DNA from: a bacterium HR28
Lineage (GTDB): Bacteria; Chloroflexota; Chloroflexia; Thermomicrobiales; Thermomicrobiaceae
Reading direction: 5' to 3'
Assembly: GCA_002898255.1 (NCBI GenBank)
Contig: BEIE01000006.1
Span: 49,251-113,250, forward strand
Length of the DNA stretch: 64,000 bases
Part shown: positions 1 through 64,000 of the stretch, piece by piece
Layout: each line of letters begins with the position of its first letter
How positions within the stretch are numbered: the first letter of the stretch is position 1
Made by a program: the position numbers and the translations under genes
Notes under the pieces: model-generated
Database searches by the model: none
What the model saw: only the letters and a program-made list of their open reading frames with translations
Told to the model about the DNA's origin: nothing

Positions 1-472
1 ATGCGGTGAAGCCATAGCCAAGGGTCTCGAGGGCGGCGAAACCCATGCCACTGGCAAGGCCGAAGAGGAGTCCGGCTATCTCCGAGCGGTACCGCCAGCG
101 TAGGAAAAAGAGAAGCGGAACCAACAGTTTAGCTGACTCCTCGATCACACCCACGGCCAGGAGTGGCAGAAAGCCAAGGGCTCGGTAGGTATCGTATTCG
201 AGCGTGCCAGCAACAATAACGCCAAGCGCACCGCCCCACAGGAAGTTCCAAACGACGACGCTCGGGGGAATCGTCTCGGGAAGTGGGTGCTCATAGACCC
301 AGAGAACCAGGACGACCGGGACGAGGAAAGCACCAAGGACCAACAGTGCTGGAATGAAGTTGGGGTTCTGCGTCGTCTGCAAGACGCGATTTAGTACGTA
401 AAAGAGCACGATCCCGCCGATCAGGATCTGGAACCAGCTGCGACCGGCGACTCCGGAGGCTCTTCGTATCAC
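1..472 (-). CDS. PrsW-family intramembrane protease, C-terminal part cut off by the window edge
   Basis: My own minus-strand translation reads VIRRASGVAGRSWFQILIGGIVLFYVL...LAVGVIEESAKLLVPLLFFLRW...GLASGMGFAALETLGYGF. This is a multi-TM protein with E-E-x-x-K and G-x-x-F-A-x-x-E motifs as I recall for PrsW. It is absent from the ORF track because it runs off the window. The GTG start at 470-472 is tentative. Confidence 0.55.
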   Translation of the reverse strand, partial: MIRRASGVAGRSWFQILIGGIVLFYVLNRVLQTTQNPNFIPALLVLGAFLVPVVLVLWVYEHPLPETIPPSVVVWNFLWGGALGVIVAGTLEYDTYRALGFLPLLAVGVIEESAKLLVPLLFFLRWRYRSEIAGLLFGLASGMGFAALETLGYGFTA

Positions 473-790
473 GTTTCCAAGCTCCTGTGGTGGAGCATGC
501 GGTTGCACTGCGTTATCGTGCCACAGCAGCCAGGGACTGATCCTCGTTGATGTCGTACGACAATCTGTGGCTCAGTAGGAGCGCCTCGTGTGCTGCCACC
601 GCTCGTGGTGACGACGCACCAGGAAACATGGGCAATCCGGAAGTTCATGGGATACGGGACGCGCTGTTGGATTGATGAAAGCGGGCATTCATGCGCTCGT
701 GGGCTTGGAAGATGACGGTGGGTCAGGCGTATCCACCGGAGTTGGGGACCTAGGCGCCGTGTGATCCTGTGGAGCGTGTGGGTAAGTGGC

Positions 791-1231
791 TCAGCGACCG
801 CGCTGGAGCAGGCTTGCGATGGTGCGTTCGACATCGGGTGGGAGCTGGAGCGCGAAACCCTCGGCGGTCAGGAGGTGCCGGTTCTCCGTATGTCCGCTCG
901 CCACCGGCACGAGCTGCCCCGCCTCCATTCGCCAAAGGATAAAGCCCGCCTCGAGCTTGCCATGATAGGGCCGGATTTCGAGGACGTAGCCGTTCCCTTC
1001 CAGGGTGACTGGCTGAAAGCGGTGCTTCTTGAGTGTCTGGAGCAAGCGGTCAGCCAAGGTCGCCACCGGATCCTCTCCCTCCATCTCCCAGCAGCATACG
1101 CCGGAGGATCGGGAACGGCAAGCCGGCTGCCGGTCAGCCCAGGGGATAGCGTCTTGTGGGAGATGCTCAGTATCCCATTTAGTCTCGGATTGTCCCGACC
1201 AAGCATCCTGATCTCTCAGCCGATCGGGCAT
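791..1231 (-). CDS. hypothetical protein
   Basis: C-terminal 146 aa of the 231-aa ORF 791..1486, taken from the internal ATG (MPDRLRDQDAW...). That part has protein-like composition (LADRLLQTLKKHRFQPVTLEGNGYVLEIRPYHGKLEAGFILWRMEAG). The upstream part is low-complexity Arg/Ser/Pro. No family recognised. Confidence 0.4.
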   Translation of the reverse strand: MPDRLRDQDAWSGQSETKWDTEHLPQDAIPWADRQPACRSRSSGVCCWEMEGEDPVATLADRLLQTLKKHRFQPVTLEGNGYVLEIRPYHGKLEAGFILWRMEAGQLVPVASGHTENRHLLTAEGFALQLPPDVERTIASLLQRGR

Positions 1232-1656
1232 GGTACCGCCTGATCTCGGCGATGTGGCAGCCATCTTCTCGTGCTGCTGCCTTGGTCGACTGCTACAGCG
1301 GAGCAACCGGCAAGGCTCCAGTGCAGCGAGATCCTGTGCGATCGGTTCGGCCCAACCAACTGGGTGCCGATATGGCGCCAGGCGTGGCGTGGCCTCTGCG
1401 CGGACTCCACCCGCGCCGAAGCGAGTACAGTGGCCCCGAATCACCGCCCCCTTTTGGCCGCTCTGTGAAGAGCTGGCGGTGGTCACGACGAATAAGACAG
1501 AACAGAGATGTACGGCATGTTGAGCCTGGGCAGTTGGGAGAAGGCTGGCTCGGCGCGGTCTCTCCCGCGCCGAGCCAGCGGGTTTGACGAGGCAGTACGA
1601 TAACGAGGAACAAGCTGTTGCCGGTTTTCGGCAAGAGGGGCCAAGGGCGTGCCGCC

Positions 1657-3198
1657 TCAGCGGTCCCTCGCTTCACGCTGTTCCATGCGCAGGCGCTCCT
1701 CCTCCGATTCCAGCTCGATGTACTGGTGCTTGAGCTCCTTCTCCGCCTCCAGGATCAGCGCGACTTCTTCCTCTGGAGCCTGCGCGACCAGACGGTGGCG
1801 AGAGTAGAAGGCGAAGTAGAGGATCGCGATCACCAGGAAGAAGGCGACTCCCAAGACACCAGGACGGTAGTCCTGAATGGAGAAGGTTGCAAGCAGGGAA
1901 ATGATCGCCAGGGCCGCGCCAATCGCCGCACCAGGGATCCCGAAGGGGCTCTGATAGGGGCGTGGGAGTTCCGGACGAGCGATCTTGAGGCGGATGTAGG
2001 CAAGCATCACCGCCGCATAGGAGATCACGGCGCCGAAGACGGCCATGTTCAAGAGTGCCGCACCGACGATGCCGGTGCCGAAGCGATCAATGATCAAGGC
2101 GCAGAGCAGCCCAATAATGGCACCAGCGACGAGGGCGCGGTGGGGTGTGTGAGTCTTGCGCCCGGTGACGGAAAGGAAGCGCGGGTAGTAGCCAGCGCGC
2201 GAGAGCGCAAAGATGACGCGGCCGTAGGCGTAGATGATCGTATGGAAGCTGGCAATTAGCCCAGTCAAGGCGATGAGTGTGAGGACAGCGGTGGTCGCAC
2301 CGCTTCCAAAGACAGCGACGAAGCCGTCGGCGAGCGGCGCTCCCGAGACACCGATTTGGGCGGCGCCACCATTCACGCCCGAGTTGAAGATCAAGGTGAA
2401 CACCGAGAGGGCGAGCAATGTGAAGATGCCGGTGATCAGACCGCGTGGCATGTCCCGCACAACGTCATGGGTTTCCTCGGCAGCGAGCGGGAGCTCCTCA
2501 ATCGCCAGATAGAACCAGATGGCAAAGGGGATAGCGGCGAAAATGCCGTAGAAGCCCTTGGGGAGGAATGTGGAGCTGCCAGCGCGGTTCGGATCGGGCT
2601 CAATGTTGAAGACCAGATCCCAGCTGAAGGCGCCGGAGGCGACCGCGCCGATGTAGAAGATCAGCAGCACGAGCATGGCCAGGATGGTCACGACTAAACC
2701 GACCCGGAGTGTGATCTCCACTCCAGCGATATTGATGCCCACGAAGATGGCGTAAAAGACGAGCCACCAGACCCAGACTGGAACCGAAGGAAAGAGTGTA
2801 TTCATGTAGCCGCCAATGCCGACCACGATGACTGCCGGGGTGATGACATACTCGATTGTGTCGGTAACGCCCACCAAGTATCCACCCCAGGGGCCGAAAG
2901 CACTGCGGGTGAAGGAATAGAAGCCGCCGGCATGGGGCAGTGCCGTACTGAGCTCGGCGATGCTATAGACCATGCAGAGGTACATGATCGCCATCAACAC
3001 CGTTGCGATCAGGAGCCCACCGAAGCCGCCGGCGTCCAGCCCAAAGTTCCAACCGAAGAAGTCACCGGAGATCACTGCGCCGACGCCAAGGGCCCAGAGC
3101 AGTACCCAGTTCGCGTGTCGACGCAGCTTGCGTTGTTCAAGGTATTCCTGCCCGACCTTCTCGTAGCGCACACCGCCGCGTTCCAAACTCTCTCCCAT
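1657..3198 (-). CDS. APC-superfamily amino-acid/ethanolamine permease
   Basis: 513-aa ORF with about 12 hydrophobic segments. The N-terminus LRRHANWVLLWALGVGAVISGDFFGWNFGL...GGFYSFTRSAFGPWGGYLVG matches my recollection of ethanolamine permeases (Eat family). Confidence 0.8.
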   Translation of the reverse strand: MGESLERGGVRYEKVGQEYLEQRKLRRHANWVLLWALGVGAVISGDFFGWNFGLDAGGFGGLLIATVLMAIMYLCMVYSIAELSTALPHAGGFYSFTRSAFGPWGGYLVGVTDTIEYVITPAVIVVGIGGYMNTLFPSVPVWVWWLVFYAIFVGINIAGVEITLRVGLVVTILAMLVLLIFYIGAVASGAFSWDLVFNIEPDPNRAGSSTFLPKGFYGIFAAIPFAIWFYLAIEELPLAAEETHDVVRDMPRGLITGIFTLLALSVFTLIFNSGVNGGAAQIGVSGAPLADGFVAVFGSGATTAVLTLIALTGLIASFHTIIYAYGRVIFALSRAGYYPRFLSVTGRKTHTPHRALVAGAIIGLLCALIIDRFGTGIVGAALLNMAVFGAVISYAAVMLAYIRLKIARPELPRPYQSPFGIPGAAIGAALAIISLLATFSIQDYRPGVLGVAFFLVIAILYFAFYSRHRLVAQAPEEEVALILEAEKELKHQYIELESEEERLRMEQREARDR

Positions 3199-3228
3199 GG
3201 TTCCCCTCCTCTCAAAAGGTTTGCAGCT

Positions 3229-4011
3229 TCAGTCCTCCGGTGTGATGTAGGCAGCAGTAATACCGCCGTCTACCAGGAAGGCGGTTGCCGTCACGTAGGA
3301 CGACTCGTCTGAGGCAAGGAACAGCGCGGCCTGGGCGATCTCCCGAGCTTGGGCAAAGCGACCCATCGGGATGTGCACCAGCCGGCGTTGCCGCTTGGCT
3401 GGGTCGGCCAGAATCGATCGCAGAAGTGGGGTGTCGACTGGCCCAGGGCAGAGGGCGTTGGCCCGGATGTTCTTCCGGGCGAACTCGATGGCGATTTCGC
3501 GCGTCATGGCTAGTACGCCCCCCTTGCTCGCTGTATAGGCGATCTGGGGGACAGCGGCTCCCATGATGGCGACGAAACTCGCGGTATTGATGATCGAGCC
3601 GCCACCGGCGCGCAGCATGGCTGGGATAGCGTACTTACAGCCGAGGAAGACGCCCTTGAGATTGACTGCCATGACGCGGTCCCAGACCTCTTCGGGCGTG
3701 TCGACCACAGAGCCATCCTCGTCGGGAAAGATCCCGGCGTTGTTGAACATGACGTCGAGCTTACCGTAGGTCTCCTCGGCCGTGCGCACCAAGGCTTCGA
3801 CTTCGGCTGCCTTCGTGACGTCGGTGCGGACGAACAGCGCCTCGCCCCCTGCCTCCCGGATCAGGCGGACCGTCTCTTCACCACCCGCCACATTGATGTC
3901 GGCGACCACAACCTTCGCCCCTTCCTGGGCGAAGAGGAGTGCCGACTCACGACCGATTCCGGAACCCGCTCCAGTGATGATGCAGACTTTGCCCGCCAGT
4001 CGCGTGCCCAT
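3229..4011 (-). CDS. short-chain dehydrogenase/reductase (SDR)
   Basis: Starts at the internal ATG at 4009-4011 (MGTRLAGKVCIITGAGSGIGRE...). Has the TGxxxGIG cofactor motif, NNAG, and the catalytic Y-x-x-x-K (YTASKGGV). The upstream part of the 348-aa ORF overlaps the neighbouring gene and is Ser/Thr/Arg-rich noise. Stop codon is TGA. Confidence 0.9.
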   Translation of the reverse strand: MGTRLAGKVCIITGAGSGIGRESALLFAQEGAKVVVADINVAGGEETVRLIREAGGEALFVRTDVTKAAEVEALVRTAEETYGKLDVMFNNAGIFPDEDGSVVDTPEEVWDRVMAVNLKGVFLGCKYAIPAMLRAGGGSIINTASFVAIMGAAVPQIAYTASKGGVLAMTREIAIEFARKNIRANALCPGPVDTPLLRSILADPAKRQRRLVHIPMGRFAQAREIAQAALFLASDESSYVTATAFLVDGGITAAYITPED

Positions 4012-4024
4012 CGTCTTCCCTCCC

Positions 4025-5410
4025 TCAGCCACGCTCGAAGTAGCGGTACAACTCCCAGTCGGTGACCACCGCGTCGAACGCCTCTTGCTCGACCCGAGCC
4101 ATGTTGACGTAGTGGTCGACGACGAGATCACCAAAGACCTGGCGAGCGAACGCCGAGCGGTCGAATTCCACCATTGCCTCGGCGAGCGTTCGTGGCACAC
4201 GGACGACGTCGCGGGCTTCGTACGCATTGCCGCGGTACTCTGGCGGAAGTGGGAGCTCGCGCTCGATGCCGTCAAGCGCCGCGGCGATCATGGCGGCGTA
4301 CGCAAGGTATGGGTTCGCGTCGGCGCCCGGGATGCGGCTCTCGATGCGCAACGACTGGCCGTGTCCAACAATGCGGAAGCCGCAGGTGCGGTTGTCGCGT
4401 CCCCACACGACGTTTACCGGTGCCCAGCTCGCAACAGCGTAGCGCTTATAGGAGTTGACGTTCGAGGCGACGAACAGCGAGAGCTCCCGCGCGTGCGCAA
4501 TCAGGCCAGCCAGGGCGTGCTGCATAAGACGGCTCATGTGGTACGGCTGGCCATCTGGGTCGTAGAAGAGGTTCCGCTCTCCGGCAGAGTCCCAGATGCT
4601 CAGGTGGATGTGGGAACTGGAACCCGTCCAGGTATGGTGCGGCTTGGCCATGAAGGTGACGGAGAGGCCGTTGAGGTAGGCGATCTCTTTGACTCCGTGC
4701 TTGAAGAGGACGGCGCGATCCGCTGATTCGAGGGCATCAGCATAATGGATGTTGATCTCGTGCTGGCCGGCAGCGGCCTCCCCCTTAGAGAACTCGATCG
4801 GGATTCCGGCAGCAGTCATCAGGTTGCGGATCTGCCGGTAGATCGGTTCAGCTTTGGTGCCTTGGAAGAGGTGGTAGTCCTCGTTGTACCAGCCGAAGGG
4901 ACGCAGACCGCGGTACCCCTTCTCGTGGGCCTCGTCATAGGAGTCTTTGAGGAGATAGAACTCGAGCTCACTCGCCATCATGACGCGGAAGCCCATGGCA
5001 CTAGCCCGCGAGACCTGCTGGCGCAAAATCGTGCGCGGGGCAACCGGGATGAGTTCGCCGGTCTCCTCGTCGACCGCATCGGCTAGGACGAGCGCTGTCC
5101 CTTCCAGCCAGGGGATACGCCGCAGCGTGGCAAAGTCGGGACGGGCGACCCAGTCGCCGTAACCGGTCTCCCAGTTCATGAGGCGGTAACCGCCGGGAGT
5201 GGTCATCTCCATGTCGGTTCCGAGGAGATACGTGCAGAAGTGGGTACCGTGCTCACGAACGTGGTCGAGGAAGAAGTCGGCCCGCACGCGCTTCCCCATG
5301 AGGCGCCCCTGCATGTCGCAGATGGCGTTAATGACGGTGTCGATCTCACCGGACTCAACAAGTTGTGTGAGTTCGGCGAGGCTCAAAAGACCGCTGGTGT
5401 GGCTACTCAT
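4025..5410 (-). CDS. glutamine synthetase family protein (gamma-glutamyl-amine ligase-like, GlnA3/GlnA4/PuuA type)
   Basis: GS catalytic-domain hallmarks are present (FGWYNEDYHLF, EFSKGEAAAGQHEINI, GSSSHIHLSIWD, NSYKRY, RIESRIPGADANPYLA). The start is taken at MSSHTSG (ATG 5408-5410); the ORF-track start at 5497 is also possible. Confidence 0.85.
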   Translation of the reverse strand: MSSHTSGLLSLAELTQLVESGEIDTVINAICDMQGRLMGKRVRADFFLDHVREHGTHFCTYLLGTDMEMTTPGGYRLMNWETGYGDWVARPDFATLRRIPWLEGTALVLADAVDEETGELIPVAPRTILRQQVSRASAMGFRVMMASELEFYLLKDSYDEAHEKGYRGLRPFGWYNEDYHLFQGTKAEPIYRQIRNLMTAAGIPIEFSKGEAAAGQHEINIHYADALESADRAVLFKHGVKEIAYLNGLSVTFMAKPHHTWTGSSSHIHLSIWDSAGERNLFYDPDGQPYHMSRLMQHALAGLIAHARELSLFVASNVNSYKRYAVASWAPVNVVWGRDNRTCGFRIVGHGQSLRIESRIPGADANPYLAYAAMIAAALDGIERELPLPPEYRGNAYEARDVVRVPRTLAEAMVEFDRSAFARQVFGDLVVDHYVNMARVEQEAFDAVVTDWELYRYFERG

Positions 5411-6582
5411 CGTCCCGCTCGCTCCTTCCTGGTTCTTCGCAGCCAGAACCGGAAATGCGAGCGGCGAGGTGGCGGCCGGGATTTCCCGACCGGCCAAGGA
5501 AGGTTGGATCGTCCGGTGAACGGGATGTCGGCCCGGTACACCACGACGAAAATGCTCGACCCTTCCCCAATCAAAAGCTAACCCAATGCACGCAGCGGCC
5601 CGTCCTGCTTGCCCGCGTGCTGGTGAGCGATGGCCTGACCCAAAACTGAAACGAGCCAGACACTGCAGAAGATGCCGTGTCCGGCTTGTGTACCATGCTC
5701 ACGCTGCCAGGAGACACAATAATGGTTCCTGGAGAGGATGTCAAGGGGCATTCATTGCGGGATTCGATCCAGTGTGGAGCGCGAAGACAGTACGGCGGAT
5801 GACACACGGTTTCCAGAAGGGGACGGCTTTTTGCTGGATCGTTTGCGCCGGCGAGTTCCTTACCACTATCTCTGTTCTGCTCATTCGCAGCTCTTCGTGC
5901 CCCCTGGCTTGTCTCCTCACACTGGAACAACGGTGACGGAGACCGAATTCGAATTCGTGGGACCTGGACGGCTGCTGCTGTGCAGAACCAGCTCACTCTT
6001 GGTGCTACTGCCCGATGCGGGACGGTCGAGCCGAGTTGGCGTAGAGCGCGGATCCTCGCTGCGCCAAGATCGGTCTTGTTGATCCTCCTGCGATACCTTC
6101 GGGAGCAGGCGAGCTGCAGCTTGAGGCACCGCCTTTTACCGACCTGCCAGTGCTCCCGCAATTGCGATCTGGATGTTGGTAACAACTCAACACGCTCTTG
6201 CGGGGGTGCACACCTGGGTTGCGGAGAGGATCGGCATGACGATACCCCGTTCCCCGTGCTGAGCAGACAGAAGACCGGTTTCGAGAGCGGGTCATTCGCT
6301 TGGAGCAAGAGCGCGGAGGCAGTCCAGCATAGCTCGCCGTGACGGCGTTCTGATCGTTTTCAGGATTGCTGGAGCTGCGCCTGAAGCGCTCTGGGAAATA
6401 TTGGCGTGAGTGCTCGCCCTGGTCGTACTCCAGCGCAAGTCAAGCGTTGCTGGCCGGTTGTTCTCCCCTGGCACGTAGCAAATCTGTCAGGGAAGGGTTG
6501 ACAGCCCCTTACTGTAGCACTAGACTGTGCGCAGACGAGAGACGAAGTGTCGGATAGTGTCTGAAATATCGGACATACGGAA

Positions 6583-7419
6583 ATGCCACGACGCGTACCC
6601 GCAGTTGAACGAGCACTAGACATCCTCGAGCTCTTCTTGCGGTCGCCCCAGCCGGAGTCGCTTTCTGTGCCGGAGATTGCGCGAGCGCTGGATTTGCCGC
6701 GCAGTACGGCACATGAGCTCGTTGCCACACTCGTCGCTCGCCGTTACTTGCGGCCGATTGAGGGGAACCCACACCGCTACGCGCTAGATGTCCGTGTCTT
6801 CGAGCTCGGTAATGCCTATGCGGCTGGGCTGGATCTCGCGCGCGAAGGTCAGATCGTGGCGCGTCGGGTGGCGGCGCAATGTGACGAGACGGTGCACATC
6901 GCAGTGCTGGAGGGGACGGACGTCTTCTACATCGCCAAGGTGGACAGTACGAATGCACTGCGCCTTGTCTCAGCGATCGGTCGCAGACTACCGGCACACT
7001 GCACCGCGGTTGGCAAGATGTTGCTCTCCGGCCTGAGTGAAGAGGAGTTTGCCGAGCGGTTTGCCGGTGTGCGGGAGCTCCCGGGCATGACGCGAAACAG
7101 TCTACGTTCGGTGGATGCTCTACGGGCAGAGCTGGCACGGACGCGGGCGCGAGGGATCGCTTGGGACAACTGCGAATCCAACCCTGATGTCCGCTGTGTG
7201 GCGGCGCCGATCTACGACCATCGCGGCCGGATGGTGGCGGCGATGAGTATTTCGTTCCCGGTCGTGCGTGATACGCCGGAGCGTTTCTTGGAGCTTTCAC
7301 GCTTAGTCCGGGAGGGGGCGCAGGAACTCTCGCAGCGGCTTGGGTATCGAGAGGTTCCGCAGGGGACCTGGGAGCCAGAGTTGCCTCCGTGGCACTCGGC
7401 GCTCGTCGCTGACAGCTGA
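6583..7419 (+). CDS. IclR-family transcriptional regulator
   Basis: N-terminal wHTH (VERALDILELF...LSVPEIARALDLPRSTAHELVATL) followed by an IclR effector domain (HIAVLEG..VFYIAKVDS, GKMLLS, CVAAPIYDHRGRMVAAMSIS). Confidence 0.9.
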   Translation: MPRRVPAVERALDILELFLRSPQPESLSVPEIARALDLPRSTAHELVATLVARRYLRPIEGNPHRYALDVRVFELGNAYAAGLDLAREGQIVARRVAAQCDETVHIAVLEGTDVFYIAKVDSTNALRLVSAIGRRLPAHCTAVGKMLLSGLSEEEFAERFAGVRELPGMTRNSLRSVDALRAELARTRARGIAWDNCESNPDVRCVAAPIYDHRGRMVAAMSISFPVVRDTPERFLELSRLVREGAQELSQRLGYREVPQGTWEPELPPWHSALVADS

Positions 7420-7483
7420 GTCGTAGTGGAGGGAGGTGACGTTGGAGATCGGGCATCACGTCATCGGGCGATCTGGTGACTCG

Positions 7484-8629
7484 ATGGGCAAAGTATCGAC
7501 GAGTCGGGAGGAGATGGTCATGGATGAGCGGACGATGCGGAGACTCGTAACGCGGCGGCAGCTGCTGCGTTCGGTATTGGTTGGTGGTGCGGCACTCTCG
7601 CTTCTGAGTGCATGCGGGGGTGGCCAGGCCACGCCGACAGCCGCGCCAGCGGCGAGCCCGACGCCGGCTCGAGCCGCGACACCGACGGTGGCTGCAACGA
7701 CGCCGACGGCTGCTACTGCTGCGACACCGACGACTGCGGCTGCAGCCGGGCCGGTACCGACAGTTGCCCCGGGGACGAAGATCACGGTCGCGATGGTGCC
7801 GAAGCTCGTGCACCCGTTCTTTGAGGATGTTCGGAAGGGTGGCGAGCAGAAGGCCAAGGAACTCGGCGTCGACTTCCAGTGGGTGGCTCCGCAGCAGGCC
7901 GATCCAGCCCAGCAGGTCGCGATGATCGAGGACCTGATCCGCAAGAAGGTGCATGCCATCTCGATCTCGCCGAACGAGCCGAAGTCGGTCGAGCCGGTTA
8001 TCGCCGAGGGGATGAAGCAGGGCATTCTGATGATGACCTTCGACTCGGATTCCCCGAACAGCCAGCGTGTCATGTACATCGGCACTGATAACAAAGCGGC
8101 TGGCCGGACGATGGGCGAGACGATGGCCAAGCTTCTCAACGGAAAAGGGAAGGTCGGGATAATCACCGGCGGGCTTGGTGCGCTTAACCTGAATCAGCGT
8201 ATTGAGGGATTCAAGGAAGGGGTCGGACCGAACATCGAAGTCGTTGACATTCAGGCCACCGACGACGATCTCCAGAAGGGGCTCTCGGTCAGTGAGGCGA
8301 TGCTGCGGGCACATCCGGATCTCAATGGCATCGCCTGTGTGAGCGCAACAGGTGGGCCAACGCTTGCCCAAGTGCTCAAGTCGCCCGAGTTTCAGGATCG
8401 GATCGGGAAGCTGGTCATTGTCGCCTTTGACGATCTGGAGGAGACGAAGCGGGCGATTGACGAAGGAATTATCGCAGCGACGATGGTGCAGCGTCCGGTT
8501 CAGATGGGTGTGTTGACAGTGCAGTGGGCCTATGAGATCTTGACCGGCAAGGCGAAGCCACCGTTCCAGAACATCGACACGGGTGTTACAGTCGTAACGA
8601 AGGAGAATCTGAACAGCTACACGAAGTGA
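7484..8629 (+). CDS. sugar ABC transporter substrate-binding lipoprotein (RbsB/PBP1-like)
   Basis: Tat-like RR signal plus lipobox (MRRLVTRRQLLRSVLVGGAALSLLSAC), a long Ala/Thr/Pro linker, then a periplasmic-binding-protein type I fold (ITVAMVPKLVHPFFEDV...). Start is ambiguous between 7436 and 7508. Confidence 0.85.
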   Translation: MGKVSTSREEMVMDERTMRRLVTRRQLLRSVLVGGAALSLLSACGGGQATPTAAPAASPTPARAATPTVAATTPTAATAATPTTAAAAGPVPTVAPGTKITVAMVPKLVHPFFEDVRKGGEQKAKELGVDFQWVAPQQADPAQQVAMIEDLIRKKVHAISISPNEPKSVEPVIAEGMKQGILMMTFDSDSPNSQRVMYIGTDNKAAGRTMGETMAKLLNGKGKVGIITGGLGALNLNQRIEGFKEGVGPNIEVVDIQATDDDLQKGLSVSEAMLRAHPDLNGIACVSATGGPTLAQVLKSPEFQDRIGKLVIVAFDDLEETKRAIDEGIIAATMVQRPVQMGVLTVQWAYEILTGKAKPPFQNIDTGVTVVTKENLNSYTK

Positions 8630-8637
8630 CCACATGA

Positions 8638-8664
8638 GGGCCAGGGGGCCAATACCCCTGGCCC
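8638..8664 (+). promoter_or_regulatory. intercistronic stem-loop between the binding-protein and ATPase genes
   Basis: Perfect 10-bp stem GGGCCAGGGG / CCCCTGGCCC with a 7-nt loop and no T-tract. This is typical of mRNA-stabilising or attenuating hairpins that follow ABC binding-protein genes. Confidence 0.5.
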
Positions 8665-8684
8665 GCTACTGTTAGGGAGAGGCT

Positions 8685-10190
8685 ATGACCGTTCCAGTAC
8701 TCGAAGCGAGGAACATCAGCAAGCGCTTTCCAGGGGTTGTCGCGCTCGAGCGTGTCTCGCTGAGTGTCTTCCCCGGTGAGGTGCTGGCAGTCGTCGGGGA
8801 GAACGGTGCGGGGAAATCGACACTGATGAAGATCCTCTCAGGAGCGCTCCAACCGGACGAAGGGGAGATTCTCCTCGACGGGCAGGTGGTTCGTTTTACT
8901 GACCCGCGCCACGCATTGGCGCGAGGCATCGGAATTATCTACCAGGAACTGAGTGTCATCGATGCATTGTCGGTGGGGGAGAACGTCTTCCTTGGACGCT
9001 TGCCGGAGCGGCCAGGCCTTCGGGGAAGTGTGGACTGGCCGCGTCTGTGGCGAGATGCCGCAAGGGTTCTCGAGCGGGTTGGTGTTCCGATTGATCCACA
9101 GCGACAAGTCCGCGAGTTGAGCGTGGCCCAGAAGCAACTAGTCGAGATCGCACGAGCGCTTTCGCAAGACGTGCGTGTATTGATCCTCGACGAGCCGACG
9201 AGCTCGCTCTCGCTCCAAGAAACAGAGCGGCTGTTTGAAATTCTACGTGGCTTACGCGCACAGGGTGTCGCAATCATCTACATTTCCCACCGCTTGGAGG
9301 AAATCTTCACCCTCGCCGATCGGGTGACGGTGCTGCGTGACGGCCGGGTAGTGGGGACGCTCCCAATCGGCGAGGCGACGCGTGAGGGACTGATTCGAAT
9401 GATGGTCGGTCGTGATCTCTCGGCCTATTACCGGACTGTCCGCTCGAGCCCCGGTGCCGTGCGATTGGAGGTGCGGGGTCTGTGCCGGACTGGTACGCTG
9501 CAGGATGTGAACTTGACGGTACGGGCTGGTGAAATCGTCGGGCTGGCCGGGCTGGTGGGTGCTGGCCGTACAGAGCTCGCGCGTTGCCTCTTTGGGGTCG
9601 ATCCGATCGACACTGGGGAGATCCGCGTCGACGGGCAGGTGGTGACGATTCGGAATCCCCGAGACGCAGTGCGTCATGGGATCGTGTTAGTGCCCGAGGA
9701 TCGCAAGTTGCAAGGACTCGTGCTGATCCTCTCCGTGCGAGAAAATATCACGCTGCCTGTGCTCGAGCGATTGGCACGGCTCGGTTTTCCCTCGCGGCGA
9801 GCAGAGGAGCAAGTCACGCAGTCGTTCGTGGAGCGTCTCCGGATCCGAACGCCGTCGCTTGAGCAGCGCGTGATGAACCTCAGCGGAGGGAACCAGCAGA
9901 AGGTTGTGTTGGCACGCGCGTTGGCGACCAATCCGAAGGTGTTGATCCTCGACGAGCCGACGCGTGGGATCGACGTGGGGGCGAAAGCGGAGGTTCACGC
10001 ACTCATTGCCGAGCTCGCCGAGGCTGGCATGGGGATTCTGCTGATCTCGTCGGAGCTCCCGGAAGTGCTGACCATGAGCCACCGGATCCTCGTCATGAGT
10101 GGGGGCCGGATCGTCGCCGAGTTCTCGCGCGAGGAGGCAACGGAAGAGCGCGTGTTGGCGGCGGCGACGGGACATCCAGTGGCGGCGTGA
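8685..10190 (+). CDS. sugar ABC transporter ATP-binding protein (duplicated ATPase, RbsA-like)
   Basis: Two ABC cassettes: Walker A GENGAGKST, signature LSVAQKQ, then LSGGNQQK in the second half, and Walker B LILDEPT twice. RBS GGGAGAGG lies upstream. Confidence 0.92.
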   Translation: MTVPVLEARNISKRFPGVVALERVSLSVFPGEVLAVVGENGAGKSTLMKILSGALQPDEGEILLDGQVVRFTDPRHALARGIGIIYQELSVIDALSVGENVFLGRLPERPGLRGSVDWPRLWRDAARVLERVGVPIDPQRQVRELSVAQKQLVEIARALSQDVRVLILDEPTSSLSLQETERLFEILRGLRAQGVAIIYISHRLEEIFTLADRVTVLRDGRVVGTLPIGEATREGLIRMMVGRDLSAYYRTVRSSPGAVRLEVRGLCRTGTLQDVNLTVRAGEIVGLAGLVGAGRTELARCLFGVDPIDTGEIRVDGQVVTIRNPRDAVRHGIVLVPEDRKLQGLVLILSVRENITLPVLERLARLGFPSRRAEEQVTQSFVERLRIRTPSLEQRVMNLSGGNQQKVVLARALATNPKVLILDEPTRGIDVGAKAEVHALIAELAEAGMGILLISSELPEVLTMSHRILVMSGGRIVAEFSREEATEERVLAAATGHPVAA

Positions 10191-10206
10191 GGGAAAGGAG
10201 CGATCC

Positions 10207-11361
10207 GTGCGGATCGTCGATGTAAGGACGTACGTGCTCGGTACTGCCTGGCGTAACTTAACCTTTGTTGAGGTACATACTGACGAGGGAATCACCGGTG
10301 TGGGCGAGGCACGGATGCTGAACCACACTGATGCCCTCCTTGGCTACTTGGCGGAGGCAGTTCCCAACCACGTGTTGGGTCGGGATCCGTTCCGCATCGA
10401 AGATCTAGTGTTCCACATGATGCGGGATGACTACGCGCGTCCTGACTATGTGATGATGTCCGGCATTGCGGCCATTGAGATCGCGTGCTGGGACATCATG
10501 GGGAAGGCGCTGGGCCTGCCGGTCTACCAGCTGCTGGGTGGTGCGGTGCGCGACCGGATCAAGGCGTATGCCAACGGCTGGTACACCGTTGAGCGAACAC
10601 CGGAGGAGTTCGCCGAGGCAGCCCGACGGGTAGTTGAGCGTGGATACCGAGCACTGAAGCTCGATCCGTTCGGCGCGGGATACTACGAACTCGACCTGGA
10701 AGAGAAGCGGCGAGCCGTGGCGCTCGTGGAAGCGGTTCGGGAGGCAGTCGGGCCAGACGTCGAGATTTTGATCGAGATGCATGGGCGTTTCAACCCCGCG
10801 ACTGCCGTCGAGATGGCGCGGCTACTGGAACCATACCGTCCAGGCTGGATCGAGGAACCCGTTCCCCCACACAACCTCGCGGCGCTGAAGAAAGTCGCTG
10901 AGCAGGTCTCAGTCCCGGTAGCGACTGGAGAGCGGATCCACACGCGCTACGACTTCCGCGAGCTTTTCGAGCTCCAAGCAGCAGACATCATCCAGCCGGA
11001 CATCACGCATCTTGGTGGACTGCTAGAGACAAAGAAATTAGCAGCTTGGGCGGACTCGTATTATGTCTTGGTCGCGCCGCACAATGTCTGTGGTCCGGTG
11101 GGAACAGCTGCGAACCTGCACCTGGCGGCGTGCACGACGAATTTCAAGATCCAGGAGCACTTCAATGACTTTGCTGAGGCACACGTGAAAGCAGTCGCAC
11201 CAGGTGTGCCGGAAGTTGTAGACGGATACTTCCCTCTTCCAAAGGGGCCTGGGCTTGGCGTGGAGCTCGACCACTCAATGTTCGAGCAGTACCCGCGCCG
11301 GCGTGTCTTTTTCAACCTCTTCGCCGAAGACTGGCACCGTCGGCAGGCGGAGCGGTCCTGA
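10207..11361 (+). CDS. enolase-superfamily dehydratase (mandelate racemase/muconate lactonising family; sugar-acid dehydratase-like)
   Basis: GTG start after GGAAAGGAG. The sequence VRIVDVRTYVLG...VEVHTDEGITGVGEA...AIEIACWDIMGKALGLPVYQLLGG...LKLDPFG...IEEPVPP...ATGERI matches the D-galactonate/mannonate dehydratase-like subgroup as I recall it. Confidence 0.85.
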   Translation: MRIVDVRTYVLGTAWRNLTFVEVHTDEGITGVGEARMLNHTDALLGYLAEAVPNHVLGRDPFRIEDLVFHMMRDDYARPDYVMMSGIAAIEIACWDIMGKALGLPVYQLLGGAVRDRIKAYANGWYTVERTPEEFAEAARRVVERGYRALKLDPFGAGYYELDLEEKRRAVALVEAVREAVGPDVEILIEMHGRFNPATAVEMARLLEPYRPGWIEEPVPPHNLAALKKVAEQVSVPVATGERIHTRYDFRELFELQAADIIQPDITHLGGLLETKKLAAWADSYYVLVAPHNVCGPVGTAANLHLAACTTNFKIQEHFNDFAEAHVKAVAPGVPEVVDGYFPLPKGPGLGVELDHSMFEQYPRRRVFFNLFAEDWHRRQAERS

Positions 11362-11371
11362 AGGGGGCAGC

Positions 11372-12208
11372 ATGGGCACGCTTGGTCAGATGCTGGGTGA
11401 TCTCGCTGCGCGCGAGCATGCCGTCGGTTTGGTGCGGTTGGGACAGGCGAGCATCGCGCTGGCAGGTGGGGGGCGTATTGTTCTGATCGATCCGTTTCTG
11501 TCGCCACATCCTGATCGGCTGGTACCACCGCCAATAACTCCTGACGAACTCACGATGGTTGATCTTGTGCTCGTGACGCACGAGCACTGGGATCACCTCG
11601 ATGCTGCAGCATGCGTTGGCATCGCCCGGGCTGCACCACAGGCGCTGTTCGCTTGCCCCGAGCCGGTGGTATCGCAGCTCACTGCGGCAGGAATATCGGA
11701 AGAGCGCGTGCGCGGCGTGCGCCCTGGGCGTGCGTATGAGCTGGCCGGCGTGACCGTGTGGCCAGTGGCGGCCAAGCACGGACTCCATACTGCTGATGCC
11801 TACAGCTTTGGCGAGGTGAATGGGGTGCCGCGGTTTCTCGGGTATGTCGTGGAGCTCGGCGGGGTGCGCCTCTATCATGCCGGAGACACGATCGTCTACG
11901 ACGAACTGGGGGAGACGGTCCGGGCACTCGAGCCACAGGTGGCCTTGCTTCCGATCAACGGGCGCGACTGGTACCGGGAGCGGGAGGACATCGTTGGCAA
12001 CCTGGACATACGTGAGGCAGCCCACCTCGCGGTCGAGATAGGTGCGGAGCTCCTTGTGCCCTTGCACTACGACATGTTCGCGGTGAATCTGGCTGATCCA
12101 GGCGCGCTGGTGCGGTATGTGCATGACCGGCAGTTGCCTGTGAACGTCCTGGTCCTTCAAGTAGCACGGCCGGTGCTGCTGCAGCCGGTGCGGACAGTGG
12201 GACGGTGA
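11372..12208 (+). CDS. MBL-fold metallo-hydrolase (UlaG/lactonase-like)
   Basis: Has the HxHxDH motif (VTHEHWDHLD). Starts at ATG 11372 (MGTLGQMLGDL...). The upstream part of the ORF-track call overlaps the previous gene. Confidence 0.8.
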   Translation: MGTLGQMLGDLAAREHAVGLVRLGQASIALAGGGRIVLIDPFLSPHPDRLVPPPITPDELTMVDLVLVTHEHWDHLDAAACVGIARAAPQALFACPEPVVSQLTAAGISEERVRGVRPGRAYELAGVTVWPVAAKHGLHTADAYSFGEVNGVPRFLGYVVELGGVRLYHAGDTIVYDELGETVRALEPQVALLPINGRDWYREREDIVGNLDIREAAHLAVEIGAELLVPLHYDMFAVNLADPGALVRYVHDRQLPVNVLVLQVARPVLLQPVRTVGR

Positions 12209-13278
12209 AAACGATGGATGTGCGATCGCCACAACAGGAAACGGTAACAGCGCAGAGAGGGCGAAGTGAGCCAGAAGCGGCGCCTGTGGGAACAGGTGCG
12301 TTCGCGCGGCGTGCGCTGCAGCGATTGACCGGGCTGCGGGAGTTCAACATTTTGGTCGCGCTGCTTGTCCTCGGCGCCTTTCTCTCTGTGACGACCGACG
12401 CATTCCTGACGACCGGGAACCTGTTCGGAGTTGCACGTGCCTTCTCGCTTACGGCGATCGTCGCCATCGGTCAGACGATGGTCATTTTGACGGGTGGAAT
12501 CGATCTCTCGGTTGGCTCAGTTTTAGCGTTGGCTGGTCTTTCCACAGGGATGCTTCTTGAGCGAGGAGTCCCGTTGCCAGTAGCGATGCTGGCCGGGCTC
12601 GGAGTGGGGGCGCTGGTTGGACTCGTGAACGGTCTTTTGATCACTCGCGTAGGACTTCCGCCGTTTATCGCGACGCTTGGCACGCTGAGCATCGGCCGAG
12701 GGCTGGTATACGTGTTGACGAAGGGATACCCGGTGACTGTTCCCTACGACTACCAAGCGTTCGTCTGGCTGGGGCAGGGATACATCTGGATCATCCCGGT
12801 TCCGGTTGTCATCATGGTGGTTCTGACACTCCTGGGAACGATCTTTCTCGGCTTCACGACGTACGGGCGATACATCTATGCGGTGGGTGGAAATCCGGAG
12901 GCTGCACGACTTGCCGGAATCCCGGTGGAGCGGGTGAAGCTCCTCGTATACGTGTTGTGTTCCACCTTGGCGGCGCTGGCTGGGCTGATCCTTGTTGCTC
13001 GGCTCGTGTCGGCGCAGCCATCAGCCGGACTGGGTTTTGAGCTTCCGGTGATTGCCGCGGCCATCATCGGTGGAACAAGCCTCATGGGAGGTGAGGGAAC
13101 AGTACTCGGTGCGGTGCTTGGGGCGGCGATCATGGGTGTGCTGGAGAACGGGATGGTGCTCTTAGGTGTGAGCACGTACGCGCAGCAGGCGGTGACTGGG
13201 ACAGTGATCGTCCTGGCAGTTGCGCTTGACATCTGGCAGAAGCGGCGACGAGCGCGGGTGCGTCGTGCTCGCGGCTAA
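12205..13278 (+). CDS. sugar ABC transporter permease (RbsC/AraH family)
   Basis: Multi-TM protein with TGGIDLSVGSVLAL and IGGTSLMGGEGTVLGA motifs. Its start overlaps the upstream stop by 4 nt (ATGA-type coupling). Confidence 0.9.
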   Translation: MKTMDVRSPQQETVTAQRGRSEPEAAPVGTGAFARRALQRLTGLREFNILVALLVLGAFLSVTTDAFLTTGNLFGVARAFSLTAIVAIGQTMVILTGGIDLSVGSVLALAGLSTGMLLERGVPLPVAMLAGLGVGALVGLVNGLLITRVGLPPFIATLGTLSIGRGLVYVLTKGYPVTVPYDYQAFVWLGQGYIWIIPVPVVIMVVLTLLGTIFLGFTTYGRYIYAVGGNPEAARLAGIPVERVKLLVYVLCSTLAALAGLILVARLVSAQPSAGLGFELPVIAAAIIGGTSLMGGEGTVLGAVLGAAIMGVLENGMVLLGVSTYAQQAVTGTVIVLAVALDIWQKRRRARVRRARG

Positions 13279-13299
13279 GGCACATGGGGGTGGCGAAGG

Positions 13300-14235
13300 G
13301 TGGAGCGGACGCGAGCGTTCTTGGAGCGGTTAGGACTGCCGCGAGGCGATCTCTACGAGCTTCCAACGAGCACGAAACGGTTTCCAGACGGTGCACAGTA
13401 CCGGGTCGAGATCCCGAGTACGGAGGGGCCGCGCGTACTTGCGGCCGTCATTGAGGAAGCAAGACGGTACGGCATTGTTGTGCATCGCATCTCGCAGGGG
13501 AGTGGCGTCATGCTACTCACTGACGAGGAAATCCGCGAAATGGGGTACCTCGCAGCCGCGGAGGGGATGGAAGTGAGCCTCTTCGCGCGCCCGAGCGCGG
13601 GATGGGACATCGGCGGAATGGCGCGGGCAAGCGCGGGGGCGATGGTGAGCGCCAAGCTGCGCGGCCAAGAGCAGCTCGTGCATTGTCTTGAAGATGTGCG
13701 GCGGGCGGCTGAACTAGGAATTCGCAGTGTACTCCTGGCCGACGAGGGGGCGCTCTGGGTCGCGGGCGAGATGCGACGCGCTGGTGAACTGCCAAGGGAC
13801 ATGCAGTTCAAGGTGAGTGTCCTCATGGGTGCAGCGAACCCCGCCTCGGTAAAGCTGCTCGTGCAGCTCGGAGCCGATACCTACAACGTGGTGACCGACC
13901 TTACGCTGGCGCAGCTCGCAGCGATCCGCGCAGCGGTCGACGTTCCGCTTGATGTGTATGTCGAGGTGCCGGATGACGTAGGCGGCTTCGTGCGGCATTA
14001 CGAGATTGCCGAAATGGTTCGGGTCTGCGCGCCAATCTATCTCAAGTTCGGGCTTCGTAATGCGCCGAACATCTATCCGTCCGGGAGGCATCTTGAGGAG
14101 CTCGCGGTGCAACTCGGTCGGGAGCGGGTGCGGCGAGCTGCAATCGGGCTGATGATGCTTCACCGCTATTATCCGGATGCTGTGGGGTCTCGACCCGGAG
14201 CGCCGGGGCTAGCCATTCCAGTGGTGGAGGCGTAG
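13300..14235 (+). CDS. conserved hypothetical protein, last gene of the sugar-acid cluster
   Basis: 311-aa ORF with good coding character and alternating beta/alpha-like periodicity (possible TIM barrel). I do not recognise the family. Confidence 0.65.
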   Translation: MERTRAFLERLGLPRGDLYELPTSTKRFPDGAQYRVEIPSTEGPRVLAAVIEEARRYGIVVHRISQGSGVMLLTDEEIREMGYLAAAEGMEVSLFARPSAGWDIGGMARASAGAMVSAKLRGQEQLVHCLEDVRRAAELGIRSVLLADEGALWVAGEMRRAGELPRDMQFKVSVLMGAANPASVKLLVQLGADTYNVVTDLTLAQLAAIRAAVDVPLDVYVEVPDDVGGFVRHYEIAEMVRVCAPIYLKFGLRNAPNIYPSGRHLEELAVQLGRERVRRAAIGLMMLHRYYPDAVGSRPGAPGLAIPVVEA

Positions 14236-14372
14236 TGAGGAAGGTGACTCCTGCGACGCACAGCTCACTGAGTCCGGTAGAGCGCGGGCGAAGGGCCTGC
14301 AGGAAACAGTACAAATGTGCTAAAATAGTCCGCTCGAGCGTCGCCGACGCTCTCGAGTAAGGAGGGCGTCCG

Positions 14373-14714
14373 ATGGAATCGGGTGGAGCGGTGCGGACGA
14401 CGGGGCTGAGTGAGCTGATCGCAGCGCTGTGGCGTTGTGGTGTTCCGGTCGTGGGGTGGGCCGAAGTACGTGACGGGATTGTGCTCCTCACTGACGGTGG
14501 GGAGACGGTCCATGTCCCGCGCCTGCGTTTAGGCGAGCGGACCGATGCGGTCGCGTGGAGCTTAGCGGCACAATTGCCGCGGCGTCGGATTCTTGAGACA
14601 CCCTTGAGCCCCGAACATGTGCCGCGTTTCAGCGAGCGCGAGCTGGCCTGGCTGCGCTTCGTCCGCTGGTTGCGCGAACGCGAGCGGAGGGGCCCGTCAT
14701 CGCAAGGGGATTAA
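14373..14714 (+). CDS. hypothetical protein
   Basis: 113-aa ORF with an ATG start preceded by AAGGAGGG. No recognisable family. Confidence 0.35.
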   Translation: MESGGAVRTTGLSELIAALWRCGVPVVGWAEVRDGIVLLTDGGETVHVPRLRLGERTDAVAWSLAAQLPRRRILETPLSPEHVPRFSERELAWLRFVRWLRERERRGPSSQGD

Positions 14715-15103
14715 TGGCAAAAGACTGACGGCGGTGACTGCCTTACAGATCGTAAGGGGCAAGCTCCGCGAGCGTTGCACAGACTTGCTTTCCCCAACAT
14801 GGCCTCGAACTGAGCTGTGGATCGGCCGGTGAGATGCCGAGCTTCTTGTGTTGTGCCTCGGAAAAGGCCATAGACTGTTCTGCGTGTGAGGTGGCGACAG
14901 AACAAGTATTGTTGATGAAGATAGGCCATCTGGAGCGAAGTCGGCCCTCGCGGTTCGGCGTGTGTTGAGACTCGCCCCGGGGCGGACGCGGCCAGCGTTG
15001 GTGGTGCAAGTCGTCGCGCCGACTAGGAGTGCAAAGCAGAAGACAGAAATATGTGGCCGCCCTGGGTGTCCAGGGCGGCCACACGCGACTGGTCTGGTGC
15101 TGG

Positions 15104-16552
15104 TCAAACGAGGCCGCGATCCTTCCACTTCTTAAAGATATCTTGAATCTGACGCTCTGCCTCGGCGAGAGCATCTTGTGGGGACGCTTTGCCCGTGGCG
15201 ACCTTGGTGAACATATCGTTGATGATCCAGCGATCGAAGATTTCTGCCTCGGCGGCGTTCATGTAGCCAGGCCAGCCGACATTCACTGTCCAATCGGGAG
15301 CGGTCGCAAGCACAGCGTACTTGTCTGGCGGATTCGCGTTGGGATCATTCTGGACCTGCTGTTGCCAGTCGGGAACCGCCTTGGGGAAGGAAGGAATATT
15401 GTAGAACTTGGAGGCTTTGAAAGCGTCTTGGTATGCAGCAACCAGATCCTTCAAAAACTGCTTGGCAACATCGACGTTGGGGGAGAATTTCCAGATGACG
15501 AAGCAGTTATACCAGTGTGCGCTACCCTTTCGGTCGCGGGGGCCTGCGGCAGTCTTGGCAATCGCGATTTTTGGTGCAAGGTCAGGGTATGTTGCCTCGG
15601 CAGTGCGCGTGGCGGAAATTGCGTTGAGGATTAGCGCGCCGCGTCCAGAGACAAGGAACCGGTTATTTGAGGCTGCGTCCCACGCCAGCACCTCTTCAGT
15701 TTCGGCCTCTTGGAAAAGCTGCTTGGCGAACTCTAGGGCCTCAAGTGTCTCTGGCTTATTGATGACCACGTTGCCATTCGCATCCTGGATCGACGTGCCA
15801 AAGCCCCACATAATCGTGCGCATCGCCATACCGGTATCGATCTCTGGCGAGAAGCCGATGCCGATCGGGTTCCCCATCTGCTTGAGTTGACGGCCGGCCT
15901 CGAGGATGTCCTGCCACGTGTCAGGCGTCTTCCCAACCTGGTCGAAGAGATCTTTCCGGTAGAGAATCGGGTCAGCAGCCCAGAAGTCCATGAAGCTGTA
16001 CCAGACGTCGGTCTTGGGGTTGTAGCAGGAGCGCTCAAGGAGTGGGTAATAGTCCCCGTATTCCTGCTTCAGCTCTTTGATCAGGTCGTTCAGTGGAACA
16101 ACTTCAGTTTCGTATTGTGAGGGTGGGAACCCGAAGGCGAACAGGTCGTGACCACTTTGTGCTGACACCTCGGCAGCAGCCCGAGCAGGAATGTCGGCGT
16201 AGTTAATATGGTCAGAGACGACTTGAACGTTGTTTTTCGCGCCCCACTCTTGGACCCACTGATCGAACCACTTGTCGTAGTCCGGGACGAAGTGGCTCCA
16301 CTGCAAGATCTTGAGCGTGACCGGTCCGGAGCGCGTCGGTGTCGCTGCAACGGTTGGGGTGGCGCTGGGCGCAGTTGGACTGGCCTGGGCGGCAGCCGTT
16401 GGACTAGCAGCGGGCGCGCGCGTCGGAGTCGCTTGTCCACCAGCTGGGGCTGAGGTCGGCGTTGCTTGGCCGCCAGCACAGCTGGCCAGCAGCCCGGCAG
16501 CAGCCGTGCTGCTCAACAAAACAAGCAGGTGACGGCGGGTGAAGCGACGCAT
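15104..16552 (-). CDS. carbohydrate ABC transporter substrate-binding lipoprotein (family 1, CUT1)
   Basis: Signal plus lipobox (MRRFTRRHLLVLLSSTAAAGLLASC), an Ala/Thr/Pro-rich linker, then a family-1 solute-binding domain. Start taken at ATG 16550-16552. Confidence 0.85.
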   Translation of the reverse strand: MRRFTRRHLLVLLSSTAAAGLLASCAGGQATPTSAPAGGQATPTRAPAASPTAAAQASPTAPSATPTVAATPTRSGPVTLKILQWSHFVPDYDKWFDQWVQEWGAKNNVQVVSDHINYADIPARAAAEVSAQSGHDLFAFGFPPSQYETEVVPLNDLIKELKQEYGDYYPLLERSCYNPKTDVWYSFMDFWAADPILYRKDLFDQVGKTPDTWQDILEAGRQLKQMGNPIGIGFSPEIDTGMAMRTIMWGFGTSIQDANGNVVINKPETLEALEFAKQLFQEAETEEVLAWDAASNNRFLVSGRGALILNAISATRTAEATYPDLAPKIAIAKTAAGPRDRKGSAHWYNCFVIWKFSPNVDVAKQFLKDLVAAYQDAFKASKFYNIPSFPKAVPDWQQQVQNDPNANPPDKYAVLATAPDWTVNVGWPGYMNAAEAEIFDRWIINDMFTKVATGKASPQDALAEAERQIQDIFKKWKDRGLV

Positions 16553-16618
16553 CGCTCGAACCTCCTCACGTAACGACACCGAACCCGATCCCACTGGATA
16601 GCCAAACCTCATCAGACT

Positions 16619-17470
16619 TCATCGCAAGGCACCGGCGGTCAAACCCTCCACAAATCGGTCGAGGAACGCGTTATAGAGCAAGGCGACGGGAAGGCTGACG
16701 ACAAGCGCCGAGGCCATGATGGCACCCCAGAAGAAGACGTCACCACGAATGAGATCGGTCGGTACGCCGACGCTCACCGTCTTCAGATCAGAGATCGAGA
16801 CGAAGGTGAGCGCGTAGATGAATTCGTTGACGGCGAGCGTGAAGGTGAAGATGACAGCGGTCAAGATTCCAGGGACGGCGAGTGGCAGCAGAATGCGCCA
16901 AAAAGCCGTAAAGCGTGTTGCACCGTCAACCAAGGCTGCCTCTTCTAGTTCTTGAGGGAGGGAGCGGAAGAAGCCCATGAGCAGCCAGGAGACGAAGGGA
17001 ACCGCAAGGCTGGGATAGGTGAGGACCAGCGACCACGTATTGTCCTGCAGCCCAATGCTGCTGACGATCTGCGAAAGTGGGAGGAAGAGGAGTGTCGGCG
17101 GGATGAGGTAGGTGAGGAAGACCGCGATCCCCAGGTTCTGCCCCACCCGCCCGCGGAGGCGCGCCAGGGCATAGCCTGCTGGAAGTGCCAGAACAAGGGT
17201 AATCAGAACCGTCGCTAGGCCGACCCATGCCGTATTCACAATCCACCGAGGAAACTTCGTCTCCTTAAACAGGAGGCGAAAGTGCGCGAGCGTCGGTGGC
17301 TCGTTGAAAAGAAAGGGATTGTTCGTCGGATTGTAGAGATCGCTATCGCGCTTGAAAGCAGTGATTGCCATCCACGCAAAGGGGAAGAGCGCTTGCGCTA
17401 GGAAGATTGCCAGAATAGCTACGAGCAAGAGCCGCAGAAATAGCCGCCGGATGTCAGCGGTGGCAGTCAC
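16619..17470 (-). CDS. carbohydrate ABC transporter permease (MalG-like)
   Basis: Six TM segments and an EAA-loop region (EEAALVDGATRFTAFWRILLPL). The GTG start at 17468-17470 overlaps the upstream stop (GTGA). Confidence 0.88.
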   Translation of the reverse strand: MTATADIRRLFLRLLLVAILAIFLAQALFPFAWMAITAFKRDSDLYNPTNNPFLFNEPPTLAHFRLLFKETKFPRWIVNTAWVGLATVLITLVLALPAGYALARLRGRVGQNLGIAVFLTYLIPPTLLFLPLSQIVSSIGLQDNTWSLVLTYPSLAVPFVSWLLMGFFRSLPQELEEAALVDGATRFTAFWRILLPLAVPGILTAVIFTFTLAVNEFIYALTFVSISDLKTVSVGVPTDLIRGDVFFWGAIMASALVVSLPVALLYNAFLDRFVEGLTAGALR

Positions 17471-18387
17471 TCTGTCACCTCCCGATGCGACAACCGCAGG
17501 ACCCACACAGCGACGATGGCGAGAACCGGTAGCATGAAAAGCGCGATCGCTGCGCCTTGTGCGAGATCACCTGCGACGATCCCGACCTGGAAAGCCCAAC
17601 TGGACAGCACATGACTTGTGTTATAAGGGCCACCGCGAGTCAGGATCCACACGACCGCCATATCGGTGAAGGTGAAGAGAGCCGTAAACAAGATCGCCAC
17701 ACCGAGGATCGGCCGAACGAGCGGCAAGGTAATCCGGAAAAGACGTGTGAAAAAGCCTGCGCCATCGACGAGTGCGGCCTCGATGAGTTCTCGTGGTACG
17801 GCACTAGTTCCTGCGAGCGTGATCACTGTCGCGAAGGGGAGGATGCGCCAGACCTGCACGATGATGATCGAGATAATGGCGAGACTCGGAATCCCGAGCC
17901 ACTGGGGAAATTCATAGGGGCCAATAAGATGGAGCTTACGGGCTATCCAGTTAATGACGCTGTACTGCGAGTCAAAGATCCATTTCCACGCGATGGTGCT
18001 CATCACAACCGGGGATGCCCAGGGGAGAAGCAAGAGATAGCGGATGATCGGTTTACCTGGAAACCGTTCTGCTAGCGCGGTGGCGAGAATGGTCGAAAGA
18101 ACGAGAACAGCAATCAACACCACGATCGTGATCAGCACGGTGTTCCTCAGCGCCTGTCGAAAGATCTCATCGGCAAGAATTGCACGAAAATTGGCGAGAC
18201 CAGCGAACGAATAGTCTCGCCGTCCAACAGAGATGTGGCTAAGGCTGTAATAGATCGAAAGAACGAGGGGAAAGCCGATGAGGAGGAAGATATACAGCGT
18301 TGCCGGAAGGAGGAGCCAAAATTCCCAGCGTACACGTCTTACAACACCGCGCCGAGCGGCGACTCGCGGTACAGCAGTCGAGACCAT
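17467..18387 (-). CDS. carbohydrate ABC transporter permease (MalF-like)
   Basis: Multi-TM protein with the EAA loop IEAALVDGAGFFTRLFRITLPL. Confidence 0.88.
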   Translation of the reverse strand: MVSTAVPRVAARRGVVRRVRWEFWLLLPATLYIFLLIGFPLVLSIYYSLSHISVGRRDYSFAGLANFRAILADEIFRQALRNTVLITIVVLIAVLVLSTILATALAERFPGKPIIRYLLLLPWASPVVMSTIAWKWIFDSQYSVINWIARKLHLIGPYEFPQWLGIPSLAIISIIIVQVWRILPFATVITLAGTSAVPRELIEAALVDGAGFFTRLFRITLPLVRPILGVAILFTALFTFTDMAVVWILTRGGPYNTSHVLSSWAFQVGIVAGDLAQGAAIALFMLPVLAIVAVWVLRLSHREVTE

Positions 18388-18856
18388 ACTCTCGTCTCGT
18401 CCCTTCCGTCACGCCGCACGAGATTCGCTACTTCACCTCTCATCGAGTCGTCAGATAAGTCGTCACTAGTCTAGTGAGCGCTGCACGGACTGTCAACCCC
18501 TCTTTCTCGCTTGAGCTGAGAATGGGTCAGTTTTCGGATGCCTGGGCGTGTTTGGTGTCTGCTTGGTCTTCAGGGCTGTGCTTCGCCACGGGGTACAGGT
18601 GATCTCGGACGGATGACGATCTGACCTCGAGTATTCGGTCGCGTATTCCCACTTGAGTACTCTCATGGATCGCACAGAGAAGCGGCGGCAGCATTCCCCA
18701 TTGCGGTCTCTCCTCAAAGTAGCGGTGCAGCGCCTCGAACAAGGACTCAGGAGGAGCAGAAGAGCAGCAGACTCTTGGTGTCATTTACCGACCGCCTGCA
18801 TGTGAAGTCGCGTCGCGTTTGCGGTCGATAAGGGGCTGCAGTGATCCTGCTTGGCG

Positions 18857-20425
18857 TCATTCGAGGGCGATGGACAGCAGCGGAGCAGTTTGATGCCCCC
18901 AAAAGAGCTCAATCTGCAGGTGCGGCCAGCGCTCGGCAATAGCCTGCCGGACGGGCTCGATACGCTTGACGGTCTCCCCGATGACGATGGAGCACAGCTC
19001 GGCGCCCTCGGGATCGAGAGAGGACAGTGCTTGGAGTGCTGCTGCGGAGAGACTGGTCGTACGACCTGCGTCGTGGTCTCCCCCGTCACGACCGGTTGTA
19101 TTCCCCATAATATCGACCGTGCGCAGACGGGCGAGTACGGCCTGAATCTCTGGCAGTGTCTCGTCCAGGTCGCGTTCTGGGTCAAGTAAGGAAAGGGCGA
19201 CGAGCTGCGCCGCAAGTGACCGCACAGGCAATACCGCGAGTCGTGGATGAAGCGTGCGTGCGGCTTGCTGCGCCATCTCCGCGTCGCTGTCACTACCAGG
19301 AAGCACGACGATCTGCTCCACGGGGAGTTCGGCGAGGTGGGTCGTGAGCGAACTCGCTGACAGGGACTTTCGGTTCGTCGCGATGCCGTATGCCCCCAGC
19401 CGATGTGCCAAGGTGACGATCCCAGGAGCGGCTGAGAGGACAACAAGGATCGACTGCCGAGGCTCGGTGAGGGGAACTACCGCAGGCTCGCCACTGAAAC
19501 TGTCGATGATGATTGACCGTATCTGACCAACGCGACGCAGGAGCCCCTGTACCGTGTCCGGCATAGTGGTGTGTAAATGGACACGCAGGAGATCGCCGTC
19601 CCGGATGACCTCAATCGACTCTCCGTAGCGAGCGAGTTCCTGTGCGATCCTTTTGCCCGGAGTGCCATCGCAATACAGGAGCGCGTTCAGGCAATAGCCG
19701 GTTGTCGGCTCATCTCGTCGAGGAACTGGTTCCGATGGGACGGGGAGCGGTCGGAGCTCCGTCTCCTCACCGCAGGCCAATGCCGCCCAGGCGTCGAAGA
19801 TTACCGCGAGACCCTGTGCGCCTGAGTCAACCACACCGCGCTCGCGCAGAACCGTGAGGAGCTCGGGAGTCCGAGCGACCGCTGCGGCGGCGGCCCTCCG
19901 CACGGCCAGGAGCAGGTCCGCGAGTGTGCCCCCTGTCTCAGCGACGCGTACCGCTGTTTCGGCCACGGCACGCAGCACCGTGATCATAGTGCCCTCGACG
20001 GGATGAAGCAGCGCACGACGAGCGAGCGTATCGGCGCGAGTGAGGGCGTCGCTGAAGGCGAAGGCGTCCAGTACTGTACGTTCTCGCGTCGCCTCCGCGA
20101 AGGCGCGGAAAACCTGGCTCAAGATCACACCGGAATTCCCGTGTGCCGCGCGCAGGGCAGCTCGCGCGGCAGCCTCCGTGACTGCTGGCAGCCCTTCACC
20201 TGCCACGTTGCGTGCGGCGCGGAGTGCTGCTCGTGCAGTCAGGAGGAGGTTGGTGCCGGTGTCTCCATCGGCCACTGGAAAGACATTGAGCGCATCGAGG
20301 CTAGCAGCATGCTCGCCGAGGGCTGTAACTGCCGCATCCAGCGCAGCCAGAAAAGCTGCCTCATCCCATACGAGCGCAGGAGCCTGGCTGATCATCGTGG
20401 TTTCAATATGCTCTTGTTCGGACAT
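18857..20425 (-). CDS. fakA: DAK2-domain protein, YloV/FakA-like fatty-acid kinase subunit
   Basis: Dak phosphatase-domain motifs are present (LNVFPVADGDTGTNL, HGNSGVILSQVFRAF). Start is uncertain among 20488, 20425 and 20395. Confidence 0.8.
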   Translation of the reverse strand: MSEQEHIETTMISQAPALVWDEAAFLAALDAAVTALGEHAASLDALNVFPVADGDTGTNLLLTARAALRAARNVAGEGLPAVTEAAARAALRAAHGNSGVILSQVFRAFAEATRERTVLDAFAFSDALTRADTLARRALLHPVEGTMITVLRAVAETAVRVAETGGTLADLLLAVRRAAAAAVARTPELLTVLRERGVVDSGAQGLAVIFDAWAALACGEETELRPLPVPSEPVPRRDEPTTGYCLNALLYCDGTPGKRIAQELARYGESIEVIRDGDLLRVHLHTTMPDTVQGLLRRVGQIRSIIIDSFSGEPAVVPLTEPRQSILVVLSAAPGIVTLAHRLGAYGIATNRKSLSASSLTTHLAELPVEQIVVLPGSDSDAEMAQQAARTLHPRLAVLPVRSLAAQLVALSLLDPERDLDETLPEIQAVLARLRTVDIMGNTTGRDGGDHDAGRTTSLSAAALQALSSLDPEGAELCSIVIGETVKRIEPVRQAIAERWPHLQIELFWGHQTAPLLSIALE

Positions 20426-20541
20426 CGGCCGCTCCTGTTCCTCGAGCGGCTGAGTCAGGGAGAGTTCCTTCACGGCAGTTCCGAGCATTCACCGTGTCTC
20501 CTATACTATACATGTGCGTTCTTCGTAGATGTGGTGCCGAT

Positions 20542-21183
20542 ATGGACACGATTGTCCTGCTGGTCACCGGATTTCTGCTCGGTTCCATTCCGACGGCCCA
20601 GATCGCGGCATATCTCCTCGCAGGAATTGACCTTCGCGAACGTTTTCCGACGATCAGTGGATCGGGGGTGTACTACGCGGTGGCACGATGGGCCATCGTG
20701 CCTGTTGGGCTCGTCGATGTCACGAAGGGTGGACTCGCTGCGTACCTGCCGTACCAGTTTGGAGGAGGAACCGGGATGGCGGTCGCCTGCGGGCTGGCGG
20801 CTGTGATCGGGCACAACTGGTCTCCGTGGCTGGGGTTTCGCGGGGGACGCGGCCTGAGTCCGTTTATGGGGATGCTTCTGGTCGTGTTTCCGGCAGGAGT
20901 GCTTGTCCTCTTGGCAGCGCTTGCGGTTGGACGTCTGGTAGGTCGAACGCCTGTCCTGGCGCTCTTGGGGCTGGCAGTACTTCCTGGAGTCATCATTTTC
21001 AGTGGCGGGTCAGATGCTGCTCTACGCGGCAGCATTGGCATGCTCCTGATCACAGTCCTGAAGCGGCTGGAGGCGAACCGCCGCAGGCTGCCACGAGATC
21101 CAGCGCTCCGCCGCGAGGTGCTTTGGCGGCGCTTCTGGTACGACCGGGACGAGGAACAGTGGCCGCCGGAGGTGGAGGAGTAG
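20542..21183 (+). CDS. plsY: glycerol-3-phosphate acyltransferase PlsY
   Basis: GSIPTAQI..., DVTKGGLAAYL, and GHNWSPWLGFRGGRGLSPFMG motifs on a small polytopic membrane protein. Confidence 0.85.
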   Translation: MDTIVLLVTGFLLGSIPTAQIAAYLLAGIDLRERFPTISGSGVYYAVARWAIVPVGLVDVTKGGLAAYLPYQFGGGTGMAVACGLAAVIGHNWSPWLGFRGGRGLSPFMGMLLVVFPAGVLVLLAALAVGRLVGRTPVLALLGLAVLPGVIIFSGGSDAALRGSIGMLLITVLKRLEANRRRLPRDPALRREVLWRRFWYDRDEEQWPPEVEE

Positions 21184-21189
21184 TGCCGG

Positions 21190-22032
21190 ATGCTCAGCAT
21201 CGTCACCGATAGCGTCGCCTGCTTGCCCGCAGAGCTGGTCGAGCGGTACGGGATCCGAGTCGTTCCAGTACGCATCGTGCGAGGTGAGCGGGTCTACCGG
21301 GATGGGGTCGATGTTTCGGTTGAGGAAGCGTTCGAATGGCTTGCCGCGGGGGAGATTGTCACGACGTCGCAACCGGCGGTCGGTGAGTTCGTGGAGGTCT
21401 ACGAGACACTGAGTCGAACCGTGGAGGGAATTGTCTCGATTCATGTCTCGTCGGGGGTCACCGGCGTGTACCAGGCTGCTGTTGCTGCGGCGGGCATGGT
21501 GACTCGCGTGCCGATCACTGTGATCGACAGTGGTGCAGCGACGATGGCGGAGGGTTTCCTGGTTCTCGAGGCGGCGCGCTGTGCCGAGCGTGGTGCCGAT
21601 CTGCGTTCAGTTGTGCAGCGGGTTGAAGAGCTCCGCCCACGGCTGCGCTTCTTCGCCGTGCTGGAGACGGTGAGTTTTCTAGTGCGTAGCGGACGTGCGC
21701 CCTGGCTTGCCAAGCTCGCAGTCGATCTCTTACAGGTCAAGCCGATCCTCACCCTGCAGGGCGGTAAGATCGTGTCGCTCGAGCGAGTCCGCACTCGGAA
21801 GCGAGCCATTGACGCCATGCTGCGTCGCATGGAGCGCGACGTTGGTGACCGTCCGCTGCACGTCGCGGTGCTGCACGCCGGTACGCCTTCGGAGGCTGAG
21901 GCGTTGGCGCACGAGATCACGCAGCGTTTCCGAACGGTTGAGCAGTATGTGACCTCATTCAGTCCGGCTATGGCCCTGTACACCGGTCCGGGGTTGCTTG
22001 GCCTTGCCTACTATGCGGACGACGCGCCATGA
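21190..22032 (+). CDS. DegV-family fatty-acid-binding protein (FakB-like)
   Basis: MLSIVTDSVACLPAELVERYGIRVVPVRI...TTSQPAVGEF...IVSIHVSSGVTGVYQAA..., which is the typical DegV fold signature. Confidence 0.88.
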   Translation: MLSIVTDSVACLPAELVERYGIRVVPVRIVRGERVYRDGVDVSVEEAFEWLAAGEIVTTSQPAVGEFVEVYETLSRTVEGIVSIHVSSGVTGVYQAAVAAAGMVTRVPITVIDSGAATMAEGFLVLEAARCAERGADLRSVVQRVEELRPRLRFFAVLETVSFLVRSGRAPWLAKLAVDLLQVKPILTLQGGKIVSLERVRTRKRAIDAMLRRMERDVGDRPLHVAVLHAGTPSEAEALAHEITQRFRTVEQYVTSFSPAMALYTGPGLLGLAYYADDAP

Positions 22033-22249
22033 GCGACGCCCGCACCCGCGGCGATGAGGTCATGCTGGACGGACGCAGGTGACCAAGACAATGCCGGAGA
22101 GCGCATGTTGCCACGGAAGTGTTCCGTGGCAACATGCCGCAGAGTGGAGCAGATAAACAGAAAGTTGCCCCTCTTTGGGTTGCCCGGAGAGCCGCGAAGG
22201 CGAAGCACGAGACGGTCCTGCGCATCGGGGTGAAACGGCGTCGGTCACC

Positions 22250-22714
22250 TCATGGCGGCCATGGCGTGTCCGTGCCCGGACCGTAGCTGCTGTAGGTCTG
22301 GTCGATATAGGCGCGGATCTCCTGAAGTGGTCGCCCTTCAGCTGTGAGCCGCATCACGTCACGCGTGATGTCGATGCAGATCGCTCAGCCAAAGGTCATG
22401 CGGCCCAGCACGACCGAGCCGTCAGGACGGAACTCCTCAATTGAACAGTCCAGGACCGAGCGGTGTCCCTGCTCACCACAGCCGCAGTAGCAAGGGAAAT
22501 ACTGGAGGATTTCGGGGTGTGCAGCGGCGTAGCGGTATGCCTCTTGCGCTTCCGGAGAGGCTTGATAGAAGATCGGTGGCCAGCGATCCTGCGAAGGCCA
22601 AGCGACGAGTTCCGAATCACTAGAGGAAGATCCTCGTCCGCACGCAGCGAGGACGGGCAGCGTGGCGAGGCCGATCAGGAAGCGGCGTCGGGTTATGGTC
22701 CGGCGGTTCGTCAT
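22250..22714 (-). CDS. PCYCGC-motif lipoprotein, candidate selenoprotein (in-frame TGA at 22385-22387)
   Basis: Tat/lipobox signal (MTNRRTITRRRFLIGLATLPVLAAC) and the PCYCGCGEQGHRS motif. The track ORF stops at ...GRMTFG-TGA. The same frame continues for 44 codons as AICIDITRDVMRLTAEGRPLQEIRAYIDQTYSSYGPGTDTPWPP-TGA. In homologues as I recall them (...HG.xC.xCL.IA...G.S..EIR..ID..Y) a CxxC sits exactly here, so the TGA aligns with the first Cys. Confidence 0.65.
22352..22370 (-). promoter_or_regulatory. SECIS-like hairpin downstream of the in-frame UGA
   Basis: mRNA sense CAUCACG-CGUGA-CGUGAUG: a 7-bp perfect stem with a 5-nt loop, starting 14 nt after the UGA. Confidence 0.5.
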
Positions 22715-23137
22715 GCGGTGGCCTCCTGCGTAGAACCGACGCAGCAGTCAACTGCGTGCATTGTGCCATCAGGAGCTTGACGAGTGGTATCGGAGTTTTC
22801 CTGACGGGCTGCGTGTTCTCTCTTGTGTGCACGGCGGCGTGCTTGCTGCTGATTCACAATGCGGTACGGAGACACGGTCCAGGGAACCCTGACGAGCGGA
22901 GAGCCATTTCTGATGGAGATGACTGGTTTCGGTTGTAGTGGGTGGTGGACCGAAGGAGGGATAACTCGAACAACTCCAGTGAGAAATGCTGTGGAGCGGT
23001 GTGGAACATTGCGAGCTTCTCGGTGCCTTCCGGGGAGCAGTATGGTGAGCTCACCAGTGTGGCACCGTCGTGTTTTACCACCGTACGAGGTAGGAGATCC
23101 GACTCTTCCAATGGCGGCCACGGCGCACGAGTGCGTG

Positions 23138-23815
23138 TCAGCGGGCCAGATGGCGCCGGAGAAAGGCGAGTGTACGACGCCAGGCATCGATCGCTGCGTC
23201 AGGCCGATAGCTGGCACGCGTGTCATTGAAGAAGGCGTGTGGTGCGCCTGGATAGATATGGAGTTCAAACTCCTTGCCCGCGGCCTCAAGGGCGCGACGG
23301 AGCCGTTCCACCTCACTCGGCGGAATACCCTGATCTGCCTCGCCGTAGAGACCGAGCAGCGGGCAATGCAGTGATCGCACCCGTTCGATCGGATTCGGGT
23401 TACGCCCGTAGAAGACGACGGCAGCTCCGAAGAGATCACTCGCGCAGGCGGCGAGCAAGGAGAGTGCGCCACCCATGCAGAAGCCGACTACGCCGACTGT
23501 GGGGCCGCGGACATCGTCGCGGGCAAGGAGGAACCGGGCTGCCGCAACGATTTCTGCGACTGCGTGGTCGTACTCGAGTTCCATTGCCAGCTTACGCGCC
23601 TCGTCGGGCTCCGTCGCGATCTTGCCATGGTAGAGGTCGGGTGCGAGGGCGACGAAGCCCTCGGCAGCGAACCGGTCAGTGACGTCTTTGATATGGGGCT
23701 CCAGCCCCCACCACTCCTGAATAACGATGACACCTGGCGCGGGAGTTTGTGCCGGAAGCGCAAGGTAGCCGGGCGTCTCGATGCTGTCGCTCGGGAATAC
23801 AATCATCCTGCCCAT
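23138..23815 (-). CDS. dienelactone hydrolase family protein
   Basis: MGRMIVFPSDS...GVIVIQEWWGL...DLYHG... with the nucleophile motif GFCMGG. RBS AGGAGG lies before ATG 23813-23815. Confidence 0.88.
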   Translation of the reverse strand: MGRMIVFPSDSIETPGYLALPAQTPAPGVIVIQEWWGLEPHIKDVTDRFAAEGFVALAPDLYHGKIATEPDEARKLAMELEYDHAVAEIVAAARFLLARDDVRGPTVGVVGFCMGGALSLLAACASDLFGAAVVFYGRNPNPIERVRSLHCPLLGLYGEADQGIPPSEVERLRRALEAAGKEFELHIYPGAPHAFFNDTRASYRPDAAIDAWRRTLAFLRRHLAR

Positions 23816-24386
23816 TGGTCTCCTCCTTTCCCACATTCACCAACTCAACCTCCGCCACGTCAGTGTTCGGGAGATCTCCGGGGGTGACGAACAGTGCAGA
23901 GCGAGTGTAGCGCGCAACTCCCTTGCAGCGGGTAGGATGGGGGGATATAAGTACCTGCCCGATTGCACTAAAGAGACCAGTTGGTGAAGGGACTGCTTTG
24001 CGACCGGAGGCTGGCGTGAGCAATCAGCGATACGTCGAGGAGGGTGTTTTCATCGTACCTGTAAACAAGAGGAAAACGCCGTGGAGTAGTTCATTGGCCG
24101 GCCAAAAAGAAACCCGTCAGATTAGGTTCTTCCGAGGTGGGTGAAATTGCTCCGTTCGGAAGCATATGGCCTTGCCAAGGCATGGGACAGGGCCGAACGG
24201 GTGCTCATGAAGACACTCTTCCCGACTGATGAACCAATGGAGACACAAAGCTTTGACTCAAGTGCGTTGCCGTGCTGGTTCTGAAGGCTTATGCTGCGAT
24301 TGCGGAAGAGTCTCGTAAAGGTGAGGTGAAGATCGTCTACTGAGTAGCTGGAGCGCTCGAGGGGACGAGGGCTTGGAGGGGTGGCC

Positions 24387-25541
24387 ATGAAACGAGTTGT
24401 CATCCTCGGTGGAGGATCAGGTGGGGCAGTTGCGGCTAGTCGGCTTGGCAAATGGGCGCGACCGGGCGAGTTTGAGGTTGTGCTGATCGATCGGAGCGAG
24501 TGGCACGACTTTCGCCCGAGTTATCTTTGGGTGGCAGTAGGGAAGCGGGAGCCAGAAGAAATTCGGCGTCCACTGGCGCTCCTGGAGCAGCGCTACGGGA
24601 CGCGCGTGTTCCGGGCGACCGTGACGGGCATTCGGCCGGAAGCGCAGACGGTTGAGACTGACCAAGGGAACGTTGAGTACGATTACCTGATTGTCGCTTT
24701 GGGGGCGGAGTTAGTGGACACACCGGACGTGGCCGGCTGCGAGGCGCCATGGGAGCTTGCGCCAGCGTTGGAGTTGCGTGAACGGCTCCGTACTTTCGCA
24801 GGTGGGCGAGTGGTTGTGGGTCCGCTTTCTTGGCCATATCGTTGTCCGCCAGCGCCATTCGAAGTCGCGTTTATGTTGAAGTACCTTGCAGAACAGCGGG
24901 GAGTTGCGGAGCGCACACAGATCACAGTGTTCCATCCCTGGAAGGAGCCGATGGAGACATTTGGCCCCCAGATGGTGGAGGGGTTTCGCCGATTCCTCGA
25001 CGACTTTGGGGTGCACTTCGAAGGCGGATTTGTCTGCGTGCGGCATGATCCTGACCGAAAGGTGATTGTTGCGGCTGACGGGAGAGAATTGGAGTATGAC
25101 TTCGCGATCATCGTGCCGCACCATCGGGTGCCCGAGGCGGTAAGGAACTCACCGCTGGCTACAGCGGACGGCTACATGGACGTTGTGCTTCCCTCGATGC
25201 GTTCACCTCGCTACGAAACGGTGTGGGGAATCGGTGATGTGGTGGCGCCAACGATCGGGCTTGGTATGGCCGGTGTCTTTGCGCATTTCCAGGCGGAGCA
25301 CGTGGTGAGTCAGATCATTGATCGGGAGCGCGGTGCGTACCTTGGGGAGTTATACAACATGGTTGGCATCTGCGTAATGGACACAGGGTATATGGGTGCG
25401 GCGGTGTGGTGCAACTTCACCGATAAGCTGTTTGGCCGTGCAGCAGTTCCGGATTGCCGATTACTCGGTGGGATGCGGGCTTTTCGGGCGGTCAAAGTTG
25501 GCTTTGAGCGGTACTGGTTCGCGAACCTCTTTGGTCGATAG
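24387..25541 (+). CDS. FAD-dependent pyridine-nucleotide-disulfide oxidoreductase, sulfide:quinone-oxidoreductase-like
   Basis: Rossmann motif KRVVILGGGSGG, SQR/NDH-2-like length and layout, followed by a DUF1641 gene, which is a common pairing. Confidence 0.75.
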   Translation: MKRVVILGGGSGGAVAASRLGKWARPGEFEVVLIDRSEWHDFRPSYLWVAVGKREPEEIRRPLALLEQRYGTRVFRATVTGIRPEAQTVETDQGNVEYDYLIVALGAELVDTPDVAGCEAPWELAPALELRERLRTFAGGRVVVGPLSWPYRCPPAPFEVAFMLKYLAEQRGVAERTQITVFHPWKEPMETFGPQMVEGFRRFLDDFGVHFEGGFVCVRHDPDRKVIVAADGRELEYDFAIIVPHHRVPEAVRNSPLATADGYMDVVLPSMRSPRYETVWGIGDVVAPTIGLGMAGVFAHFQAEHVVSQIIDRERGAYLGELYNMVGICVMDTGYMGAAVWCNFTDKLFGRAAVPDCRLLGGMRAFRAVKVGFERYWFANLFGR

Positions 25542-25549
25542 GGGGCATC

Positions 25550-26047
25550 ATGAGTGGGCAAGAGATGGCGATGAGTATGCATTTAACTCCGGAGCAGCAG
25601 GAACGGCTGGAGCATCTTCTGGAGCGTGTTGTCGAGCGGGCCGATGCGATCGAGCAACTCCTTGAGACCATCGACCTTTTGGCGGGAAGTGGCCTCCTTG
25701 CGGGTATTCGTGCAGTACTGGAGGAGTTCGATGAGACCTTCAGCGCGATAAATCGCCCGGAGCTGATGGGGATGGTCGCGAACGCCATGATGTTGCTTGG
25801 TCTCCTGAGTCAGCTTCGCTACGAGCCTTTCTTTGACCTCGCGATGCGAGCGCCCGCAGTGATGAACGAGGCATACCCAGCGTTCAAGCAGCGTACGCAG
25901 CGCTTAGGCCTTCGTGAGGCGCTGGAACTCATTCGCAGTCCGGAGATCGCGGCGGCGTTGGAGCTCCTTGTCGCGGTGCTGCGGGCCCAGCGCGGGCGGA
26001 CGACCGAGACTGTAGCACCGCTGCCACGGACGCCGGGACGGTCATAG
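25550..26047 (+). CDS. DUF1641 domain protein
   Basis: Helical protein (LLETIDLLAGSGLLAGIRAVLEEFDETFSAI...MMLLGLLSQL) of the type usually found next to SQR-like flavoproteins. Confidence 0.7.
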   Translation: MSGQEMAMSMHLTPEQQERLEHLLERVVERADAIEQLLETIDLLAGSGLLAGIRAVLEEFDETFSAINRPELMGMVANAMMLLGLLSQLRYEPFFDLAMRAPAVMNEAYPAFKQRTQRLGLREALELIRSPEIAAALELLVAVLRAQRGRTTETVAPLPRTPGRS

Positions 26048-26933
26048 GAGAGGAGCGCGTGGCGAGGTCGTGAGGAGGCAGGCACGTCGCGCACTGAAGG
26101 GTCGCGACAGGATATGCGTGGATCGCAGCGGGTCTGAGTATCAGGAGAGGCCGGGTCAGGACCAAGACACGCTGCCTATCCGTAACCCTTGGAGTGGGTG
26201 GGCGTGCATCGCCGGCACGTGCGTCATCTGGCTGAACCGCGAAGATTACGGCCAGTTTCTGGACCAGCGACAGCCTATCCTCTTGCAGGCCATCAGCACA
26301 GCGCAGACCGAGAGGCTAGGCCTGTGCATCAGGTCGGTGTTCTGCTGCAGCAGCACGCTCTTGGTACCGTAGGCGACGTGGGCGTGCGCGTCACAGTCCC
26401 TCCTTGCGGTAGCCTGGATCAGCCAGCTGGACGATCCGGTTGGCCGGCGTGGATCAGCTTGGAGTCTCAGGTCTTGTCAATGCATCCGGCTGGCTTGTTT
26501 CCTCGACTCAGACGATGGGCATAAACCAAGTGCATGAACAGCTTGTTGCTTTGGGGACTGGTGCCGCGAAGTCGCTGACGCACAGGACGTTACTGGAGCT
26601 GATTCACGCAAAGCGCCTCCGACCCGCGAGACACCTCGAGCACACACCTCACGATCGCAGTGTTCCCGCAGGCCATACAGCCGCCCTGGTCAAACGTGCA
26701 TAACCTAATAGATGCTAAAATCGCTCACGTCTGAAGCCTGTCAAACTGCAGTGAAGCACATGAGAGCAGGGCGAATCAATACGTCGTTTCGGCTAACCTC
26801 TCTCGGATCAGGTCGACGGTTGTCTTTCGCCGGATATCGCTCACCTCCACTGGCCGGAAGTGCGAATTTTCCGGTGAAGGGCGTGAACCTTACGAGCGAT
26901 CGCAAAGCTTCTCTTTGTTGCCGACTCATAGAG

Positions 26934-27488
26934 TCACTCAATGCCGTCCGTCGCCGTGGACAAGGTGGCTCGGGAAGATACGTGCTCGCGCTCGAGCAGT
27001 TCCTCGACGAGTCGACGGACGCGCTCGACGGCCAGATCGACCGCCTGCGCGACGCGTTCAGTGAGGCCAATGCTTGCCTCGTCTACCTCGGCTGGTTCGC
27101 AGCCGAGCAGTCTGACAAATGGTGGTAGGACCCCGAGCGCCCGTGCCAGGACGAAGATTTTCCACGGCTCGGCGTAGTGGGTGTCGGCCAGAAAGGCCCG
27201 CCGCTCAGCGTCGGTCCACTCGTCCAGATTGTCGATCTCTGGCTCGAGGAGATAGAGGGTGCCCGGCTCTCCGCCACGTCGAACGGCATCGATCACAATC
27301 AGTGCCTCGTAGCCATCCAGCAGCTCCTGCACTACGGCGATACCACCAGTGCCAGCATCCATCAGCGTGACACCGCGGGGAGGCACTTGCCACTCAGCCA
27401 TAAGCCGCTGAACGACTGCTACTCCAAAACCGTCATCTTGCCGGATGACTGAACCCATCCCAGCGATAAGCACCCGTTTCGAGCTCAT
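26934..27488 (-). CDS. [NiFe]-hydrogenase maturation endopeptidase (HyaD/HupD family)
   Basis: KRVLIAGMGSVIRQDDGFGVAVVQRL...LMDAGTGG...LIVIDAV: canonical layout with conserved Asp and His metal ligands. Confidence 0.85.
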   Translation of the reverse strand: MSSKRVLIAGMGSVIRQDDGFGVAVVQRLMAEWQVPPRGVTLMDAGTGGIAVVQELLDGYEALIVIDAVRRGGEPGTLYLLEPEIDNLDEWTDAERRAFLADTHYAEPWKIFVLARALGVLPPFVRLLGCEPAEVDEASIGLTERVAQAVDLAVERVRRLVEELLEREHVSSRATLSTATDGIE

Positions 27489-28390
27489 GTGTGCACCACC
27501 CGCCGCGGACGGCCGATGATGATCTGCCCATCTTGCACTGCTACTGGCACGACCTCGAGTGATCGGCCGGCGCGATCAAGTCGCCGACCACTGTGCAGGT
27601 CGAACCGGCACCCGTGCCATGGGCAAGTGATAATGCCTTCCTCCCAAGAGATGTCATGTCCCATGCTCAGCGGTAACGGGGTTCCTGGGCAAGCGTTACG
27701 GTAGGCGTAGATGTCGTCACCGCGTCGGACTAGTAACACGGAAAGGCCGCGGGTGTCGATCCGCAGTATCCCAACCTCCGGCACTGTCTCCAGCGAGGCT
27801 ACTGTCTCCCATTCCAGACCCGGTCGCCCCGCGTCCTGGACAGGTACCGACACGCGTCGACGTCCCGGTGGTGCTGGGCGTGGGGCAGGAGAAACCAACT
27901 CGACCTCGAGCCGCTCAAATTCAGGCATGCCCTCGCGGAGCGCCGTCTCCACCACCTGCCGAAGCGTCTGGCCCACGGCAGGGCAACCCGAACAGGCTCC
28001 GCCGAGTTGGATGCGAACCACACCATTCTGCACGCTGAGTACCCGCAGCTCTCCCCCGTGCGAGGCGATGTACGGCTGCACCTCTGCTAAGATCCTGTTG
28101 ACCCTGGCGCGCTGCCCTGCCTCATCGAGTTCGTAGAGCTCCAACAGTAGGCTGACAGCGGGGTCAGCCAGCGTTTCCTGGAAGGCCTGCGGGGCTGCCC
28201 GGTGGAAATGCTGTACTAGCCGTCCGATGCCCACACGGTGGAGCAAGTCAATCAGTTGGAGAAGCCGTAGCGCCTGATCACGCAGTACCGGATCGGGCGC
28301 CGATTCCAAGCTCTGGACGAGCGCGTCGATCTCGGTGAGCGCCTGTTGGAGTCGCCTCGCGATTGTCTCGTCTCGTGGCGCAGTGGCCAT
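27485..28390 (-). CDS. NifU-C-terminal-like / Rieske-like fusion protein (HhyE-like hydrogenase-associated FeS protein)
   Basis: Central NifU-like segment (VQPYIASHGGELRVLSVQNGVVRIQLGGACSGCPAVGQTL) and a C-terminal Rieske-like segment (CPGTPLPL...CPWHGCRFD). This fusion is known next to group 1h/5 hydrogenases. Confidence 0.75.
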   Translation of the reverse strand: MATAPRDETIARRLQQALTEIDALVQSLESAPDPVLRDQALRLLQLIDLLHRVGIGRLVQHFHRAAPQAFQETLADPAVSLLLELYELDEAGQRARVNRILAEVQPYIASHGGELRVLSVQNGVVRIQLGGACSGCPAVGQTLRQVVETALREGMPEFERLEVELVSPAPRPAPPGRRRVSVPVQDAGRPGLEWETVASLETVPEVGILRIDTRGLSVLLVRRGDDIYAYRNACPGTPLPLSMGHDISWEEGIITCPWHGCRFDLHSGRRLDRAGRSLEVVPVAVQDGQIIIGRPRRVVHT

Positions 28391-28420
28391 CGCTCGTAAC
28401 TTTCCGCTCAGACGCCTAGA

Positions 28421-28792
28421 TCAGGCGCCTGGACGATCGGGATGGCTAGGGCACGGCTCACCGGCGTGGGCCGGGTCGTGGCACCAGCATCCAGGGGCGC
28501 ATTCGCCGTGAGCCGGTCGGGTCAGATCGGCGAAGGCATCGCGGAAGCGCACAGCCCCTTCCCGCCTGCCCTGCTCCGTCAGGCGATACCGGCCGTGCTC
28601 ACAGGTCAGGTCACCGCTCGCGACTAGGCGGTCGAGGTGAACCTGGATCAGGTCGACGTCAGAGACAAGAAAGCGTGCCAACTCCGCAGCGTCGACATCC
28701 TCCGCCAGTCCCTCGCCGCACATCCAGTACATCGCCTCCAAGATCTCATCTCTCCAGAAGAGATTGTCGAGCGCGCTCGATCCGCTCGTCAT
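28421..28792 (-). CDS. hydrogenase-locus conserved hypothetical protein with a Cys/His-rich C-terminus
   Basis: 123-aa ORF ending ...HGECAPGCWCHDPAHAGEPCPSHPDRPGA. Tightly packed between hydrogenase accessory genes. Confidence 0.6.
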   Translation of the reverse strand: MTSGSSALDNLFWRDEILEAMYWMCGEGLAEDVDAAELARFLVSDVDLIQVHLDRLVASGDLTCEHGRYRLTEQGRREGAVRFRDAFADLTRPAHGECAPGCWCHDPAHAGEPCPSHPDRPGA

Positions 28793-28803
28793 CGACCTGA
28801 CTC

Positions 28804-29433
28804 CTACGTCTCCGTCGTGGCTAGCACCTGCTGGATCAGTGCGCGGACGCGCCGCTCTGCCTCATCGAGCGCAGCTTCACCAAGCGCGCTGAAGCCGTCT
28901 CCCCAGGACTGGTCGAACGGTTCAATCTCAACGACTATCACCTCGTCTGGCAGCGCACCAAAATGGTCCAGGATCAACAAGAGATTTTCGAGATCAATGA
29001 CGCCCGTGACAGCCTCACTCACCCGGCTCTGCAGCTCGTCCGGAGTAACCATGGGCGGATTCCAGGGCATCACCATAACGCTTCCGGGCGGGCGCCCCCG
29101 CGGCACCGCACCGACGAAGATGCCTCGCGAGAAGCGCGGCACCGCCTGGAGCTGGAATAGCACATCGATCGGGCTGTAACTCAGGTCAGCGATGACCACG
29201 CCCGCGGGCCACTGGTCGCTCTGCAACCGGGTCACCAGCGCTGGACCGAGCGAGAGGTCGCGCAGGTTGGTATAGCCGATCCCCGCCACAAGTACCCGCT
29301 GTTCCCCAGGGGACCGTTGCTGCTCGGTGACATCGCGCTGGTGCTTCGTCCTCGGCTGTAGACGAGCATGGCTCGGCCACAGCCACCCTGATAGTGGATC
29401 GATGATTCGTTCAACCTGATGATGATCCGTCAT
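28804..29433 (-). CDS. second hydrogenase endopeptidase-like protein (divergent HupD paralogue)
   Basis: RVLVAGIGYTNLRDLSLGPALVTRL...VVIADLSYSPIDVLFQL... resembles HyaD/HupD but carries an N-terminal extension of about 45 aa and divergent ligand positions. Confidence 0.65.
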   Translation of the reverse strand: MTDHHQVERIIDPLSGWLWPSHARLQPRTKHQRDVTEQQRSPGEQRVLVAGIGYTNLRDLSLGPALVTRLQSDQWPAGVVIADLSYSPIDVLFQLQAVPRFSRGIFVGAVPRGRPPGSVMVMPWNPPMVTPDELQSRVSEAVTGVIDLENLLLILDHFGALPDEVIVVEIEPFDQSWGDGFSALGEAALDEAERRVRALIQQVLATTET

Positions 29434-29444
29434 CCGGTCGTCCC

Positions 29445-31316
29445 TTATTCCTCCAGGATACAGGCGCAGGTGTTCACCTCACGCACCACGACCCGCTCGC
29501 CTGCAAAGACGTGCGTCGTGCAGGGCATGCAGGGGTCGAAGCTCCGGATTGCGCGCAGAATGTCGATAGCCTTGAAGTCCTCCGGGCTATTGAACTGCTC
29601 GATGATCGGCGTGTTCAGCACTGCCTCCTCGTACGGTCCCGGGTTTCCCCACGGATCACGCGGGGAGGCATTGATGGTCGACGGGGTGATGATCTGGTAG
29701 TTGGTCAGCACCCCGTTGTCCATCGTCAGGTGATGGGTCAGGTAACCGCGACCGGCACCCCAGAAGCCAACGCCGATCCGGAAGTCACGCGGCACAGTGA
29801 AGTCGCGGCTCACCGCCGTGTTGCCTTGCTTCATCAGCTCGTAGCCGATGAGTAGGTTGTTCAGGGCGACCAGAGCCGTGTACGCTTCGGCATACGCCCG
29901 CGCGCGGTTGCGCTCGATCGCGTTCCAGTCGGCTGGAATGTGCCACTCGAGGGTCATCTCGGGCAGGCGTCCCTTGGGTACCAGCATGCGCAGGCTCTGG
30001 CCAGTGGACTCGATGAAGGGGTTCTCCGGGATCTTCTTGGCCGCTGCCGTCGTCCACATGCGCACGTAGACGCCGGCCTCCATGACCGTGCGGTCCCAGC
30101 GCGGTGTGCAGGCCCAGGTGTACTTCTCCTTCCAGCTTCGGCCGGTCGGCTTGGGGCGAGTCTGCTTGTTCCAGGGATGGTAGGGGCTCAGCGGGTTACC
30201 GACCGGATCAGTCTTCAGCGGGTAGTCGTTCCAGTCATCGTAGTAGGAGTGTTCGACGAACTCTTCCAAACCAGCGTTGAGCAGATGGAGATTCGTCGTG
30301 ACGAGCTCGCCGTCGCGGACAACGCCCGGCGTATTCCATCGGCGCTCGCCCCAGTGGTCGGCGTGTCGGTAGTCGGCATCGTACGCCTCGTGGTGATCCC
30401 AGATTCCCGCATCGATCAGGTTCTTCGGACGGGCGCCGACCTGACGGAAGCGTGGCTCGATCTCGTAGAGGAAGTTGAAGACATCGTCCCACAGCAGCGC
30501 CATCTTCTTGGAGTAGTCAAGCAGGTCAAACAGACGCACCTGGTATTCATTGAGGACTCTCATCGAGATCGTTGTGCTGATCCCACCGGGCACAATTGTC
30601 TGCGGGTGGGGGTACTTGCCCCAAACCAGCACCGTCATCTCGCGTGCCTTGCGCGTCATCTCCAGGGCTTCGAGGTAGAGCGAACCAGTCAACGGGTTCA
30701 GCGCCGTCATGATCTCACCGATCGTCTTGAACCCGTGAACATCCGCGTTCGGGGCCAACGCGGTCTGGGCGCGCTCCCAGATCTCCGGGTTCGTCGCGCG
30801 GATCACCGTTTCGGAGTAGTCTGGTCCGGCGAGCAGGAAGAGGTGCAACGGATGGTCGTAGAGGAACTCAGCTGTCTGCCCCAGGTTGCGCACGACGATC
30901 CCCATCGGGGGCGGCGGTGTTCCGAAAGCCATCTCGATCGCCTCGGCTGAGCAGTTCGCGTGCACACCCCCGCACACGCCGCAAGCCCGGCTGCTGATGA
31001 AGATCGCATCGCGCGGATCGCGTCCCTTGAGGATCACCTCGTAGCCGCGGAATAGTGTCGCCATCGAGTGCGCATCGAGGACTTTGCGGTTCTCCAGATC
31101 CACGACGGCATGGAAAGCGAGTGCCCCCGCCACGCGAGTGACCGGATCGATGCTCACCTCGTGAATGTGGCCGTTGCGACGCAAGAGCTCCTCGATCCGC
31201 TCTTGTTGAGTCGCTACGGTCTTGGTCGAAGTGTAGGCATATGGGTCGCGAATATCGCTTCGCAGGCGGGCCCTGCCTGACTCGTCGAACTCGATCGGCA
31301 GATTCTTGAAGCACAT
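29445..31316 (-). CDS. hhyL: [NiFe]-hydrogenase large subunit, group 1h/5-like
   Basis: N-terminal RACGVCGGVH and C-terminal SFDPCMPCTTH Ni-Fe ligand motifs, followed by a short C-terminal extension. All four ligand Cys are ordinary Cys codons. Confidence 0.92.
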   Translation of the reverse strand: MCFKNLPIEFDESGRARLRSDIRDPYAYTSTKTVATQQERIEELLRRNGHIHEVSIDPVTRVAGALAFHAVVDLENRKVLDAHSMATLFRGYEVILKGRDPRDAIFISSRACGVCGGVHANCSAEAIEMAFGTPPPPMGIVVRNLGQTAEFLYDHPLHLFLLAGPDYSETVIRATNPEIWERAQTALAPNADVHGFKTIGEIMTALNPLTGSLYLEALEMTRKAREMTVLVWGKYPHPQTIVPGGISTTISMRVLNEYQVRLFDLLDYSKKMALLWDDVFNFLYEIEPRFRQVGARPKNLIDAGIWDHHEAYDADYRHADHWGERRWNTPGVVRDGELVTTNLHLLNAGLEEFVEHSYYDDWNDYPLKTDPVGNPLSPYHPWNKQTRPKPTGRSWKEKYTWACTPRWDRTVMEAGVYVRMWTTAAAKKIPENPFIESTGQSLRMLVPKGRLPEMTLEWHIPADWNAIERNRARAYAEAYTALVALNNLLIGYELMKQGNTAVSRDFTVPRDFRIGVGFWGAGRGYLTHHLTMDNGVLTNYQIITPSTINASPRDPWGNPGPYEEAVLNTPIIEQFNSPEDFKAIDILRAIRSFDPCMPCTTHVFAGERVVVREVNTCACILEE

Positions 31317-31333
31317 GGCGGGACCTCCTCGCT

Positions 31334-31633
31334 CTAGGTCCTCTCGGTCGCTCTCCCCGTCGTTAGTCGCGCGAGCTGCTCATCGAGCCGCCGCAGCTCA
31401 TTGGCCAGTACCGTGCCAGAGGCCACTATGGACTCAAGACCACGCTGCAGCGGCGGGAGCTGGGCTTGCAGCAGTGAGGTTTGCCGCTCGATTGCGGCGA
31501 CACCCCAGACAATCTTCGAGGCGGTTCCGTGGATACGCTCAAGCGCCTGCCGTATACGACTCAGCGCGTAGGCCAGCACGACGAGGAAGAGCAGGAAAAG
31601 TGCGCTAGAGAGCAGGGTGAGCAGCAGGACCAT
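31334..31633 (-). CDS. small single-pass membrane protein, paralogue 4 of 4
   Basis: 99 aa: an N-terminal hydrophobic helix (MVLLLTLLSSALFLLFLVVLAYAL), then a helical or coiled-coil-like tail. It lies 17 nt upstream of hhyL. Confidence 0.6.
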   Translation of the reverse strand: MVLLLTLLSSALFLLFLVVLAYALSRIRQALERIHGTASKIVWGVAAIERQTSLLQAQLPPLQRGLESIVASGTVLANELRRLDEQLARLTTGRATERT

Positions 31634-31645
31634 CAGTCAACTCCT

Positions 31646-31936
31646 TCAGCTTACGAGCCCCAAGGAACGAAGCTTCACCCCGAGTGAGGCGGCGATACGC
31701 TCGATCTCGGCGACGGCCACGCCGAGTTGATCAGCCGCTGCAACCACTGCCGGCATCGTGGAAAGCGCATGAGCGTGGCGACCGATTCCTTCGATGGAGA
31801 CAAGTGCCTCACGGGCCAGATGATCGATCACCCGCAAGTGCGCGATGACTCGGAGTACCAAGAGTAGAGCAATGATGGTGGTGATGAGAGCCACCAGGAG
31901 CGCCACGATCCAGACAATAACCGCGAGCACGAGCAT
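31646..31936 (-). CDS. small single-pass membrane protein, paralogue 3 of 4
   Basis: 96 aa with the same architecture (MLVLAVIVWIVALLVALITTIIALLLVLRV...). There is a 12-nt gap to the next gene. Confidence 0.6.
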   Translation of the reverse strand: MLVLAVIVWIVALLVALITTIIALLLVLRVIAHLRVIDHLAREALVSIEGIGRHAHALSTMPAVVAAADQLGVAVAEIERIAASLGVKLRSLGLVS

Positions 31937-31947
31937 TGTTCAACTCC

Positions 31948-32250
31948 TCAGGCAACCTGCGAGCGCTCAACCACCTCAGGCGCACCGACGGGTGCAGCCC
32001 CAAGATGCTCGGCCGTCCGATCGAGTGATTCCGCCACTGCTGTCAGATCTTTGTGGACTCGCTCGAGCTGGACGTTCAGGTCGGTCGTTGCGGTTTCTAC
32101 AGCTCGCATGAGCGTGGCAATCTGAGCAAACGTTCCACCGATTCTGCGGAGGTAAAAGAGAATAGTCAGCAGCGCTACGGTCAGGACCAGCACCAGGACG
32201 ACAGCGTAGACAGCGGTGATCACAGCCAGGACGCGAACGAGCGTTTCCAT
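31948..32250 (-). CDS. small single-pass membrane protein, paralogue 2 of 4
   Basis: 100 aa with the same architecture (VLAVITAVYAVVLVLVLTVALLTILFYLRRI...). There is an 11-nt gap to the next gene. Confidence 0.6.
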   Translation of the reverse strand: METLVRVLAVITAVYAVVLVLVLTVALLTILFYLRRIGGTFAQIATLMRAVETATTDLNVQLERVHKDLTAVAESLDRTAEHLGAAPVGAPEVVERSQVA

Positions 32251-32259
32251 AGTCCCTCC

Positions 32260-32550
32260 TCAGCGCTGCTGTGCCCGCTCCAGCCGCTCGTTGAGCGTGC
32301 GGGCGGCCTCAGCGATCGCGTCGAGCCGGTTGAGAATCCGAGTTGCGACCTGGTTTGTCTGAGCGAGCAGGGGGATGCTTGTCGTGTTCGCTGCAATCCC
32401 CTTACCGGCCTGCCAGATAGCCGCGGCGTGCCGGTCGATCCGCTCGACTGCTCGCCAAATGGCGATGAGCAGGATCGCGACAACGAGTACCACGACCAGC
32501 GCGATCGCCAGGACGAGCCACCAGAAAGCGGTTACGGTCATCTCCGGCAT
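32260..32550 (-). CDS. small single-pass membrane protein, paralogue 1 of 4
   Basis: About 96 aa counted from ATG 32548-32550 (MPEMTVTAFWWLVLAIALVVVLVVAILLIAIWRAV...). The ORF-track start at 32574 is a TTG. Lies immediately downstream of hhyS. Confidence 0.6.
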   Translation of the reverse strand: MPEMTVTAFWWLVLAIALVVVLVVAILLIAIWRAVERIDRHAAAIWQAGKGIAANTTSIPLLAQTNQVATRILNRLDAIAEAARTLNERLERAQQR

Positions 32551-32579
32551 CACGATCCCCTCTCGAGTTACCAAGTGCC

Positions 32580-33806
32580 CTATTCAGGCTTTGCTGATGA
32601 GCCACGCCAGCGCAGCCGGTTGTAGAAAAACTCCACAGTTCGCTCGATGATCGGCACGTCGTACTCAGCGCCCCAACCGCTCGGGATCGCTCGCTGACGG
32701 TCCCAGCGCGTCTCACGGTTGCGGTCGCGCTGGGTGATACGGCGCAGCGGGCGGATGAACGAACCATTGAGTCGTGAGACTGTGCTTGAGAGGGTTGATC
32801 CTGGAGGGGCCTTATAGAACGGCGAGAACTTGTCCGGGAAACCGGGCATGGTGCAGCCGATGCAGGGTCCCCCGACATTCATGCAGCCACCGAGGCCGTT
32901 GATGGCCCCGCGACTGGTGATGTTGCAGTTGACGACTGGTCCCCAACAGCCGATCTCGACCAGGCACTCCGGGTCGCCGTAATGCTCAGCGAAGACACCT
33001 TCCTCGTAGTATCCGGCGCGGGTGCACTGCCGGTGCACCGTCTCGCCGAAGAGCCAGGCTGGACGGCCCAACTCGTCGAACTCTGGCACCGGGCCGAGGC
33101 CTTGCAGGAAGAGGAGCACTGCGGCCACAGTCTCGGTGAAGTTATCGCCCACCGGAGCGCAGCCGGGGATGTTGATGACCGGCAGGCCGAGTGCACTGCG
33201 GTAGTCGCGACCCAGGAAGTCCATCACACTCATCGCTCCGGTGGCGTTGTGGTAGGCGGACGGGATCCCACCCCAGGTCGCGCAGGTACCGATCGCGATA
33301 ACCGCGGCCGCACCGGGTGCCAGCCGCTTCAACCAAACTGCGGATGGTACTTGCTTGAATTGGCCGGTCTGCTCATCGAACTCCTCACCGACAGCCGACC
33401 AGTATCCTTCACCGGCTCGTGTTTCGTCCGGCACCGAGCCCTCGTAGACGATCACATAAGGGGCACCGAGCGTACCCTCGAGCGCCCGCTGCATCGGCTC
33501 GACGAAGGGGTCACCAGACTCCACATTGACCGCTGAGTGATGGAGCAAGATCTGGGGCAGGCCAGGTAACGACCCCATAAGGAGATCTTCGACCCGTGGC
33601 GCTACCGCGCCCAGCACAGAGATGGTGCACCCGTCGCAGCTCATCCCAGCGAGCCAGAAGACGTGGACGTGGGTATACGGGCCAAGCAGGCTGTCGCGTC
33701 CCAGTTGTTCCCGGGCGAGGCGCTGGATCTCCTCGGTCGTCGCCCCGGCGACGTTACCGACCATGCCAAGCTTCGGACGCACCTTCGGCTTCACGTCGAT
33801 GGCCAT
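32580..33806 (-). CDS. hhyS: [NiFe]-hydrogenase small subunit, group 1h/5-like (no Tat signal)
   Basis: FWLAGMSCDGCTIS, GTCATWGGIP, IPGCAP, and a distal cluster region (CWGPVVNCN...GGPCIGCTMPGFPD). The N-terminus lacks an RRxF motif. RBS AAGGAG is present. Confidence 0.92.
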   Translation of the reverse strand: MAIDVKPKVRPKLGMVGNVAGATTEEIQRLAREQLGRDSLLGPYTHVHVFWLAGMSCDGCTISVLGAVAPRVEDLLMGSLPGLPQILLHHSAVNVESGDPFVEPMQRALEGTLGAPYVIVYEGSVPDETRAGEGYWSAVGEEFDEQTGQFKQVPSAVWLKRLAPGAAAVIAIGTCATWGGIPSAYHNATGAMSVMDFLGRDYRSALGLPVINIPGCAPVGDNFTETVAAVLLFLQGLGPVPEFDELGRPAWLFGETVHRQCTRAGYYEEGVFAEHYGDPECLVEIGCWGPVVNCNITSRGAINGLGGCMNVGGPCIGCTMPGFPDKFSPFYKAPPGSTLSSTVSRLNGSFIRPLRRITQRDRNRETRWDRQRAIPSGWGAEYDVPIIERTVEFFYNRLRWRGSSAKPE

Positions 33807-34611
33807 TGTGAGTCTCCTTCTTCAGCAGGGTTCTGCCATTCTCTAGGATGTGCTCTGTCAGTTTTGCGATCGCGCGCACCGCTGGTGCAGTCGGCATGTA
33901 GTCGAGGAGCGCGCGGCCGAGTCGGTCGGCTTCCTGAACCGCCTCGTCGAAGGGGATCGATCCGATCACGCTCACGTCGAGGCGAGCGCAATAGTCGCGG
34001 ATCGCAGCTTCATCCTCTGGTGATCGCACCTTGTTGGCCACGACACCGATGCACCCAATACCGAGCTCGCGGGCGAGGGGCACAATCCGGCCGAGGGTCT
34101 CCAGTGCCCGGAAGTACGGTTCGACTACGACGAGCAGCATATCGACGTGACGCACAGTTCCCCGGCTCAGATGCTCGATCGAAGCCTCCATATCGAGAAT
34201 GGTGACGTCCTCGGGACGGAGCGTGCCGAGTTCGGCTACCACGCCGCGCACGGCGGCGTGCTGCCCACACAGTCAGCCGCGGCCGGCGCCGAGCAGGCCA
34301 GTCATTGCCAAGACGCGGACACCGTCCGGGCCGATCACACCGTAGCGCGTGATAATCTCCTCGAACGGGCAGATCAGATGGAGGGAGGCGTGACCATCAC
34401 TGTCCACTCGTTCCTCGAGGATCTCCTCGCGCGGCACCCGCCGGAGCTGCTCGATCTGCTCCGTGGACAGACCAAGTGCCCGCGCGAGGTTCGGGTTCGG
34501 GTCGTCGTCCAGGGCGTTAACCGAGTACCCGCGCTGTGCGGCCAGCCGAGCCATCGTCGCAGCGAGCGTCGTCTTCCCAGCTCCGCCTTTGCCCGCGACG
34601 GCAATCCGCAT
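33754..34611 (-). CDS. CooC/MinD-type P-loop ATPase (Ni-insertion-factor-like), candidate selenoprotein (in-frame TGA at 34273-34275)
   Basis: ATG 34609-34611 follows GGAGG. MRIAVAGKGGAGKTTLAA (deviant Walker A) ...LLGAGRG-TGA-LCGQHAAVRGVV...ILDMEASIEHLSRGTVRHVDMLLVVVEP... The two track ORFs (34273..34668 and 33754..34251) are in the same frame and together rebuild one CooC-like protein. The TGA aligns with the first Cys of the CooC C-x-C metal motif (I recall GGSQCYCRENSF in C. hydrogenoformans CooC1). The 3' end overlaps hhyS by 53 nt. Confidence 0.65.
34240..34260 (-). promoter_or_regulatory. SECIS-like hairpin downstream of the in-frame UGA
   Basis: mRNA sense CACGCCGC-CGUGC-GCGGCGUG: an 8-bp perfect stem with a 5-nt loop, starting 12 nt after the UGA. 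Confidence 0.5.
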
Positions 34612-34902
34612 GTTGCCTCCTTTTAAAGGTGCCGATCGTTCGACTCCAGCACGGCATTGGGGACTCAAGGGAAATTACTTTCCGGTATGCCGGAGAGGTC
34701 TAGGGTATCGAGACGATCGGCTGGTGTACACGACTTATCGCGTCATCCGGCGTGTGTTCCCATTATAATTCGTCGAGTAGAAAAAGGTCAAGGAGGTCGT
34801 GGGAAACTTCCTATCCCGGAAAAGCTGGCAAAGAGATAACCTCAGAGGATTGAGCGCTAACGAAGAAAGTCATATGTGAATCACAACCTGGGCCGGCGCG
34901 AG

Positions 34903-34918
34903 TATTAGCGAACTAATA
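34903..34918. promoter_or_regulatory. palindrome TATTAG-CGAA-CTAATA in the divergent intergenic region (candidate operator)
   Basis: Perfect 6+6 inverted repeat in the AT-richest part of the 34612-34988 spacer, about 70 nt upstream of the XRE gene start. Confidence 0.3.
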
Positions 34919-34988
34919 TCCCAGCACAGTGCCAAGACGAGCGAAGCGTGGACTGCTGTGGGGCTCTGAAGAACGGAGGAGTGTTGCC

Positions 34989-35303
34989 ATGAGCGCTACT
35001 TCAGGTAGCTCCCAAACCTTCGCCGAGGTGCTCAGGCGGGAGCGGAAACGCCGGGGTTGGACGCAAGCCCAGTTGGCCGAGCGCTTGCAGGTACGCCAGT
35101 CAGCGATCTCTCACTGGGAGAGCGGCCGGGAGCGACCGGCGCTCGAGCATTTGCTTCTACTTCTCCTTCTCTTTCCAGACCTCCTCACGACGCTGACGCT
35201 CGAGGAGCGCCGCCAGCTCTATAACTTGACCCGTGTCCAGCGAACTCTAGCAACCGAATGCTTGTGCTCAGGCTGTCGCTGTGGCGCGAGCACAGCGGCC
35301 TAG
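34989..35303 (+). CDS. XRE-family helix-turn-helix protein
   Basis: FAEVLRRERKRRGWTQAQLAERLQVRQSAISHWESGRERP is a canonical Cro/C1 HTH. Start at ATG 34989. Confidence 0.8.
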   Translation: MSATSGSSQTFAEVLRRERKRRGWTQAQLAERLQVRQSAISHWESGRERPALEHLLLLLLLFPDLLTTLTLEERRQLYNLTRVQRTLATECLCSGCRCGASTAA

Positions 35304-35328
35304 CTTCCAGAGAACGTGGAGGGGATAG

Positions 35329-35355
35329 AGACCGGCCGGTATCCTCATGGCCGGT
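35329..35355. terminator. stem-loop between convergent genes (possible bidirectional terminator)
   Basis: GACCGGCC-(11 nt)-GGCCGGTC, followed by a T-rich stretch (AAATTTCTCTGTT) on the plus strand. Confidence 0.45.
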
Positions 35356-35379
35356 CAGTCAAATTTCTCTGTTCAAGGT

Positions 35380-37179
35380 TTACTCACTGCTGAGCGCAGT
35401 CTTCCTAACCTGTTCGGGGTCGCCCTTCCACCACATCCACGTTCCAGGCTCACCATCGAGGACGATTTCGGCCCCCGGCTCCAGTTCCCCAGCGAGCAAT
35501 GCGCGGGCAATTGGGTCCAGCACTTCACGATCGATGAGTCGCCGGAGTGGGCGCGCACCGAGCTCGCGGTCGTGCCCGGCGCGCGCGAGAGCGCTGCGGG
35601 CGCTTGGGGACAGACGTACCCTGACTCCCCAGAGACTGAGGCGCTGCTGCGCCCGCTCGAGCTGGAGGTCGACGATTTGCTCCATCGCCTCAAGGGAAAG
35701 TGGAGCGAAGAGGACGATATCGTCCAGGCGGTTGAGTAACTCGGGGCGAAAGAGTCGGCGAGCGTAGGAGAGGAACACTTCCGGCGCTCGTTCACCGGCT
35801 CCGATTGCTTCCTGAGATCCGGCGTTGGAAGTAAGCACAATCAGTGTGTTGTGAAAGTCGACCGTACGGCCATATCCGTCGGTGAGGCGGCCGTCCTCGA
35901 GGATCTGGAGCAGAAGGTTCAGTACATCGGGATGTGCTTTCTCGGCTTCGTCGAAGAGGACCACCGAGAAGGGGCGTCGCAAGACCGGATCGGTCAACTG
36001 GCCTGGCAGCCCGAAGCCAACGTATCCAGGTGGAGCACCAATCAAGCGGGCTACGGCGTGCCGCTCCATGTATTCACTCATATCTATGCGGATCAGCGAC
36101 TCTTCGTCGCCGAAGAGAAACTCGGCGAGGGCTCGAGCGAGCTCGGTTTTCCCGACACCGGTTGGACCGATAAAGAGGAACGAGCCGAGCGGACGGCGTG
36201 GGTCACCGAGGCCGGTGCGTGCCCGCCGGAGGGCTCTGGCGACGGCGCGGATCGCTGGTTCCTGGCCGACCACACGCCTGGCAAGAGCACTTTCGATCTC
36301 CAGCCAGTGACGTTCGCCACCGGAGCCGGGGGAGAGCATGTCCAATCCGCTGAGCGGTAACCCTGTGCGCAGCGCAACTGCCTCAAGTAGGCGGTTGCGC
36401 CCCACTACCGTCTCGCCATCGAGGTGTGCCAGCGCGGCTGCATGATCGAGGATCTGGAGGGCGCTGCCGGGTAGCACGTGTGCGCGCAGAAAGCGCTGGG
36501 CCAGTTGAATGGCCAGGCGCAGCGCTTCAGGCGCGAATTCCACTTGATGGTGCGCTTGCAACCGTGGCAGGTGAGCCCGTAACACGGCCTCGCAGGCTGC
36601 CTCGTCCCAGGCTGGCATCTCGATGACCTGGACCAGCATGTCCCAATTAGGAATGGACTGCGTGAGGCGTGCTGCCTGTTCGGGGGTGAGTGGCAGGACG
36701 ATTCCTCCCGCATTCAGGAGTGCGCGAAGGGCGATGTTGCCAGAGGTCGCGTCACTGTTGCTCAGACCGAGCAACTCGGCCCCTTCGAGGACGACGACCA
36801 GGCGGCCAGACCCGGCAGCAATCTCTCGGCTAAGCTGCTCTGCACGTTGCTCGAGTTCGCCACGGTAACGGGCACCGGAGACGAGACGGGCGACATCAAT
36901 CCAGAAGACCTGGTAATTGAGGAGCTCGGCTGGGGCATCACGGTGCGCGATCGCTTGGGCCAGCGCTCGCAGCGCGCTGCGTCTGCCGGAGCCAGGAGGT
37001 CCGACCAACGCGACGTTCCCTTTGAACGTGCTGCGGAGTGCGGCCGTGAGGCGCCTGGTCAGCTCGTGCCGTTGGACGAGAGGTTGTGGCTGAGCGAGCA
37101 ATGCTCTGGTGAGATCGTAGCCGTAACGGGCGAGTTCATTCCAGCGTGCCCAACCAGACCCATTCCCTCTTCGCACCAT
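35380..37179 (-). CDS. Clp/Hsp100-family AAA+ ATPase with a degenerate first nucleotide-binding domain
   Basis: D2 is canonical (FLFIGPTGVGKTELARALA, VVLFDEAEKAHPDV, sensor/arginine GARPLRR). D1 has GPPGSGRRS in place of GxxGxGK[ST] and VVVLEGAE in place of hhhhDE. No ClpN or M-domain is evident. Its ATG abuts the stop of the upstream gene (TGAATG). Confidence 0.85.
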   Translation of the reverse strand: MVRRGNGSGWARWNELARYGYDLTRALLAQPQPLVQRHELTRRLTAALRSTFKGNVALVGPPGSGRRSALRALAQAIAHRDAPAELLNYQVFWIDVARLVSGARYRGELEQRAEQLSREIAAGSGRLVVVLEGAELLGLSNSDATSGNIALRALLNAGGIVLPLTPEQAARLTQSIPNWDMLVQVIEMPAWDEAACEAVLRAHLPRLQAHHQVEFAPEALRLAIQLAQRFLRAHVLPGSALQILDHAAALAHLDGETVVGRNRLLEAVALRTGLPLSGLDMLSPGSGGERHWLEIESALARRVVGQEPAIRAVARALRRARTGLGDPRRPLGSFLFIGPTGVGKTELARALAEFLFGDEESLIRIDMSEYMERHAVARLIGAPPGYVGFGLPGQLTDPVLRRPFSVVLFDEAEKAHPDVLNLLLQILEDGRLTDGYGRTVDFHNTLIVLTSNAGSQEAIGAGERAPEVFLSYARRLFRPELLNRLDDIVLFAPLSLEAMEQIVDLQLERAQQRLSLWGVRVRLSPSARSALARAGHDRELGARPLRRLIDREVLDPIARALLAGELEPGAEIVLDGEPGTWMWWKGDPEQVRKTALSSE

Positions 37180-37602
37180 TCACGGGCCTACCTCGAACTC
37201 GAACCGTGCCTCGGAGCCCTCCGGCATGAGCATGACGATTGCTACCCAGTCACCGGGCATCGGAAATTTGATGACGCCAGTCCACTTCCCTGGGCCCTCG
37301 TAGTGCAAGGCCACTTCTGGATGGCCCATTGGCATCTCGGGCATATCGACGGTGAGGTGCGGCTCGACCTCGGTTGCCTCGACTGGCTTCCCACCTCGCG
37401 TGATCGTCACCATCAGTGACGTCCCTCTACCGCTCTTCGGCGGGTTGGGATCGAGTTGTAAGGTTACCTCGTACTCTCCGATACGCTGCGGCGCGGCCTT
37501 AAACTGCTCAGCCTCCACCCGACAGGCGGCTGTGGACAGGACTACCAGAGTCGGGAACAGCACGCTCCCGACCACCACGGAGACGACCCACCTCGACGTC
37601 AT
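37180..37602 (-). CDS. YtkA/FixH-like domain lipoprotein with a Met/His-rich site
   Basis: Signal plus lipobox (VVLSTAAC), then a beta-sandwich-like domain (YEVTLQLDPNPPKSGRGTSLMVTI...DMPEMPMGHPEV...GKWTGVIKFPMPGDW). Confidence 0.7.
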   Translation of the reverse strand: MTSRWVVSVVVGSVLFPTLVVLSTAACRVEAEQFKAAPQRIGEYEVTLQLDPNPPKSGRGTSLMVTITRGGKPVEATEVEPHLTVDMPEMPMGHPEVALHYEGPGKWTGVIKFPMPGDWVAIVMLMPEGSEARFEFEVGP

Positions 37603-37616
37603 CGCGCTTCCGCCGC

Positions 37617-38033
37617 CTATGGACGGAAGAGACCCATGTCGACGCCAAAGAGAAACAGCACCGGCATCACGATCTGCATCATCACAAAGTAGGTGAGGGC
37701 CGCAGTGAAGAGGCTCACCTTGAACGCTTGCCTCGCCAACCGCTGGGCGACTGCTCCAGGGAGCCCGCTGACCCGCCGCCGCATAAGCAGCCAGGTCATC
37801 CCAAGAGTCAGCACAAGGCCGATGAGGACAAGAATTGGTCGCAAGCCAACCGGCGAGATCTTATCGAGTGCGAAGAGTGCCGCGTTCAAACCGGCTGCCC
37901 AGGTGGCAACTGCCACCAGCCCAACGCTTCAGCAGAGGCTTGCTGTTGTGCCACCAATGAGACCAGCGGCGATAGGGGCACGCCATTCGTCGGCTGCTTC
38001 GGACATAGCCATCGGGCGGGTATCTGCGATCAT
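37617..38033 (-). CDS. MerT/MerF-like membrane protein B, candidate selenoprotein (in-frame TGA at 37929-37931)
   Basis: ATG 38031-38033 follows GGAGGG. MIADTRPMAMSEAADEWRAPIAAGLIGGTTASLC-TGA-SVGLVAVATWAAGLNAALFAL..., continuing in frame into the 99-aa track ORF. The C-U pair sits in the first TM helix, where MerT and MerF carry a vicinal CC (recalled MerF IGTTLVALCCFTPVLVILLG). Confidence 0.6.
37902..37917 (-). promoter_or_regulatory. SECIS-like hairpin downstream of the in-frame UGA
   Basis: mRNA sense GGUGGC-AGUU-GCCACC: a 6-bp perfect stem with a 4-nt loop, starting 11 nt after the UGA. Confidence 0.5.
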
Positions 38034-38042
38034 GCTTCCCTC

Positions 38043-38486
38043 CTATCCCCCCAGTCGCGGGTACTGGAAGCCGATAAGGTTCAGGATGGCCGACACCACG
38101 ACCATGTAGGTCATGTAGCCGGCTAGCGCCCAAGCTGAGAGGCGAAAGAGCGTGCGCCGGAAGACGTCGCGGTACTGTGCTGGAGGTAGCTCGCGGCGGT
38201 ACCCCCGGGTGAGCCAGCGAGCTAGCCCGAGGATGAGTAGGATCGCAAAGAGCGTGGAGAGTAGGGTGATTCCCTGCATGTTAGCCCAGGTGCGCATGAA
38301 GGTGACCGCGCCGACGGCACCGATCAGCGTGGCGACAACTGCCGCCAGCCCGCCACCTCAGCAGACAGCGGCAAGAACGCCACCACCAACAGCGCAGGCC
38401 TTACCTGTGAAGGTAACCTGGGGCTCTTCGAGCGCTTGAGCCTGCGGAGCAGGCATCGGCTGCGCATGCGCCTGCGGTTCAGCCAT
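38043..38486 (-). CDS. MerT/MerF-like membrane protein A, candidate selenoprotein (in-frame TGA at 38358-38360)
   Basis: ATG 38484-38486 follows GGAGG. MAEPQAHAQPMPAPQAQALEEPQVTFTGKACAVGGGVLAAVC-TGA-GGGLAAVVATLIGAVGAVTF, then in frame into the 84-aa track ORF (MRTWANMQGITLL...). Same architecture as protein B. Confidence 0.6.
38330..38347 (-). promoter_or_regulatory. SECIS-like hairpin downstream of the in-frame UGA
   Basis: mRNA sense UGGCGGC-AGUU-GUCGCCA: a 7-bp stem including one G.U pair, which would be a C.A mismatch in the antisense RNA. 4-nt loop, starting 10 nt after the UGA. Confidence 0.5.
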
Positions 38487-39014
38487 AGCCGCTAGCCTCC
38501 TTTCAACTCCGCCGGGTGTTATTATCATGCTAATACTCAAATACCGTTCTGTCAAGGCTAGTCCGACTGAGGCGTGCCCGATTCGTGTCTAAGGTATGTG
38601 AGGGCCGGGATTCCGGGAGGCTGAGGGGGTGCGCCAGTACCTCGATGGTTCTCCTGATCTCAAGAGAACGAGCCGCAGAGTCCTGGTGCGCGTTGGCCGA
38701 ACTCGGTTTGTCCCATTGTGGAGATGAGGCTCGGACGAGGATGCTGACGGCGCATCCTGTTCTACCTCCCTGCACCCGGAGCTACCGAGAGGAAGCACGG
38801 AGTGGCTCCCCTGAACGAGCTGGCTGACCTCTTCTGACTACAGCTGCTGGGGTTGGTCGCACACTCAACGGGATCCTGGCGCGGGTACCCAGAGTGAAGT
38901 CGGAGTAGATCCCCGCGTACCGGCGAGCGGTTAGCGATGCGGATGCGGAAGGCGGCAGCAGGCCTAGGGGCAATGCCGAACCCGATCAATCGTCGAAATG
39001 GTCGTCAAAAAGCG

Positions 39015-39040
39015 ATCGCCCCGGGAGCTCCCGAGGCGAT
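39015..39040. terminator. bidirectional rho-independent-type terminator downstream of tRNA-Lys
   Basis: ATCGCC-CCGGGAGCTCCCGA-GGCGAT palindrome, flanked by AAAAA (39007-39011) and TTTTCTTT (39041-39048). This places a U-tract after the hairpin on either strand. Confidence 0.6.
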
Positions 39041-39059
39041 TTTCTTTGCTCTGTTGCGG

Positions 39060-39132
<73 letters not shown>

Positions 39133-39718
39133 ACGGTCCGCCCACGCAGATGAGTATACGCGCGCGCAGTTCGCTGTGCAAGGGCGGCAGGAGAGGGAGA
39201 AGTCGCCTGCGTTGGGGGATAGCCCCCAGGTTGCACAGGCAGACACCGCAAGGTTGTCCGGCCCCTTGTGCACCGACGACTTGCTGCAAAGCTCGTGGTT
39301 GTTGCGATGACAGTCGTCACTGCAACCGGTGGACAGATTATAGATTCCGGCTTCCTCGTAATGCGGCATCCGATCACGATGCTCGCGGGGAGCTCGCAGC
39401 ACGGTCGGTGTTAGTAAGCAAACGGGCAGCAAACCTGCGGGAAGACTACGTCACTGAGCGGAAGCTTGTGATCGACTGCAGGAACCCCAGGGCAAGGCGT
39501 GCGGTGGCAGGAGGGTGAGAGGGGGACGGCGTTAGAGCGGGGCGACTGCGTATGAGCGACTTCGGCGGGAATACGGTGAGCACGCTGGGCGGCAGCCCGA
39601 CCTAGGGTGATGGGAATGGAGAACGTGGAGCGGCGGATTGGCCAGAGGAACCGGCCAAGCCGGAAGACGTCGCTGAAGCAGACATATCCCAGCACGATGC
39701 AGGGGGACGCTCGCGGGA

Positions 39719-40171
39719 TTAGACGGAACCTCCGGCTGTCGACGCGCGCCCGGAACGCGTTCGCCACAGGAGCCGTGCTCGGTACGCGAGTGAGGAGGTG
39801 AGGAGCACAATGCCGAGCACGCCGAGGAAGGGCTGGATAGGCGCGAACCACTGCAGTGCCCCGCTGCTACCCAGGAGCAGCAAGACCAGCTTATTGCACG
39901 TGGGGCAGCCAACGGCAAAGTAGGTGGCAATGGTGCCAGCGGCGAGCCGGCGTTCCGGAAGTGGGCAGGCGGTGGGCCAGGCGTAGGTGGCAGCCAGCGC
40001 CGCGGCCAGCGCCACTGTGACACCAAAGACAAGATAGTCGACCGTGTCGGGTGGCGTCATCCGCCCGAAGATCGGGTTCGGGACGAGGGCAGTGGGTACA
40101 CCGATGACCAGCACCGTCAAAGCAGCACCGAGGATCGCGTAGAGTACGACGCGTATGACATTTGGCTGCAC
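39719..40171 (-). CDS. polytopic membrane protein with an intramembrane CPxC motif
   Basis: 150-aa ORF with 4 hydrophobic segments and a YFAVGCPTCNKLVLLLLGSSGAL motif. Family not recognised. Confidence 0.6.
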   Translation of the reverse strand: MQPNVIRVVLYAILGAALTVLVIGVPTALVPNPIFGRMTPPDTVDYLVFGVTVALAAALAATYAWPTACPLPERRLAAGTIATYFAVGCPTCNKLVLLLLGSSGALQWFAPIQPFLGVLGIVLLTSSLAYRARLLWRTRSGRASTAGGSV

Positions 40172-40247
40172 TGAGGACTCCTCCCATCAACCCATCGGAG
40201 TGTACCAACCCGGTAGGCGGTGTTCATGATACGCTGCTCTACCGACT

Positions 40248-41588
40248 ATGGTTGGAGGGAGGAGGGCGGTGGCTGTTCGGTGGACGGAGGCGCTAGCTGC
40301 CTTGCGCTTCCGTGACTTCCGCCTGCTCTGGGCCGGGCAATTTGTCTCCATGCTTGGCACGCAGATGCAGACAGTCGCTCTGAGCTGGCTCGTGTATGAG
40401 CTGACTGGCTCGCCGGCGCAGCTGGGTGGCATGGCGCTGGCGCGCGCGATTCCGACGATCAGCCTCTCCCTGTTCGGCGGGACGCTGGCCGACCAAGTGG
40501 ATCGCCGCAGGCTTCTCCTGGTGACACAGACGTTCGCAGCGGCGTTGTTGGCTGGCCTTGCCGTCTGCGTGAGCCTCGGATGGACGGCGTTGCCATTGCT
40601 CTACACCTTTGCGTTCGCCTCTGCAGCCGCAATGGCGTTCGATGCACCCGCCCGGCAGGCGTTGATTCCTGCGTTAGTTCCGCGCGAGCGCTTGGCGAAT
40701 GCCTTGACACTGAACGTGCTCGCCTGGGATGTGGCGGCGGTCGCTGGACCTGCACTTGGTGGCCTCGTGATCGCGCGGCTGGGAGTGTCGGCAGCGTTCT
40801 GGGCCGATGCACTGAGTTATCTTGCGGTGGTGGCTGCCCTGCTGCTGATGCGGCGGGACATTCCGACTCCACAGCCGGAGCGGCGTGGTTGGGAAGCATT
40901 TACCGATGGCCTCGCCTTCGTGCGGCGACGGCCCGTCCTCTGGCAACTCATGCTGCTCGACTTCTTCGCTGTTGTTCTGGCATCTGCGACGGGGCTCCTG
41001 CCAGTTTTTGCCCGAGACGTGCTGGGAGTGGGACCGGAAGGCCTCGGCCTCTTGTTTGCCGCGCCGAGCATCGGTGCCATTGCGGGAGCAGCTCTCTTTG
41101 CGTTCCTCTCGATGCCGAAGCATCCAGGGCGAGTGGTGGTTTGGGTGGTTGTGGGGTACGGCGCGTCCCTTGCCTTCTTCGGAGTGAGCCGCTCGTTCTG
41201 GCTCTCCCTCACGCTGCTCGCTCTCTCTGGTGGGCTCGATGCCGTGAGTATGGCGCTACGGCATACAATGCGACAGCTCGCGACGCCAGATGCCTATCGT
41301 GGGCGGGTCGGTGCACTCGCCTCAGTCTTTGCTGCTGGTGGGCCACGCCTGGGTCAGTTCCAAGCTGGTCTTCTTGCCAGCGTTGTGGGGCCTGCGGGTG
41401 CGATGGTGTTGGGTGGGATTGGGTGTGTCATGGTCGCGCTGGCGACTCGCTGGTGGGCGCTCGACTTGTGGCGATACCGCGGTGAGGAACTCACTGAGGT
41501 GCATCCCGCGAGAACGCACGGTGAACGCGGCAGCGCTCCGACAGGCATGAGATCAGGAACGCTGTCCGATTTGGGAAGAAAGTCCTAG
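40248..41588 (+). CDS. MFS transporter (EntS/MFS_3-like)
   Basis: About 12 TM segments. The N-terminal FRDFRLLWAGQFVSMLGTQMQ is typical of this MFS subgroup. Confidence 0.85.
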   Translation: MVGGRRAVAVRWTEALAALRFRDFRLLWAGQFVSMLGTQMQTVALSWLVYELTGSPAQLGGMALARAIPTISLSLFGGTLADQVDRRRLLLVTQTFAAALLAGLAVCVSLGWTALPLLYTFAFASAAAMAFDAPARQALIPALVPRERLANALTLNVLAWDVAAVAGPALGGLVIARLGVSAAFWADALSYLAVVAALLLMRRDIPTPQPERRGWEAFTDGLAFVRRRPVLWQLMLLDFFAVVLASATGLLPVFARDVLGVGPEGLGLLFAAPSIGAIAGAALFAFLSMPKHPGRVVVWVVVGYGASLAFFGVSRSFWLSLTLLALSGGLDAVSMALRHTMRQLATPDAYRGRVGALASVFAAGGPRLGQFQAGLLASVVGPAGAMVLGGIGCVMVALATRWWALDLWRYRGEELTEVHPARTHGERGSAPTGMRSGTLSDLGRKS

Positions 41589-43948
41589 TGGTGACTGACG
41601 ACCGGCCCAGTAGGATGGAAGTACGCTCGGTGGAGCCGAGATCACGTGCGCCGAGAAATGAGGCGACTAGCGTGGAGAGGTCGAGCGATCTCGATCTGAT
41701 CATCATCGACCAAGATCCAGTGCGACGAGCTGCCGTTGCACGGTTGGCGGAAGCACTTGGGGTCGGCCAAGTGGTGACGCTGGAGGAATGGCCGGAATCG
41801 TTCACCTCGGCACTCGTTGAGAAACCGACCGTCGTTCTGGTTGATGGAGCGCTGCTCAGCCGTCATGCACTCGACCTCCCGACCCAGGCACGGTCCGGGC
41901 TCTTGTTCGTGGCGATGGTGCACGGTGAGTCAGGGACGACGCCGGAGTTTTTGGCTGCTGGCTTTGGTGCAGTTCTGTACGATCCGATCACAGTGGTCGA
42001 CCTGGAGCGAATCGTCGCGTTGGCCAGGTCGGTGCTAGCGCGAGAGCGCGATCGGGAGCGGCGTCAGCTCGTCAAGCTGCATGCGTTGCGGCAGGTGGAA
42101 GCCGACCTCACCTTGCTGGCCGAATTGACACCCGAGTGGTTGATGCAGAGTCTTCGGCTTCTGCAGAGAATTCTCGAGGTTCCGGCGTTGGCGGTGTGGC
42201 GGGTCGACTGGGAGAACGACACGCTTCTCAGTGAGGGGGCCGTCGGCCTCCCAGCGGCGTTTGTGCGTGAGGTCGAGCGGCAGGCGCATGGGCGAGCGGC
42301 GGAGCTCGTGCACCGAGCCCTGGAGTCAGCTGTCCGACCCGTAGATATGCGAGAAGGATCGAACGACGAGCGAGTGGTCACGGCTCCGGAAATCCGCCGC
42401 GAGACCGGGCTAGAGGCAGGGGTAGTAGTGCCGATCCGGCGCGCCGGACGGGTCGTTGCCTTGCTCTCGGTCTATCTTCGGCGGATGGAGGATTTCGACC
42501 GTGCCGATATGCAGTTGTACGACTCGGCAGCCGAGGCGTTGGCAGTGGCCTGGACCGTCGCTGAAACTCGTCGGGAACTCCTCTTGAACCAGCAACTGTA
42601 TCGTGCGCTTGTTGAGGAGCAACCGGTTGGGATTGTTCTGTGCGCAATGGATGGAAGTGTGCGGCTGGCGAACGGTTCGGCGGCTCGGCTTCTTGGCTAT
42701 GAGCGTCCGGAGCGCCTCATTGGTGTGCGACTACCAGAGGTGGTCCGAACTCTTGCTCCACTACCATGGGACGAGTGGTGTCAGCGTCCGGTCGGAGCAC
42801 CATCTGTCGGGGCGGTCATCCCTGTGCTGTCCCTTGACAAGCGGCTCCGGATTATTGAGTTCCACGCGCGGATTGTCGAACTTCCTGGAACCGGTGCACG
42901 GTGGGAGCCGCAGGTACAGCTTGTCCTTCAGGACGTGACGCTGGAACGGCGCCGCCTGATGGAGCTCGAGCTTCTGCACGATTTGACGCGGATGGTCAGT
43001 GAGGATCGCAATCTCGATGCGGCCTTTCAGATAGTGGCTGATCGATTACAACGGGAGTTCGGCTATGGGCTGGTCGGCTTAGCCCTGCTCAGCCCAGATG
43101 GGTCGCGCTTCGTGGGGCGGGCAGTTCGCGTCGAAGGTGGACTGACCTACAACGAATGGCGAGCCGACCGTGGGGTGACCGGTCGAGCGGTGCGGGAAAA
43201 CCGCGCGCAGTTCGTTGTGGATGTGCGCCAGGATCCGGACTACTTCGATCCACAGCCTGATCTCCAAATGGAGAGCGAGGTGGTGGCGGTGCTCCGTCGC
43301 AACGGCGAGCCGATTGGTGTCCTCAACATCGAGAGTAGGAGGGGCCATCGGCTCGACCAGGAGGATCTCCGGCTGGCGCTGAACGTCGCAGTACATCTGG
43401 AGCTCCTGATGCGCCAGGTGGAGCTGACGGAGCAGCTCGAGCGCCAGGCACTGAGTGATCCGCTGACTGGATTGCCGAACCGGCGTGCACTGCTCGAGCA
43501 CCTGCGGCGTGCACTCCGCGACCGCCGGGTGGAGAGCGTAGTGGTGATCCTAATTGATTTTGACGGATTCAAGACGCTCAACGACGAGAAGGGACATCTC
43601 TTTGGAGACTCGATGCTGCAAGCGGTGGCGCAACGCCTCGCGCAGTCGCTGCGCCCCAGTGATCTCGTGGCGCGCTACGGGGGTGACGAGTTCGCGGTGG
43701 TGCTCGCTGACGTGAATCTCCAGGTGGCGGAAGAAGTTGCGGAGCGGCTGCGTCAACGGATCGCAGGTTCCCCGTTCCAGGTTCACGACCAGCTGGTCAA
43801 TCTGACAATTTCGCTGGGCATCGCCGCCTATCCACAGCATGGCGATACGCCAGACATGCTGCTCCGTGCGGCCGACGAAGCGCTGTATGCTGCCAAGCGG
43901 CGCGGCGGGAATGCGGTTGCGCTCGCTGACAAGCATACGGCGCATTAA
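41588..43948 (+). CDS. multidomain signalling protein: receiver-like N-terminus, GAF/PAS/GAF, GGDEF diguanylate cyclase
   Basis: C-terminal DPLTGLPNRRAL...RPSDLVARYGGDEFAVVL has an intact GGDEF motif plus an RxxD I-site. The GTG start overlaps the MFS stop (TAGTG). Confidence 0.85.
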   Translation: MVTDDRPSRMEVRSVEPRSRAPRNEATSVERSSDLDLIIIDQDPVRRAAVARLAEALGVGQVVTLEEWPESFTSALVEKPTVVLVDGALLSRHALDLPTQARSGLLFVAMVHGESGTTPEFLAAGFGAVLYDPITVVDLERIVALARSVLARERDRERRQLVKLHALRQVEADLTLLAELTPEWLMQSLRLLQRILEVPALAVWRVDWENDTLLSEGAVGLPAAFVREVERQAHGRAAELVHRALESAVRPVDMREGSNDERVVTAPEIRRETGLEAGVVVPIRRAGRVVALLSVYLRRMEDFDRADMQLYDSAAEALAVAWTVAETRRELLLNQQLYRALVEEQPVGIVLCAMDGSVRLANGSAARLLGYERPERLIGVRLPEVVRTLAPLPWDEWCQRPVGAPSVGAVIPVLSLDKRLRIIEFHARIVELPGTGARWEPQVQLVLQDVTLERRRLMELELLHDLTRMVSEDRNLDAAFQIVADRLQREFGYGLVGLALLSPDGSRFVGRAVRVEGGLTYNEWRADRGVTGRAVRENRAQFVVDVRQDPDYFDPQPDLQMESEVVAVLRRNGEPIGVLNIESRRGHRLDQEDLRLALNVAVHLELLMRQVELTEQLERQALSDPLTGLPNRRALLEHLRRALRDRRVESVVVILIDFDGFKTLNDEKGHLFGDSMLQAVAQRLAQSLRPSDLVARYGGDEFAVVLADVNLQVAEEVAERLRQRIAGSPFQVHDQLVNLTISLGIAAYPQHGDTPDMLLRAADEALYAAKRRGGNAVALADKHTAH

Positions 43949-43952
43949 TGTG

Positions 43953-45053
43953 TCACGGCAGCTCAAGCAACTCATGGGGAGAGGCGGTAAGTCGCTCTGC
44001 GCCTTCTTCTGTGATGATAACGACGTCTTCAATGCGGAGTCCCCAGCGGTTCGGAAAGTAGACGCCGGGCTCGTCGGTCACGACCATCCCGGGCTGCAGC
44101 ACGTCCCGGTTGCCTTGGACGAGATACGGAGGCTCGTGAACGCTGAGCCCCAGTCCATGCCCAAGGCGGTGAATGAACGCTTCGGCGAGGCCGTGTTGGG
44201 CGAGCACGTCACGGGCGATCTGGTCGATCTCCTCGCAGGGCACGCCAGGACGCATGGCCGCGAAGGCAGCCTGTTGTGCCTCAAGCACGGCCTCGTACGC
44301 GGCTGCGAAATCGGGGTCGCGGAGCGAACCAGCGACCGGCGTCCGCGTCATGTCTGCGTAGTAGCCTTGGTATGGACCTCCAATGTCGATGACCACAGGA
44401 TCACCGGGTTGGACGATGCGATCACTTGTCGAATGGTGCGGCGAGGCGGCGTTCGGGCCGCTGGCAACGATACAGAACTCGACGTGGTCGAGTCCCGCTT
44501 CGAGTAGCAGTTCGGTCAGACGCCAGGCGATCTGCCGTTCTGTTCGCCCAACGAGTTGCTCGCTCGCGCAGAAGCGTGCCCAGGCGGCGTCGACGCGGGC
44601 GACGGCCTCGCGGAGGAGGGCCAGTTCAGCAGGGCTCTTGACGATACGAAGGGTCTGGAGGAGAGGGCTGACACGGACGAAGCGGCGATTCGGCAGCCGC
44701 TCCTGGAGAGGGAGGAGAAATGCGGCCCAAAACTCATCGTTGACGCCGATTGTGTGCGCAGCGAATCGTTCGAGCTGAGACGCGAGAAGTTGAAGAGGAT
44801 CTTCGCCGTCCTTCCAACGCAGTACTGTGCCAACACCCACCTCTGCGAATCGTGGCGCTTCGAGTTCTGGAACGACGAGAACCGGCTCACCGTCGCAGGG
44901 AAGCACGAGCGCGAGCAGTCGCTCACTCGGGCTCGCTGGTTGCCCAGTGAGATACCGGAAGTCAGCGGAGGGACCGATAAGCGCGGCGTCAATGCCATGC
45001 TCAGCAAGGAGCGAGCGTGAGCGGGCGAGCCGGTGCTCAAGTTCAGTGCGCAT
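43953..45053 (-). CDS. M24-family Xaa-Pro aminopeptidase
   Basis: Creatinase-like N-domain plus a pita-bread domain (HRLGHGLGLSVHEPPYL, GVYFPNRWGLRIED). Start taken at ATG 45051-45053. Confidence 0.88.
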   Translation of the reverse strand: MRTELEHRLARSRSLLAEHGIDAALIGPSADFRYLTGQPASPSERLLALVLPCDGEPVLVVPELEAPRFAEVGVGTVLRWKDGEDPLQLLASQLERFAAHTIGVNDEFWAAFLLPLQERLPNRRFVRVSPLLQTLRIVKSPAELALLREAVARVDAAWARFCASEQLVGRTERQIAWRLTELLLEAGLDHVEFCIVASGPNAASPHHSTSDRIVQPGDPVVIDIGGPYQGYYADMTRTPVAGSLRDPDFAAAYEAVLEAQQAAFAAMRPGVPCEEIDQIARDVLAQHGLAEAFIHRLGHGLGLSVHEPPYLVQGNRDVLQPGMVVTDEPGVYFPNRWGLRIEDVVIITEEGAERLTASPHELLELP

Positions 45054-45069
45054 ACATGACCCCCTGCTG

Positions 45070-46215
45070 TCACGATGGGAAACGGTAGATGCGCTGGGCA
45101 TTCCCGTAAAGGAGCAAAGTGGCATCCGTCTCAGCGTCGGCGAGCGTTGAGAGTCCCTCATCGATCAACGCGCCGAAGGCACGGACGATCGCGTGGCGCC
45201 ACATCCGCGCGACGAACCATTGGCGCTCTGGAAGGAACTGGCCACCCGTCGAGGCGAGCAGCTTGGTCGTGGGGACACTCGCGAGGAGTTCGCGCAGCAG
45301 CGCAGGTGCCTCGCTGGGACGGCTCAAGAATGCTGGACCAGGATCAAGGTACAGGTGCGGATAGCGGCGGGCAAGGGCGAGTGCGTGCGGATGCAGGCGA
45401 ACGGCACTCACGAAGACAAGCGGGACGTGCTGATAGCGTGGTTCATCGAGAACGATCTGAAAGAGCGACGGGTCGTCTGCGTGGGGATCTCGGGCTGATC
45501 CCTGAGCCAGGAGAATCTGGAAGGGAATGCTCAGTTCCGCGGCGACCTCGAGCGCGACCCAGAACAGTGCGTAGAGGAGTCTCCGGTGTTGCAGCTGCCT
45601 AAATGAGCCGGCGTCGATCTCGGCGCGGACTTCGTAGAACGAGCGATCCGCGGTGGCGACATCCACCGGCTGGATGGCGAGCGACGTTCGCTGCGGGAAG
45701 TCGCTGACAAAGCCGAGCGCGCCGCGACCGACTGCCTCGGCGAGGGATTGCGCGAAAAGGGTACGGAGTTCGTCCCAGGAGGAGCAGTGCGGGAGGAGCC
45801 GTTCGGCAAGCGGCTCGATCGGAACGAGAGATCCGATTGGGCGTTGGATGATCGCCGCCCACTCGGTAGGAGAGCGGGTCATTTCGTCTTCGGCAACGAT
45901 GGCACAACAGGGGCCAAGGCGCGCGTCATCCGCGAGGAGCCGTTCGTACTCGTCAAGAGAGCGTTCGGCACGGGCGGCAAGGACAGCTTGTTCGGTCGGG
46001 TCGCAACCGAGGAGTTCGGCGAGCCAGCGAAGTGCGAGGCGATAGGGAAGCGTAAAAGGGGCCGAGCGCTGCGCGTCCGGCAGAGCGTCAGGGAGGAAGC
46101 AACGGTGGAAATACCCGGCAGGGATGCGAGGAGCGAGTCGCTGGGGCGGGGTGCAGGAGTGATCGAAGAGAGGTCGATCGGCTAGCCGCTCGTGGAGCCA
46201 ATCGCGTGCGGACAT
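45070..46215 (-). CDS. amidohydrolase-superfamily-like protein, function unknown
   Basis: 381-aa ORF from ATG 46213-46215. The C-terminal ...LLASTGGQFLPERQW...LLLYGNAQRIYRF resembles amidohydrolase-2 family ends. The N-terminal metal motif is atypical (FDHSC). Confidence 0.5.
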   Translation of the reverse strand: MSARDWLHERLADRPLFDHSCTPPQRLAPRIPAGYFHRCFLPDALPDAQRSAPFTLPYRLALRWLAELLGCDPTEQAVLAARAERSLDEYERLLADDARLGPCCAIVAEDEMTRSPTEWAAIIQRPIGSLVPIEPLAERLLPHCSSWDELRTLFAQSLAEAVGRGALGFVSDFPQRTSLAIQPVDVATADRSFYEVRAEIDAGSFRQLQHRRLLYALFWVALEVAAELSIPFQILLAQGSARDPHADDPSLFQIVLDEPRYQHVPLVFVSAVRLHPHALALARRYPHLYLDPGPAFLSRPSEAPALLRELLASVPTTKLLASTGGQFLPERQWFVARMWRHAIVRAFGALIDEGLSTLADAETDATLLLYGNAQRIYRFPS

Positions 46216-46334
46216 ATCCCAGCTCCCTTGCCGTCCCGCGCGCCTAGCTGCGCAGCGTCTTCCGCAAGCAATGTCCGGAGCACAGCAGCATTTCGCCGAC
46301 CTCATGGTACACTGCGGCGTGCTGGAGGTGGTCA

Positions 46335-47573
46335 ATGATCGAGCGCACGGAGGGTCGAGTCCCCCTGGTCGACCGTGACGATTGGCAAGCGCAGCTTGAG
46401 TCGCTCTACGCCATCTCGGTCGAGATTGCCGGGCTGAGAGAACTCAGTGCGGTTATGGACCGGGCGCTCGAGTATTGTTTGGCGCTGACCGCGTCGACCT
46501 TCGGCTTCGTGGGGCTCGTCGACGGGCCCGAGACAATGGATGTGGCCGCAATCCGCGGGTTCGTGCCGGATCGACCAGATTTTTATGAGCGATTTCGGAA
46601 AATTCCGATCCGGCGAACGATCTTCGGCATCGTGATCCTCGAAGGCCGGCCGAATATTTCCAACGACGTGCGGAACGATCCGTTGCATCGTGGTGCACCG
46701 CGCGGTCATCCGCCGGTAGAGACGTTTCTTGGCGTACCGTTGAAGGTGCGGGAGCAGACGATCGGGATGATTGGAGTTGCCAATCGTCCTGGTGGATACG
46801 ATGCGGGGCACGAGCGTCTTTTGAGTACCTTCGCGAATCAAGTGGCGGTTGCGATCGAAAATGCGCGTCTCTACGAGCGGCAACGGCAAATGATCGCGGA
46901 TCTCCAACAGCTGCACGCGCGGCTCGATGCAGCTCGGGTGGAAGCGCTGCTCCATCAGGAGCGCAACCGGATCGCAGCGGAACTGCACGATCGGGTGGCA
47001 CAGATTATGTTCGGAATCGGGATCGAGGCGACCTGGTGTCGAGAGCAGCCGGGTGTGCCAGAGCCTGTGCTACGGAGCCTCGATCGTATCCGCGAACTCG
47101 CGGCCCGCGGAGCGGCCGAAGTGCGCCGGGTGGTGTACGACCTGGCGGAGTTCCCGGAGAGTGGGCGGGAACTGGTCGAAGAACTCCGGCGGCTTGTGGA
47201 GGCGTACCGGAGCGAGGAGTTGCAGGTCGAGTTGGTACTCGAGGGGAAGCCGCGACGTCTCCCCCACGCTCTGGAGGATACGATCCTCCTGATCGCGAGC
47301 GAGGCGCTCACCAATGTCCGGCGTCATTCCGAAGCGGATCTGGCGATCGTGAGCCTGCACTTCACTGACCAAGCTGTGACGCTGGTGGTCCAGGACAACG
47401 GACGAGGCGTACCCCCAACGTTGCTCACCCAATGCGCCAATCAGCTTGGGCATGTGGGGCTACGATCGATGCGACGCCGGGCTGAGTCAGTGGGGGGTGA
47501 GCTGCACCTGCAAAACGGTGAAGACGGTGGTTTTGTGGTCCGGGTCGTGATACCGGCGGAACCACGATGGTAG
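46335..47573 (+). CDS. GAF-domain sensor histidine kinase (HisKA_3/NarX-DesK type)
   Basis: GAF domain, then the H-box RNRIAAELHDRVAQ, then an HATPase_c domain (LTNVRRHS...VQDNGRG...GLRSMRRRAE). Confidence 0.88.
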   Translation: MIERTEGRVPLVDRDDWQAQLESLYAISVEIAGLRELSAVMDRALEYCLALTASTFGFVGLVDGPETMDVAAIRGFVPDRPDFYERFRKIPIRRTIFGIVILEGRPNISNDVRNDPLHRGAPRGHPPVETFLGVPLKVREQTIGMIGVANRPGGYDAGHERLLSTFANQVAVAIENARLYERQRQMIADLQQLHARLDAARVEALLHQERNRIAAELHDRVAQIMFGIGIEATWCREQPGVPEPVLRSLDRIRELAARGAAEVRRVVYDLAEFPESGRELVEELRRLVEAYRSEELQVELVLEGKPRRLPHALEDTILLIASEALTNVRRHSEADLAIVSLHFTDQAVTLVVQDNGRGVPPTLLTQCANQLGHVGLRSMRRRAESVGGELHLQNGEDGGFVVRVVIPAEPRW

Positions 47574-47583
47574 GTGAGCAAAC

Positions 47584-48225
47584 ATGAAGGAGAGACCGCT
47601 CCGCATCGCTATCATTGACGATCACGAGATCGTGCGCAGCGGGGTCAAGCATATCCTTGAAGGAGACCCAGAGTTCGAGGTAGTCGGCGAAGCGGCGGAC
47701 GGGCCGAGCGGCGTGGCGATGGTGGATACACTGCGGCCTGACGTCGTGATCGTCGACGTGCGCTTGCCTTCGATGCAGGGTGATGACGTGTGCCGTCTCA
47801 TTCGAGAACGCGTTCCCGGCGTGCGCATCCTGATCTTGAGCGCCTTTGGTGAGGACGAACTGGTTTACCGGTGTCTGGTGTCAGGGGCCCAAGGGTACGT
47901 TTTGAAGGATATTGTGCACTTTGACTTAAAGGAGAGCTTAAAAGCGGTCGCTCGCGGCGAGGCAGTGCTCGATCCGCGCGTGGCGACGGCCGTCATCGAA
48001 CGGCTACGAAGCCGTGAAACTCCGAGCGAGGTACCCCTCTCGCCACACCAGTTATCGGTGTTGCGGCTGATGGCGCAAGGACTTTCCAACCGCGAGATTG
48101 CTGAACGGTTATTCCTGAGCGAGAACACTGTGAAAGGATACGTCCAAGAGGTGTTGCGCCGCTTGGGAGCTCGGAATCGACTCGAGGCGGTGATGATCGC
48201 AAACCGGCGTGGTTGGTTGAGCTAA
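47584..48225 (+). CDS. NarL/LuxR-family response regulator
   Basis: Receiver domain (IAIIDDHEIV...VIVDVRLPSMQG) plus a LuxR HTH (LSPHQLSVLRLMAQGLSNREIAERLFLSENTVKGYV). Confidence 0.92.
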   Translation: MKERPLRIAIIDDHEIVRSGVKHILEGDPEFEVVGEAADGPSGVAMVDTLRPDVVIVDVRLPSMQGDDVCRLIRERVPGVRILILSAFGEDELVYRCLVSGAQGYVLKDIVHFDLKESLKAVARGEAVLDPRVATAVIERLRSRETPSEVPLSPHQLSVLRLMAQGLSNREIAERLFLSENTVKGYVQEVLRRLGARNRLEAVMIANRRGWLS

Positions 48226-48229
48226 AGGT

Positions 48230-48931
48230 GTGGTGATTGTGCGGATTGGTGCAGTTGTGCTTGCTGGAGGGCGTTCGGAGCGTTTGGGCCGACCGAAGCA
48301 GCTCTTGCCGTGGGATAGCCGGACGCTGATCGAGACGGTCATTGACGAGGTGTGTCGAACGCCGAGCCTGACGGCGGTTGTGGTGGTCCTGCGCCCCGAG
48401 GTTGCGGAGCAATTGGGTGTGCAGCCAGGTGAGTCACTCGGTTGTGCGCGCGTGGCGCTGCCGGAGACCGAGGGTGAGGGGTGCGCTGCATCGTACCGGA
48501 GCGGGTTAACGGCACTGGAGGACTCCAGGCTGGACGGCGTCGTGATTGTGCTAGGGGACCAACCAGGACTTAGGGCAGAGACGATTGAGCGGGTAGTGAA
48601 GGTTTGGTCTGAGTCAGGTGCGCCGCTCGCGGCGACGCGGTACCGGGATGGGGAGGGACATCCGCTCGTCTTTGGGAAGGAGCTGTTCGGGGAACTGGTA
48701 GCCCTCCGCGGGGAGAAGGCGGCGTGGAAACTGGTGGATCGGTACCGAGATCGGGTGCTGTGGGTGGAATTCGACGAGCCAATGCCACGAGACATCGATA
48801 CGGAAGAGGACTATCGAGCCGTACGGGAGGCCTGGGAGGGCCGAGCCCGCACGGAGGGGCATCTCCTTACCCGGTTGCCGGAACGTGAGAAGGGAGGGGT
48901 CGGTGACAGGCGAGAAGGAACCGCGGAGTGA
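48230..48931 (+). CDS. mocA: MobA-like NTP transferase, molybdenum cofactor cytidylyltransferase (MocA-like)
   Basis: GAVVLAGGRSERLGRPKQLLPW... is the nucleotidyltransferase signature. MCD cofactor is required by the coxL-type enzyme encoded 2.4 kb downstream. Confidence 0.75.
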   Translation: MVIVRIGAVVLAGGRSERLGRPKQLLPWDSRTLIETVIDEVCRTPSLTAVVVVLRPEVAEQLGVQPGESLGCARVALPETEGEGCAASYRSGLTALEDSRLDGVVIVLGDQPGLRAETIERVVKVWSESGAPLAATRYRDGEGHPLVFGKELFGELVALRGEKAAWKLVDRYRDRVLWVEFDEPMPRDIDTEEDYRAVREAWEGRARTEGHLLTRLPEREKGGVGDRREGTAE

Positions 48932-50900
48932 TCTGCTCACCATCGATGAACTGGTGACAATGCGACGGCCATCGGACGTGCACATGTCTCCTGATGGGGA
49001 GCTTGTCGCCTACGTGGTGCGGCCAGTGAGTCGAGAGGGAGAGCACTGGGAGAGCAGTATTTGGGTAGTACCGTTCGCTGGTGGCGAGCCACGACAGTTC
49101 ACGAGCGGGTTGTGGCACGACGAGCAACCGCGTTGGTCTCCGGACGGGCGGCTTCTGGCGTTCCTTTCGGACCGTGCCGAGCGTGGGAAGGCGAGTGTCT
49201 ACGTCATGCCACGCGACGGTGGGGAGGCGATTCGCGTTTTTGAGCAATCTGGTGAAATCGCCGAACTTCGCTGGTCGCCTGATGGCCGATATCTGTCCTT
49301 CCTGATGGTGGAACCCGAGACAGAGGAAGAAAAACAGCGTCGAGAGCGACGCGATGATGCGCGGGTCTGGGATACCGATTGGAAATTTCGGCGTCTGTGG
49401 ATCGTGGAACTTGCGACGAGGCAGGCGCGTCTGGTCTCCCCGGAGCGGGTACAGGTGTGGGGGTATGCCTGGGCGCCGGACAGCCGGCGTGTGGCGCTCG
49501 CGATAAGCTGGTCCCCGCGAGTCGATGACCTCTATCGGGAAACCGCGGTCGCCGAGCTGCAAGTGGAGGAGGGCAGCTTTCGGGAGCTGTTCCGGGTGCG
49601 AGGGCTTGCAGAGGATCTCGTATGGTCAGCGGACGGAGAGTGGCTGGCCTATCGGGGACCGGCTGGGCGAGTGGTGCACGGGGAGTATGTGTTTCGGCGC
49701 CGTGTCGATGGAGGAGAGGCGGAGTGCCTCACACCCAGCTATCCGGGAACGGTAGAACATCTGGGAGCCTACCGTGGTGGAGAGCAGCTCGTCATTGTTG
49801 GGTATGAAGGGGTAAACGCGCGGGTTTATCGACTGGGGTGGGACGGAGAGCGGCGGTTGCTGTGTCCGCGAGTTGAGGGTAGCTGGCACGGGCCGGTGAG
49901 CGGGAGTGCGGATGGTGAGCGGTGGGCTGGGGTATGGTCGGACGGGGAGCACGTTCCGGACGTGTGGGGGTGGCGCGCTCCGCACGACATATCCCACAGC
50001 GAACCGGGAAACGGTGCGGAATCGGCAGATCTCCTTCGTCTTACCCAGTTGCACCCTGAGATTGAAGCGAAGCTCTGCCCGGTACGAGCTCTTGAGTGGG
50101 AGAGTGACCCCGGCGTCCAGGTGCAGGGGCTGCTGGTCTTGCCGCGGGGCGAAGGAAAGCCTCCATACCCGCTTGTCGTTCAGATCCACGGTGGCCCAAC
50201 GAGCCTGTGGGCCAACGAATTCGCCGGTTCTTGGCATGACTGGGCCCAGCCACTCGCCTCGCGCGGTTGTGCCGTTCTGCTCCCGAACCCGCGCGGGAGC
50301 ACCGGGCGGGGGACGGAGTGGGTGAATGCGCTCTTCGGTGACGTCGCTGGGGGAGAATTCCGTGATGTTCTCGCTGGGGTGGACTTTCTCGTTGCACAGG
50401 GCCTGGCTGATCCTGAGCGGTTGGGTGTCTCCGGTTGGAGCTGGGGAGGCTACTTGACCGCTTGGACAGTCACACAGACGAATCGCTTTCGGGCCGCATT
50501 TATGGGAGCCGGACTCTGTAATCTGATCAGTGACAATAATCTTGGTGATATTCCTTCTGCCAATCTCTCTTATTTTGCGCATACCCCGTCTGAGGATCCG
50601 GAACCTTACTGGGAACGGTCACCAATCCGGTATGTGGCACGCGTGTCGACGCCGATACTCATCGCGCATGGTGAAGAGGACGAGCGCGTCAGTCCCTGCG
50701 AGAGTATCCAGTTCTATCGAGCTCTGCAGCTGCTCGGGAAGCCGACCACCCTGGTCACCTATCCCCGAGAGAAGCACGGGTTTGAAGAACGGCAGCACCA
50801 GCGCGACCTCTTGATGCGCATTCTCGCCTGGTTCGCAGAGCATCTCGACTTCCCAGCGCCGGAGCGAACTGCCGCGCCGGTGTCCCTTGCGGCGCAGTGA
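48903..50900 (+). CDS. S9-family serine peptidase (prolyl oligopeptidase/acylaminoacyl-peptidase-like)
   Basis: N-terminal beta-propeller repeats (SPDG...) and a C-terminal alpha/beta hydrolase with GVSGWSWGG. The GTG at 48903 follows GGGAGGGG; the ORF-track start at 48885 is also possible. Confidence 0.88.
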   Translation: MTGEKEPRSDLLTIDELVTMRRPSDVHMSPDGELVAYVVRPVSREGEHWESSIWVVPFAGGEPRQFTSGLWHDEQPRWSPDGRLLAFLSDRAERGKASVYVMPRDGGEAIRVFEQSGEIAELRWSPDGRYLSFLMVEPETEEEKQRRERRDDARVWDTDWKFRRLWIVELATRQARLVSPERVQVWGYAWAPDSRRVALAISWSPRVDDLYRETAVAELQVEEGSFRELFRVRGLAEDLVWSADGEWLAYRGPAGRVVHGEYVFRRRVDGGEAECLTPSYPGTVEHLGAYRGGEQLVIVGYEGVNARVYRLGWDGERRLLCPRVEGSWHGPVSGSADGERWAGVWSDGEHVPDVWGWRAPHDISHSEPGNGAESADLLRLTQLHPEIEAKLCPVRALEWESDPGVQVQGLLVLPRGEGKPPYPLVVQIHGGPTSLWANEFAGSWHDWAQPLASRGCAVLLPNPRGSTGRGTEWVNALFGDVAGGEFRDVLAGVDFLVAQGLADPERLGVSGWSWGGYLTAWTVTQTNRFRAAFMGAGLCNLISDNNLGDIPSANLSYFAHTPSEDPEPYWERSPIRYVARVSTPILIAHGEEDERVSPCESIQFYRALQLLGKPTTLVTYPREKHGFEERQHQRDLLMRILAWFAEHLDFPAPERTAAPVSLAAQ

Positions 50901-51337
50901 GCGGACGCTAGGTGCGGCGGGTAGGATCACCGCCTCATTGTGTGATTCTCGCTGTGTTGCGCGCCAGCGCTGGTGACGACCGGTATCGTCAGGCACTGTG
51001 TCGCACGCGGGAAGAGGAAGATTCGACGCGAGACACTGAGAGGGCTAGTACACTTATGCGTCCCCACCCTGCGCCTTGAGACGCTGACCTCCTCCGATCC
51101 GGTGATCTTACCCTCCGAACGGAGGGTGAGAAGACCACTGATCGGACTGTTTCCCACTTGGCGCCTGCCTGTTACACTCCTCTGGTGAGAAGAGGAACCC
51201 AGTAACACAGTTGTGGCCGAGCCCTGAAGGTGACGTGCGCCTCTGGCACGCTGGCCGATCATATGTCGGCCCGGCTGGTGGCTGCGCTCGGGAGCGCGAG
51301 GAAACGGCGATCGATCCGGAACGAAAGGAGCCGAACG

Positions 51338-52213
51338 ATGATTCCGGGGCCATTCCGGTACCGCAGGGTTCGCTCCGTGGACGAGGCTGTTGCACTGCTC
51401 TCCCAACTGGGAACCGACGCGAAGGTTTTGAGTGGGGGGCAGAGTTTGATCCCGATGATGAAGTTTCGGCTTGCTGAGCCGAGCTATCTTATTGACATCA
51501 ATCCGATTCCTGGGCTCGACTTCATTGAGGAGCGCGACGGGATGCTCCGTCTCGGCGCGCTGGTTCGGGAGTCCACGCTTGAGCGCTCGTCGCTCGTGCG
51601 TCAACGCTATCCCATCCTGCATGACACGGCTGAGGTGATCGCGGACCCGCTTGTCCGCAATCTGGCGACAGTCGGCGGTAACTTGGCCCATGGCGATCCA
51701 GCGAATGATCATCCGGCAACGATGCTCGCACTGCGCGCGCAGGTGGTCGCGCGCGGACCGAACGGAGAGCGTGTCATCCCGATCGATGACTTCTTCGTTG
51801 ACACGTTCGTGACAGCGCTGCAACCGGACGAGCTCCTAACGGAGATTCGCATCCCGGCCCCACCGCCGCGATCGGGCGGAGCGTACCTCAAGTTTGAGCG
51901 CAAGGTCGGAGACTATGCGATCGCCGCAGCAGCGGTGTTCCTCGCGCTTGACGAGGCTAGGCGGATCACACAGGCCGGCATCGGGCTCACAAATCTGGCT
52001 TACAAGCCGTTGCGAGCAGTTGATGCAGAGCGTGCGCTGCTTGGCCAGCAACCAAGTGAGGAACTCTTCCGACATGCCGCGGAACTCGCGGCCCAGGCGA
52101 CCGATCCAGTCAGCGACTTGCGCGGGCCAGCGGACTATAAGCGTGCAGTTGCTCGGACGATGACGCTGCGCGCATTGCGCCGGGCTCTGGAACGCGCTCA
52201 GGCGAATGCCTGA
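51338..52213 (+). CDS. coxM: aerobic CO dehydrogenase medium (FAD-binding) subunit
   Basis: ATG 51338 follows AAAGGAG. MIPGPFRYRRVRSVDEAVALL...LSGGQSLIPMMKFR is an FAD_binding_5 domain. Gene order is M-S-L. Confidence 0.9.
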   Translation: MIPGPFRYRRVRSVDEAVALLSQLGTDAKVLSGGQSLIPMMKFRLAEPSYLIDINPIPGLDFIEERDGMLRLGALVRESTLERSSLVRQRYPILHDTAEVIADPLVRNLATVGGNLAHGDPANDHPATMLALRAQVVARGPNGERVIPIDDFFVDTFVTALQPDELLTEIRIPAPPPRSGGAYLKFERKVGDYAIAAAAVFLALDEARRITQAGIGLTNLAYKPLRAVDAERALLGQQPSEELFRHAAELAAQATDPVSDLRGPADYKRAVARTMTLRALRRALERAQANA

Positions 52214-52225
52214 AAGGGGGAAAAG

Positions 52226-52726
52226 GTGGAAACGTTGCCGATCCAGGTAACAGTGAATAGCCGTACCTATACTGCCGAGGTCGAGCCTCGGTTGCTGCTC
52301 GTGCACTTCCTGCGCGACGTGCTGAATCTGACCGGAACGCACATCGGTTGCGATACGACGAGTTGCGGCGCTTGCACGGTGCTCTGGAACGGTCGGCCGG
52401 TAAAGTCTTGCACGGTCTTCGCGGTGCAGGTTGACGGTGGCGAAATCCTCACCGTCGAGGGTTTGGAGCGCGACGGACAGTTGCATCCGGTGCAAGAGGG
52501 CTTCTGGGAAGAGCATGGGCTGCAGTGTGGCTTCTGCACGCCCGGGATGATGATGACCGCTGTCGCACTACTCAACGAGAATCCGGATCCAACGGAAGAA
52601 GAGATCCGCAAGGCCATTTCCGGCAATCTCTGTCGGTGTACCGGGTACGTCAACATCGTCAAAGCCATCCAGTATGCAGCCCGGAAGCTGCGCGAGGGCG
52701 CGACCGTCCATGTGGGAGGAGCGTGA
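52226..52726 (+). CDS. coxS: aerobic CO dehydrogenase small ([2Fe-2S]) subunit
   Basis: Has [11 protein letters not shown] and [11 protein letters not shown] cluster motifs. Confidence 0.92.
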
Positions 52727-52730
52727 AGCA

Positions 52731-55076
52731 ATGACAGCGACAGCAGTTCGTGGGATCGGCGTTCCCGTTAAGCGCAAGGAAGATCCGCGCTTCATCCGGG
52801 GCAAGGGCACCTATGTGGACGATATCAAGCTGCCCGGCATGCTCTTCATGGATATCGTGAGGAGCCCGTACGCGCATGCCCGGATCAAGCGGATCGATGT
52901 CTCCAAAGCGTTAGCGATGCCGGGCGTCATTGACGTGATCACTGGCGAGGAGCTCGCTAAGGCGAACCTCGCTTGGATGCCGACGCTCATGGGTGACCGG
53001 CAAATGGTGCTGCCGACCGACCGGGTCGTGTACTACGCCCAGGAAGTGGCTGCGGTCATCGCGACCGATCGTTATACTGCGGCGGATGCCGTGCTGGCGG
53101 TCGAGGTGGAGTACGAGCCGCTTCCGCCGGTGCTCAACCCATTTGAGGCGTTGAAGCCTGATGCGCCGTTGGTTCGCCCGGATCGCGAGCAGAAGTCGAA
53201 CCATATCTGGCATTGGGAGGCCGGCGACAAAGAGAAGACGGATCGTGTCTTCCAAGAGGCGGAAGTTGTCGTCGCGCAGGATCTGTACATCCCGCGCATC
53301 CATGTGGCCTCCATCGAAACCTGTGGGTGTGTGGCGAACTACGATCCGGCGACCGATAAGTTGACGATCTGGATGACTTCGCAGGCACCGCATGCGCATC
53401 GCACCGTCTTTTCACTCGTCACCGGCATTCCGGAGCACAAGATCCGCATCATCTCGCCGGACATCGGCGGGGGATTCGGTGGGAAAGTGCCGGTCTATCC
53501 AGGGTATGTCATCGCCACTTATGCGACGTTGAAGCACAAGAAGCCAATCAAGTGGATCGAGGATCGCTCAGAAAACCTGCAGGCCGATTCCTTTGCGCGG
53601 GACTACCACATCCACGCCGAGCTCGCTGCGACCCGTGATGGGAAGATCCGTGGGTTGCGTGTCCACGTGGTGGCCGACCACGGCGCGTTCGATGCGGCGG
53701 CGAACCCCTCCCGTTTCCCGGCCGGTCTCTTCAGCGTCTGCACTGGGTCTTACGACATGGAGGCCGCACACATTCAGGTCGACGGGGTGTACACGACCAA
53801 GCCGCCCGGAGGCGTTGCCTACCGCTGCTCGTTCCGCGTGACGGAGGCGGTGCACACGATTGAACGGATGGTCGATATCTTGGCTGATGAGCTTGGCATG
53901 GATCCCGCCGAGATCCGTTTCAAGAACTTCATCCAGCCACACCAGTTCCCGTACAAGTCGCCGACCGGCTGGGAGTACGACAGCGGCAATTATCCGGCTG
54001 CGCTGCAGAAAGCGCTGGATATGATCGGGTACCAGGAGCTCCGGCGGGAACAGGCTGAGCGCCGTGCTCGCGGCGAGCTGATGGGAATCGGGATCTCGAC
54101 CTTTACCGAGATCGTCGGTGCCGGCCCATCGCATACATTCGACATTCTCGGCATCAAGATGTTTGACAGTGCCGAGATCCGGGTGCATCCGACCGGCGCC
54201 GTCATCGTGCGTATCGGTGTCCAGACTCAAGGGCAGGGTCACGAGACGACGTTCGCGCAGATTGTCGCCGAGGAGCTCGGGATTCCGGTTGAGTACATCA
54301 CTGTCGAGCACGGAGACACGGATACGGCGCCCTACGGATTAGGTACCTATGCCAGCCGGAGCACCCCGACGGCCGGTGCAGCGACAGCGGTGGCAGCACG
54401 CAAGATCCGCGAAAAGGCGCGACTCATCGCAGCGCATCTCCTCGAGGTCAGCCCGGATGACCTGGAATGGAAGGACTACGCCTTCCGGGTCAAGGGTGCC
54501 CCCGACCGCTACAAGACAATGCAGGAGATCGCTTTTGCAGCCTATACCAACTTCCCGTTGGGTCTTGAGCCGGGTCTCGAGGCGGAGTGCTACTATGATC
54601 CGCCCAATCTGACGTTCCCCTTTGGTGCCTATGTCTGCGTCGTGGACATTGACCGCGGGACAGGACAAGTCAAGATTCGTGAGTTCCTCGCCGTCGATGA
54701 CTGCGGGACAATCATCAACCCGATGATTGTCGAAGGGCAGATTCATGGTGGGCTGACGATGGGTATGGCGCCAGCGCTCTTCGAGGAGATTGTCTACGAC
54801 GAGAACGGGACGATGCTCACCGGTACCTTTATGGACTACCTCCTGCCGACGGCGGTGGAGACGCCGCACTGGAAGACGGCAAAGACTGTCACGCCCTCAC
54901 CGCATCACCCGTTGGGGGCGAAGGGCGTTGGTGAGAGTCCGACGATTGGCGCGCCGCCGGCCATCGTCAACGCTGTCGTCGATGCACTGAGCCATCTGGG
55001 CGTGCGGCACATCGATATCCCGATCACGCCGGCGAAGGTCTACCGTATCCTCCAGGAAAAGGGCGTGGCGGAGTAA
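52731..55076 (+). CDS. coxL: aerobic CO dehydrogenase large (Mo-Cu) subunit, form I
   Basis: ATG at 52731. The active-site loop VAYRCSFR is present (form-I signature AYxCSFR), in a molybdopterin-binding aldehyde-oxidase/xanthine-dehydrogenase fold. Confidence 0.92.
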   Translation: MTATAVRGIGVPVKRKEDPRFIRGKGTYVDDIKLPGMLFMDIVRSPYAHARIKRIDVSKALAMPGVIDVITGEELAKANLAWMPTLMGDRQMVLPTDRVVYYAQEVAAVIATDRYTAADAVLAVEVEYEPLPPVLNPFEALKPDAPLVRPDREQKSNHIWHWEAGDKEKTDRVFQEAEVVVAQDLYIPRIHVASIETCGCVANYDPATDKLTIWMTSQAPHAHRTVFSLVTGIPEHKIRIISPDIGGGFGGKVPVYPGYVIATYATLKHKKPIKWIEDRSENLQADSFARDYHIHAELAATRDGKIRGLRVHVVADHGAFDAAANPSRFPAGLFSVCTGSYDMEAAHIQVDGVYTTKPPGGVAYRCSFRVTEAVHTIERMVDILADELGMDPAEIRFKNFIQPHQFPYKSPTGWEYDSGNYPAALQKALDMIGYQELRREQAERRARGELMGIGISTFTEIVGAGPSHTFDILGIKMFDSAEIRVHPTGAVIVRIGVQTQGQGHETTFAQIVAEELGIPVEYITVEHGDTDTAPYGLGTYASRSTPTAGAATAVAARKIREKARLIAAHLLEVSPDDLEWKDYAFRVKGAPDRYKTMQEIAFAAYTNFPLGLEPGLEAECYYDPPNLTFPFGAYVCVVDIDRGTGQVKIREFLAVDDCGTIINPMIVEGQIHGGLTMGMAPALFEEIVYDENGTMLTGTFMDYLLPTAVETPHWKTAKTVTPSPHHPLGAKGVGESPTIGAPPAIVNAVVDALSHLGVRHIDIPITPAKVYRILQEKGVAE

Positions 55077-55083
55077 GACCGAA

Positions 55084-55115
55084 GGGAGGGTGCGGGAGAC
55101 CACCCGCACCCTCCC
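55084..55115 (+). terminator. strong stem-loop after coxL (terminator or processing site)
   Basis: Perfect 13-bp stem GGGAGGGTGCGGG / CCCGCACCCTCCC with a 6-nt loop. Only a weak T-tract follows. Confidence 0.5.
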
Positions 55116-55153
55116 GCTGTCCACCTTTGGTGGCGAGCGAGTAGCAGTGTGCG

Positions 55154-56170
55154 ATGACGCGTTCAAGTGGTGACCGGACACAACTGGGGCGCGATCTTTT
55201 CATGCTCGCCGTGGAGCTCCGTGAGCGAGGTATTCCCTTTGTCCTGGCGACCGTCGTGTGGAGTCAAAGCCCGACGTCAGCCAAACCAGGGGCGAAGGGA
55301 ATCGTCACTGCAGACGGTGCACTCTTTGGGTGGGTTGGTGGAAGTTGCGCCCAGCCAGCGGTGATGCGGGAAGCGATTGCTGCGTTGCATGATGGGCAGG
55401 CACGAATCCTCCGCATCGACCCGGCAGGAGCTGAAGGCGCACCAATCCGACCAGGAGTGGTGGTGGCACCGATGACCTGCCACAGCGAAGGGGCTTTGGA
55501 GATTTTCTTGGAGCCGTTTCTTCCTGCGCCGCAACTGTTGATCTACGGCGAGAGTCCCGTCGCTGATGCCCTCCTGCGCCTTGGCAGCGCAATGGGGTAC
55601 TACGTTGTTGCCTTCCGGCCTGGTGCAACAGGTGCCCCGGCGGAGGCCGACGAGTGGGTAGATGGCCTCGACCCCGGCGAGCGACCGCGACGGCGACCAA
55701 GCGTCGCTATCGTCGCCAGCCTGGGAGCCTACGATGAGGATGCTATCGAAGCGGCACTCCGCGCCGGGGTGCCGCTGGTGGAACTTGTCGCCAGTCGGAA
55801 GCGCTTCGCGGCCATCCGCGCAGCACTTGCGTCAACAGTGCCTGACGAGTTGCTCGGGCGAGTGAAGGCACCGGCCGGACTTGACATCGGGGCAACGAGC
55901 CCGGAGGAGATTGCGGTCAGTGTGCTTGCGGAACTTATTGCGCGCAAGCAGGATTGGCGCAGTGCCTGGCGCCCCGAGGGTGCAGTCGCAGCCGTGCCGG
56001 AAGAGGCAGCTGCCGAGGCAATCGATCCGGTGTGCGGGATGACTGTCGATCCGCGTACGACACGTCACGTTGCTGAATATCGCGGCCAGCGCTATTACTT
56101 CTGTTGCCCAGCCTGTCGACGGCTCTTTGAAACGGATCCAGAGTCATATCTTGCGTCGAGACCCCGCTAG
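55154..56170 (+). CDS. XdhC/CoxI-family accessory protein fused to a C-terminal YHS/TRASH metal-binding domain
   Basis: XdhC_CoxI N-domain (FVLATVVWSQSPTSAKPGAKGIV...GGSCAQPAV), a Rossmann-like XdhC_C domain (LLIYGESPVADALL), then DPVCGMTVDPRTTRHVAEYRGQRYYFCCPACRRLFETDPESY. Confidence 0.8.
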   Translation: MTRSSGDRTQLGRDLFMLAVELRERGIPFVLATVVWSQSPTSAKPGAKGIVTADGALFGWVGGSCAQPAVMREAIAALHDGQARILRIDPAGAEGAPIRPGVVVAPMTCHSEGALEIFLEPFLPAPQLLIYGESPVADALLRLGSAMGYYVVAFRPGATGAPAEADEWVDGLDPGERPRRRPSVAIVASLGAYDEDAIEAALRAGVPLVELVASRKRFAAIRAALASTVPDELLGRVKAPAGLDIGATSPEEIAVSVLAELIARKQDWRSAWRPEGAVAAVPEEAAAEAIDPVCGMTVDPRTTRHVAEYRGQRYYFCCPACRRLFETDPESYLASRPR

Positions 56171-56868
56171 TCGGGTCTGATCGCTCAACTCCGGAGACTT
56201 CTCCCTCTCTCCATTCAGTGCACGTGCCGGAGCTCGTACTGCTGGCGGTCGGCGCCAACTGTGAGACGGAGACGTGGGCGGCCGAACGCCGCTGTACTTC
56301 TCTCCGGTGATATGTCCGCAAAACAGACCATGGAGGCGTGAGATGACGCTCATCGCAGCGGTGATCGCTCGGACTCTGCTGCTCGCGGGACGTTGACTGT
56401 GCATAGGCGAGGTGAGGGAGTCACCCTCCCTTGGCAAGAGAGGGAAGAACACCACTGTATCGGAGGGTGAAGAGGGTTGCAGCCCGCTGTGGCTAACGGC
56501 GTGATGGCGCATACCAAGCATGAGGGCGGGGCGGCCTGGTGGGTACCGCCCCGAAGAGAGGGGTAGAGAGGGGGAAACTGGAGGTGCAGAGAGGGTATTC
56601 GTACGCCGACTCGAGAGGAAGGCCGAGCCGGCAATTCAGTGCAGCGCACCGATCACCTCTCGGCATGAAGCCGTTCGTGTCTTGCGCTGCGAACGTCAGT
56701 GTAACGCAACATGGTCGCCGTGTCTGTCGGGAAAACTTAGACATCGACCTCGACAGTTCTGTGGCCGCGAGACTGCCGTGCTGTGACGATCCGGAGTAGA
56801 GTTAGGAGAGACAAGGAGCGGCCTCACGTCGTGAGGGAATCTGCGGGAGCGGTAGAGGGAGAGCGGCG

Positions 56869-59652
56869 ATGGTGACGCGAGGAAACGATCCGTTTGGCGC
56901 GAGGGGCATGCTGGAGACGCCGGAAGGGCGCGTGACCTATTTCCGGCTTGCAGCGGTCGCTGACCAGCTCGCGGTGCCGCTGGAGCAGTTGCCGTTCACC
57001 GTGAAAATTCTCCTGGAGAACGTTCTCCGCTACGCGGGAACGCCTCCATTCACGGAGGACGATGTAGCGCTCGTGGCGAGTTGGCGGCCGGGTGAAAAGG
57101 CGGCCCGAGAATTCCCGTTCCTGCCAGCCCGTGTGCTCCTCCAGGACTTCACTGGTGTGCCAGCGGTCGTTGACCTCGCGGCGATGCGAACCGCCGTTGC
57201 TCGACTCGGTGGCGATCCTGCCCGCATCAACCCACTGGTTCCAGTCGACTTGGTGATCGACCACTCTGTGCAGGTCGATGTCTTTGGGACGACGGTGGCG
57301 TTCCAGCGCAATGTGGAAAAGGAGTACGAGCGGAACCGTGAGCGCTATATGCTCCTGCGCTGGGCGCAGCAGGCATTCCGCAACTTCCGCGTTGTTCCAC
57401 CGGGAACAGGTATTGTGCACCAGGTCAACTTAGAGTACCTGGCGTCGGTCGTCGCGGTGCGGCAGCATGACGGAGAAGCGGTTGCATTCCCAGATACGCT
57501 TGTTGGGACGGATTCCCACACGACGATGATCAATGCGCTCGGGGTGTTGGGCTGGGGCGTCGGTGGGATTGAGGCCGAAGCGGTACTCCTCGGCCAGCCG
57601 ATCTACCTGCTCCTCCCAGAAGTCGTCGGGCTCCGCCTCGTCAATGAGCCGCCGGGTGGGGTGACAGCGACCGACCTCGTGCTCACCATTACGCAGCTTC
57701 TGCGGCAAGTGGGCGTGGTTGGGAAGTTTGTCGAAGTTTTTGGGCCGGGTCTGCGGCACCTGAGCCTCCCGGATCGGGCGACGATCTCCAACATGGCTCC
57801 AGAGATGGGTGCGACGGCGGTCATGTTCCCGATTGACGATGAGACGCTCGGCTACCTGAAGCTCACCGGGCGGAGCGAGGGGCACGTTCGGTTGGTCGAG
57901 GCCTATGCGAAGGAGCAAGGGCTCTTCCGTACTGCAGATGGGCCTGAGCCGGTGTTCGATCAGGTGGTTGAGCTGGATCTCGCGACGTTGGAGCCGAGCC
58001 TCGCTGGACCACGTCGGCCGCAGGACCGTGTCCGGCTCTCCGAGCTCCCAGCAAGTCTCCGGGCGGCCTTCCCGGAACAGTTCTCCCAGTCTCAGACGGA
58101 TCAAGAGCGGTTCGACTGGGAGGGTGGGACGGTGAACGAAGCGGAAGAGCCGAGCGAGCCGGTTGTGCCGGTCGGCCAGCGACGCAAGGTGGTCGATGTC
58201 CATCTGGATGGGCGGCATGTGGAACTCACGCATGGCTCGGTGGTGATCGCGGCGATCACGAGCTGTACCAACACCTCGAATCCCGAAGTGATGCTGGGGG
58301 CCGGCATCCTGGCAAAGAAGGCAGTCGAGCGTGGACTGGATACCAATCCGGCGGTGAAGACAAGCCTCGCACCGGGCTCGGGAGTGGTGACGGCCTATCT
58401 GGAGCGCGCTGGTCTCATGCCCTATCTGGAGGCACTGCGCTTCCACCTGGTCGGGTACGGGTGCACAACCTGTATCGGGAACAGTGGGCCGCTGCCCGAG
58501 CCGATCGCTAAGGCGGTGCAGGAGCATGAACTTGTCGTCGCGGCGGTCTTGAGCGGGAACCGCAACTTCGAGGGACGCATCCACCCACAAGTGCGGGCAG
58601 CCTATCTGGCCTCACCGCCACTGGTCGTCGCCTTCGCCATCGCTGGGCGCGTGGACATCGATCTCACGACTGAGCCGCTCGGCTACGACCCGAACGGGGA
58701 ACCAGTGTATCTCCGCGACGTCTGGCCGACGCCGGAAGAGATCCGCGAGGCGATGGAGAAGGCGATCGGGCCGGAGCTCTTCATTGAGCGGTATCGGGAA
58801 GTGTTCACCGGCGACGAGCGCTGGCGTTCCCTTCCGGTGCCAACTGGGGATCTTTACGAATGGGATCCGAACTCGACCTACATCCAGGAGCCACCTTTCT
58901 TCCAGGATCTTGCCCTTGAGCCACCGCCGCTGCATGACATCGAGCGTGCGCGCGTCTTGGCTTGGCTGGGAGATTCAGTGACCACCGACCACATCTCGCC
59001 GGCTGGTTCGATCCCTGTCAATAGCCCAGCCGGGCAATACCTCATCGCGCGGGGCGTGCAGCCGAAGGACTTCAACAGTTACGGTGCGCGACGCGGGAAC
59101 CACGAGGTGATGGTGCGTGGCACGTTTGCGAATATCCGCTTGCGCAACCGGCTCGCTCAGGGGCGCGAGGGCGGCTGGACGACGCATTTCCCGAGTGGGG
59201 AGTTGGTAACGATTTACGAGGCAGCGGTGCGCTATCAGATGGCAGGGACACCACTCCTCGTCATTGCCGGGAAAGAGTACGGGAGCGGGAGCTCGCGCGA
59301 CTGGGCGGCGAAGGGCCCGATGCTGCTCGGCGTGCGGGCAGTGCTTGCCGAGAGTTTTGAGCGGATCCACCGCAGCAACCTGGTTGGCATGGGCGTCCTG
59401 CCGTTACAGTTCCTGCCGGGCCAGAACGCGGAGTCGCTCGGCCTGAACGGGAGTGAGCGCTTCACTATCACGGGTATTGCGGATGGACTTGAGCCGCGCA
59501 AGCTCCTGACAGTGCGTGCTGAACGCGACGACGGCAAGGTGATCGAGTTCCAGGCGATCGCTCGGCTCGATACCGAGATGGAGATCGAGTACTACCGCCA
59601 CGGAGGGATTCTCACCTACGTGTTGCGACGATTACTCCGCGCTGAGGCCTAG
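56869..59652 (+). CDS. acnA: aconitate hydratase A
   Basis: 927 aa with DSHTTMINALGVLGWGVGGIEAE, ITSCTNTSNP and GCTTCIGNSG cluster-ligand motifs. Confidence 0.95.
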   Translation: MVTRGNDPFGARGMLETPEGRVTYFRLAAVADQLAVPLEQLPFTVKILLENVLRYAGTPPFTEDDVALVASWRPGEKAAREFPFLPARVLLQDFTGVPAVVDLAAMRTAVARLGGDPARINPLVPVDLVIDHSVQVDVFGTTVAFQRNVEKEYERNRERYMLLRWAQQAFRNFRVVPPGTGIVHQVNLEYLASVVAVRQHDGEAVAFPDTLVGTDSHTTMINALGVLGWGVGGIEAEAVLLGQPIYLLLPEVVGLRLVNEPPGGVTATDLVLTITQLLRQVGVVGKFVEVFGPGLRHLSLPDRATISNMAPEMGATAVMFPIDDETLGYLKLTGRSEGHVRLVEAYAKEQGLFRTADGPEPVFDQVVELDLATLEPSLAGPRRPQDRVRLSELPASLRAAFPEQFSQSQTDQERFDWEGGTVNEAEEPSEPVVPVGQRRKVVDVHLDGRHVELTHGSVVIAAITSCTNTSNPEVMLGAGILAKKAVERGLDTNPAVKTSLAPGSGVVTAYLERAGLMPYLEALRFHLVGYGCTTCIGNSGPLPEPIAKAVQEHELVVAAVLSGNRNFEGRIHPQVRAAYLASPPLVVAFAIAGRVDIDLTTEPLGYDPNGEPVYLRDVWPTPEEIREAMEKAIGPELFIERYREVFTGDERWRSLPVPTGDLYEWDPNSTYIQEPPFFQDLALEPPPLHDIERARVLAWLGDSVTTDHISPAGSIPVNSPAGQYLIARGVQPKDFNSYGARRGNHEVMVRGTFANIRLRNRLAQGREGGWTTHFPSGELVTIYEAAVRYQMAGTPLLVIAGKEYGSGSSRDWAAKGPMLLGVRAVLAESFERIHRSNLVGMGVLPLQFLPGQNAESLGLNGSERFTITGIADGLEPRKLLTVRAERDDGKVIEFQAIARLDTEMEIEYYRHGGILTYVLRRLLRAEA

Positions 59653-59700
59653 GACGAGCGCGCAAGACGTCAGCCGGGAGCAGATGGAAGGCACGAGGCG

Positions 59701-62391
59701 ATGCGAGAAGGATCCGCCGTCGTCGAAACGCGGCTTGAGAACGGTTTAACCGTTCTTGTCCAGCCGCTGCGGCACGCGCCGGTCGTCTCGTGCTGGATCT
59801 GGTATCGGGTGGGAAGCCGAAACGAGCCGCCAGGGCTGACTGGGGTCTCGCACTGGGTTGAGCACATGCTCTTCAAGGGGACACCGCGCTTCCCACCTGG
59901 CTCGATCTTCCGCCAGGTGAACCGTTGGGGTGGAACACTCAACGGCTTCACCTGGCTGGACTACACGGCCTACTTTGAGACGCTGCCGACGCCAGGGTGG
60001 GAGCTCGCACTCGAGATCGAAGCTGACCGTATGGTCGCGGCCAGCTTCGATCCGGCAGAAGTGGAACGCGAACGGACGGTCATCCTCTCCGAGCGTGCAG
60101 GCAGCGAGAACCAACCAGGCACGTATCTCCGCGAAGAAGTTGTGGCGGCAGCTTTCCGTGCACATCCGTATGGGCATCCGGTGATCGGCTACCGGGAAGA
60201 CTTGCTCCACATCACCCGTGATGAGCTCTATCAGCACTATCGCACGTTTTATCAGCCGAATAACGCGGTACTCGTTGTCGTCGGTGACGTCGAGCCCGTA
60301 GCTGCGCTCCAAGCGGTCGAGCACCACTTCGGAGGGATACCAGCCGGGACAATGCCGCCGGCGCTGCGGGTGACTGAGCCGGAGCAGTGGGGCGAGCGGC
60401 GGGTGACGGTACGTCGCCCAGCTCCGACAGCGCAGCTGCTTATGGCCTGGCGTGTGCCAGCAGCATCGCATCCCGACATACCGGCGCTGCTCGTGCTCGA
60501 TGCGGTACTTTCGGGTGGGAAGCCAGTCGCCTTCGGCGGTAGTGGGATGGGACGGAGCGCACGCCTTTACCGTGCACTTGTCGCCCCAGGGCTCTGTACT
60601 GCCGCTGTCTCGAGTATGTCGCTCACTCTGGATCCTTTCCTCTTCACGATTTCAGCGACGTTGACCCCACTGGTTGAACCGCGGAACGTCGAGCAGCTCG
60701 TCGATGACGTGGTGCGGCGTATCCGAGAGGATCCAGTCAGTGAGGAGGAGCTCGCCCGCGCGAAGCGCCAGCTTGCTGTCCAGTTCGCTGCGGCAAATGA
60801 GAGCGCGCAGAGCCGCGCGGCACTTCTCGGGTCGCTCGCAGTCGTATGTCCCGAGCGCTCACCAGAACAGCTCTGGCGGGAGATCGAGGCGGTGACGAGC
60901 GACGACCTCCTGCGTGTCGCAAATACATATCTGCGACCGGAGCGCCGCACAGTCGGTTGGCTTGAGCCGAGCCCAGAAGGCGAGGGGAGCCTGGGACAAG
61001 CAAGCGTTGTAGGAGCGCGATTCATTCCGCTGGCAGAGCCAGAGACGGTCGCGCCGCGCTACTGGTTCCGTGAGGTACCTGAAAGTTCCGCAGAACCGGT
61101 CGTGCTTCCACGGGTGCAGCTGGCACCAACTGCCGACTACTTGGCGAATGGGGCGTACTTCGTTGGGCAGGAGGTCTCGGCGAGCCGCCTGGCGGTCGTC
61201 AGCGTCCGAATACCAGCCGGTGCTGCCCGCGATGAGAAACGACCGGGGCTCGCCTATGTGACTGGGCAGCTCTTGTCGCGTGGGACGCGGCGGCGCGACG
61301 AGGCATCACTGAATGAGGAACTGGATCGGCTCGGTGCCACGCTGACAGTCGGGGTCGGTCGGGATGCTGTTGACGTGAGCCTGAGCTGCCTCGTTGAGGC
61401 GCTCGATGCGGCGTTGCCGCTCTTTGCCGAGGTCCTGTTGGAGCCAGCATTCCCGTCCGAGCAGTTGGAGAGCGTTCGACAGCAGGCGCTTACCGCCTTA
61501 CGGCAGGCGGAACAAAGCACGCGTGCGCGAGCCGATGCGCTGTTGCGCGCCTTGATTTACCCACCCGGTCATCCCTATCACCATCGGGTGCTCGGAACGG
61601 AGGAAACGCTGGAGACGCTCTCGTCCGAAGAGGTGCGGGCCTTTCACGAGACGTTCTATCGTCCGGCAGGGGCAGTGGTTGCGGTGGCTGGTGGGGTGGA
61701 TCTCGGCCGGGTGCGGGCGTCGCTTGAGCAGGCCCTCGCGTCTTGGCAGGGAGAGGCACCGCGCCTGGCGATCCCGACCGTGGAGCCGTCGGCACAGGGG
61801 CAGCGCCGCAGTGAGACGCTGCCAGCGAAGCAGCAGGCCGATGTGGCGCTCGGTATCGTCACGGTGCCGCGGCAGCATCCGGACTTTGAGGCACTCCGCC
61901 TTGCCAACGTTGTCTTGGGACGGCTCGGCCTCATGGGCCGGATTGGTGCGCGTGTGCGTGAACGCTCGGGCCTGGCGTACTATGCGGCGAGCACATTGGA
62001 GACGGGTGTGGGACCCGGCTACTGGAGCGCCTACGCAGGAGTTGCGCCGGTTCATGTGGAGCGTGTCATTGCGGAGATTGTGGAAGAGATCGAGCGATTC
62101 CGTGAGGAGGGACCGGAAGCACGAGAGCTTGCCGACGCCAAGACGGCGCTCGCTGGAACGATTGTGCTCGGGCTCGCGACGACTGGCGGAGTGGCTGGAG
62201 CACTGCTTGACCTCGCGTTCTATGGGCTGGGGTTGGACTATTTGGAGCGGTTACCCGACCTCCTTGCTGGTATCGATGAGACAATAGTCCGTGACGCGGC
62301 GCTGCGTTACCTTGATCCGCAGCGTCTGCACATTGTCGTCGTTGGCCCGAGCCAGGAGACAGCGCTCTCGGCCTCAGAACCGCAGCGGTAA
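59701..62391 (+). CDS. M16-family zinc peptidase, fused double unit (pitrilysin/PqqL-like)
   Basis: Inverted zinc motif HxxEH (SHWVEHMLFKG) in the first half. The second half is a non-catalytic M16C repeat. Confidence 0.88.
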   Translation: MREGSAVVETRLENGLTVLVQPLRHAPVVSCWIWYRVGSRNEPPGLTGVSHWVEHMLFKGTPRFPPGSIFRQVNRWGGTLNGFTWLDYTAYFETLPTPGWELALEIEADRMVAASFDPAEVERERTVILSERAGSENQPGTYLREEVVAAAFRAHPYGHPVIGYREDLLHITRDELYQHYRTFYQPNNAVLVVVGDVEPVAALQAVEHHFGGIPAGTMPPALRVTEPEQWGERRVTVRRPAPTAQLLMAWRVPAASHPDIPALLVLDAVLSGGKPVAFGGSGMGRSARLYRALVAPGLCTAAVSSMSLTLDPFLFTISATLTPLVEPRNVEQLVDDVVRRIREDPVSEEELARAKRQLAVQFAAANESAQSRAALLGSLAVVCPERSPEQLWREIEAVTSDDLLRVANTYLRPERRTVGWLEPSPEGEGSLGQASVVGARFIPLAEPETVAPRYWFREVPESSAEPVVLPRVQLAPTADYLANGAYFVGQEVSASRLAVVSVRIPAGAARDEKRPGLAYVTGQLLSRGTRRRDEASLNEELDRLGATLTVGVGRDAVDVSLSCLVEALDAALPLFAEVLLEPAFPSEQLESVRQQALTALRQAEQSTRARADALLRALIYPPGHPYHHRVLGTEETLETLSSEEVRAFHETFYRPAGAVVAVAGGVDLGRVRASLEQALASWQGEAPRLAIPTVEPSAQGQRRSETLPAKQQADVALGIVTVPRQHPDFEALRLANVVLGRLGLMGRIGARVRERSGLAYYAASTLETGVGPGYWSAYAGVAPVHVERVIAEIVEEIERFREEGPEARELADAKTALAGTIVLGLATTGGVAGALLDLAFYGLGLDYLERLPDLLAGIDETIVRDAALRYLDPQRLHIVVVGPSQETALSASEPQR

Positions 62392-62726
62392 TATGCGCGC
62401 TGTGCGGCGGTCAATCCCACCGTTGTAGTGAGAACAGAGGGGCTGCAGTGCTTCTCCGCCCAGGCGGAACGAAAGCTCCTGTGACGCTTGCCCTCCTGGC
62501 GAGGCGATACAGCGGGCGAAGTGGTCTGCAGGTCGACGCCTGGCTTCACGCGGTTCCTTGGAGGTTGCTTGTCCGCCACAGCGGGCAGGGCCGTGCCTGA
62601 TGCGAGGAGAGGATCACAGCGAGAGTGTCATCTGGCTCGGTTCGAGGCTCGACCAATTTCGGCAGATTTGGCAGAATCGGCCCGAGGTGGTGGATCGAGT
62701 TGCGTGGAAAGGGACGGAGCGAGAAG

Positions 62727-63392
62727 ATGAGTCTGATGCCACGCTACACGGTCTTCTGGCTTGCTGCGCTGGACCGCGAGCGTGTCCCGAGTGATGTGGA
62801 AATGGCGATCGCAGAGTTTGTGCAGTTGCTGGAGCGCAGCGAGGGGACGCAGCCCCGCGGGTCATATCTGTCAGTTGGTTTTCGCCCGGATGTCGATCTC
62901 ATTTTGTGGGTCTTAGGGCACGATCCAGCCTACATCCAGGATCTCGCGCTGGCGCTGCGGCGAACAGCGATTGGCCGAGCGTTGCAGCTACGCTACGCCT
63001 ACTTCGGTATGGCAGGGTCCTCGCAGTATGATCCGACCCATGGCCCGGCATTTCTCCGCGGAGTCCCCCCGAAACGGTATCTCAGCGTCTATCCCTTTGT
63101 GAAGACGCCAGAGTGGTATCTCTTGCCGTTTGAGGAGCGACGGCGTCTTATGGCCGAGCATGGGCGGCTCGGTGACGAGTTTCCGAGTGTGCTGACCAAC
63201 ACGGTCAATTCCTTCGGTGTTCAGGATCAGGAGTTCATCGTGGCTCTCGAGGACGATGACGTTGGGACGTTAATCACGATGGTGCAGCGTCTTCGGGCAG
63301 CCGAGGTACGGAAGTACACGCAGCTGGACACCCCGATCTTCCTCGGGCAGCGCTACGAGCCAGCGGAGGCGCTCCGGCGTCTACTCTCTTGA
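62727..63392 (+). CDS. chlorite dismutase-family protein (HemQ/coproheme decarboxylase-like)
   Basis: MSLMPRYTVFW...YLSVYPFVKTPEWYLLPFEERRRLMAEHG...FGVQDQEFIVALEDDD...RLRAAEVRKYT is typical of the Cld/HemQ family. Confidence 0.8.
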   Translation: MSLMPRYTVFWLAALDRERVPSDVEMAIAEFVQLLERSEGTQPRGSYLSVGFRPDVDLILWVLGHDPAYIQDLALALRRTAIGRALQLRYAYFGMAGSSQYDPTHGPAFLRGVPPKRYLSVYPFVKTPEWYLLPFEERRRLMAEHGRLGDEFPSVLTNTVNSFGVQDQEFIVALEDDDVGTLITMVQRLRAAEVRKYTQLDTPIFLGQRYEPAEALRRLLS

Positions 63393-64000
63393 CCTGTAGC
63401 GAGTAAGAGAGCAAAGAGTGCTGCGGCGAGCGTCGCAAGCGCGTTGACGAGGTCGTTGGTCATCCCTGGAAGTCCACTGACCCGTCGGGCGCGGCCGGGG
63501 CAGTCATGCTGTGGAGTTTCGAGGATGCATTGGCAGTGAGAGCAGTGGTAGCGAGCTTGGAGCGTGGCTCCAAGGAGGCTATCGAGGATGGCTCCGAGAC
63601 TCCCGGCAGTGACAACTGGCCAACGTGGGAGGCTGCGGGGGGCGAGGAGGGCGACGAATGTGGCGCCACCGATCATGGCGAGGGACCCGAGAAGGGAGAC
63701 GGCACCGGAGGTGCCAGGTGGGACTGGGCGTCCGGTGCGAAGCGAGCGTGGTGGGCTGGGACTAAGCACACCAAGCTCGGTCGCCCACGTATCGGCCGAA
63801 GCGGCAGCGAGAGCGGCGAGATAGGGCAGCGTGTAGTCGCGGTCACCGGGGCGGAGGAGGTGGAGCACAGCAAGTGCGGCGGCGACGCCACCATTGGCCA
63901 GGACTTGCGTTGCGGTCCGTGGTCGACTCGCCTCGCGACCAAGGACGGCGAGGGCACGCTTGCGTGCCCCACCGAGACGGGTGAGCGCGCTGGCGGCGGC
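63353..64000 (-). CDS. DUF92/TMEM19-family integral membrane protein, N-terminus beyond the window
   Basis: The frame stays open to position 64000 (...QVLANGGVAAALAVLHLLRPGDRDYTLPYLAALAAASADTWATELG...). The 3' end overlaps the convergent Cld-family gene by 40 nt. Confidence 0.7.
   Translation of the reverse strand, partial: AAASALTRLGGARKRALAVLGREASRPRTATQVLANGGVAAALAVLHLLRPGDRDYTLPYLAALAAASADTWATELGVLSPSPPRSLRTGRPVPPGTSGAVSLLGSLAMIGGATFVALLAPRSLPRWPVVTAGSLGAILDSLLGATLQARYHCSHCQCILETPQHDCPGRARRVSGLPGMTNDLVNALATLAAALFALLLATGQESRRRSASAGS

Follow-up and report, generated by a model that had tools for sequence, protein, structure and literature searches.

Candidate selenocysteine recoding of metal-handling proteins, including a CooC-type ATPase, in a Thermomicrobium-like member of the Chloroflexota

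CooC1 of Carboxydothermus hydrogenoformans (PDB 3kje) is the nickel-inserting ATPase of Ni,Fe-CO dehydrogenase, and its CxC motif (Cys112-x-Cys114) chelates the metal at the dimer interface (PMC3792862). Selenocysteine (Sec, U) has been described in two other protein families that concern us here. The CYCXC family, first predicted from the Olavius algarvensis symbiont metagenome, is listed in a 2026 selenoprotein catalogue as PF13798 'CYCXC family protein (OS_HP4)' with a UxxC motif, and NCBIfam holds it as NF041379, 'CYCXC family (seleno)protein'. MerT-family selenoproteins with a CU dipeptide were described by Haft and Gwadz (example WP_250634603.1). Also on record is a selenoprotein family named 'putative mercuric transport protein' (PF02411, motif C/SxxU). 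In hydrogen metabolism, selenium serves as a nickel ligand in the [NiFeSe] hydrogenases, where Sec is located in the large subunit. [quoted passage not shown]

Translation of the window, i.e. the whole 64 kb stretch of DNA analysed here, revealed one in-frame TGA in each of four out of four minus-strand genes, after which the frame runs on into conserved protein. The preliminary description had placed these TGAs in the contexts TFG-U-AIC (PCYCGC protein), GRG-U-LC-GQH (CooC-like ATPase), AAVC-U-GGG (membrane protein A) and ASLC-U-SVG (membrane protein B), each followed by a hairpin. Positions, contexts, spacers, stems and loops were all borne out (Table 1), including a G.U pair present only in the mRNA sense, in the stem of protein A. 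The loop starts 17-21 nt after the UGA and the stem counts 6-8 bp at all four sites, and the proposed fit to the published SECIS model holds, the four hairpins lying within all bSECIS constraints. Alignments of full-length homologues, suggested as a check, placed a conserved Cys at the TGA column in the four families; TGA and hairpin recur in other assemblies for all four genes, with covariation in the CooC-like stem.

Table 1. Features of the recoded genes and their surroundings (positions in the window)
Feature	Position	Strand	Remarks
PCYCGC/CYCXC-family gene	22250-22714	-	154 codons including Sec
PCYCGC Sec codon	22385-22387	-	motif U-A-I-C
PCYCGC true stop TGA	22250-22252	-	
PCYCGC SECIS-like hairpin	22352-22370	-	stem 22364-22370 / 22352-22358 (CAUCACG/CGUGAUG), loop 22359-22363 (CGUGA), spacer 14, loop 21 nt past UGA, -9.0 kcal/mol
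[NiFe]-hydrogenase cluster, group-1l layout	26934-33806	-	
HycI-type endopeptidase	26934-27488	-	
NifU-Rieske protein	27485-28390	-	
ORF of hydrogenase cluster		-	123 aa
Maturation-protease-like ORF	28804-29433	-	
Hydrogenase large subunit	29445-31316	-	
Four ORFs of hydrogenase cluster	31334-32574	-	96-104 aa
Hydrogenase small subunit	32580-33806	-	
CooC-family (MinD/ParA-type) P-loop ATPase	33754-34611	-	285 codons including Sec
CooC-like Sec codon	34273-34275	-	motif G-U-L-C-G-Q-H
CooC-like SECIS-like hairpin	34240-34260	-	stem 34253-34260 / 34240-34247 (CACGCCGC/GCGGCGUG), loop 34248-34252 (CGUGC), spacer 12, loop 20 nt past UGA, -16.0 kcal/mol
HTH (XRE-type) regulator	34989-35303	+	divergent, between two gene groups
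ClpB/ClpA-like AAA+ ATPase	35380-37179	-	599 aa; Pfam AAA_2 and ClpB_D2-small
YtkA-like protein	37180-37602	-	PF13115, E 2.1e-12
Small membrane protein B	37617-38033	-	138 codons including Sec, paralogue of A
Protein B Sec codon	37929-37931	-	motif L-C-U-S-V-G
Protein B SECIS-like hairpin	37902-37917	-	stem 37912-37917 / 37902-37907 (GGUGGC/GCCACC), loop 37908-37911 (AGUU), spacer 11, loop 17 nt past UGA, -11.4 kcal/mol
Small membrane protein A	38043-38486	-	147 codons including Sec
Protein A Sec codon	38358-38360	-	C-U pair at start of first hydrophobic segment
Protein A SECIS-like hairpin	38330-38347	-	stem 38341-38347 / 38330-38336 (UGGCGGC/GUCGCCA, one G.U pair), loop 38337-38340 (AGUU), spacer 10, loop 17 nt past UGA, -11.3 kcal/mol

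The frequency of such hairpins was assessed by scoring all TGA triplets of the window on both strands. A strict rule (stem of at least 6 bp, loop of 4-5 nt with G-U at positions 2-3, 16-22 nt from UGA to loop) was passed by 8 of 1761 triplets, four of which are the sites described above, leaving 4 of 1757 elsewhere. It was passed at none of the 14 TGAs that terminate family-supported genes in the window. Since this rule was derived from the four sites themselves, the rate under a looser one, in which only a G in the first two loop positions was demanded, is fairer: 68 of 1761 triplets (3.9%) passed, which gives about 2e-6 for four sites out of four. Of the 31 genes with family support, 14 end in TGA; the code is thus not reassigned, again as first proposed. 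Taken in isolation, the hairpins have modest z-scores against shuffles (-1.75 to -3.06) and are partly favoured by the encoded peptides AAVRG, ITRDVM and LAAVVAT; a weaker hairpin persists in some Cys forms (protein A of locus L145, locus L141 and some HRAVRG forms of the CooC-like gene).

The CooC-like ATPase shares with CooC1 a homology spanning residues 1-235 (E 1.4e-32) and the P-loop GKGGxGKTT. Its U-x-C aligns with Cys112-x-Cys114, U falling on Cys112 and, across 20 homologues, on the invariant first Cys of CxC. Unlike in CooC1, this first Cys would be replaced by Sec, and the gene adjoins a group-1l-type [NiFe]-hydrogenase, with an overlap of 53 nt between its 3' end and the small-subunit gene, instead of cooS/acs. 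Public gene calls divide it into two pieces of 112 and 165 aa. The TGA form was found on 50 metagenome contigs, in all of which the frame reads through (downstream frames mostly 145-172 aa where uncut), and at 22 loci in genomes of Chloroflexota, Actinomycetota, Acidobacteriota, Dormibacterota, SAR324 and Verrucomicrobiota. Among 60 distinct Sec-form sequences, 92-98% have the core 5 bp of the stem paired, compared to 17-80% of 40 Cys forms, where the stem is mostly missing. We counted 34 double-sided compensatory cells in this stem against 10.8 ± 2.5 in shuffles, a number reached by none of 500 shuffles; pair 22-30 occurs as G-C (n = 34), A-U (n = 21) and U-A (n = 1), and pair 21-31 as C-G (n = 49) and U-A (n = 6). 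One covarying position falls on the third base of an Arg codon, where the change is synonymous, which places the signal at the RNA level. No Sec-containing CooC-type ATPase was present in the selenoprotein catalogues searched, including the 2026 catalogue of 119 families. The preliminary description had held that none of the recoded proteins belongs to an established selenoprotein family; within the catalogues and literature searched this stands for the CooC-type ATPase, apparently an uncatalogued selenoprotein that would carry Sec in the Cys-x-Cys metal site.

The same statement fails for the PCYCGC protein, whose type is already catalogued (PF13798, OS_HP4) and has its own model. The gene, 12 kb away, is an independent member of this already predicted selenoprotein family, with which it shares the Pfam family (95.3 bits against PF13798) and the UxxC Sec motif. 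It differs from the curated family in its Tat/lipoprotein form (a Tat-like signal and a lipobox Cys) and in its origin from a Thermomicrobium-like Chloroflexota organism. Its alignment to NF041379 covers residues 54-141, U position included, and scores 61.1 bits, under the equivalog cut-off of 90; the protein therefore represents a related subfamily and not the curated one. In full-length homologues U falls at the first Cys of G-C-x-I-C-V-D-I, while the annotated ends of nearer homologues are all truncated at ...FG and none of the public annotations inspected marks the gene as a selenoprotein. Orthologues at three loci (L137-L139; 63-72% identity) keep the TGA, a conserved in-frame tail and an identical stem; a Cys form (L140) uses other, synonymous codons for the same ITRDVM peptide, and these disrupt the stem. 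Cys-form relatives of this protein occur in copper-type contexts.

Proteins A and B are related to each other (31% identity by BLASTP; hhalign probability 98.3%) and belong to a tiny family, with 5 matches among 1.84 billion representatives. The label 'MerT/MerF-like' given to them is justified by the motif and not by thresholds: B scores 19.3 bits where Pfam requires 32.9, with MerTP (0.00088) as its only NCBIfam match, and A has no MerT match. With MerT-family CU selenoproteins they share a small size and membrane nature, a Sec in or next to a vicinal Cys pair, its position at the first membrane segment and the same rare CU dipeptide. Here too, selenoproteins of the general type, MerT-related CU and 'putative mercuric transport' proteins, had already been described. 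They depart from that family by falling below its thresholds and forming a tiny family of their own, and by their neighbours, which are hydrogenase and hyp genes; no merA or merP adjoins them among the called genes of loci L142-L145. U lies at the second Cys of VCC-GGG in full-length homologues of A, a gene called as two pieces of 42 and 84 aa, and at the second Cys of CC in homologues of B (P0199-P0201 and that of L054). The TGA of A is kept in three lineages (L142, L143 and the 26% identical L054), that of B in two (L142, L143). The hairpin of A is identical in L143 and has G-C instead of G.U in L142; in L054 the loop is UCUG, which obeys the G rule only with the closing pair open. The stem of B is the same in L142 (loop AGUU) and L143 (loop GGUC). 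In L145, protein A carries CC in place of C-U.

The CooC-like ATPase, A, B, the YtkA-like protein, the ClpB-like AAA+ ATPase and the regulator form one conserved neighbourhood beside the group-1l-type hydrogenase. The order A, B, YtkA-like is the same in L142 and L143/L144, and the AAA+ ATPase (486 bits against NCBIfam ClpB, under the cut-off) keeps its position in L142, L143 and L145; the place of the XRE-type regulator is taken by a MerR-family regulator in L142 and L143. L145 has A and B as CC forms; they directly follow hypF-hypC-hypD-hypE and precede three CooC paralogues. At least six phyla have the CooC-type Sec gene next to a group-1l-like [NiFe]-hydrogenase. This link of three of the four recoded genes to a hydrogenase had been missed at first reading. 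The layout of the cluster matches the group 1l cluster of Hymenobacter roseosalivarius (bioRxiv 10.1101/2020.08.06.239558), and the enzyme resembles the aerobic, high-affinity, air-hydrogen-scavenging group 1l type, unlike the anaerobic [NiFeSe] enzymes. Selenium as a nickel ligand in hydrogen metabolism would be common to both systems, but here Sec would be located in accessory proteins and the large-subunit gene is an uninterrupted 623-aa ORF.

Could the TGAs be true nonsense codons, due to pseudogene formation or to assembly or sequencing errors, leaving only truncated non-functional fragments? All public annotations inspected give fragments (e.g. 112+165, 42+84 and 109 aa), and a search of the 64 kb window and of ~1.5 Mb of further loci gave no selA, selB, selD or tRNA-Sec. 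However, independent assemblies, and lineages with protein identity as low as 26-70%, have TGA at the very same codon, always at the conserved Cys column, always with an intact conserved frame downstream and followed by a covarying hairpin, and a nonsense mutation would not persist across six phyla. Comparative evidence makes this reading already very unlikely, the least probable of those considered here. Scarcely more credible are truly split genes, in which translation would stop at the UGA and restart downstream to yield two cooperating polypeptides, the hairpin acting in mRNA stability or translational coupling. Gene callers do begin the downstream parts at codons inside the gene, but these starts vary among non-conserved Met or Val codons, and the called fragments of the protein A family span 82 to 101 aa. 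Moreover, the break would fall inside a CxC, CC or CxxC metal motif, in A and B also inside a membrane segment, and the 72 Sec-form loci of the CooC-like gene have no junction stop besides TGA.

Some bacteria are reported to insert Cys at UGA by means of a selC-like tRNA with a SelB-like factor. Such recoding, or hairpin-stimulated near-cognate read-through with Trp or Cys, is improbable here, though somewhat less so than the two preceding readings. A UGA at a Cys position with a hairpin cannot by itself separate Sec from Cys insertion; on the other hand, the hairpins match the standard SelB-type bSECIS model, the PCYCGC family is already curated as a selenoprotein family with U at the same UxxC position, and inserting plain Cys through UGA and a hairpin has no evident advantage, given the TGC/TGT relatives. 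In addition, the closest named species, Thermomicrobium roseum, has SelD, SelA and SelB together with five known selenoproteins in strain DSM 5159 (PMC5029168 Tables S1, S2). In UniRef, proteins sharing 90% identity or more with those of the window carry a T. roseum label, and from this related type strain we infer that the host has Sec machinery.

Sec recoding that is directed by bacterial-type SECIS hairpins and hits Cys positions serving as metal ligands, with UGA not reassigned globally, has strong support from the Sec/Cys homologue pairs, the conservation of TGA and hairpin across lineages and the covariation. It is thus highly probable that the four genes are genuine selenoprotein genes, recoded via UGA and a SECIS-like hairpin. 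By the established bacterial pathway, SelB.GTP.Sec-tRNA(Sec) would bind the hairpin, with its loop 17-21 nt past the UGA on the same mRNA, and Sec would be inserted in place of termination, yielding full-length products of 154 (PCYCGC), 285 (CooC-like), 147 (A) and 138 (B) residues. In each protein Sec would replace a Cys that serves relatives as a metal ligand: in the CooC-type nickel-inserting ATPase the first Cys of the Cys-x-Cys metal site at the dimer interface, in A and B the second Cys of the vicinal CC where the first membrane segment begins, and in the exported CYCXC/PCYCGC protein the first Cys of the second CxxC.

Within the catalogues and literature searched, novelty is limited to the CooC-type Sec ATPase, PCYCGC/CYCXC (UxxC) and MerT-type CU selenoproteins being already known. 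This ATPase may be the nickel insertase of the group-1l-type hydrogenase. On the basis of homology and neighbourhood, we propose that the three-gene neighbourhood most likely serves hydrogenase maturation by handling nickel or another soft metal with the aid of selenium.

The four minus-strand genes with an in-frame TGA encode a PCYCGC-family protein, a CooC-like P-loop ATPase and two small hydrophobic proteins, A and B (table). When translated through the internal TGA, all four gave uninterrupted products, with the frame conserved on both sides of the codon. UniRef gives the name Thermomicrobium roseum, and GenBank 'bacterium HR26', to proteins that share at least 90% identity with those of the window, and such proteins are also encoded on a 717-kb JGI contig. 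TGA is the terminator of 14 of the 31 family-supported genes in the window, the PCYCGC gene among them, so the code is not reassigned, in agreement with the preliminary description.

Features of the window discussed in the text (hairpins are given as stem, loop, UGA-to-loop spacing and minimum free energy, MFE)
Feature	Position	Strand	Length	In-frame TGA	Motif	Hairpin	Remarks
PCYCGC-family protein	22250-22714	minus	154 residues	22385-22387	TFG-U-AIC	7 bp; CGUGA; 21 nt; -9.0 kcal/mol
CooC-like P-loop ATPase	33754-34611	minus	285 residues	34273-34275	GRG-U-LC-GQH	8 bp; CGUGC; 20 nt; -16.0 kcal/mol
Small hydrophobic protein A	38043-38486	minus	147 residues	38358-38360	AAVC-U-GGG	7 bp; AGUU; 17 nt; -11.3 kcal/mol
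Small hydrophobic protein B	37617-38033	minus	138 residues	37929-37931	ASLC-U-SVG	6 bp; AGUU; 17 nt; -11.4 kcal/mol
Hydrogenase genes, following the CooC-like gene	26934-33806	minus					In order: small subunit, four ORFs of 96-104 aa, large subunit, two ORFs (one protease-like), NifU-Rieske protein, HycI-type endopeptidase
Maturation-protease-like ORF	28804-29433	minus	209 aa				TIGR00072 just above cut-off
Second maturation-protease-like ORF	26934-27488	minus	184 aa				Pfam HycI
Other four strict hairpin positives	14407, 22442, 24388, 8163
SQR-like ORF	24381-25541	plus					Terminates with TAG
Molybdenum hydroxylase / aerobic CO-dehydrogenase-like cluster	51230-56170	plus					CoxM-like FAD subunit, small ORF, CoxL-like 800-aa subunit

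A hairpin with a perfect or near-perfect stem follows each of the four TGAs, as had been described. Folded in isolation, all four satisfied every constraint of the consensus model of the bacterial SECIS (bSECIS): a loop of 3-9 nt, a stem of 4-16 bp, a G within the first two loop positions, a UGA-to-loop distance of 16-37 nt and an MFE of -7.5 kcal/mol or lower (PMC13188914). In order to estimate how often such hairpins arise by chance, we tested every TGA triplet on either strand, 1761 in the whole window, against two rules. A strict rule (stem of at least 6 bp, loop of 4-5 nt with G-U at positions 2-3, 16-22 nt from UGA to loop) was passed by 8 TGAs, including all four claimed sites. Because this rule came from the four sites themselves, the fair rate is that of a loose rule (G within the first two loop positions), passed by 3.9% of the 1761 TGAs, which corresponds to about 2e-6 for four of four. 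Among the other four strict positives, the TGA at 14407-14409 (plus strand) precedes a 10-bp hairpin with a UGUG loop and SECIS-like spacing, and that at 24388 does not share the reading frame of the SQR-like ORF beginning at 24381. This ORF contains no in-frame TGA and ends with TAG, and is therefore a non-Sec relative of another selenoprotein family. A list of all in-frame TGA junctions of the window held no further site combining a Cys-adjacent context with a hairpin. A crude and insensitive codon-usage scan for more TGA-interrupted genes recovered the CooC-like site and no other, and with Rfam models at their gathering thresholds the window yielded a tRNA-Lys only and no SECIS family.

We then aligned each protein with its homologues (alignments A1-A4), a check called for in the preliminary description, and U fell on a Cys of the homologues in all four families. 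In the CooC-like protein, the U column holds the first Cys of a G-C-[ILM]-C motif, a residue that does not vary among 20 full-length homologues (45-64% identity). Full-length homologues of protein A (50-88% identity) have VCC-GGG, with U at the second Cys; the remaining matches are mostly C-terminal fragments that begin right after the U position. The U of the PCYCGC protein is the first Cys of G-C-x-I-C-V-D-I, and in the annotation of every closer homologue (59-98% identity) the protein stops at ...FG. For protein B, searched with its C-terminal part as query, U matches the second Cys of a CC pair in three representatives as well as in the homologue at L054, one of the genome loci fetched for comparison (L-numbers). 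Proteins A and B are themselves paralogues (hhalign probability 98.3%).

TGA and hairpin are retained in other lineages in all four families. Using a degenerate DNA pattern for G-x-G-TGA-x-C-G-Q-H, we found the TGA form of the CooC-like gene on 50 metagenome contigs, with in-frame read-through in all; where the contig did not end first, the downstream frame was mostly 145-172 residues long, and 90 in two loci. A protein-alignment scan of genomes gave 80 CooC-like loci; the motif could be located in 61, with TGA in 22 and TGC or TGT in 39. The 22 TGA-form loci are metagenome-assembled genomes (MAGs) of Thermomicrobiales, Limnocylindria, Ktedonobacteria, Chloroflexia, Anaerolineae, Rubrobacteraceae, another Actinomycetota, several Acidobacteriota, Dormibacterota, SAR324 and Verrucomicrobiota. 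Among 60 distinct Sec forms, the five core pairs of the CooC-like stem were paired in 92-98% of sequences, compared to 17-80% among 40 Cys forms. Pair 22-30 was G-C in 34 sequences, A-U in 21 and U-A in one, and pair 21-31 was C-G in 49, U-A in six and U-G in three. We counted 34 double-sided compensatory changes; shuffling the columns gave 10.8 ± 2.5 and reached that count in 0 of 500 runs. Pairing dropped from 85% to 16-55% when the partners were slid. Stem position 30, a synonymous third base in an Arg codon, tracks the first base of an Ala/Thr codon; the constraint thus acts on the RNA and not on the protein. In a neighbour-joining tree, Sec forms lie on several deep branches with one Cys form nested among them, which indicates that the Sec state is probably old and that interchanges came later. 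In some MAGs the hydrogenase has two CooC-like paralogues nearby, both Sec forms at L066 (8503 and 9807), one Sec and one Cys at L068 (10333 and 12791); the second paralogue reads U-T-C-G-N-H and forms a separate deep branch.

The other families were represented by fewer sequences. Three PCYCGC orthologues (63-72% identity) retain the TGA, a conserved tail of 44-47 residues and the same stem, and in a Cys form with an identical ITRDVM peptide synonymous codons disrupt the stem. Both TGAs and both hairpins of A and B are kept in two further lineages (L142 and L143), too few for statistics, with one G.U pair changed to G-C and one loop to GGUC. At L054, a homologue of A only 26% identical also has TGA, and its B partner has CC.

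The observation is real, and for the four genes no other explanation comes near selenocysteine recoding, which we consider highly probable. Public gene calls for the window, a metagenome contig (ENA ERZ27314177 k119_54212), break each gene at the TGA; no public annotation seen gives any of the four as a whole gene, and the proteins are therefore missing from databases. Genuinely split genes are unlikely. Pseudogenes in place of selenoprotein genes would also account for an interrupted frame; given the compensated stem of the CooC-like genes and the TGAs kept in distant lineages, we regard them as improbable too. A UGA recoded to something other than Sec is likewise unlikely. Neither selA, selB, selC (tRNA-Sec) nor selD was found in the window or in about 1.5 Mb of fetched loci, and ARAGORN detected no tRNA-Sec in the window or any fetched locus. 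A SelD search of the same sequences with an E. coli query gave only two weak AIR-synthase-type matches (22-24% identity), which are perhaps HypE, and a search of the PLSDB plasmid collection for a T. roseum megaplasmid copy gave no useful match. T. roseum DSM 5159 is listed as SelD+, SelA+ and SelB+ with five known selenoproteins, and Sphaerobacter, Nitrolancetus, Ktedonobacter and Rubrobacter are also Sec users (Peng et al. 2016, PMC5029168). From this listing of a related type strain and other Sec users, the Sec trait is very plausible in the window organism.

UGA recoding with a bSECIS is a well-known phenomenon. Of the four families, one is already in the catalogue, and two are variations on a theme noted before. 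The preliminary view that none of these protein types was an established selenoprotein held for the CooC-type protein, absent from the sources searched, and failed for the MerT and PCYCGC types. The PCYCGC protein contains FPCYCGCG and G-U-A-I-C and matches Pfam PF13798 (95.3 bits, cut-off 25); against the NCBIfam equivalog NF041379, 'CYCXC family (seleno)protein', it scores 61.1 bits (cut-off 90). Since the CYCXC/PCYCGC family is catalogued (2026) with UxxC as its Sec motif and NF041379 exists, this case is probably a member of a known selenoprotein family. The gene lies 12 kb away, and its Cys-form relatives have cupredoxin/COX2-like, P-type ATPase and Fer4_5 genes as neighbours, which make up a copper-type context.

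Proteins A and B had been called MerT/MerF-like. A vicinal pair, CU in A and B and CC in homologues, does stand at the start of the first hydrophobic stretch, in a topology read from sequence, but neither a Pfam match above threshold nor a mer operon context was found. Protein B scored 19.3 bits against MerT PF02411 (cut-off 32.9, E 0.0012), below threshold, and A gave no match; the NCBIfam MerTP score was 18.9 for a cut-off of 180. No merA or merP was seen beside A/B, and the adjacent regulator is of the MerR family in L142 and L143 and an XRE-type HTH protein in the window. A PDB profile search with A and B gave no meaningful match. A and B form a very small family of their own; they share the CU theme with a small MerT-family selenoprotein group having this rare dipeptide (Haft and Gwadz) but are not MerT by sequence.

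The CooC-like protein has a SIMIBI/MinD-type P-loop, matches Pfam CbiA, ParA and Fer4_NifH and aligns with CooC1 (3kje) over 235 residues (E 1.4e-32); no NCBIfam model claims it. Its U-L-C aligns with C112-Y-C114 of CooC1, in a column invariant among homologues. Cys112-x-Cys114 is the metal-chelating motif at the CooC1 dimer interface (PMC3792862), with Cys first, whereas the window protein has Sec first. In place of the Ni,Fe-CO dehydrogenase gene (cooS/acsA) expected beside a CooC-family gene, the window gene adjoins a [NiFe]-hydrogenase, its 3' end, which encodes a tail not conserved among homologues, overlapping the start of the small-subunit gene by 53 nt (33754-33806). The window contains CO-dehydrogenase-like genes at 51-56 kb, all of them of the molybdenum type. 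Downstream of the CoxL-like subunit, an XdhC/CoxI protein is fused to a C-terminal YHS domain and has no TGA; YHS-domain proteins are another listed selenoprotein family. Among the genome loci, 16 of the 22 with a Sec form and 25 of the 39 with a Cys form have homologous hydrogenase genes next to the CooC-like gene; contig ends cut most of the others. No CooC, MinD or ParA-type ATPase appears as a selenoprotein in a 2026 review (119 prokaryotic families), the Peng et al. family list, the deep-Sep paper, the BSepDB text, a 2026 paper on Sec-containing group 4 hydrogenases or full-text literature searches for CooC together with selenocysteine; one apparent literature match, PMC5424206, was the word 'cooccurrence'. 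Within these sources, the hydrogenase-associated Sec CooC-type ATPase appears to be a new, unlisted selenoprotein family.

The hydrogenase gene order is that published for group 1l [NiFe]-hydrogenases (bioRxiv 10.1101/2020.08.06.239558), with four short ORFs between the subunit genes where the published cluster and L143 have five. By gene layout, we designate the window enzyme as putatively group-1l-like. Group 1h was rejected because the short ORFs separate the small- and large-subunit genes, as in group 1l. The literature credits T. roseum DSM 5159 with a group 1h enzyme whose hhyLS genes are adjacent, and the hydrogenase of the window organism may therefore be a different or an additional one. 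A CooC-like homologue was found in the 1l reference organism, Hymenobacter roseosalivarius (L095), whose hydrogenase genes lie outside the fetched sequence. Upstream of the window CooC-like gene, A and B form a block with a YtkA-like protein and a ClpB-like AAA+ ATPase, and in L142 and L143/L144 this block again adjoins CooC-like and hydrogenase genes. In L145, a Cys-form relative, the A/B block directly follows hypF-hypC-hypD-hypE; three consecutive CooC-like genes come after it beside an extra hypC (9043-11393), an arrangement that suggests a multi-component CooC system in hydrogenase maturation. With distant E. coli queries, a weak test, tblastn found hypB in one of about 145 loci (L108) and hypA in none.

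Homology and gene neighbourhood suggest that three of the four selenoproteins (CooC-like, A and B) most likely supply metal, probably nickel, to the hydrogenase, the CooC-like protein being the putative insertase. More tentatively, and with considerable doubt, we propose a joint reading in which group-1l maturation would be selenium-dependent in many lineages. The Sec-x-Cys CooC ATPase would act as nickel insertase, the role of HypB elsewhere, fed by an unrecognised CU membrane pair with the YtkA-like protein and the ClpB-like AAA+ ATPase, and selenium would serve as a metal-trafficking ligand rather than as a redox catalyst. What matters here is that a nickel-chaperone ATPase has a Sec form which is widely distributed and apparently uncatalogued; known from at least six bacterial phyla and almost always next to a group-1l-type [NiFe]-hydrogenase, it would exemplify Sec as a metal-chaperone ligand. 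The two CC/CU membrane proteins, with the YtkA-like and ClpB-like proteins, make a conserved set of candidate hydrogenase metal-supply components. Group-1l [NiFe]-hydrogenases are reported as the dominant atmospheric-H2 oxidisers of Antarctic soils. The suggested link between selenium and the maturation of aerobic H2-scavenging hydrogenases makes a selenium need testable in the aerobic H2 scavengers that live in soils and hot springs and, if the joint reading is true, trace-gas scavenging would be tied to selenium supply.

Follow-up and report, generated by a model that had tools for sequence, protein, structure and literature searches.

A gene on the minus strand of the 64,000-nt stretch of bacterium HR28 DNA analysed here (hereinafter, the window) very probably encodes a selenoprotein of the PCYCGC family (PF13798), in which an in-frame UGA is decoded as selenocysteine (Sec). 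The selenoprotein reading is supported by the open frame that continues past the UGA, the match of the continued protein to the family, the alternation of Sec and Cys at one alignment column, a hairpin that belongs to the UGA forms, selection on the tail after the UGA, and a published table that lists the Sec machinery in the genus. Specifically, the UGA at 22387-22385 would be decoded as Sec within a single gene for a PF13798 protein of 153-154 residues. The hairpin 14 nt 3' of the UGA would be the signal, of the type that recruits SelB with Sec-tRNA in bacteria, and the product would carry U-A-I-C, a redox or metal-binding motif, in place of the CxxC of the family. The features of the gene and its surroundings are as follows.

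22714-22250, minus strand: PCYCGC-family gene, very probably a selenoprotein gene; 153-154 codons including the UGA (Sec110), then the final TGA stop
22727-22722, minus strand: Shine-Dalgarno sequence AGGAGG, 7 nt 5' of the ATG, read from the sequence
22714-22712, minus strand: start codon ATG, read from the sequence
22714-22640, minus strand: predicted signal peptide, residues 1-25, with T-R-R-R-F-L (residues 8-13) and the lipobox L-A-A-C (residues 22-25)
22495-22478, minus strand: PCYCGC motif, residues 74-79; Cys codons TGC, TGC and TGT; columns invariant in the alignments
22387-22385, minus strand: in-frame UGA, putative Sec110, first position of U-A-I-C; TGA in 26/26 stop-containing sequences and in T. 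roseum
22384-22253, minus strand: putative coding tail after the UGA, 44 codons, with a PF13798 match and under selection; two helices predicted in the model of a homologue
22378-22376, minus strand: Cys113, the putative partner of Sec in UxxC; nearly invariant in full-length homologues
22370-22352, minus strand: SECIS-type hairpin; 5' arm CAUCACG (22370-22364), loop CGUGA (22363-22359), 3' arm CGUGAUG (22358-22352)
22252-22250, minus strand: final stop TGA, read from the sequence
22103-22137, no strand: long perfect hairpin between the convergent DegV and PCYCGC genes, read from the sequence

The gene translates as MTNRRTITRRRFLIGLATLPVLAACGRG...FPCYCGCGEQGH...GRMTFG up to the in-frame TGA, and the 44 codons after it translate as AICIDITRDVMRLTAEGRPLQEIRAYIDQTYSSYGPGTDTPWPP, which starts with A-I-C. 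The protein begins with MTNRRTITRRRFLIGLATLPVLAAC, in which a twin-arginine motif is followed by the LAAC lipobox. The coordinates, motifs and quoted peptide of the first-pass annotation agree exactly with the sequence. The PCYCGC motif is encoded by ordinary Cys codons (TGC, TGC and TGT), and the distal CxxC reads U-A-I-C, with the TGA at 22387-22385 followed by A-I-C, both as that annotation had described.

A protein search returned 57 relatives. Among them, 14 database homologues of 105-137 aa all terminate at '...FG', the point at which full-length relatives (142-213 aa) continue with the Cys of G-C-x-x-C. Using an alignment of the Sec clade as query and one genome per species, we scanned for loci and obtained 53. 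The distal column carries TGA in 25 of the 53 loci and in the window, TGT or TGC in 26, and CGA in one (L009). The orthologue in the sister species T. roseum also has TGA at this column, which brings the stop-containing cases to 27, all with TGA; neither TAA nor TAG occurs there among the 53 loci, the window and T. roseum. At the true ends of these genes the stop codon is TGA in 31/53 and TAA or TAG in 22/53. Because the stop at the column is TGA in 27/27 cases and the genuine terminator is TGA in 31/53, the restriction to TGA is not a matter of chance.

Sec and Cys alternate at this column, and the coding sequence is conserved on both sides of it (27 TGA versus 26 TGT/TGC; dN/dS of the tail, 0.145). 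The residues around it follow the pattern G-[C/U]-x-[ILV]-C-[VI]-D-I-[TA]-[RQ]-D. This is not literally the consensus 'C.xCL.IA' that the first-pass annotation gave for Firmicutes; its expectation that homologues carry Cys at the exact column of the TGA holds at the 26 loci with TGT or TGC.

The TGA forms come from Thermomicrobium (L001-L007), other Thermomicrobiales, unclassified Chloroflexota, Thermaerobacter (L010), Anaerolineae, Caldilineaceae, Ardenticatenia, Chloroflexia, Gemmatimonadota (L021) and Methylomirabilota (L031 and L036). After every TGA in the fetched loci, which span several phyla, the frame is open and conserved. The orthologue on the megaplasmid of T. roseum DSM 5159 (NC_011961.1) is syntenic (DAK2, PlsY, DegV, PCYCGC) and has the same TGA and tail. 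RefSeq gives it as a 105-aa stump, WP_012642643.1, 'PCYCGC motif-containing (lipo)protein', which ends at the UGA. In a rough neighbour-joining tree the Sec and Cys forms are intermixed, with at least six switches between them. Because the same hairpin is found everywhere, the simplest history would be that the Sec form arose once and was then repeatedly replaced by Cys.

With Cys substituted at the TGA, the read-through protein matches PF13798 at 95.3 bits over profile positions 39-153 of 153. This whole-protein score lies above the gathering score of 25 bits, which places the window protein in the family. The part before the UGA (109 residues) scores 51.7 bits and reaches only profile position 101, and the tail alone (44 residues) scores 31.6 bits over profile positions 111-153. 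The proposal that the 44 codons after the TGA match the C-terminus of the family is thus confirmed by the HMM alignment, in which the tail exceeds the gathering score by itself. P74-C79, H84 and C90 of the window protein fall on invariant alignment columns, so the PCYCGC motif is accompanied by its downstream His and Cys. PF13798 is a domain of unknown function, found mostly in lipoproteins of Firmicutes and Chloroflexota.

Among nine Thermomicrobium sequences, dN/dS is 0.04 (dS 1.80) over the 72 codons before the UGA and 0.145 (dS 0.87) over the 43 codons after it. For the tail minus its first 12 codons, dN/dS is 0.11 (dS 1.57). Because dN/dS is 0.11-0.15, the tail is under purifying selection; it is not drifting, as had been argued from the single sequence, and this holds with the hairpin codons (0.145) or without them (0.11). 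The comparison indicates a translated tail. Directly after the UGA, where dS is 0.19 in the first 12 codons versus 1.57 further downstream, the same nine sequences point to a second, non-coding constraint.

The SECIS-type hairpin starts 14 nt 3' of the UGA and is formed from the codons for I-T-R-D-V-M. It has a distance of 21 nt from UGA to loop, a stem of 7 bp, and a loop of 5 nt with G in the second position; folded alone, it has an energy of -7.7 kcal/mol. The ranges of bSECISearch are 16-37 nt from UGA to loop, 4-16 bp for the stem and 3-14 nt for the loop, and the hairpin of the window falls inside these ranges. The loop is always C-G-(U/G)-G-A in the UGA forms. At least six contiguous pairs, counted from the loop, are kept in 24 of the 26 Sec forms versus 3 of the 26 Cys forms. 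In the Cys forms L027 and L028, the ITRDVM peptide is identical and ACC, GUC or similar codons disrupt the stem. Another Cys form, L016, is one of the three with an intact stem; it is sister to the UGA forms L015 and L018 and evidently represents a very recent Sec-to-Cys change. The hairpin is also still intact in L009, the locus with CGA at the column.

The stem covaries. In the 26-sequence alignment 97.3% of cells pair, three of the seven pairs are changed on both sides, and the covariation score was reached by 0 of 500 shuffles. Specifically, a compensatory change from A-U to G-C is present in L010 and L032, where the peptide is IARDAM, and other pairs are changed in L012, L013 and L017. 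Registers slid along the alignment give only 4-66% pairing. Single-sequence folding gives an unexceptional z of -0.85, a measure that is uninformative at such G+C content. In the window sequence a register-shifted fold competes with the hairpin, which has a pair probability of ~0.36; the comparative data decide in favour of the predicted 7-bp stem over the shifted register. What distinguishes a SECIS, a stem-loop directly 3' of the UGA, is found here as a conserved, covarying 7-bp stem associated with the UGA forms. Because the peptide encoded over the hairpin is itself conserved, coding accounts for part of the hairpin's conservation.

The hairpin resembles the SECIS of the E. coli fdhF/fdnG type in being a stem-loop shortly 3' of the UGA that lies within coding sequence and has G as its second loop base. 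It differs from the fdhF SECIS in that its sequence is unrelated, no bulged U was identified in it and no Rfam model matched it. An Rfam search of the whole window matched no SECIS family and found only tRNA-Lys.

The sole tRNA gene of the 64-kb window being that for tRNA-Lys, the window contains no tRNA-Sec gene, and it contains no selA, selB or selD. E. coli SelA, SelB and SelD found no match by tblastn in the window or in any of the fetched loci, and a chimeric bait query found neither SelA nor SelD on the T. roseum megaplasmid. T. roseum DSM 5159 is listed as SelD+, SelA+ and SelB+ (Peng et al. 2016, ISME J, Table S1; PMC5029168), and five selenoprotein genes are given for T. roseum and four to five for Thermaerobacter species (Peng et al. 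2016, Table S2; PMC5029168). The machinery is attested in the genus by this literature table alone, and in T. roseum it is presumably on the chromosome. A search of full-text literature on Thermomicrobium and selenium returned nothing useful.

The N-terminus carries the marks of an exported lipoprotein. T-R-R-R-F-L-I is a motif of the S/T-R-R-x-F-L-K type and stands before a hydrophobic stretch. Among 12 clade members R9, R10 and G15 are invariant, and A24 and C25 are nearly so. L22-A23-A24-C25 conforms to the lipobox pattern [LVI][ASTVI][GAS]C, and its Cys is nearly invariant across the family. TIGR01409 (Tat) scores 14.9-15.4 bits versus a cut-off of 16.7, with 4 of the 12 clade members matching at E<=0.1, and no Tat-signal family is listed in the Pfam search of the window protein. 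The first-pass annotation had assigned the protein to both Tat and lipobox targeting. The LAAC lipobox stands and the RR pair is invariant in the 12 members; the Tat assignment is only suggestive at scores below the TIGR01409 cut-off. From its signal sequence, the product is likely a lipid-anchored protein outside the cytoplasm, and Tat export is a plausible route. With its twin-arginine-type signal and LAAC lipobox, the mature protein would be lipid-anchored on the outer face of the membrane. Most of the Cys-type relatives have lipoprotein signals without RR.

The same annotation had raised the handling of an exported selenoprotein as a question, but this presents no real difficulty. E. coli formate dehydrogenase-N FdnG and the periplasmic [NiFeSe] hydrogenases are Tat-exported selenoproteins and thus offer precedents, and the Desulfovibrio vulgaris [NiFeSe] hydrogenase is lipidated. 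The window protein would resemble them in Sec decoding and the twin-arginine signal, and would share the lipid anchor with the hydrogenase. It differs in that those are large cofactor enzymes, whereas the window protein would have ~130 mature residues and has no known cofactor.

Residues C75, C77, C79, H84, C90, Sec/Cys110 and C113 are invariant or nearly so. Most of the family has a His four residues before Sec/Cys (H-A-x-G-C/U); the Thermomicrobiales-type clade has Met instead (M-T/S/G-F-G/T-U). The AlphaFold model of a Cys homologue, P0009, which is 53% identical, has a mean pLDDT of 88.6 and ~98 over the domain. The segment homologous to the tail has a pLDDT of ~97-99 for the most part and ~92-95 at its C-terminal end. 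The predicted fold contains helices and a small hairpin and, at the C-terminus, two long helices that start at the CxxC. Foldseek found no match to the P0009 model in the PDB at E<=0.001.

Selenocysteine at the UxxC of the PCYCGC family is already known, and the window gene is an added member; what had been put forward as a fresh discovery is catalogued in NF041379 and in a 2026 review, which lists PF13798 with UxxC selenocysteine (PMC13188914). A 2022 review lists 'Hypothetical protein OS_HP4, UxxC' and credits it to the Olavius symbiont study (PMC9312934). The GOS paper does not use the name OS_HP4, nor does the Olavius paper in its main text; its link to PF13798 comes from the NCBIfam name and the 2026 review (PMC13188914).

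NCBIfam NF041379 is the equivalog 'OS_HP4_CYCXC, CYCXC family (seleno)protein'. It matches the read-through protein at 61.1 bits (E = 8e-17) over model positions 12-89 of 90, below its cut-off of 90 bits. All 12 clade members match it, as truncated pieces only, and the 109-aa piece of the window scores ~41 bits. By these scores the window protein appears homologous to NF041379 but outside the equivalog as NCBI defines it. The two are alike in that the alignment spans the CYCxC cluster and the UxxC, with Sec at the first position of the distal CxxC. The window protein differs in being longer (153-154 aa versus a model of 90 positions), with a twin-arginine and lipobox signal and a linker of ~30 residues, and in that Met replaces His four residues before Sec in the Thermomicrobiales clade. 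Compared with PF13798, the window protein is a full-length domain match with invariant PCYCGC, His84 and Cys90, and it retains the column of the distal CxxC; most members of PF13798 differ in having Cys at that column and a lipoprotein signal of the Sec type, without RR.

Three points seem to be unrecorded: the Thermomicrobiales subclade with an RR signal and a His-to-Met change, the systematic truncation of this subclade in RefSeq and other gene calls, and the association of the PCYCGC operon with CuA proteins.

The published literature assigns the PCYCGC family no function (PMC13068155). Outside Thermomicrobiales, Sec and Cys forms both head a conserved operon, which comprises the PCYCGC gene and the genes for a CuA-type cupredoxin, a NapH/MauN-like polyferredoxin membrane protein and a cupredoxin-cytochrome c fusion. 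The operon cupredoxin is most similar to the CuA domains found in NosZ and CoxB. A DUF2085 gene is often near the operon. In L058 the PCYCGC gene adjoins a copper-translocating P1B-ATPase (TIGR01511, 597 bits), a two-component system and an HMA protein. In the Methylomirabilota Sec forms, Caa3_CtaG is annotated after the gene in both loci (L031 and L036), and cytochrome c is annotated in L031. Overall, CuA-type cupredoxins, cytochrome c and CtaG are the commonest conserved neighbours, in Anaerolineae, Caldilineae, Chloroflexia, Gemmatimonadota and Methylomirabilota.

These neighbours in other phyla, the invariant Cys3-His-Cys cluster and the His-to-Met swap four residues before Sec are the grounds for our guess at a function. 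The protein might be a thiol/selenol copper chaperone or reductase that matures respiratory copper centres outside the cytoplasm, a prospect that we put at even or somewhat less. Because the 64-kb window holds no copper-related neighbours of the gene, this functional inference is transferred from distant relatives, and it is the weakest link of our account.

The selenoprotein could instead be a general thiol-disulfide oxidoreductase, or a binder of mercury or other heavy metals, that acts outside the cytoplasm with no specific link to copper centres. We regard this as a credible possibility, though not the one we favour. Selenoprotein tables show UxxC as a typical motif of thiol oxidoreductases and MerP/HMA-type metal binders (PMC13188914, PMC9312934), a gene for a DsbA-like thioredoxin lies directly upstream in L011, the window has no copper gene nearby, and the Parageobacillus homologue adjoins an Fe3+-binding protein (PMC13068155). 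A general thiol or heavy-metal role fits less well with CuA-type cupredoxins, cytochrome c and CtaG being the most frequent conserved neighbours across five groups, and the alternation of His and Met at position -4 would fit Cu(I) ligation. The choice between the two roles concerns function only, and either is compatible with the selenoprotein reading.

Extended to the whole family, the copper reading becomes a tentative proposal. The PCYCGC family may be an uncharacterised class of extracytoplasmic proteins for the maturation of copper centres. Its members would have a distinct fold and would serve CuA cupredoxins and haem-copper oxidases as Cu(I) chaperones or reductases. A selenol would take the place of the thiol in many Chloroflexota, Methylomirabilota and Gemmatimonadota, and Thermomicrobiales would have moved to Tat export and a His-to-Met ligand change. 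Such proteins would be like Sco1/SenC, TlpA and PCuAC in mode of action only, namely membrane-anchored and extracytoplasmic with a CxxC-type motif and a His or Met. In context, the PCYCGC genes of other phyla adjoin those for CuA cupredoxins, CtaG and a copper ATPase. The PCYCGC family differs from Sco1/SenC, TlpA and PCuAC in having no kinship with them in sequence or fold and no thioredoxin fold, and its copper role is predicted.

For the decoding of the UGA, it is very unlikely that the codon is read through other than as Sec, either by near-cognate Trp, Cys or Arg or after reassignment of UGA in the lineage. Reassignment is excluded because TGA works as the terminal stop codon of this very gene and of its orthologues. 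Near-cognate insertion draws on two points: selenium insertion is a prediction, and the intact hairpin of L009, with its CGA, suggests that a residue other than Sec may be tolerated. It leaves out of account a covarying hairpin whose position and loop are those of a bacterial SECIS and which is mostly lost in the Cys forms. The presence of Cys at the column in the other homologues, L009 with its CGA aside, is the classic Sec/Cys signature, and SelA, SelB and SelD are reported in T. roseum (PMC5029168). The Sec reading first offered from the sequence is thus supported, by the hairpin (24/26 Sec forms versus 3/26 Cys forms) and by the listing of SelD, SelA and SelB in T. roseum.

That the TGA is a genuine stop of a 109-residue precursor, and the 44 downstream codons an untranslated relic of a longer gene, is highly improbable: RefSeq annotates the T. 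roseum orthologue at 105 aa, all gene callers in the protein database end there and no Sec machinery is seen in the window, but the tail has a dN/dS of 0.11-0.15 in nine Thermomicrobium sequences with synonymous sites near saturation, is in frame and stop-free across several phyla and lies above the Pfam threshold on its own, the stop at the column is TGA in 27/27, and the shortened protein would be left with only the first half of the Cys cluster and without two conserved helices.

With the UGA read as Sec, the database entries for this clade are probably truncated. WP_012642643.1 and at least 14 database clusters end at the UGA and so lack a third of the domain, in which half of the Cys/Sec cluster lies. 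Because the clade scores below the cut-off of NF041379, the annotation error will persist until that model is widened. For biology the gain is modest, namely that a selenoprotein family already in the catalogues is extended to a lineage of aerobic thermophiles and to what is probably a Tat-lipoprotein form. The loci also make a very clean comparative data set on SECIS, with one hairpin across several phyla and at least six Sec/Cys switches. The residual novelty is the unexplored function of the PCYCGC family, for which the operon context provides the first testable idea.

When the whole window was screened for further genes with an in-frame UGA, 87 matches came up, among which the PCYCGC gene alone is credible and the others are noise. 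The gene stands alone in the window; it is convergent with DegV, and a 423-nt gap lies upstream of it, with a dienelactone-hydrolase gene beyond the gap. A consensus scan of 22000-23200 found neither promoter nor terminator and called no terminator at the 22103-22137 hairpin. This hairpin has no U-run, lies 3' of the second TGA of the PCYCGC gene and not of the first, and may act as a bidirectional transcription stop.

The Sec column, at which the PCYCGC homologs carry either TGA (Sec) or TGT/TGC (Cys), requires at least six switches between the two forms on a rough tree. The proteins of three Caldilineaceae loci are near-identical, but the column is TGT in one (L016) and TGA in the other two (L015 and L018). 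The whole SECIS hairpin is still present in L016, which evidently switched from Sec to Cys only recently. A separate exception is Chloroflexi bacterium isolate 7 (L009, CADDYW010000131.1), in which the column is CGA (Arg; ~6318). This locus has the motif PCCCGC, and its hairpin is wholly preserved despite the CGA. Either the TGA changed to CGA very recently or the CGA is an assembly or base-call error.

The Sec codon also affects the annotation of the syntenic orthologue in T. roseum. RefSeq protein WP_012642643.1 ("PCYCGC motif-containing (lipo)protein") is cut off at this codon, and the true gene extends ~140 nt beyond the RefSeq end:
L054 8132-8449 (T. roseum NC_011961.1 573004-573321), gene of WP_012642643.1

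PCYCGC is the first gene of a conserved operon, in which it is followed by a CuA-type cupredoxin, a NapH/MauN-like polyferredoxin, and a cupredoxin-cytochrome c. The PCYCGC-cupredoxin operon is found in the following homologous loci:
L014, L015, L018, L021, L022, L025, L028-L030, L032-L035, L039-L043, L047, L049, L058-L060

DUF2085 is frequently found near the operon, as is a small hypothetical protein, and L058 has extra genes for a copper P1B-ATPase and an HMA protein. We found no description of the four-gene module in the literature searched. In Methylomirabilota, Sec-form PCYCGC genes lie close to a gene for the oxidase assembly factor CtaG:
L031 3543-5071, Sec-form PCYCGC, then a cytochrome c gene, then Caa3_CtaG
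L036 7165-8037, Sec-form PCYCGC and a confirmed CtaG gene, with one ORF in between

Two intergenic features lie on either side of the PCYCGC gene in the window:
22103-22137, perfect hairpin of 15-16 bp (GCATGTTGCCACGGAA...TCCGTGGCAACATGC) in the space where the DegV and PCYCGC genes converge
22715-23137, upstream gap of 423 nt

The hairpin is without a U-run, and the terminator scan makes no call there. Neither a sigma-70-like promoter nor an Rfam family is matched in the upstream gap. The equivalent region is unlike it in T. roseum, where the gap is ~1 kb, while in locus L055 it holds a 234-aa ORF that overlaps the PCYCGC start and has no Pfam match.

The window shares synteny with the megaplasmid of T. 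roseum (DAK2/FakA-like, PlsY, and DegV genes) and also encodes a [NiFe] hydrogenase large subunit and a CoxL/xanthine-dehydrogenase-type molybdenum enzyme:
18857-22032, 29445-31316, 52674-55076, megaplasmid-synteny genes, hydrogenase large subunit, and molybdenum enzyme

Hence the window seems to derive from a Thermomicrobium second replicon, the species being closest to strain CFH 73360 (L001, 94% protein identity). One further long ORF is found:
6509-8635 (-), 708-aa ORF with no Pfam match

Two long ORFs on the plus strand (6583-7419 and 7436-8629) overlap with it, and it is probably a shadow ORF of this high-G+C DNA.

Follow-up and report, generated by a model that had tools for sequence, protein, structure and literature searches.

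A candidate selenocysteine-containing CooC-type ATPase heads a group 1l-like [NiFe]-hydrogenase operon

The window analysed here, a contiguous stretch of 64 kb, carries on its minus strand an operon for an [NiFe]-hydrogenase, whose first gene encodes a CooC-like ATPase of the MinD class with an in-frame TGA codon. In the direction of transcription, the following features were identified.

34762..34791, minus strand: sigma-70-like promoter match (TTGACC-18-TATAAT, 11/12) about 150 nt 5' of the cooC-like ATG, a consensus match only
34616..34622, minus strand: Shine-Dalgarno sequence AAGGAGG 5' of the cooC-like ATG, read from the sequence
33754..34611, minus strand: cooC-like gene of 285 codons, UGA113 among them, for a MinD-class ATPase; heads the operon
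32580..33806, minus strand: [NiFe]-hydrogenase small subunit, 408 aa (Pfam Oxidored_q6 and NiFe_hyd_SSU_C)
31334..32574, minus strand: four short ORFs (104, 100, 96 and 99 aa) between the subunit genes, each with one N-terminal transmembrane helix
29445..31316, minus strand: [NiFe]-hydrogenase large subunit, 623 aa (Pfam NiFeSe_Hases)
28804..29433, minus strand: conserved protein of about 200 aa, 3' of the large-subunit gene and without a Pfam match, with tblastn homologues in related loci
28424..28795, minus strand: conserved protein (about 125 aa), Cys/His-rich at its C-terminus, seen as an ORF here and in related loci
27485..28420, minus strand: NifU-Rieske fusion protein, HylE/HhyE-like (Pfam NifU and Rieske)
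26934..27488, minus strand: HycI-type hydrogenase maturation endopeptidase, last gene of the operon (Pfam HycI, E 1.3e-18)

The small-subunit gene starts at an ATG at 33806 with a Shine-Dalgarno sequence (AAGGAG) 8 nt upstream, so the 53-nt overlap between this gene and the cooC-like gene, already claimed in an earlier note on this DNA, is real. A consensus scan found no promoter-like or terminator-like site between the two genes. At the other end of the operon, a protease had been considered at 28804-29478, where no Pfam match was obtained; the actual HycI protease is the product of 26934-27488, and no HypC-like ORF follows its gene. Counterparts of the protein of about 125 aa in two related loci (L097 and L098) gave weak matches to HTH_20. 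No hypA-F genes were found in the 64 kb window, either with Pfam on the large ORFs or, for HypA and HypC, by scanning for their N-terminal motifs, as the earlier note had stated for the locus; this result describes the window and does not imply absence from the genome.

The same note had labelled the hydrogenase group 1h-like, a label that we replace, since the published description of group 1l fits better. By identity the assignment is ambiguous between groups 1h and 1l: the large subunit is about 45% identical to HofG of the group 1h structure 5AA5, and the top PDB match of the small subunit is HofK of the same structure. The proximal-cluster motif of the small subunit, however, is C-D-G-C, against C-D-G-D in group 1h HofK. 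The large-subunit L1 and L2 motifs (RACGVCGGVH and DPCMPCTTH) are presumably also unlike the group 1h consensus. Published group 1l (Hyl) clusters are described with short transmembrane ORFs (HylTM) between the subunit genes, a Rieske-type protein and an endopeptidase, and with a proximal Fe-S ligand substitution relative to group 1h and a large-subunit identity to group 1h of less than 40%. Transmembrane ORFs, a NifU-Rieske protein and HycI are all present here, although the published description has five HylTM-type ORFs and the window four; these short ORFs are also conserved in related loci. Group 1h is in turn defined by adjacent small- and large-subunit genes (PMC9561532), whereas the subunit genes in the window are 1.2 kb apart with the four ORFs between them. 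Judged by gene order and the proximal-cluster ligand, the enzyme thus looks like a group 1l-type rather than a group 1h hydrogenase. Its large subunit has Cys, not Sec, at the C-terminal D-P-C-M-P-C motif, and Cys at all four Ni/Fe ligand positions.

Three short features within the cooC-like gene define its nucleotide-binding and proposed metal-binding motifs.

34570..34593, minus strand: deviant Walker A motif G-K-G-G-A-G-K-T, residues 7-14, from the translation
34273..34275, minus strand: in-frame TGA, codon 113, first position of the U-x-C motif and proposed Sec, from translation and alignment
34267..34269, minus strand: Cys115, second Cys of the U-x-C motif, from translation and family alignment

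Pfam placed the cooC-like protein in CbiA/MinD, with similarity to the NifH and NUBPL families as well. In a phmmer search against the PDB, the top sequence match was CooC1 (3KJE; E 1.7e-32, 29% identity, 116 bits), followed by MinD-1 with 59 bits, and 3KJE was also the top Foldseek match of an AF2 model of the protein (pLDDT 87.7). Among PDB matches, the gene product therefore belongs to the CooC-type class, being closer to CooC than to MinD, ParA, NifH, Mrp or ArsA. An ungapped alignment block placed TGA113 on Cys112 and Cys115 on Cys114 of the CooC1 motif Cys112-Tyr-Cys114. Both central statements of the earlier note, that a CooC-type ATPase is the first gene of the hydrogenase operon and that a UGA occupies the first Cys of its C-x-C motif, were borne out by these comparisons. 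In the family alignment, the Walker A residues are near-invariant, the Cys115 column is Cys in 177 of 177 sequences, and the G-Q-H that follows is conserved, with His118 near-invariant. The TGA is the only internal one in the ORF and lies in the context G-A-G-R-G-(TGA)-L-C-G-Q-H. Model confidence is low at the motif loop (residues 106-113), as expected if the metal site forms only on dimerisation.

The family alignment of 177 sequences includes 117 full-length homologues, every one of which has Cys at the column of TGA113. When DNA was scanned with a pattern for this site, 84 cooC-like genes, 57-100% identical, proved to carry the in-frame TGA; they come from 23 species-representative genomes (Chloroflexota, Rubrobacter and Armatimonadota) and 61 metagenome contigs. 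The pattern demanded C-G-Q-H after the TGA, so that conservation of those four codons was pre-selected; it occurred once in the 64 kb window, where 100 shuffles gave an expectation of 0. An independently deposited contig has the same TGA and differs at 1 of 2806 bases. Neither a frameshift nor a second stop was found in any of the 63 full-length TGA copies, in each of which the two halves share one frame, and the pN/pS of the TGA-form genes was 0.39 before the TGA and 0.33 after it. Just 3' of the TGA, third codon positions vary freely and the amino acids are fixed. Against this record it is hard to credit a pseudogene, with TGA113 arising by nonsense mutation or sequencing error and the product reduced to 112 residues or to nothing of use, even though TGY and TGA differ by a single base, the nearest full-length relatives all have Cys, and gene callers split the gene, with the predicted protein P0025 representing its 165-aa C-terminal half. 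The decaying pseudogene that the earlier note had named as a possible refutation can be set aside: with a shared TGA, open halves and equal purifying selection on both sides, the comparative evidence indicates that TGA113 is neither decay nor error.

Other genes in the window, also within this operon, use TGA as a normal stop codon. Candidates for further selenoproteins at in-frame TGA junctions (1657-4287, 27485-28861, 51206-52726 and others) proved to be ordinary boundaries of neighbouring genes. In the tree of cooC-like genes, the Sec and Cys forms interleave with about six switches, and tandem Cys and Sec genes occur in seven loci (L045, L051, L058, L064, L074, L076 and L082). From the recurrence of this UGA in about 84 related genes of soil and hot-spring bacteria, we infer that UGA113 almost certainly encodes selenocysteine.

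A stem-loop resembling a bacterial SECIS element follows the UGA within the coding sequence.

34232..34267, minus strand: SECIS-like stem-loop, from RNA folding and comparison
34260..34240, minus strand: upper stem CACGCCGC / GCGGCGUG with the loop CGUGC

The hairpin begins 13 nt and its loop 20 nt past the UGA, and the lower stem is bulged and reaches 34267 and 34232. The loop contains GU at nt 25-26, counted from the U of the UGA, and both G25 and U26 are invariant. The bSECIS criteria of Zhang and Gladyshev from 2005 reportedly call for a stem-loop that closely follows the UGA and carries G/U in its apical loop, with which the hairpin agrees in its position and its loop GU. All five core base pairs form in 66 of the 70 distinct Sec sequences, and six Cys orthologues retain only 2-4 of the 5 bp. 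At pair 22-30, 47 sequences have G-C, 17 have A-U, one has G-U and one is unpaired, and the state of this pair changes at several places on the tree. Sequence comparison thus shows a conserved and covarying hairpin, the covariation consisting of one compensatory pair (G-C to A-U) with only two intermediates. The folding energy was not exceptional relative to dinucleotide shuffles (z = 0.11), a measure that is uninformative in this G+C-rich coding sequence, and comparative evidence was therefore used instead. Rfam scans gave no SECIS match at the gathering threshold or at E up to 10. In our judgement, Rfam is not expected to model bacterial SECIS elements well, and little weight was given to this null scan. 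In a Cys-containing paralogue, a hairpin of the same quality occupies the same position, so the hairpin alone is no proof of a SECIS element.

That paralogue, in which the hairpin may serve a role other than Sec insertion, would also suit a functional split gene, in which ribosomes terminate at the UGA and start anew at a GTG within the gene (Val121 or Val124) to give two assembling polypeptides, with the hairpin acting in reinitiation or pausing. In-frame GTG codons do lie 22 and 31 nt past the TGA, one of which is chosen as a start by gene callers, but these codons have no Shine-Dalgarno sequence and a restart there would lose the residues L-C-G-Q-H-A-A, which include the invariant Cys115 (177/177) and the near-invariant His118. 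Moreover, one frame runs across both halves in every copy, and the residue replaced is a metal-ligand Cys, the classic signature of Sec/Cys exchange. We regard a split gene as very improbable.

Neither the window nor about 0.8 Mb of related DNA yielded selA, selB or selD in tblastn searches with E. coli queries, or tRNA-Sec (selC) in an ARAGORN search. SelD, SelA and SelB are all recorded for Thermomicrobium, Sphaerobacter, Nitrolancetus, Ktedonobacter and Rubrobacter, each with 5-9 selenoproteins (PMC5029168 Tables S1 and S2), and by analogy with these relatives the present organism would be able to decode UGA as Sec. An alternative is that UGA113 is read through as Cys, by a selC-like opal tRNA-Cys, or as Trp, by near-cognate suppression. 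Bacterial selC* tRNA-Cys species that decode opal codons and are bound by SelB-like factors are on record (PMC5389517); the described cases, however, are deltaproteobacterial or from Nitrospirae, whereas cultured relatives of the carriers of the TGA form have the full SelA/SelB/SelD set and several selenoproteins. Repeated switching from TGY to TGA would furthermore bring no benefit if the product still contained Cys, and we consider readthrough by an amino acid other than Sec improbable.

Of the 84 Sec loci in the synteny survey, at least 45 have the cooC-like gene at the head of a hydrogenase cluster or inside it, and the Cys-form genes were linked to hydrogenase genes in all seven loci examined. 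The other refutation foreseen in the earlier note, that the gene is unrelated to the hydrogenase, is contradicted by this linkage of Sec and Cys relatives alike. Genes for ABC transporters of the SBP_bac_5 peptide/nickel family often adjoin the cooC-like gene, and in one Sec clade they lie between the cooC-like and small-subunit genes. In one of the transporter-linked loci, L072, a CDF efflux gene lies upstream as well. The adjoining ABC binding protein is not clearly nickel-specific, scoring about as well against peptide binders as against NikA/NikZ. Neither the window nor the related loci contained cooS or acs genes; CO dehydrogenase is represented in the window by the Mo-type coxMSL alone, and no hypA or hypB was found within roughly 20 kb around four Cys orthologues.

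CooC1 is the Ni-insertion ATPase for anaerobic CO dehydrogenase, and some related P-loop ATPases deliver Fe-S clusters. By analogy with the former, the cooC-like protein probably acts in nickel insertion. It could instead be a Sec-containing P-loop ATPase that supplies Fe-S clusters to the small subunit, in the manner of Mrp, NBP35 or NifH, or one that positions the membrane-tethered hydrogenase as MinD does. The gene precedes and overlaps that of the small subunit, whose proximal-cluster ligands differ from those of group 1h; NifU-like genes are present in the operon; and the Pfam similarity to the NifH and NUBPL families, together with an adjoining binding protein that is not clearly nickel-specific, would fit such a role. 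The top match in both sequence and fold, however, is CooC1 and not Mrp, NifH or MinD, and the C-x-C lies at the CooC position, whereas Mrp and NBP35 have C-x-x-C and NifH has two separated Cys. The linked SBP_bac_5 transporters and the CDF efflux gene likewise speak against these other roles, and earlier authors named the equivalent gene of group 1m clusters a CooC-type nickel-insertion ATPase. A role of the Sec-containing ATPase outside nickel delivery is, in our judgement, unlikely.

The interpretation that we favour, and consider likely, is that the gene encodes a Sec-containing CooC-type metallochaperone ATPase that matures a group 1l-type oxygen-tolerant uptake [NiFe]-hydrogenase, with Sec inserted through the SECIS element and Ni delivered through the dimer. 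SelB and Sec-tRNA would recode UGA113 as Sec, guided by the hairpin within the coding sequence. ATP binding would then close the homodimer, as in CooC1, and the flexible G-U-L-C-G-Q-H loops of both subunits would build a single interfacial metal site with two Se and two S donors, to which His118 may add a further ligand. Ni(II) would be held at this site until ATP hydrolysis opens the dimer and passes the metal to the apo large subunit, the presumed client. An advantage of selenium is plausible, as a softer ligand of lower pKa that resists irreversible oxidation in an aerobe.

A more far-reaching version of this proposal is possible but doubtful. In it, the Sec CooC-type ATPase is a dedicated Ni insertase of the group 1l-type hydrogenases, which oxidise atmospheric H2, and replaces HypA/HypB in these aerobes, its mixed Se/S interfacial site allowing nickel to be handled in the presence of O2. 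The coding region of the motif would be intrinsically hairpin-forming, such that a single change from TGY to TGA is decodable at once, which would explain both the approximately six switches between Cys and Sec and the tandem paralogues; the latter would act as a selenium-dependent backup pair.

The closest known system to the proposed metallochaperone is CooC1 of Carboxydothermus hydrogenoformans (3KJE/3KJG/3KJH/3KJI), which has the same fold and size, the deviant Walker A motif and the C-x-C loop, and from which ATP-driven dimerisation with one interfacial metal site is carried over here by inference. The protein differs from CooC1 in the proposed Sec at the first Cys and in the continuation of the motif (G-Q-H, against R-E-N in CooC1). 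Its partner is an aerobic uptake [NiFe]-hydrogenase rather than the product of cooS or acsB, and its hosts are aerobic or facultative Chloroflexota of soil and hot springs. Nickel delivery by HypB/HypA has the same proposed client and task, and HypB, like the CooC-like protein, is a SIMIBI-class NTPase, a class whose dimers form with nucleotide and bridge a metal through Cys ligands in both systems. HypB, however, is one of the G3E GTPases, has a C-H motif and works together with HypA, whereas the cooC-like gene encodes an ATPase of the MinD/CooC class. The present case resembles [NiFeSe]-hydrogenases and methanococcal Sec/Cys isoenzyme pairs in the proposed Se ligand to Ni in hydrogen metabolism and in coexisting Sec and Cys versions of one protein; here, however, the Sec would lie in a chaperone and not in the enzyme. 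One precedent is listed for Sec in the metal motif of a metallochaperone-type P-loop NTPase, the CobW-related (COG0523) selenoprotein NF041053 with U-x-x-C, which belongs to the G3E GTPase family, has another motif and no hydrogenase link, and is rare, being known from two organisms (PMC5029168).

That a CooC-type gene can reside in the cluster of a high-affinity [NiFe]-hydrogenase is already known: 'Ni insertion ATPase/GTPase' genes of the CooC type are described in group 1m clusters of Actinobacteriota, which also encode a maturation peptidase and a protein for Fe-S assembly (Ray et al. 2022, PMC9561532). The likeness is drawn from the gene descriptions only, and in those clusters the subunit genes are adjacent and no Sec or in-frame UGA is mentioned (PMC9561532). 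A Sec-containing CooC-type family is absent from the 2026 inventory of 119 selenoprotein families, and a literature match for 'CooC' with selenocysteine (PMC5424206) turned out to be the word 'Cooccurrence'. The protein appears to be the first MinD/CooC-class metallochaperone with Sec in the metal site.

If the Sec reading is correct, the protein would add to the prokaryotic selenoproteome a family that is widespread in aerobic Chloroflexota of soil and hot springs and also occurs in Rubrobacter and Armatimonadota, organisms whose selenoproteins have received little attention so far. As gene callers split or truncate the gene in dozens of genomes, hydrogenase clusters in public metagenome-assembled genomes are mis-annotated at this point. 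The ATPase would also be a candidate for the nickel supply of the most abundant hydrogenases that scavenge atmospheric hydrogen, and the natural Sec/Cys pairs may reveal what selenium contributes to metal trafficking under oxygen.

Translation of the minus strand at 34611..33754 gave a single frame of 285 codons, of which the sole interruption is a TGA at codon 113 (34275..34273), within L-L-G-A-G-R-G-*-L-C-G-Q-H. By Pfam the product belongs to the CbiA/MinD/ParA superfamily; no NCBIfam model scored above its cut-off and no selenoprotein model matched. Among all PDB sequences the top match was CooC1 of Carboxydothermus hydrogenoformans (3KJE; E 1.7e-32, 116 bits), far ahead of the runner-up, an archaeal MinD with 59 bits; 3KJE was also the closest structure to the AlphaFold model (pLDDT 87.7), which had low confidence only at the C-terminal tail and at loop 106-113, where the metal motif lies. 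In an ungapped block TGA113 aligns with Cys112 of CooC1 and the next Cys with Cys114, the two cysteines of the C-x-C nickel motif, so that the UGA does stand at the first Cys of this motif as the earlier note had proposed. The 53-nt overlap that it described was likewise recovered, since the small-subunit ATG lies inside the cooC-like frame behind its own AAGGAG.

Genes and start signals of the hydrogenase operon in the window
Ahead of ATG 34611, minus strand: Shine-Dalgarno sequence AAGGAGG of the cooC-like gene
34611..33754, minus strand: cooC-like gene, with the proposed Sec
33806..32580, minus strand: small subunit, start ATG 33806 with AAGGAG upstream
32574..31334, minus strand: four short ORFs (96-104 aa), all with a single transmembrane helix at the N-terminus
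31316..29445, minus strand: large subunit, with Cys at the Ni/Fe ligand positions
Next in order, minus strand: two conserved proteins without a Pfam family
28420..27485, minus strand: NifU-Rieske fusion
27488..26934, minus strand: HycI-type endopeptidase

A near-consensus promoter match (TTGACC-18-TATAAT) was found ~150 nt ahead of the cooC-like start codon; between the cooC-like and small-subunit genes there was neither a promoter-like nor a terminator-like site. The reported lack of hyp genes at the locus extends to the whole 64 kb, in which no hypA-F was found. Past the large subunit, the conserved protein at 28804-29433 (minus strand, no Pfam match) starts with V-L-V-A-G-I-G-Y-T-N-L-R-D, which recalls the way hydrogenase endopeptidases begin; a degenerate, protease-like protein with a role in assembly may be encoded here. 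The gene at 35380-37179 (minus strand), upstream of the cooC-like one, encodes a ClpB-like AAA+ protein that at 599 aa is much shorter than a normal ClpB (~860 aa); its gene neighbourhood is conserved in three related loci (L009, L037 and L050), and the protein could be either a shortened chaperone or a member of its own family. Elsewhere in the window are a coxM/coxS/coxL-like molybdenum hydroxylase set of the aerobic CO-dehydrogenase type (51230-55076, plus strand) with a MobA-like nucleotidyltransferase nearby (48230-48931); besides H2, the organism may oxidise CO as well. A sulfide:quinone-reductase-like flavoprotein (24381-25541, plus strand) and a chlorite-dismutase-family (HemQ-like) protein (62601-63392, plus strand) are unrelated to the cooC-like finding.

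The group 1h-like label of the earlier note was sustained only in part. Both subunits were closest to the group 1h structure 5AA5 (large subunit ~45% identical), but gene order and one cluster motif fit group 1l. The subunit genes are adjacent in groups 1h and 1m (PMC9561532), whereas four transmembrane ORFs separate them in the window; transmembrane ORFs between the subunit genes, a Rieske protein and an endopeptidase match the description of group 1l (bioRxiv 10.1101/2020.08.06.239558). At residues 57-60 of the small subunit, the N-terminal motif for the proximal cluster reads C-D-G-C in place of the C-D-G-D of 5AA5, implying an all-Cys proximal cluster unlike that of group 1h; this appears to agree with the 'key substitution' described for group 1l. 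On the basis of gene order, the Rieske and endopeptidase genes and C-D-G-C, we use the label group 1l-type pending a reference phylogeny.

The association with hydrogenase recurs in relatives. Flanking DNA contained hydrogenase genes in at least 45 of 84 loci carrying the TGA form (Sec loci), of which ~32 had the cooC-like gene as the direct 5' neighbour of the small-subunit gene; in a few Sec loci it followed the NifU-Rieske gene. All seven Cys homologues examined also sit within hydrogenase clusters, and the possibility raised earlier that the gene is unrelated to the hydrogenase is thus not borne out. The cooC-like gene is directly upstream of the small subunit in 5 of these 7 Cys loci, with a PadR gene ahead in three of the five; typically, cooC is followed by the small subunit, 4-5 short ORFs and the large subunit, with NifU-Rieske, HycI, HypC and DUF6390 further downstream. 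No hypA/B/D/E/F was found within ~20 kb in four Cys loci with long flanks.

An SBP_bac_5 transporter (peptide/nickel ABC family) adjoins the cooC-like gene in 5 of the 7 Cys loci. The binding protein and two permeases stand beside it in many of the hydrogenase clusters, at L053:5961-9935 and L072:7168-10926 and also in L096, L097, L099 and L101; in the Sec clade of L053 they lie between the cooC-like and small-subunit genes, and in L072 they follow the cooC-like gene, with CDF cation-efflux and ChrB-like genes upstream. No ABC ATPase genes were seen beside these sets, and the binding protein could not be assigned specifically to nickel. Other relatives carry CbiA-family gene pairs, which occur in hydrogenase clusters of Dormibacterota and Chloroflexota (L102:3512-4560, 246 aa and 103 aa with a 4-nt overlap); in the P0074 contig a CbiA fragment of 99 aa precedes an ORF of 126 aa, and the two might together represent a further ATPase gene with an interruption. 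In L101, the stretch just before the PadR, cooC (Cys) and hydrogenase genes (2846-8503) encodes RuBisCO large and small subunits, a CbbX-like AAA protein, FBPase, PRK and a LysR regulator, an arrangement that would fit hydrogen-driven CO2 fixation in that relative.

We regard nickel delivery to the hydrogenase as the moderately favoured function. The most plausible of four rival explanations is an ATPase with another cargo or role, either Fe-S delivery or complex positioning.

The TGA itself is widely conserved. Nearly all of the 120 best database matches were full-length (~260-275 residues), came from Chloroflexota and Dormibacterota and were 45-69% identical to the window protein; the TGA column is Cys in all 117 full-length homologues, and a Cys stands two residues past it in 177 of 177 aligned sequences. 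One entry alone, P0025, was near-identical; it represents just the C-terminal half predicted by a gene finder, and its contig, which matches the window at all but 1 of 2806 bases, has the same TGA. Public DNA collections were scanned with the degenerate pattern G-A-x-x-G-TGA-[ILM]-C-G-Q-H, which matches the window once against 0 expected. The scan yielded 27 stretches from species-representative genomes and 67 metagenomic ones, of which 10 were chance matches, leaving 84 cooC-like genes with an in-frame TGA that are 57-100% identical to the window protein across ~255 residues; since the pattern demanded C-G-Q-H, it is partly responsible for the conservation of those four codons, and conservation beyond them was not preselected. 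Species-representative genomes supplied 23 of the 84, labelled Thermomicrobiales, Thermomicrobiaceae, other Chloroflexota, Ktedonobacterales, Chloroflexia, one Rubrobacter and one Armatimonadota. The nearest relatives were 'Bacterium HR26' (94%) and a Thermomicrobiaceae MAG (90%), and a 717 kb JGI contig (L037) encodes an essentially identical protein. On the family tree, Sec forms fall in ~4 blocks among Cys forms with ~6 state changes by parsimony, which, judged from the tree, is the usual picture of dynamic Sec/Cys exchange.

From 13 nt past the UGA the mRNA can form a hairpin, CACGCCGC-CGUGC-GCGGCGUG, plus a bulged lower stem. Its energy is unremarkable for its base composition (z = 0.11), and the SECIS argument therefore rests on sequence comparison. 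Counting from the U of UGA, loop G25 and U26 were invariant among 66 distinct 48-nt sequences, and all five core pairs formed in 66 of 70 distinct Sec sequences, compared with only 2-4 of the five in the six Cys orthologues with DNA obtained. Pair 22-30 was G-C in 47 sequences, A-U in 17, G-U in one and unpaired in one; the switch involves an Ala-to-Thr change on one arm and a synonymous Arg-codon change on the other, and occurs at several places on a neighbour-joining tree. Bacterial SECIS elements have an apical loop 16-37 nt after the UGA with G in the first loop positions, and that of E. coli fdhF has GU at nt 23-24; the predicted hairpin fits this consensus in position and loop (GU at 25-26).

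In seven loci (L045, L051, L058, L064, L074, L076 and L082; for example L064:4958-5719 and 6706-7470) a Cys paralogue, 47-51% identical and with the motif C-L-C-G-E-H-I-T-V-R-D-M, lies ~1 kb upstream of the Sec copy. It has a perfect, A+U-rich hairpin at the same position, CAUAUCAC-UGUGC-GUGAUAUG, where three pairs differ from the Sec copies in both partners, so that the hairpin by itself does not prove recoding. This may be a fossil SECIS, or the hairpin may be older than Sec, in which case a TGY-to-TGA change may have been decodable at once. More speculatively, the tandem copies may form a selenium-dependent backup pair, like that of the methanococcal hydrogenases.

No sel gene or tRNA-Sec was found within the window or the related loci examined. 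Thermomicrobium roseum, Sphaerobacter thermophilus, Nitrolancetus hollandicus, Ktedonobacter racemifer and Rubrobacter xylanophilus have SelD, SelA and SelB and 5-9 predicted selenoproteins each (PMC5029168), and R. xylanophilus has tRNA-Sec (PMC5330540). The clades with the TGA form are thus known Sec users, and we infer from them that the present organism can decode Sec. It is very likely that UGA113 is recoded, and we hold with good confidence that it is recoded as Sec. Among the rivals, reading as Cys or Trp is the second most plausible and reinitiation in a split gene the third. Reassignment of the genetic code is excluded, as TGA is the ordinary stop of many window genes, including one in the hydrogenase operon. 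In the 84 genes the frame is open for at least 112 codons before and ~150 after the TGA, and pN/pS among 63 full-length TGA copies was similar on the two sides (0.39 for 27 codons before, 0.33 for 100 codons after), excluding a truncated product together with decay and sequencing error. A decaying pseudogene, also considered in the earlier note, is the least plausible given 84 open TGA relatives and the constraint after the TGA.

Taking the family, motif, conserved UGA, hairpin and linkage as established, we derive a metal-site mechanism for the Sec protein from CooC1. ATP-driven dimerisation would join two G-U-L-C-G-Q-H loops into a single site at the interface, where 2 Se and 2 S, and perhaps also His118, would act as ligands; this site would bind Ni(II), and hydrolysis would release it to the apo large subunit. 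CooC-type genes were already noted in group 1m hydrogenase clusters (PMC9561532), and the putative CooC-hydrogenase link is therefore not new, although we found no report of it for group 1l-type clusters of Chloroflexota. Targeted full-text searching found no report of this selenocysteine, and no CooC-, MinD- or ParA-type ATPase is listed in the 2016 selenoprotein family table or in the May 2026 inventory of 119 prokaryotic selenoprotein families (PMC13188914). A selenocysteine in a CooC-type protein thus appears unreported so far; the nearest precedent is a rare CobW-related (COG0523) selenoprotein, whose NTPase family differs from CooC. What would be new is Sec in the metal site of a CooC-type chaperone that is devoted to an aerobic hydrogenase. 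Speculatively, the lower pKa of Sec and the way it resists irreversible over-oxidation may keep an exposed nickel site working in aerobes.
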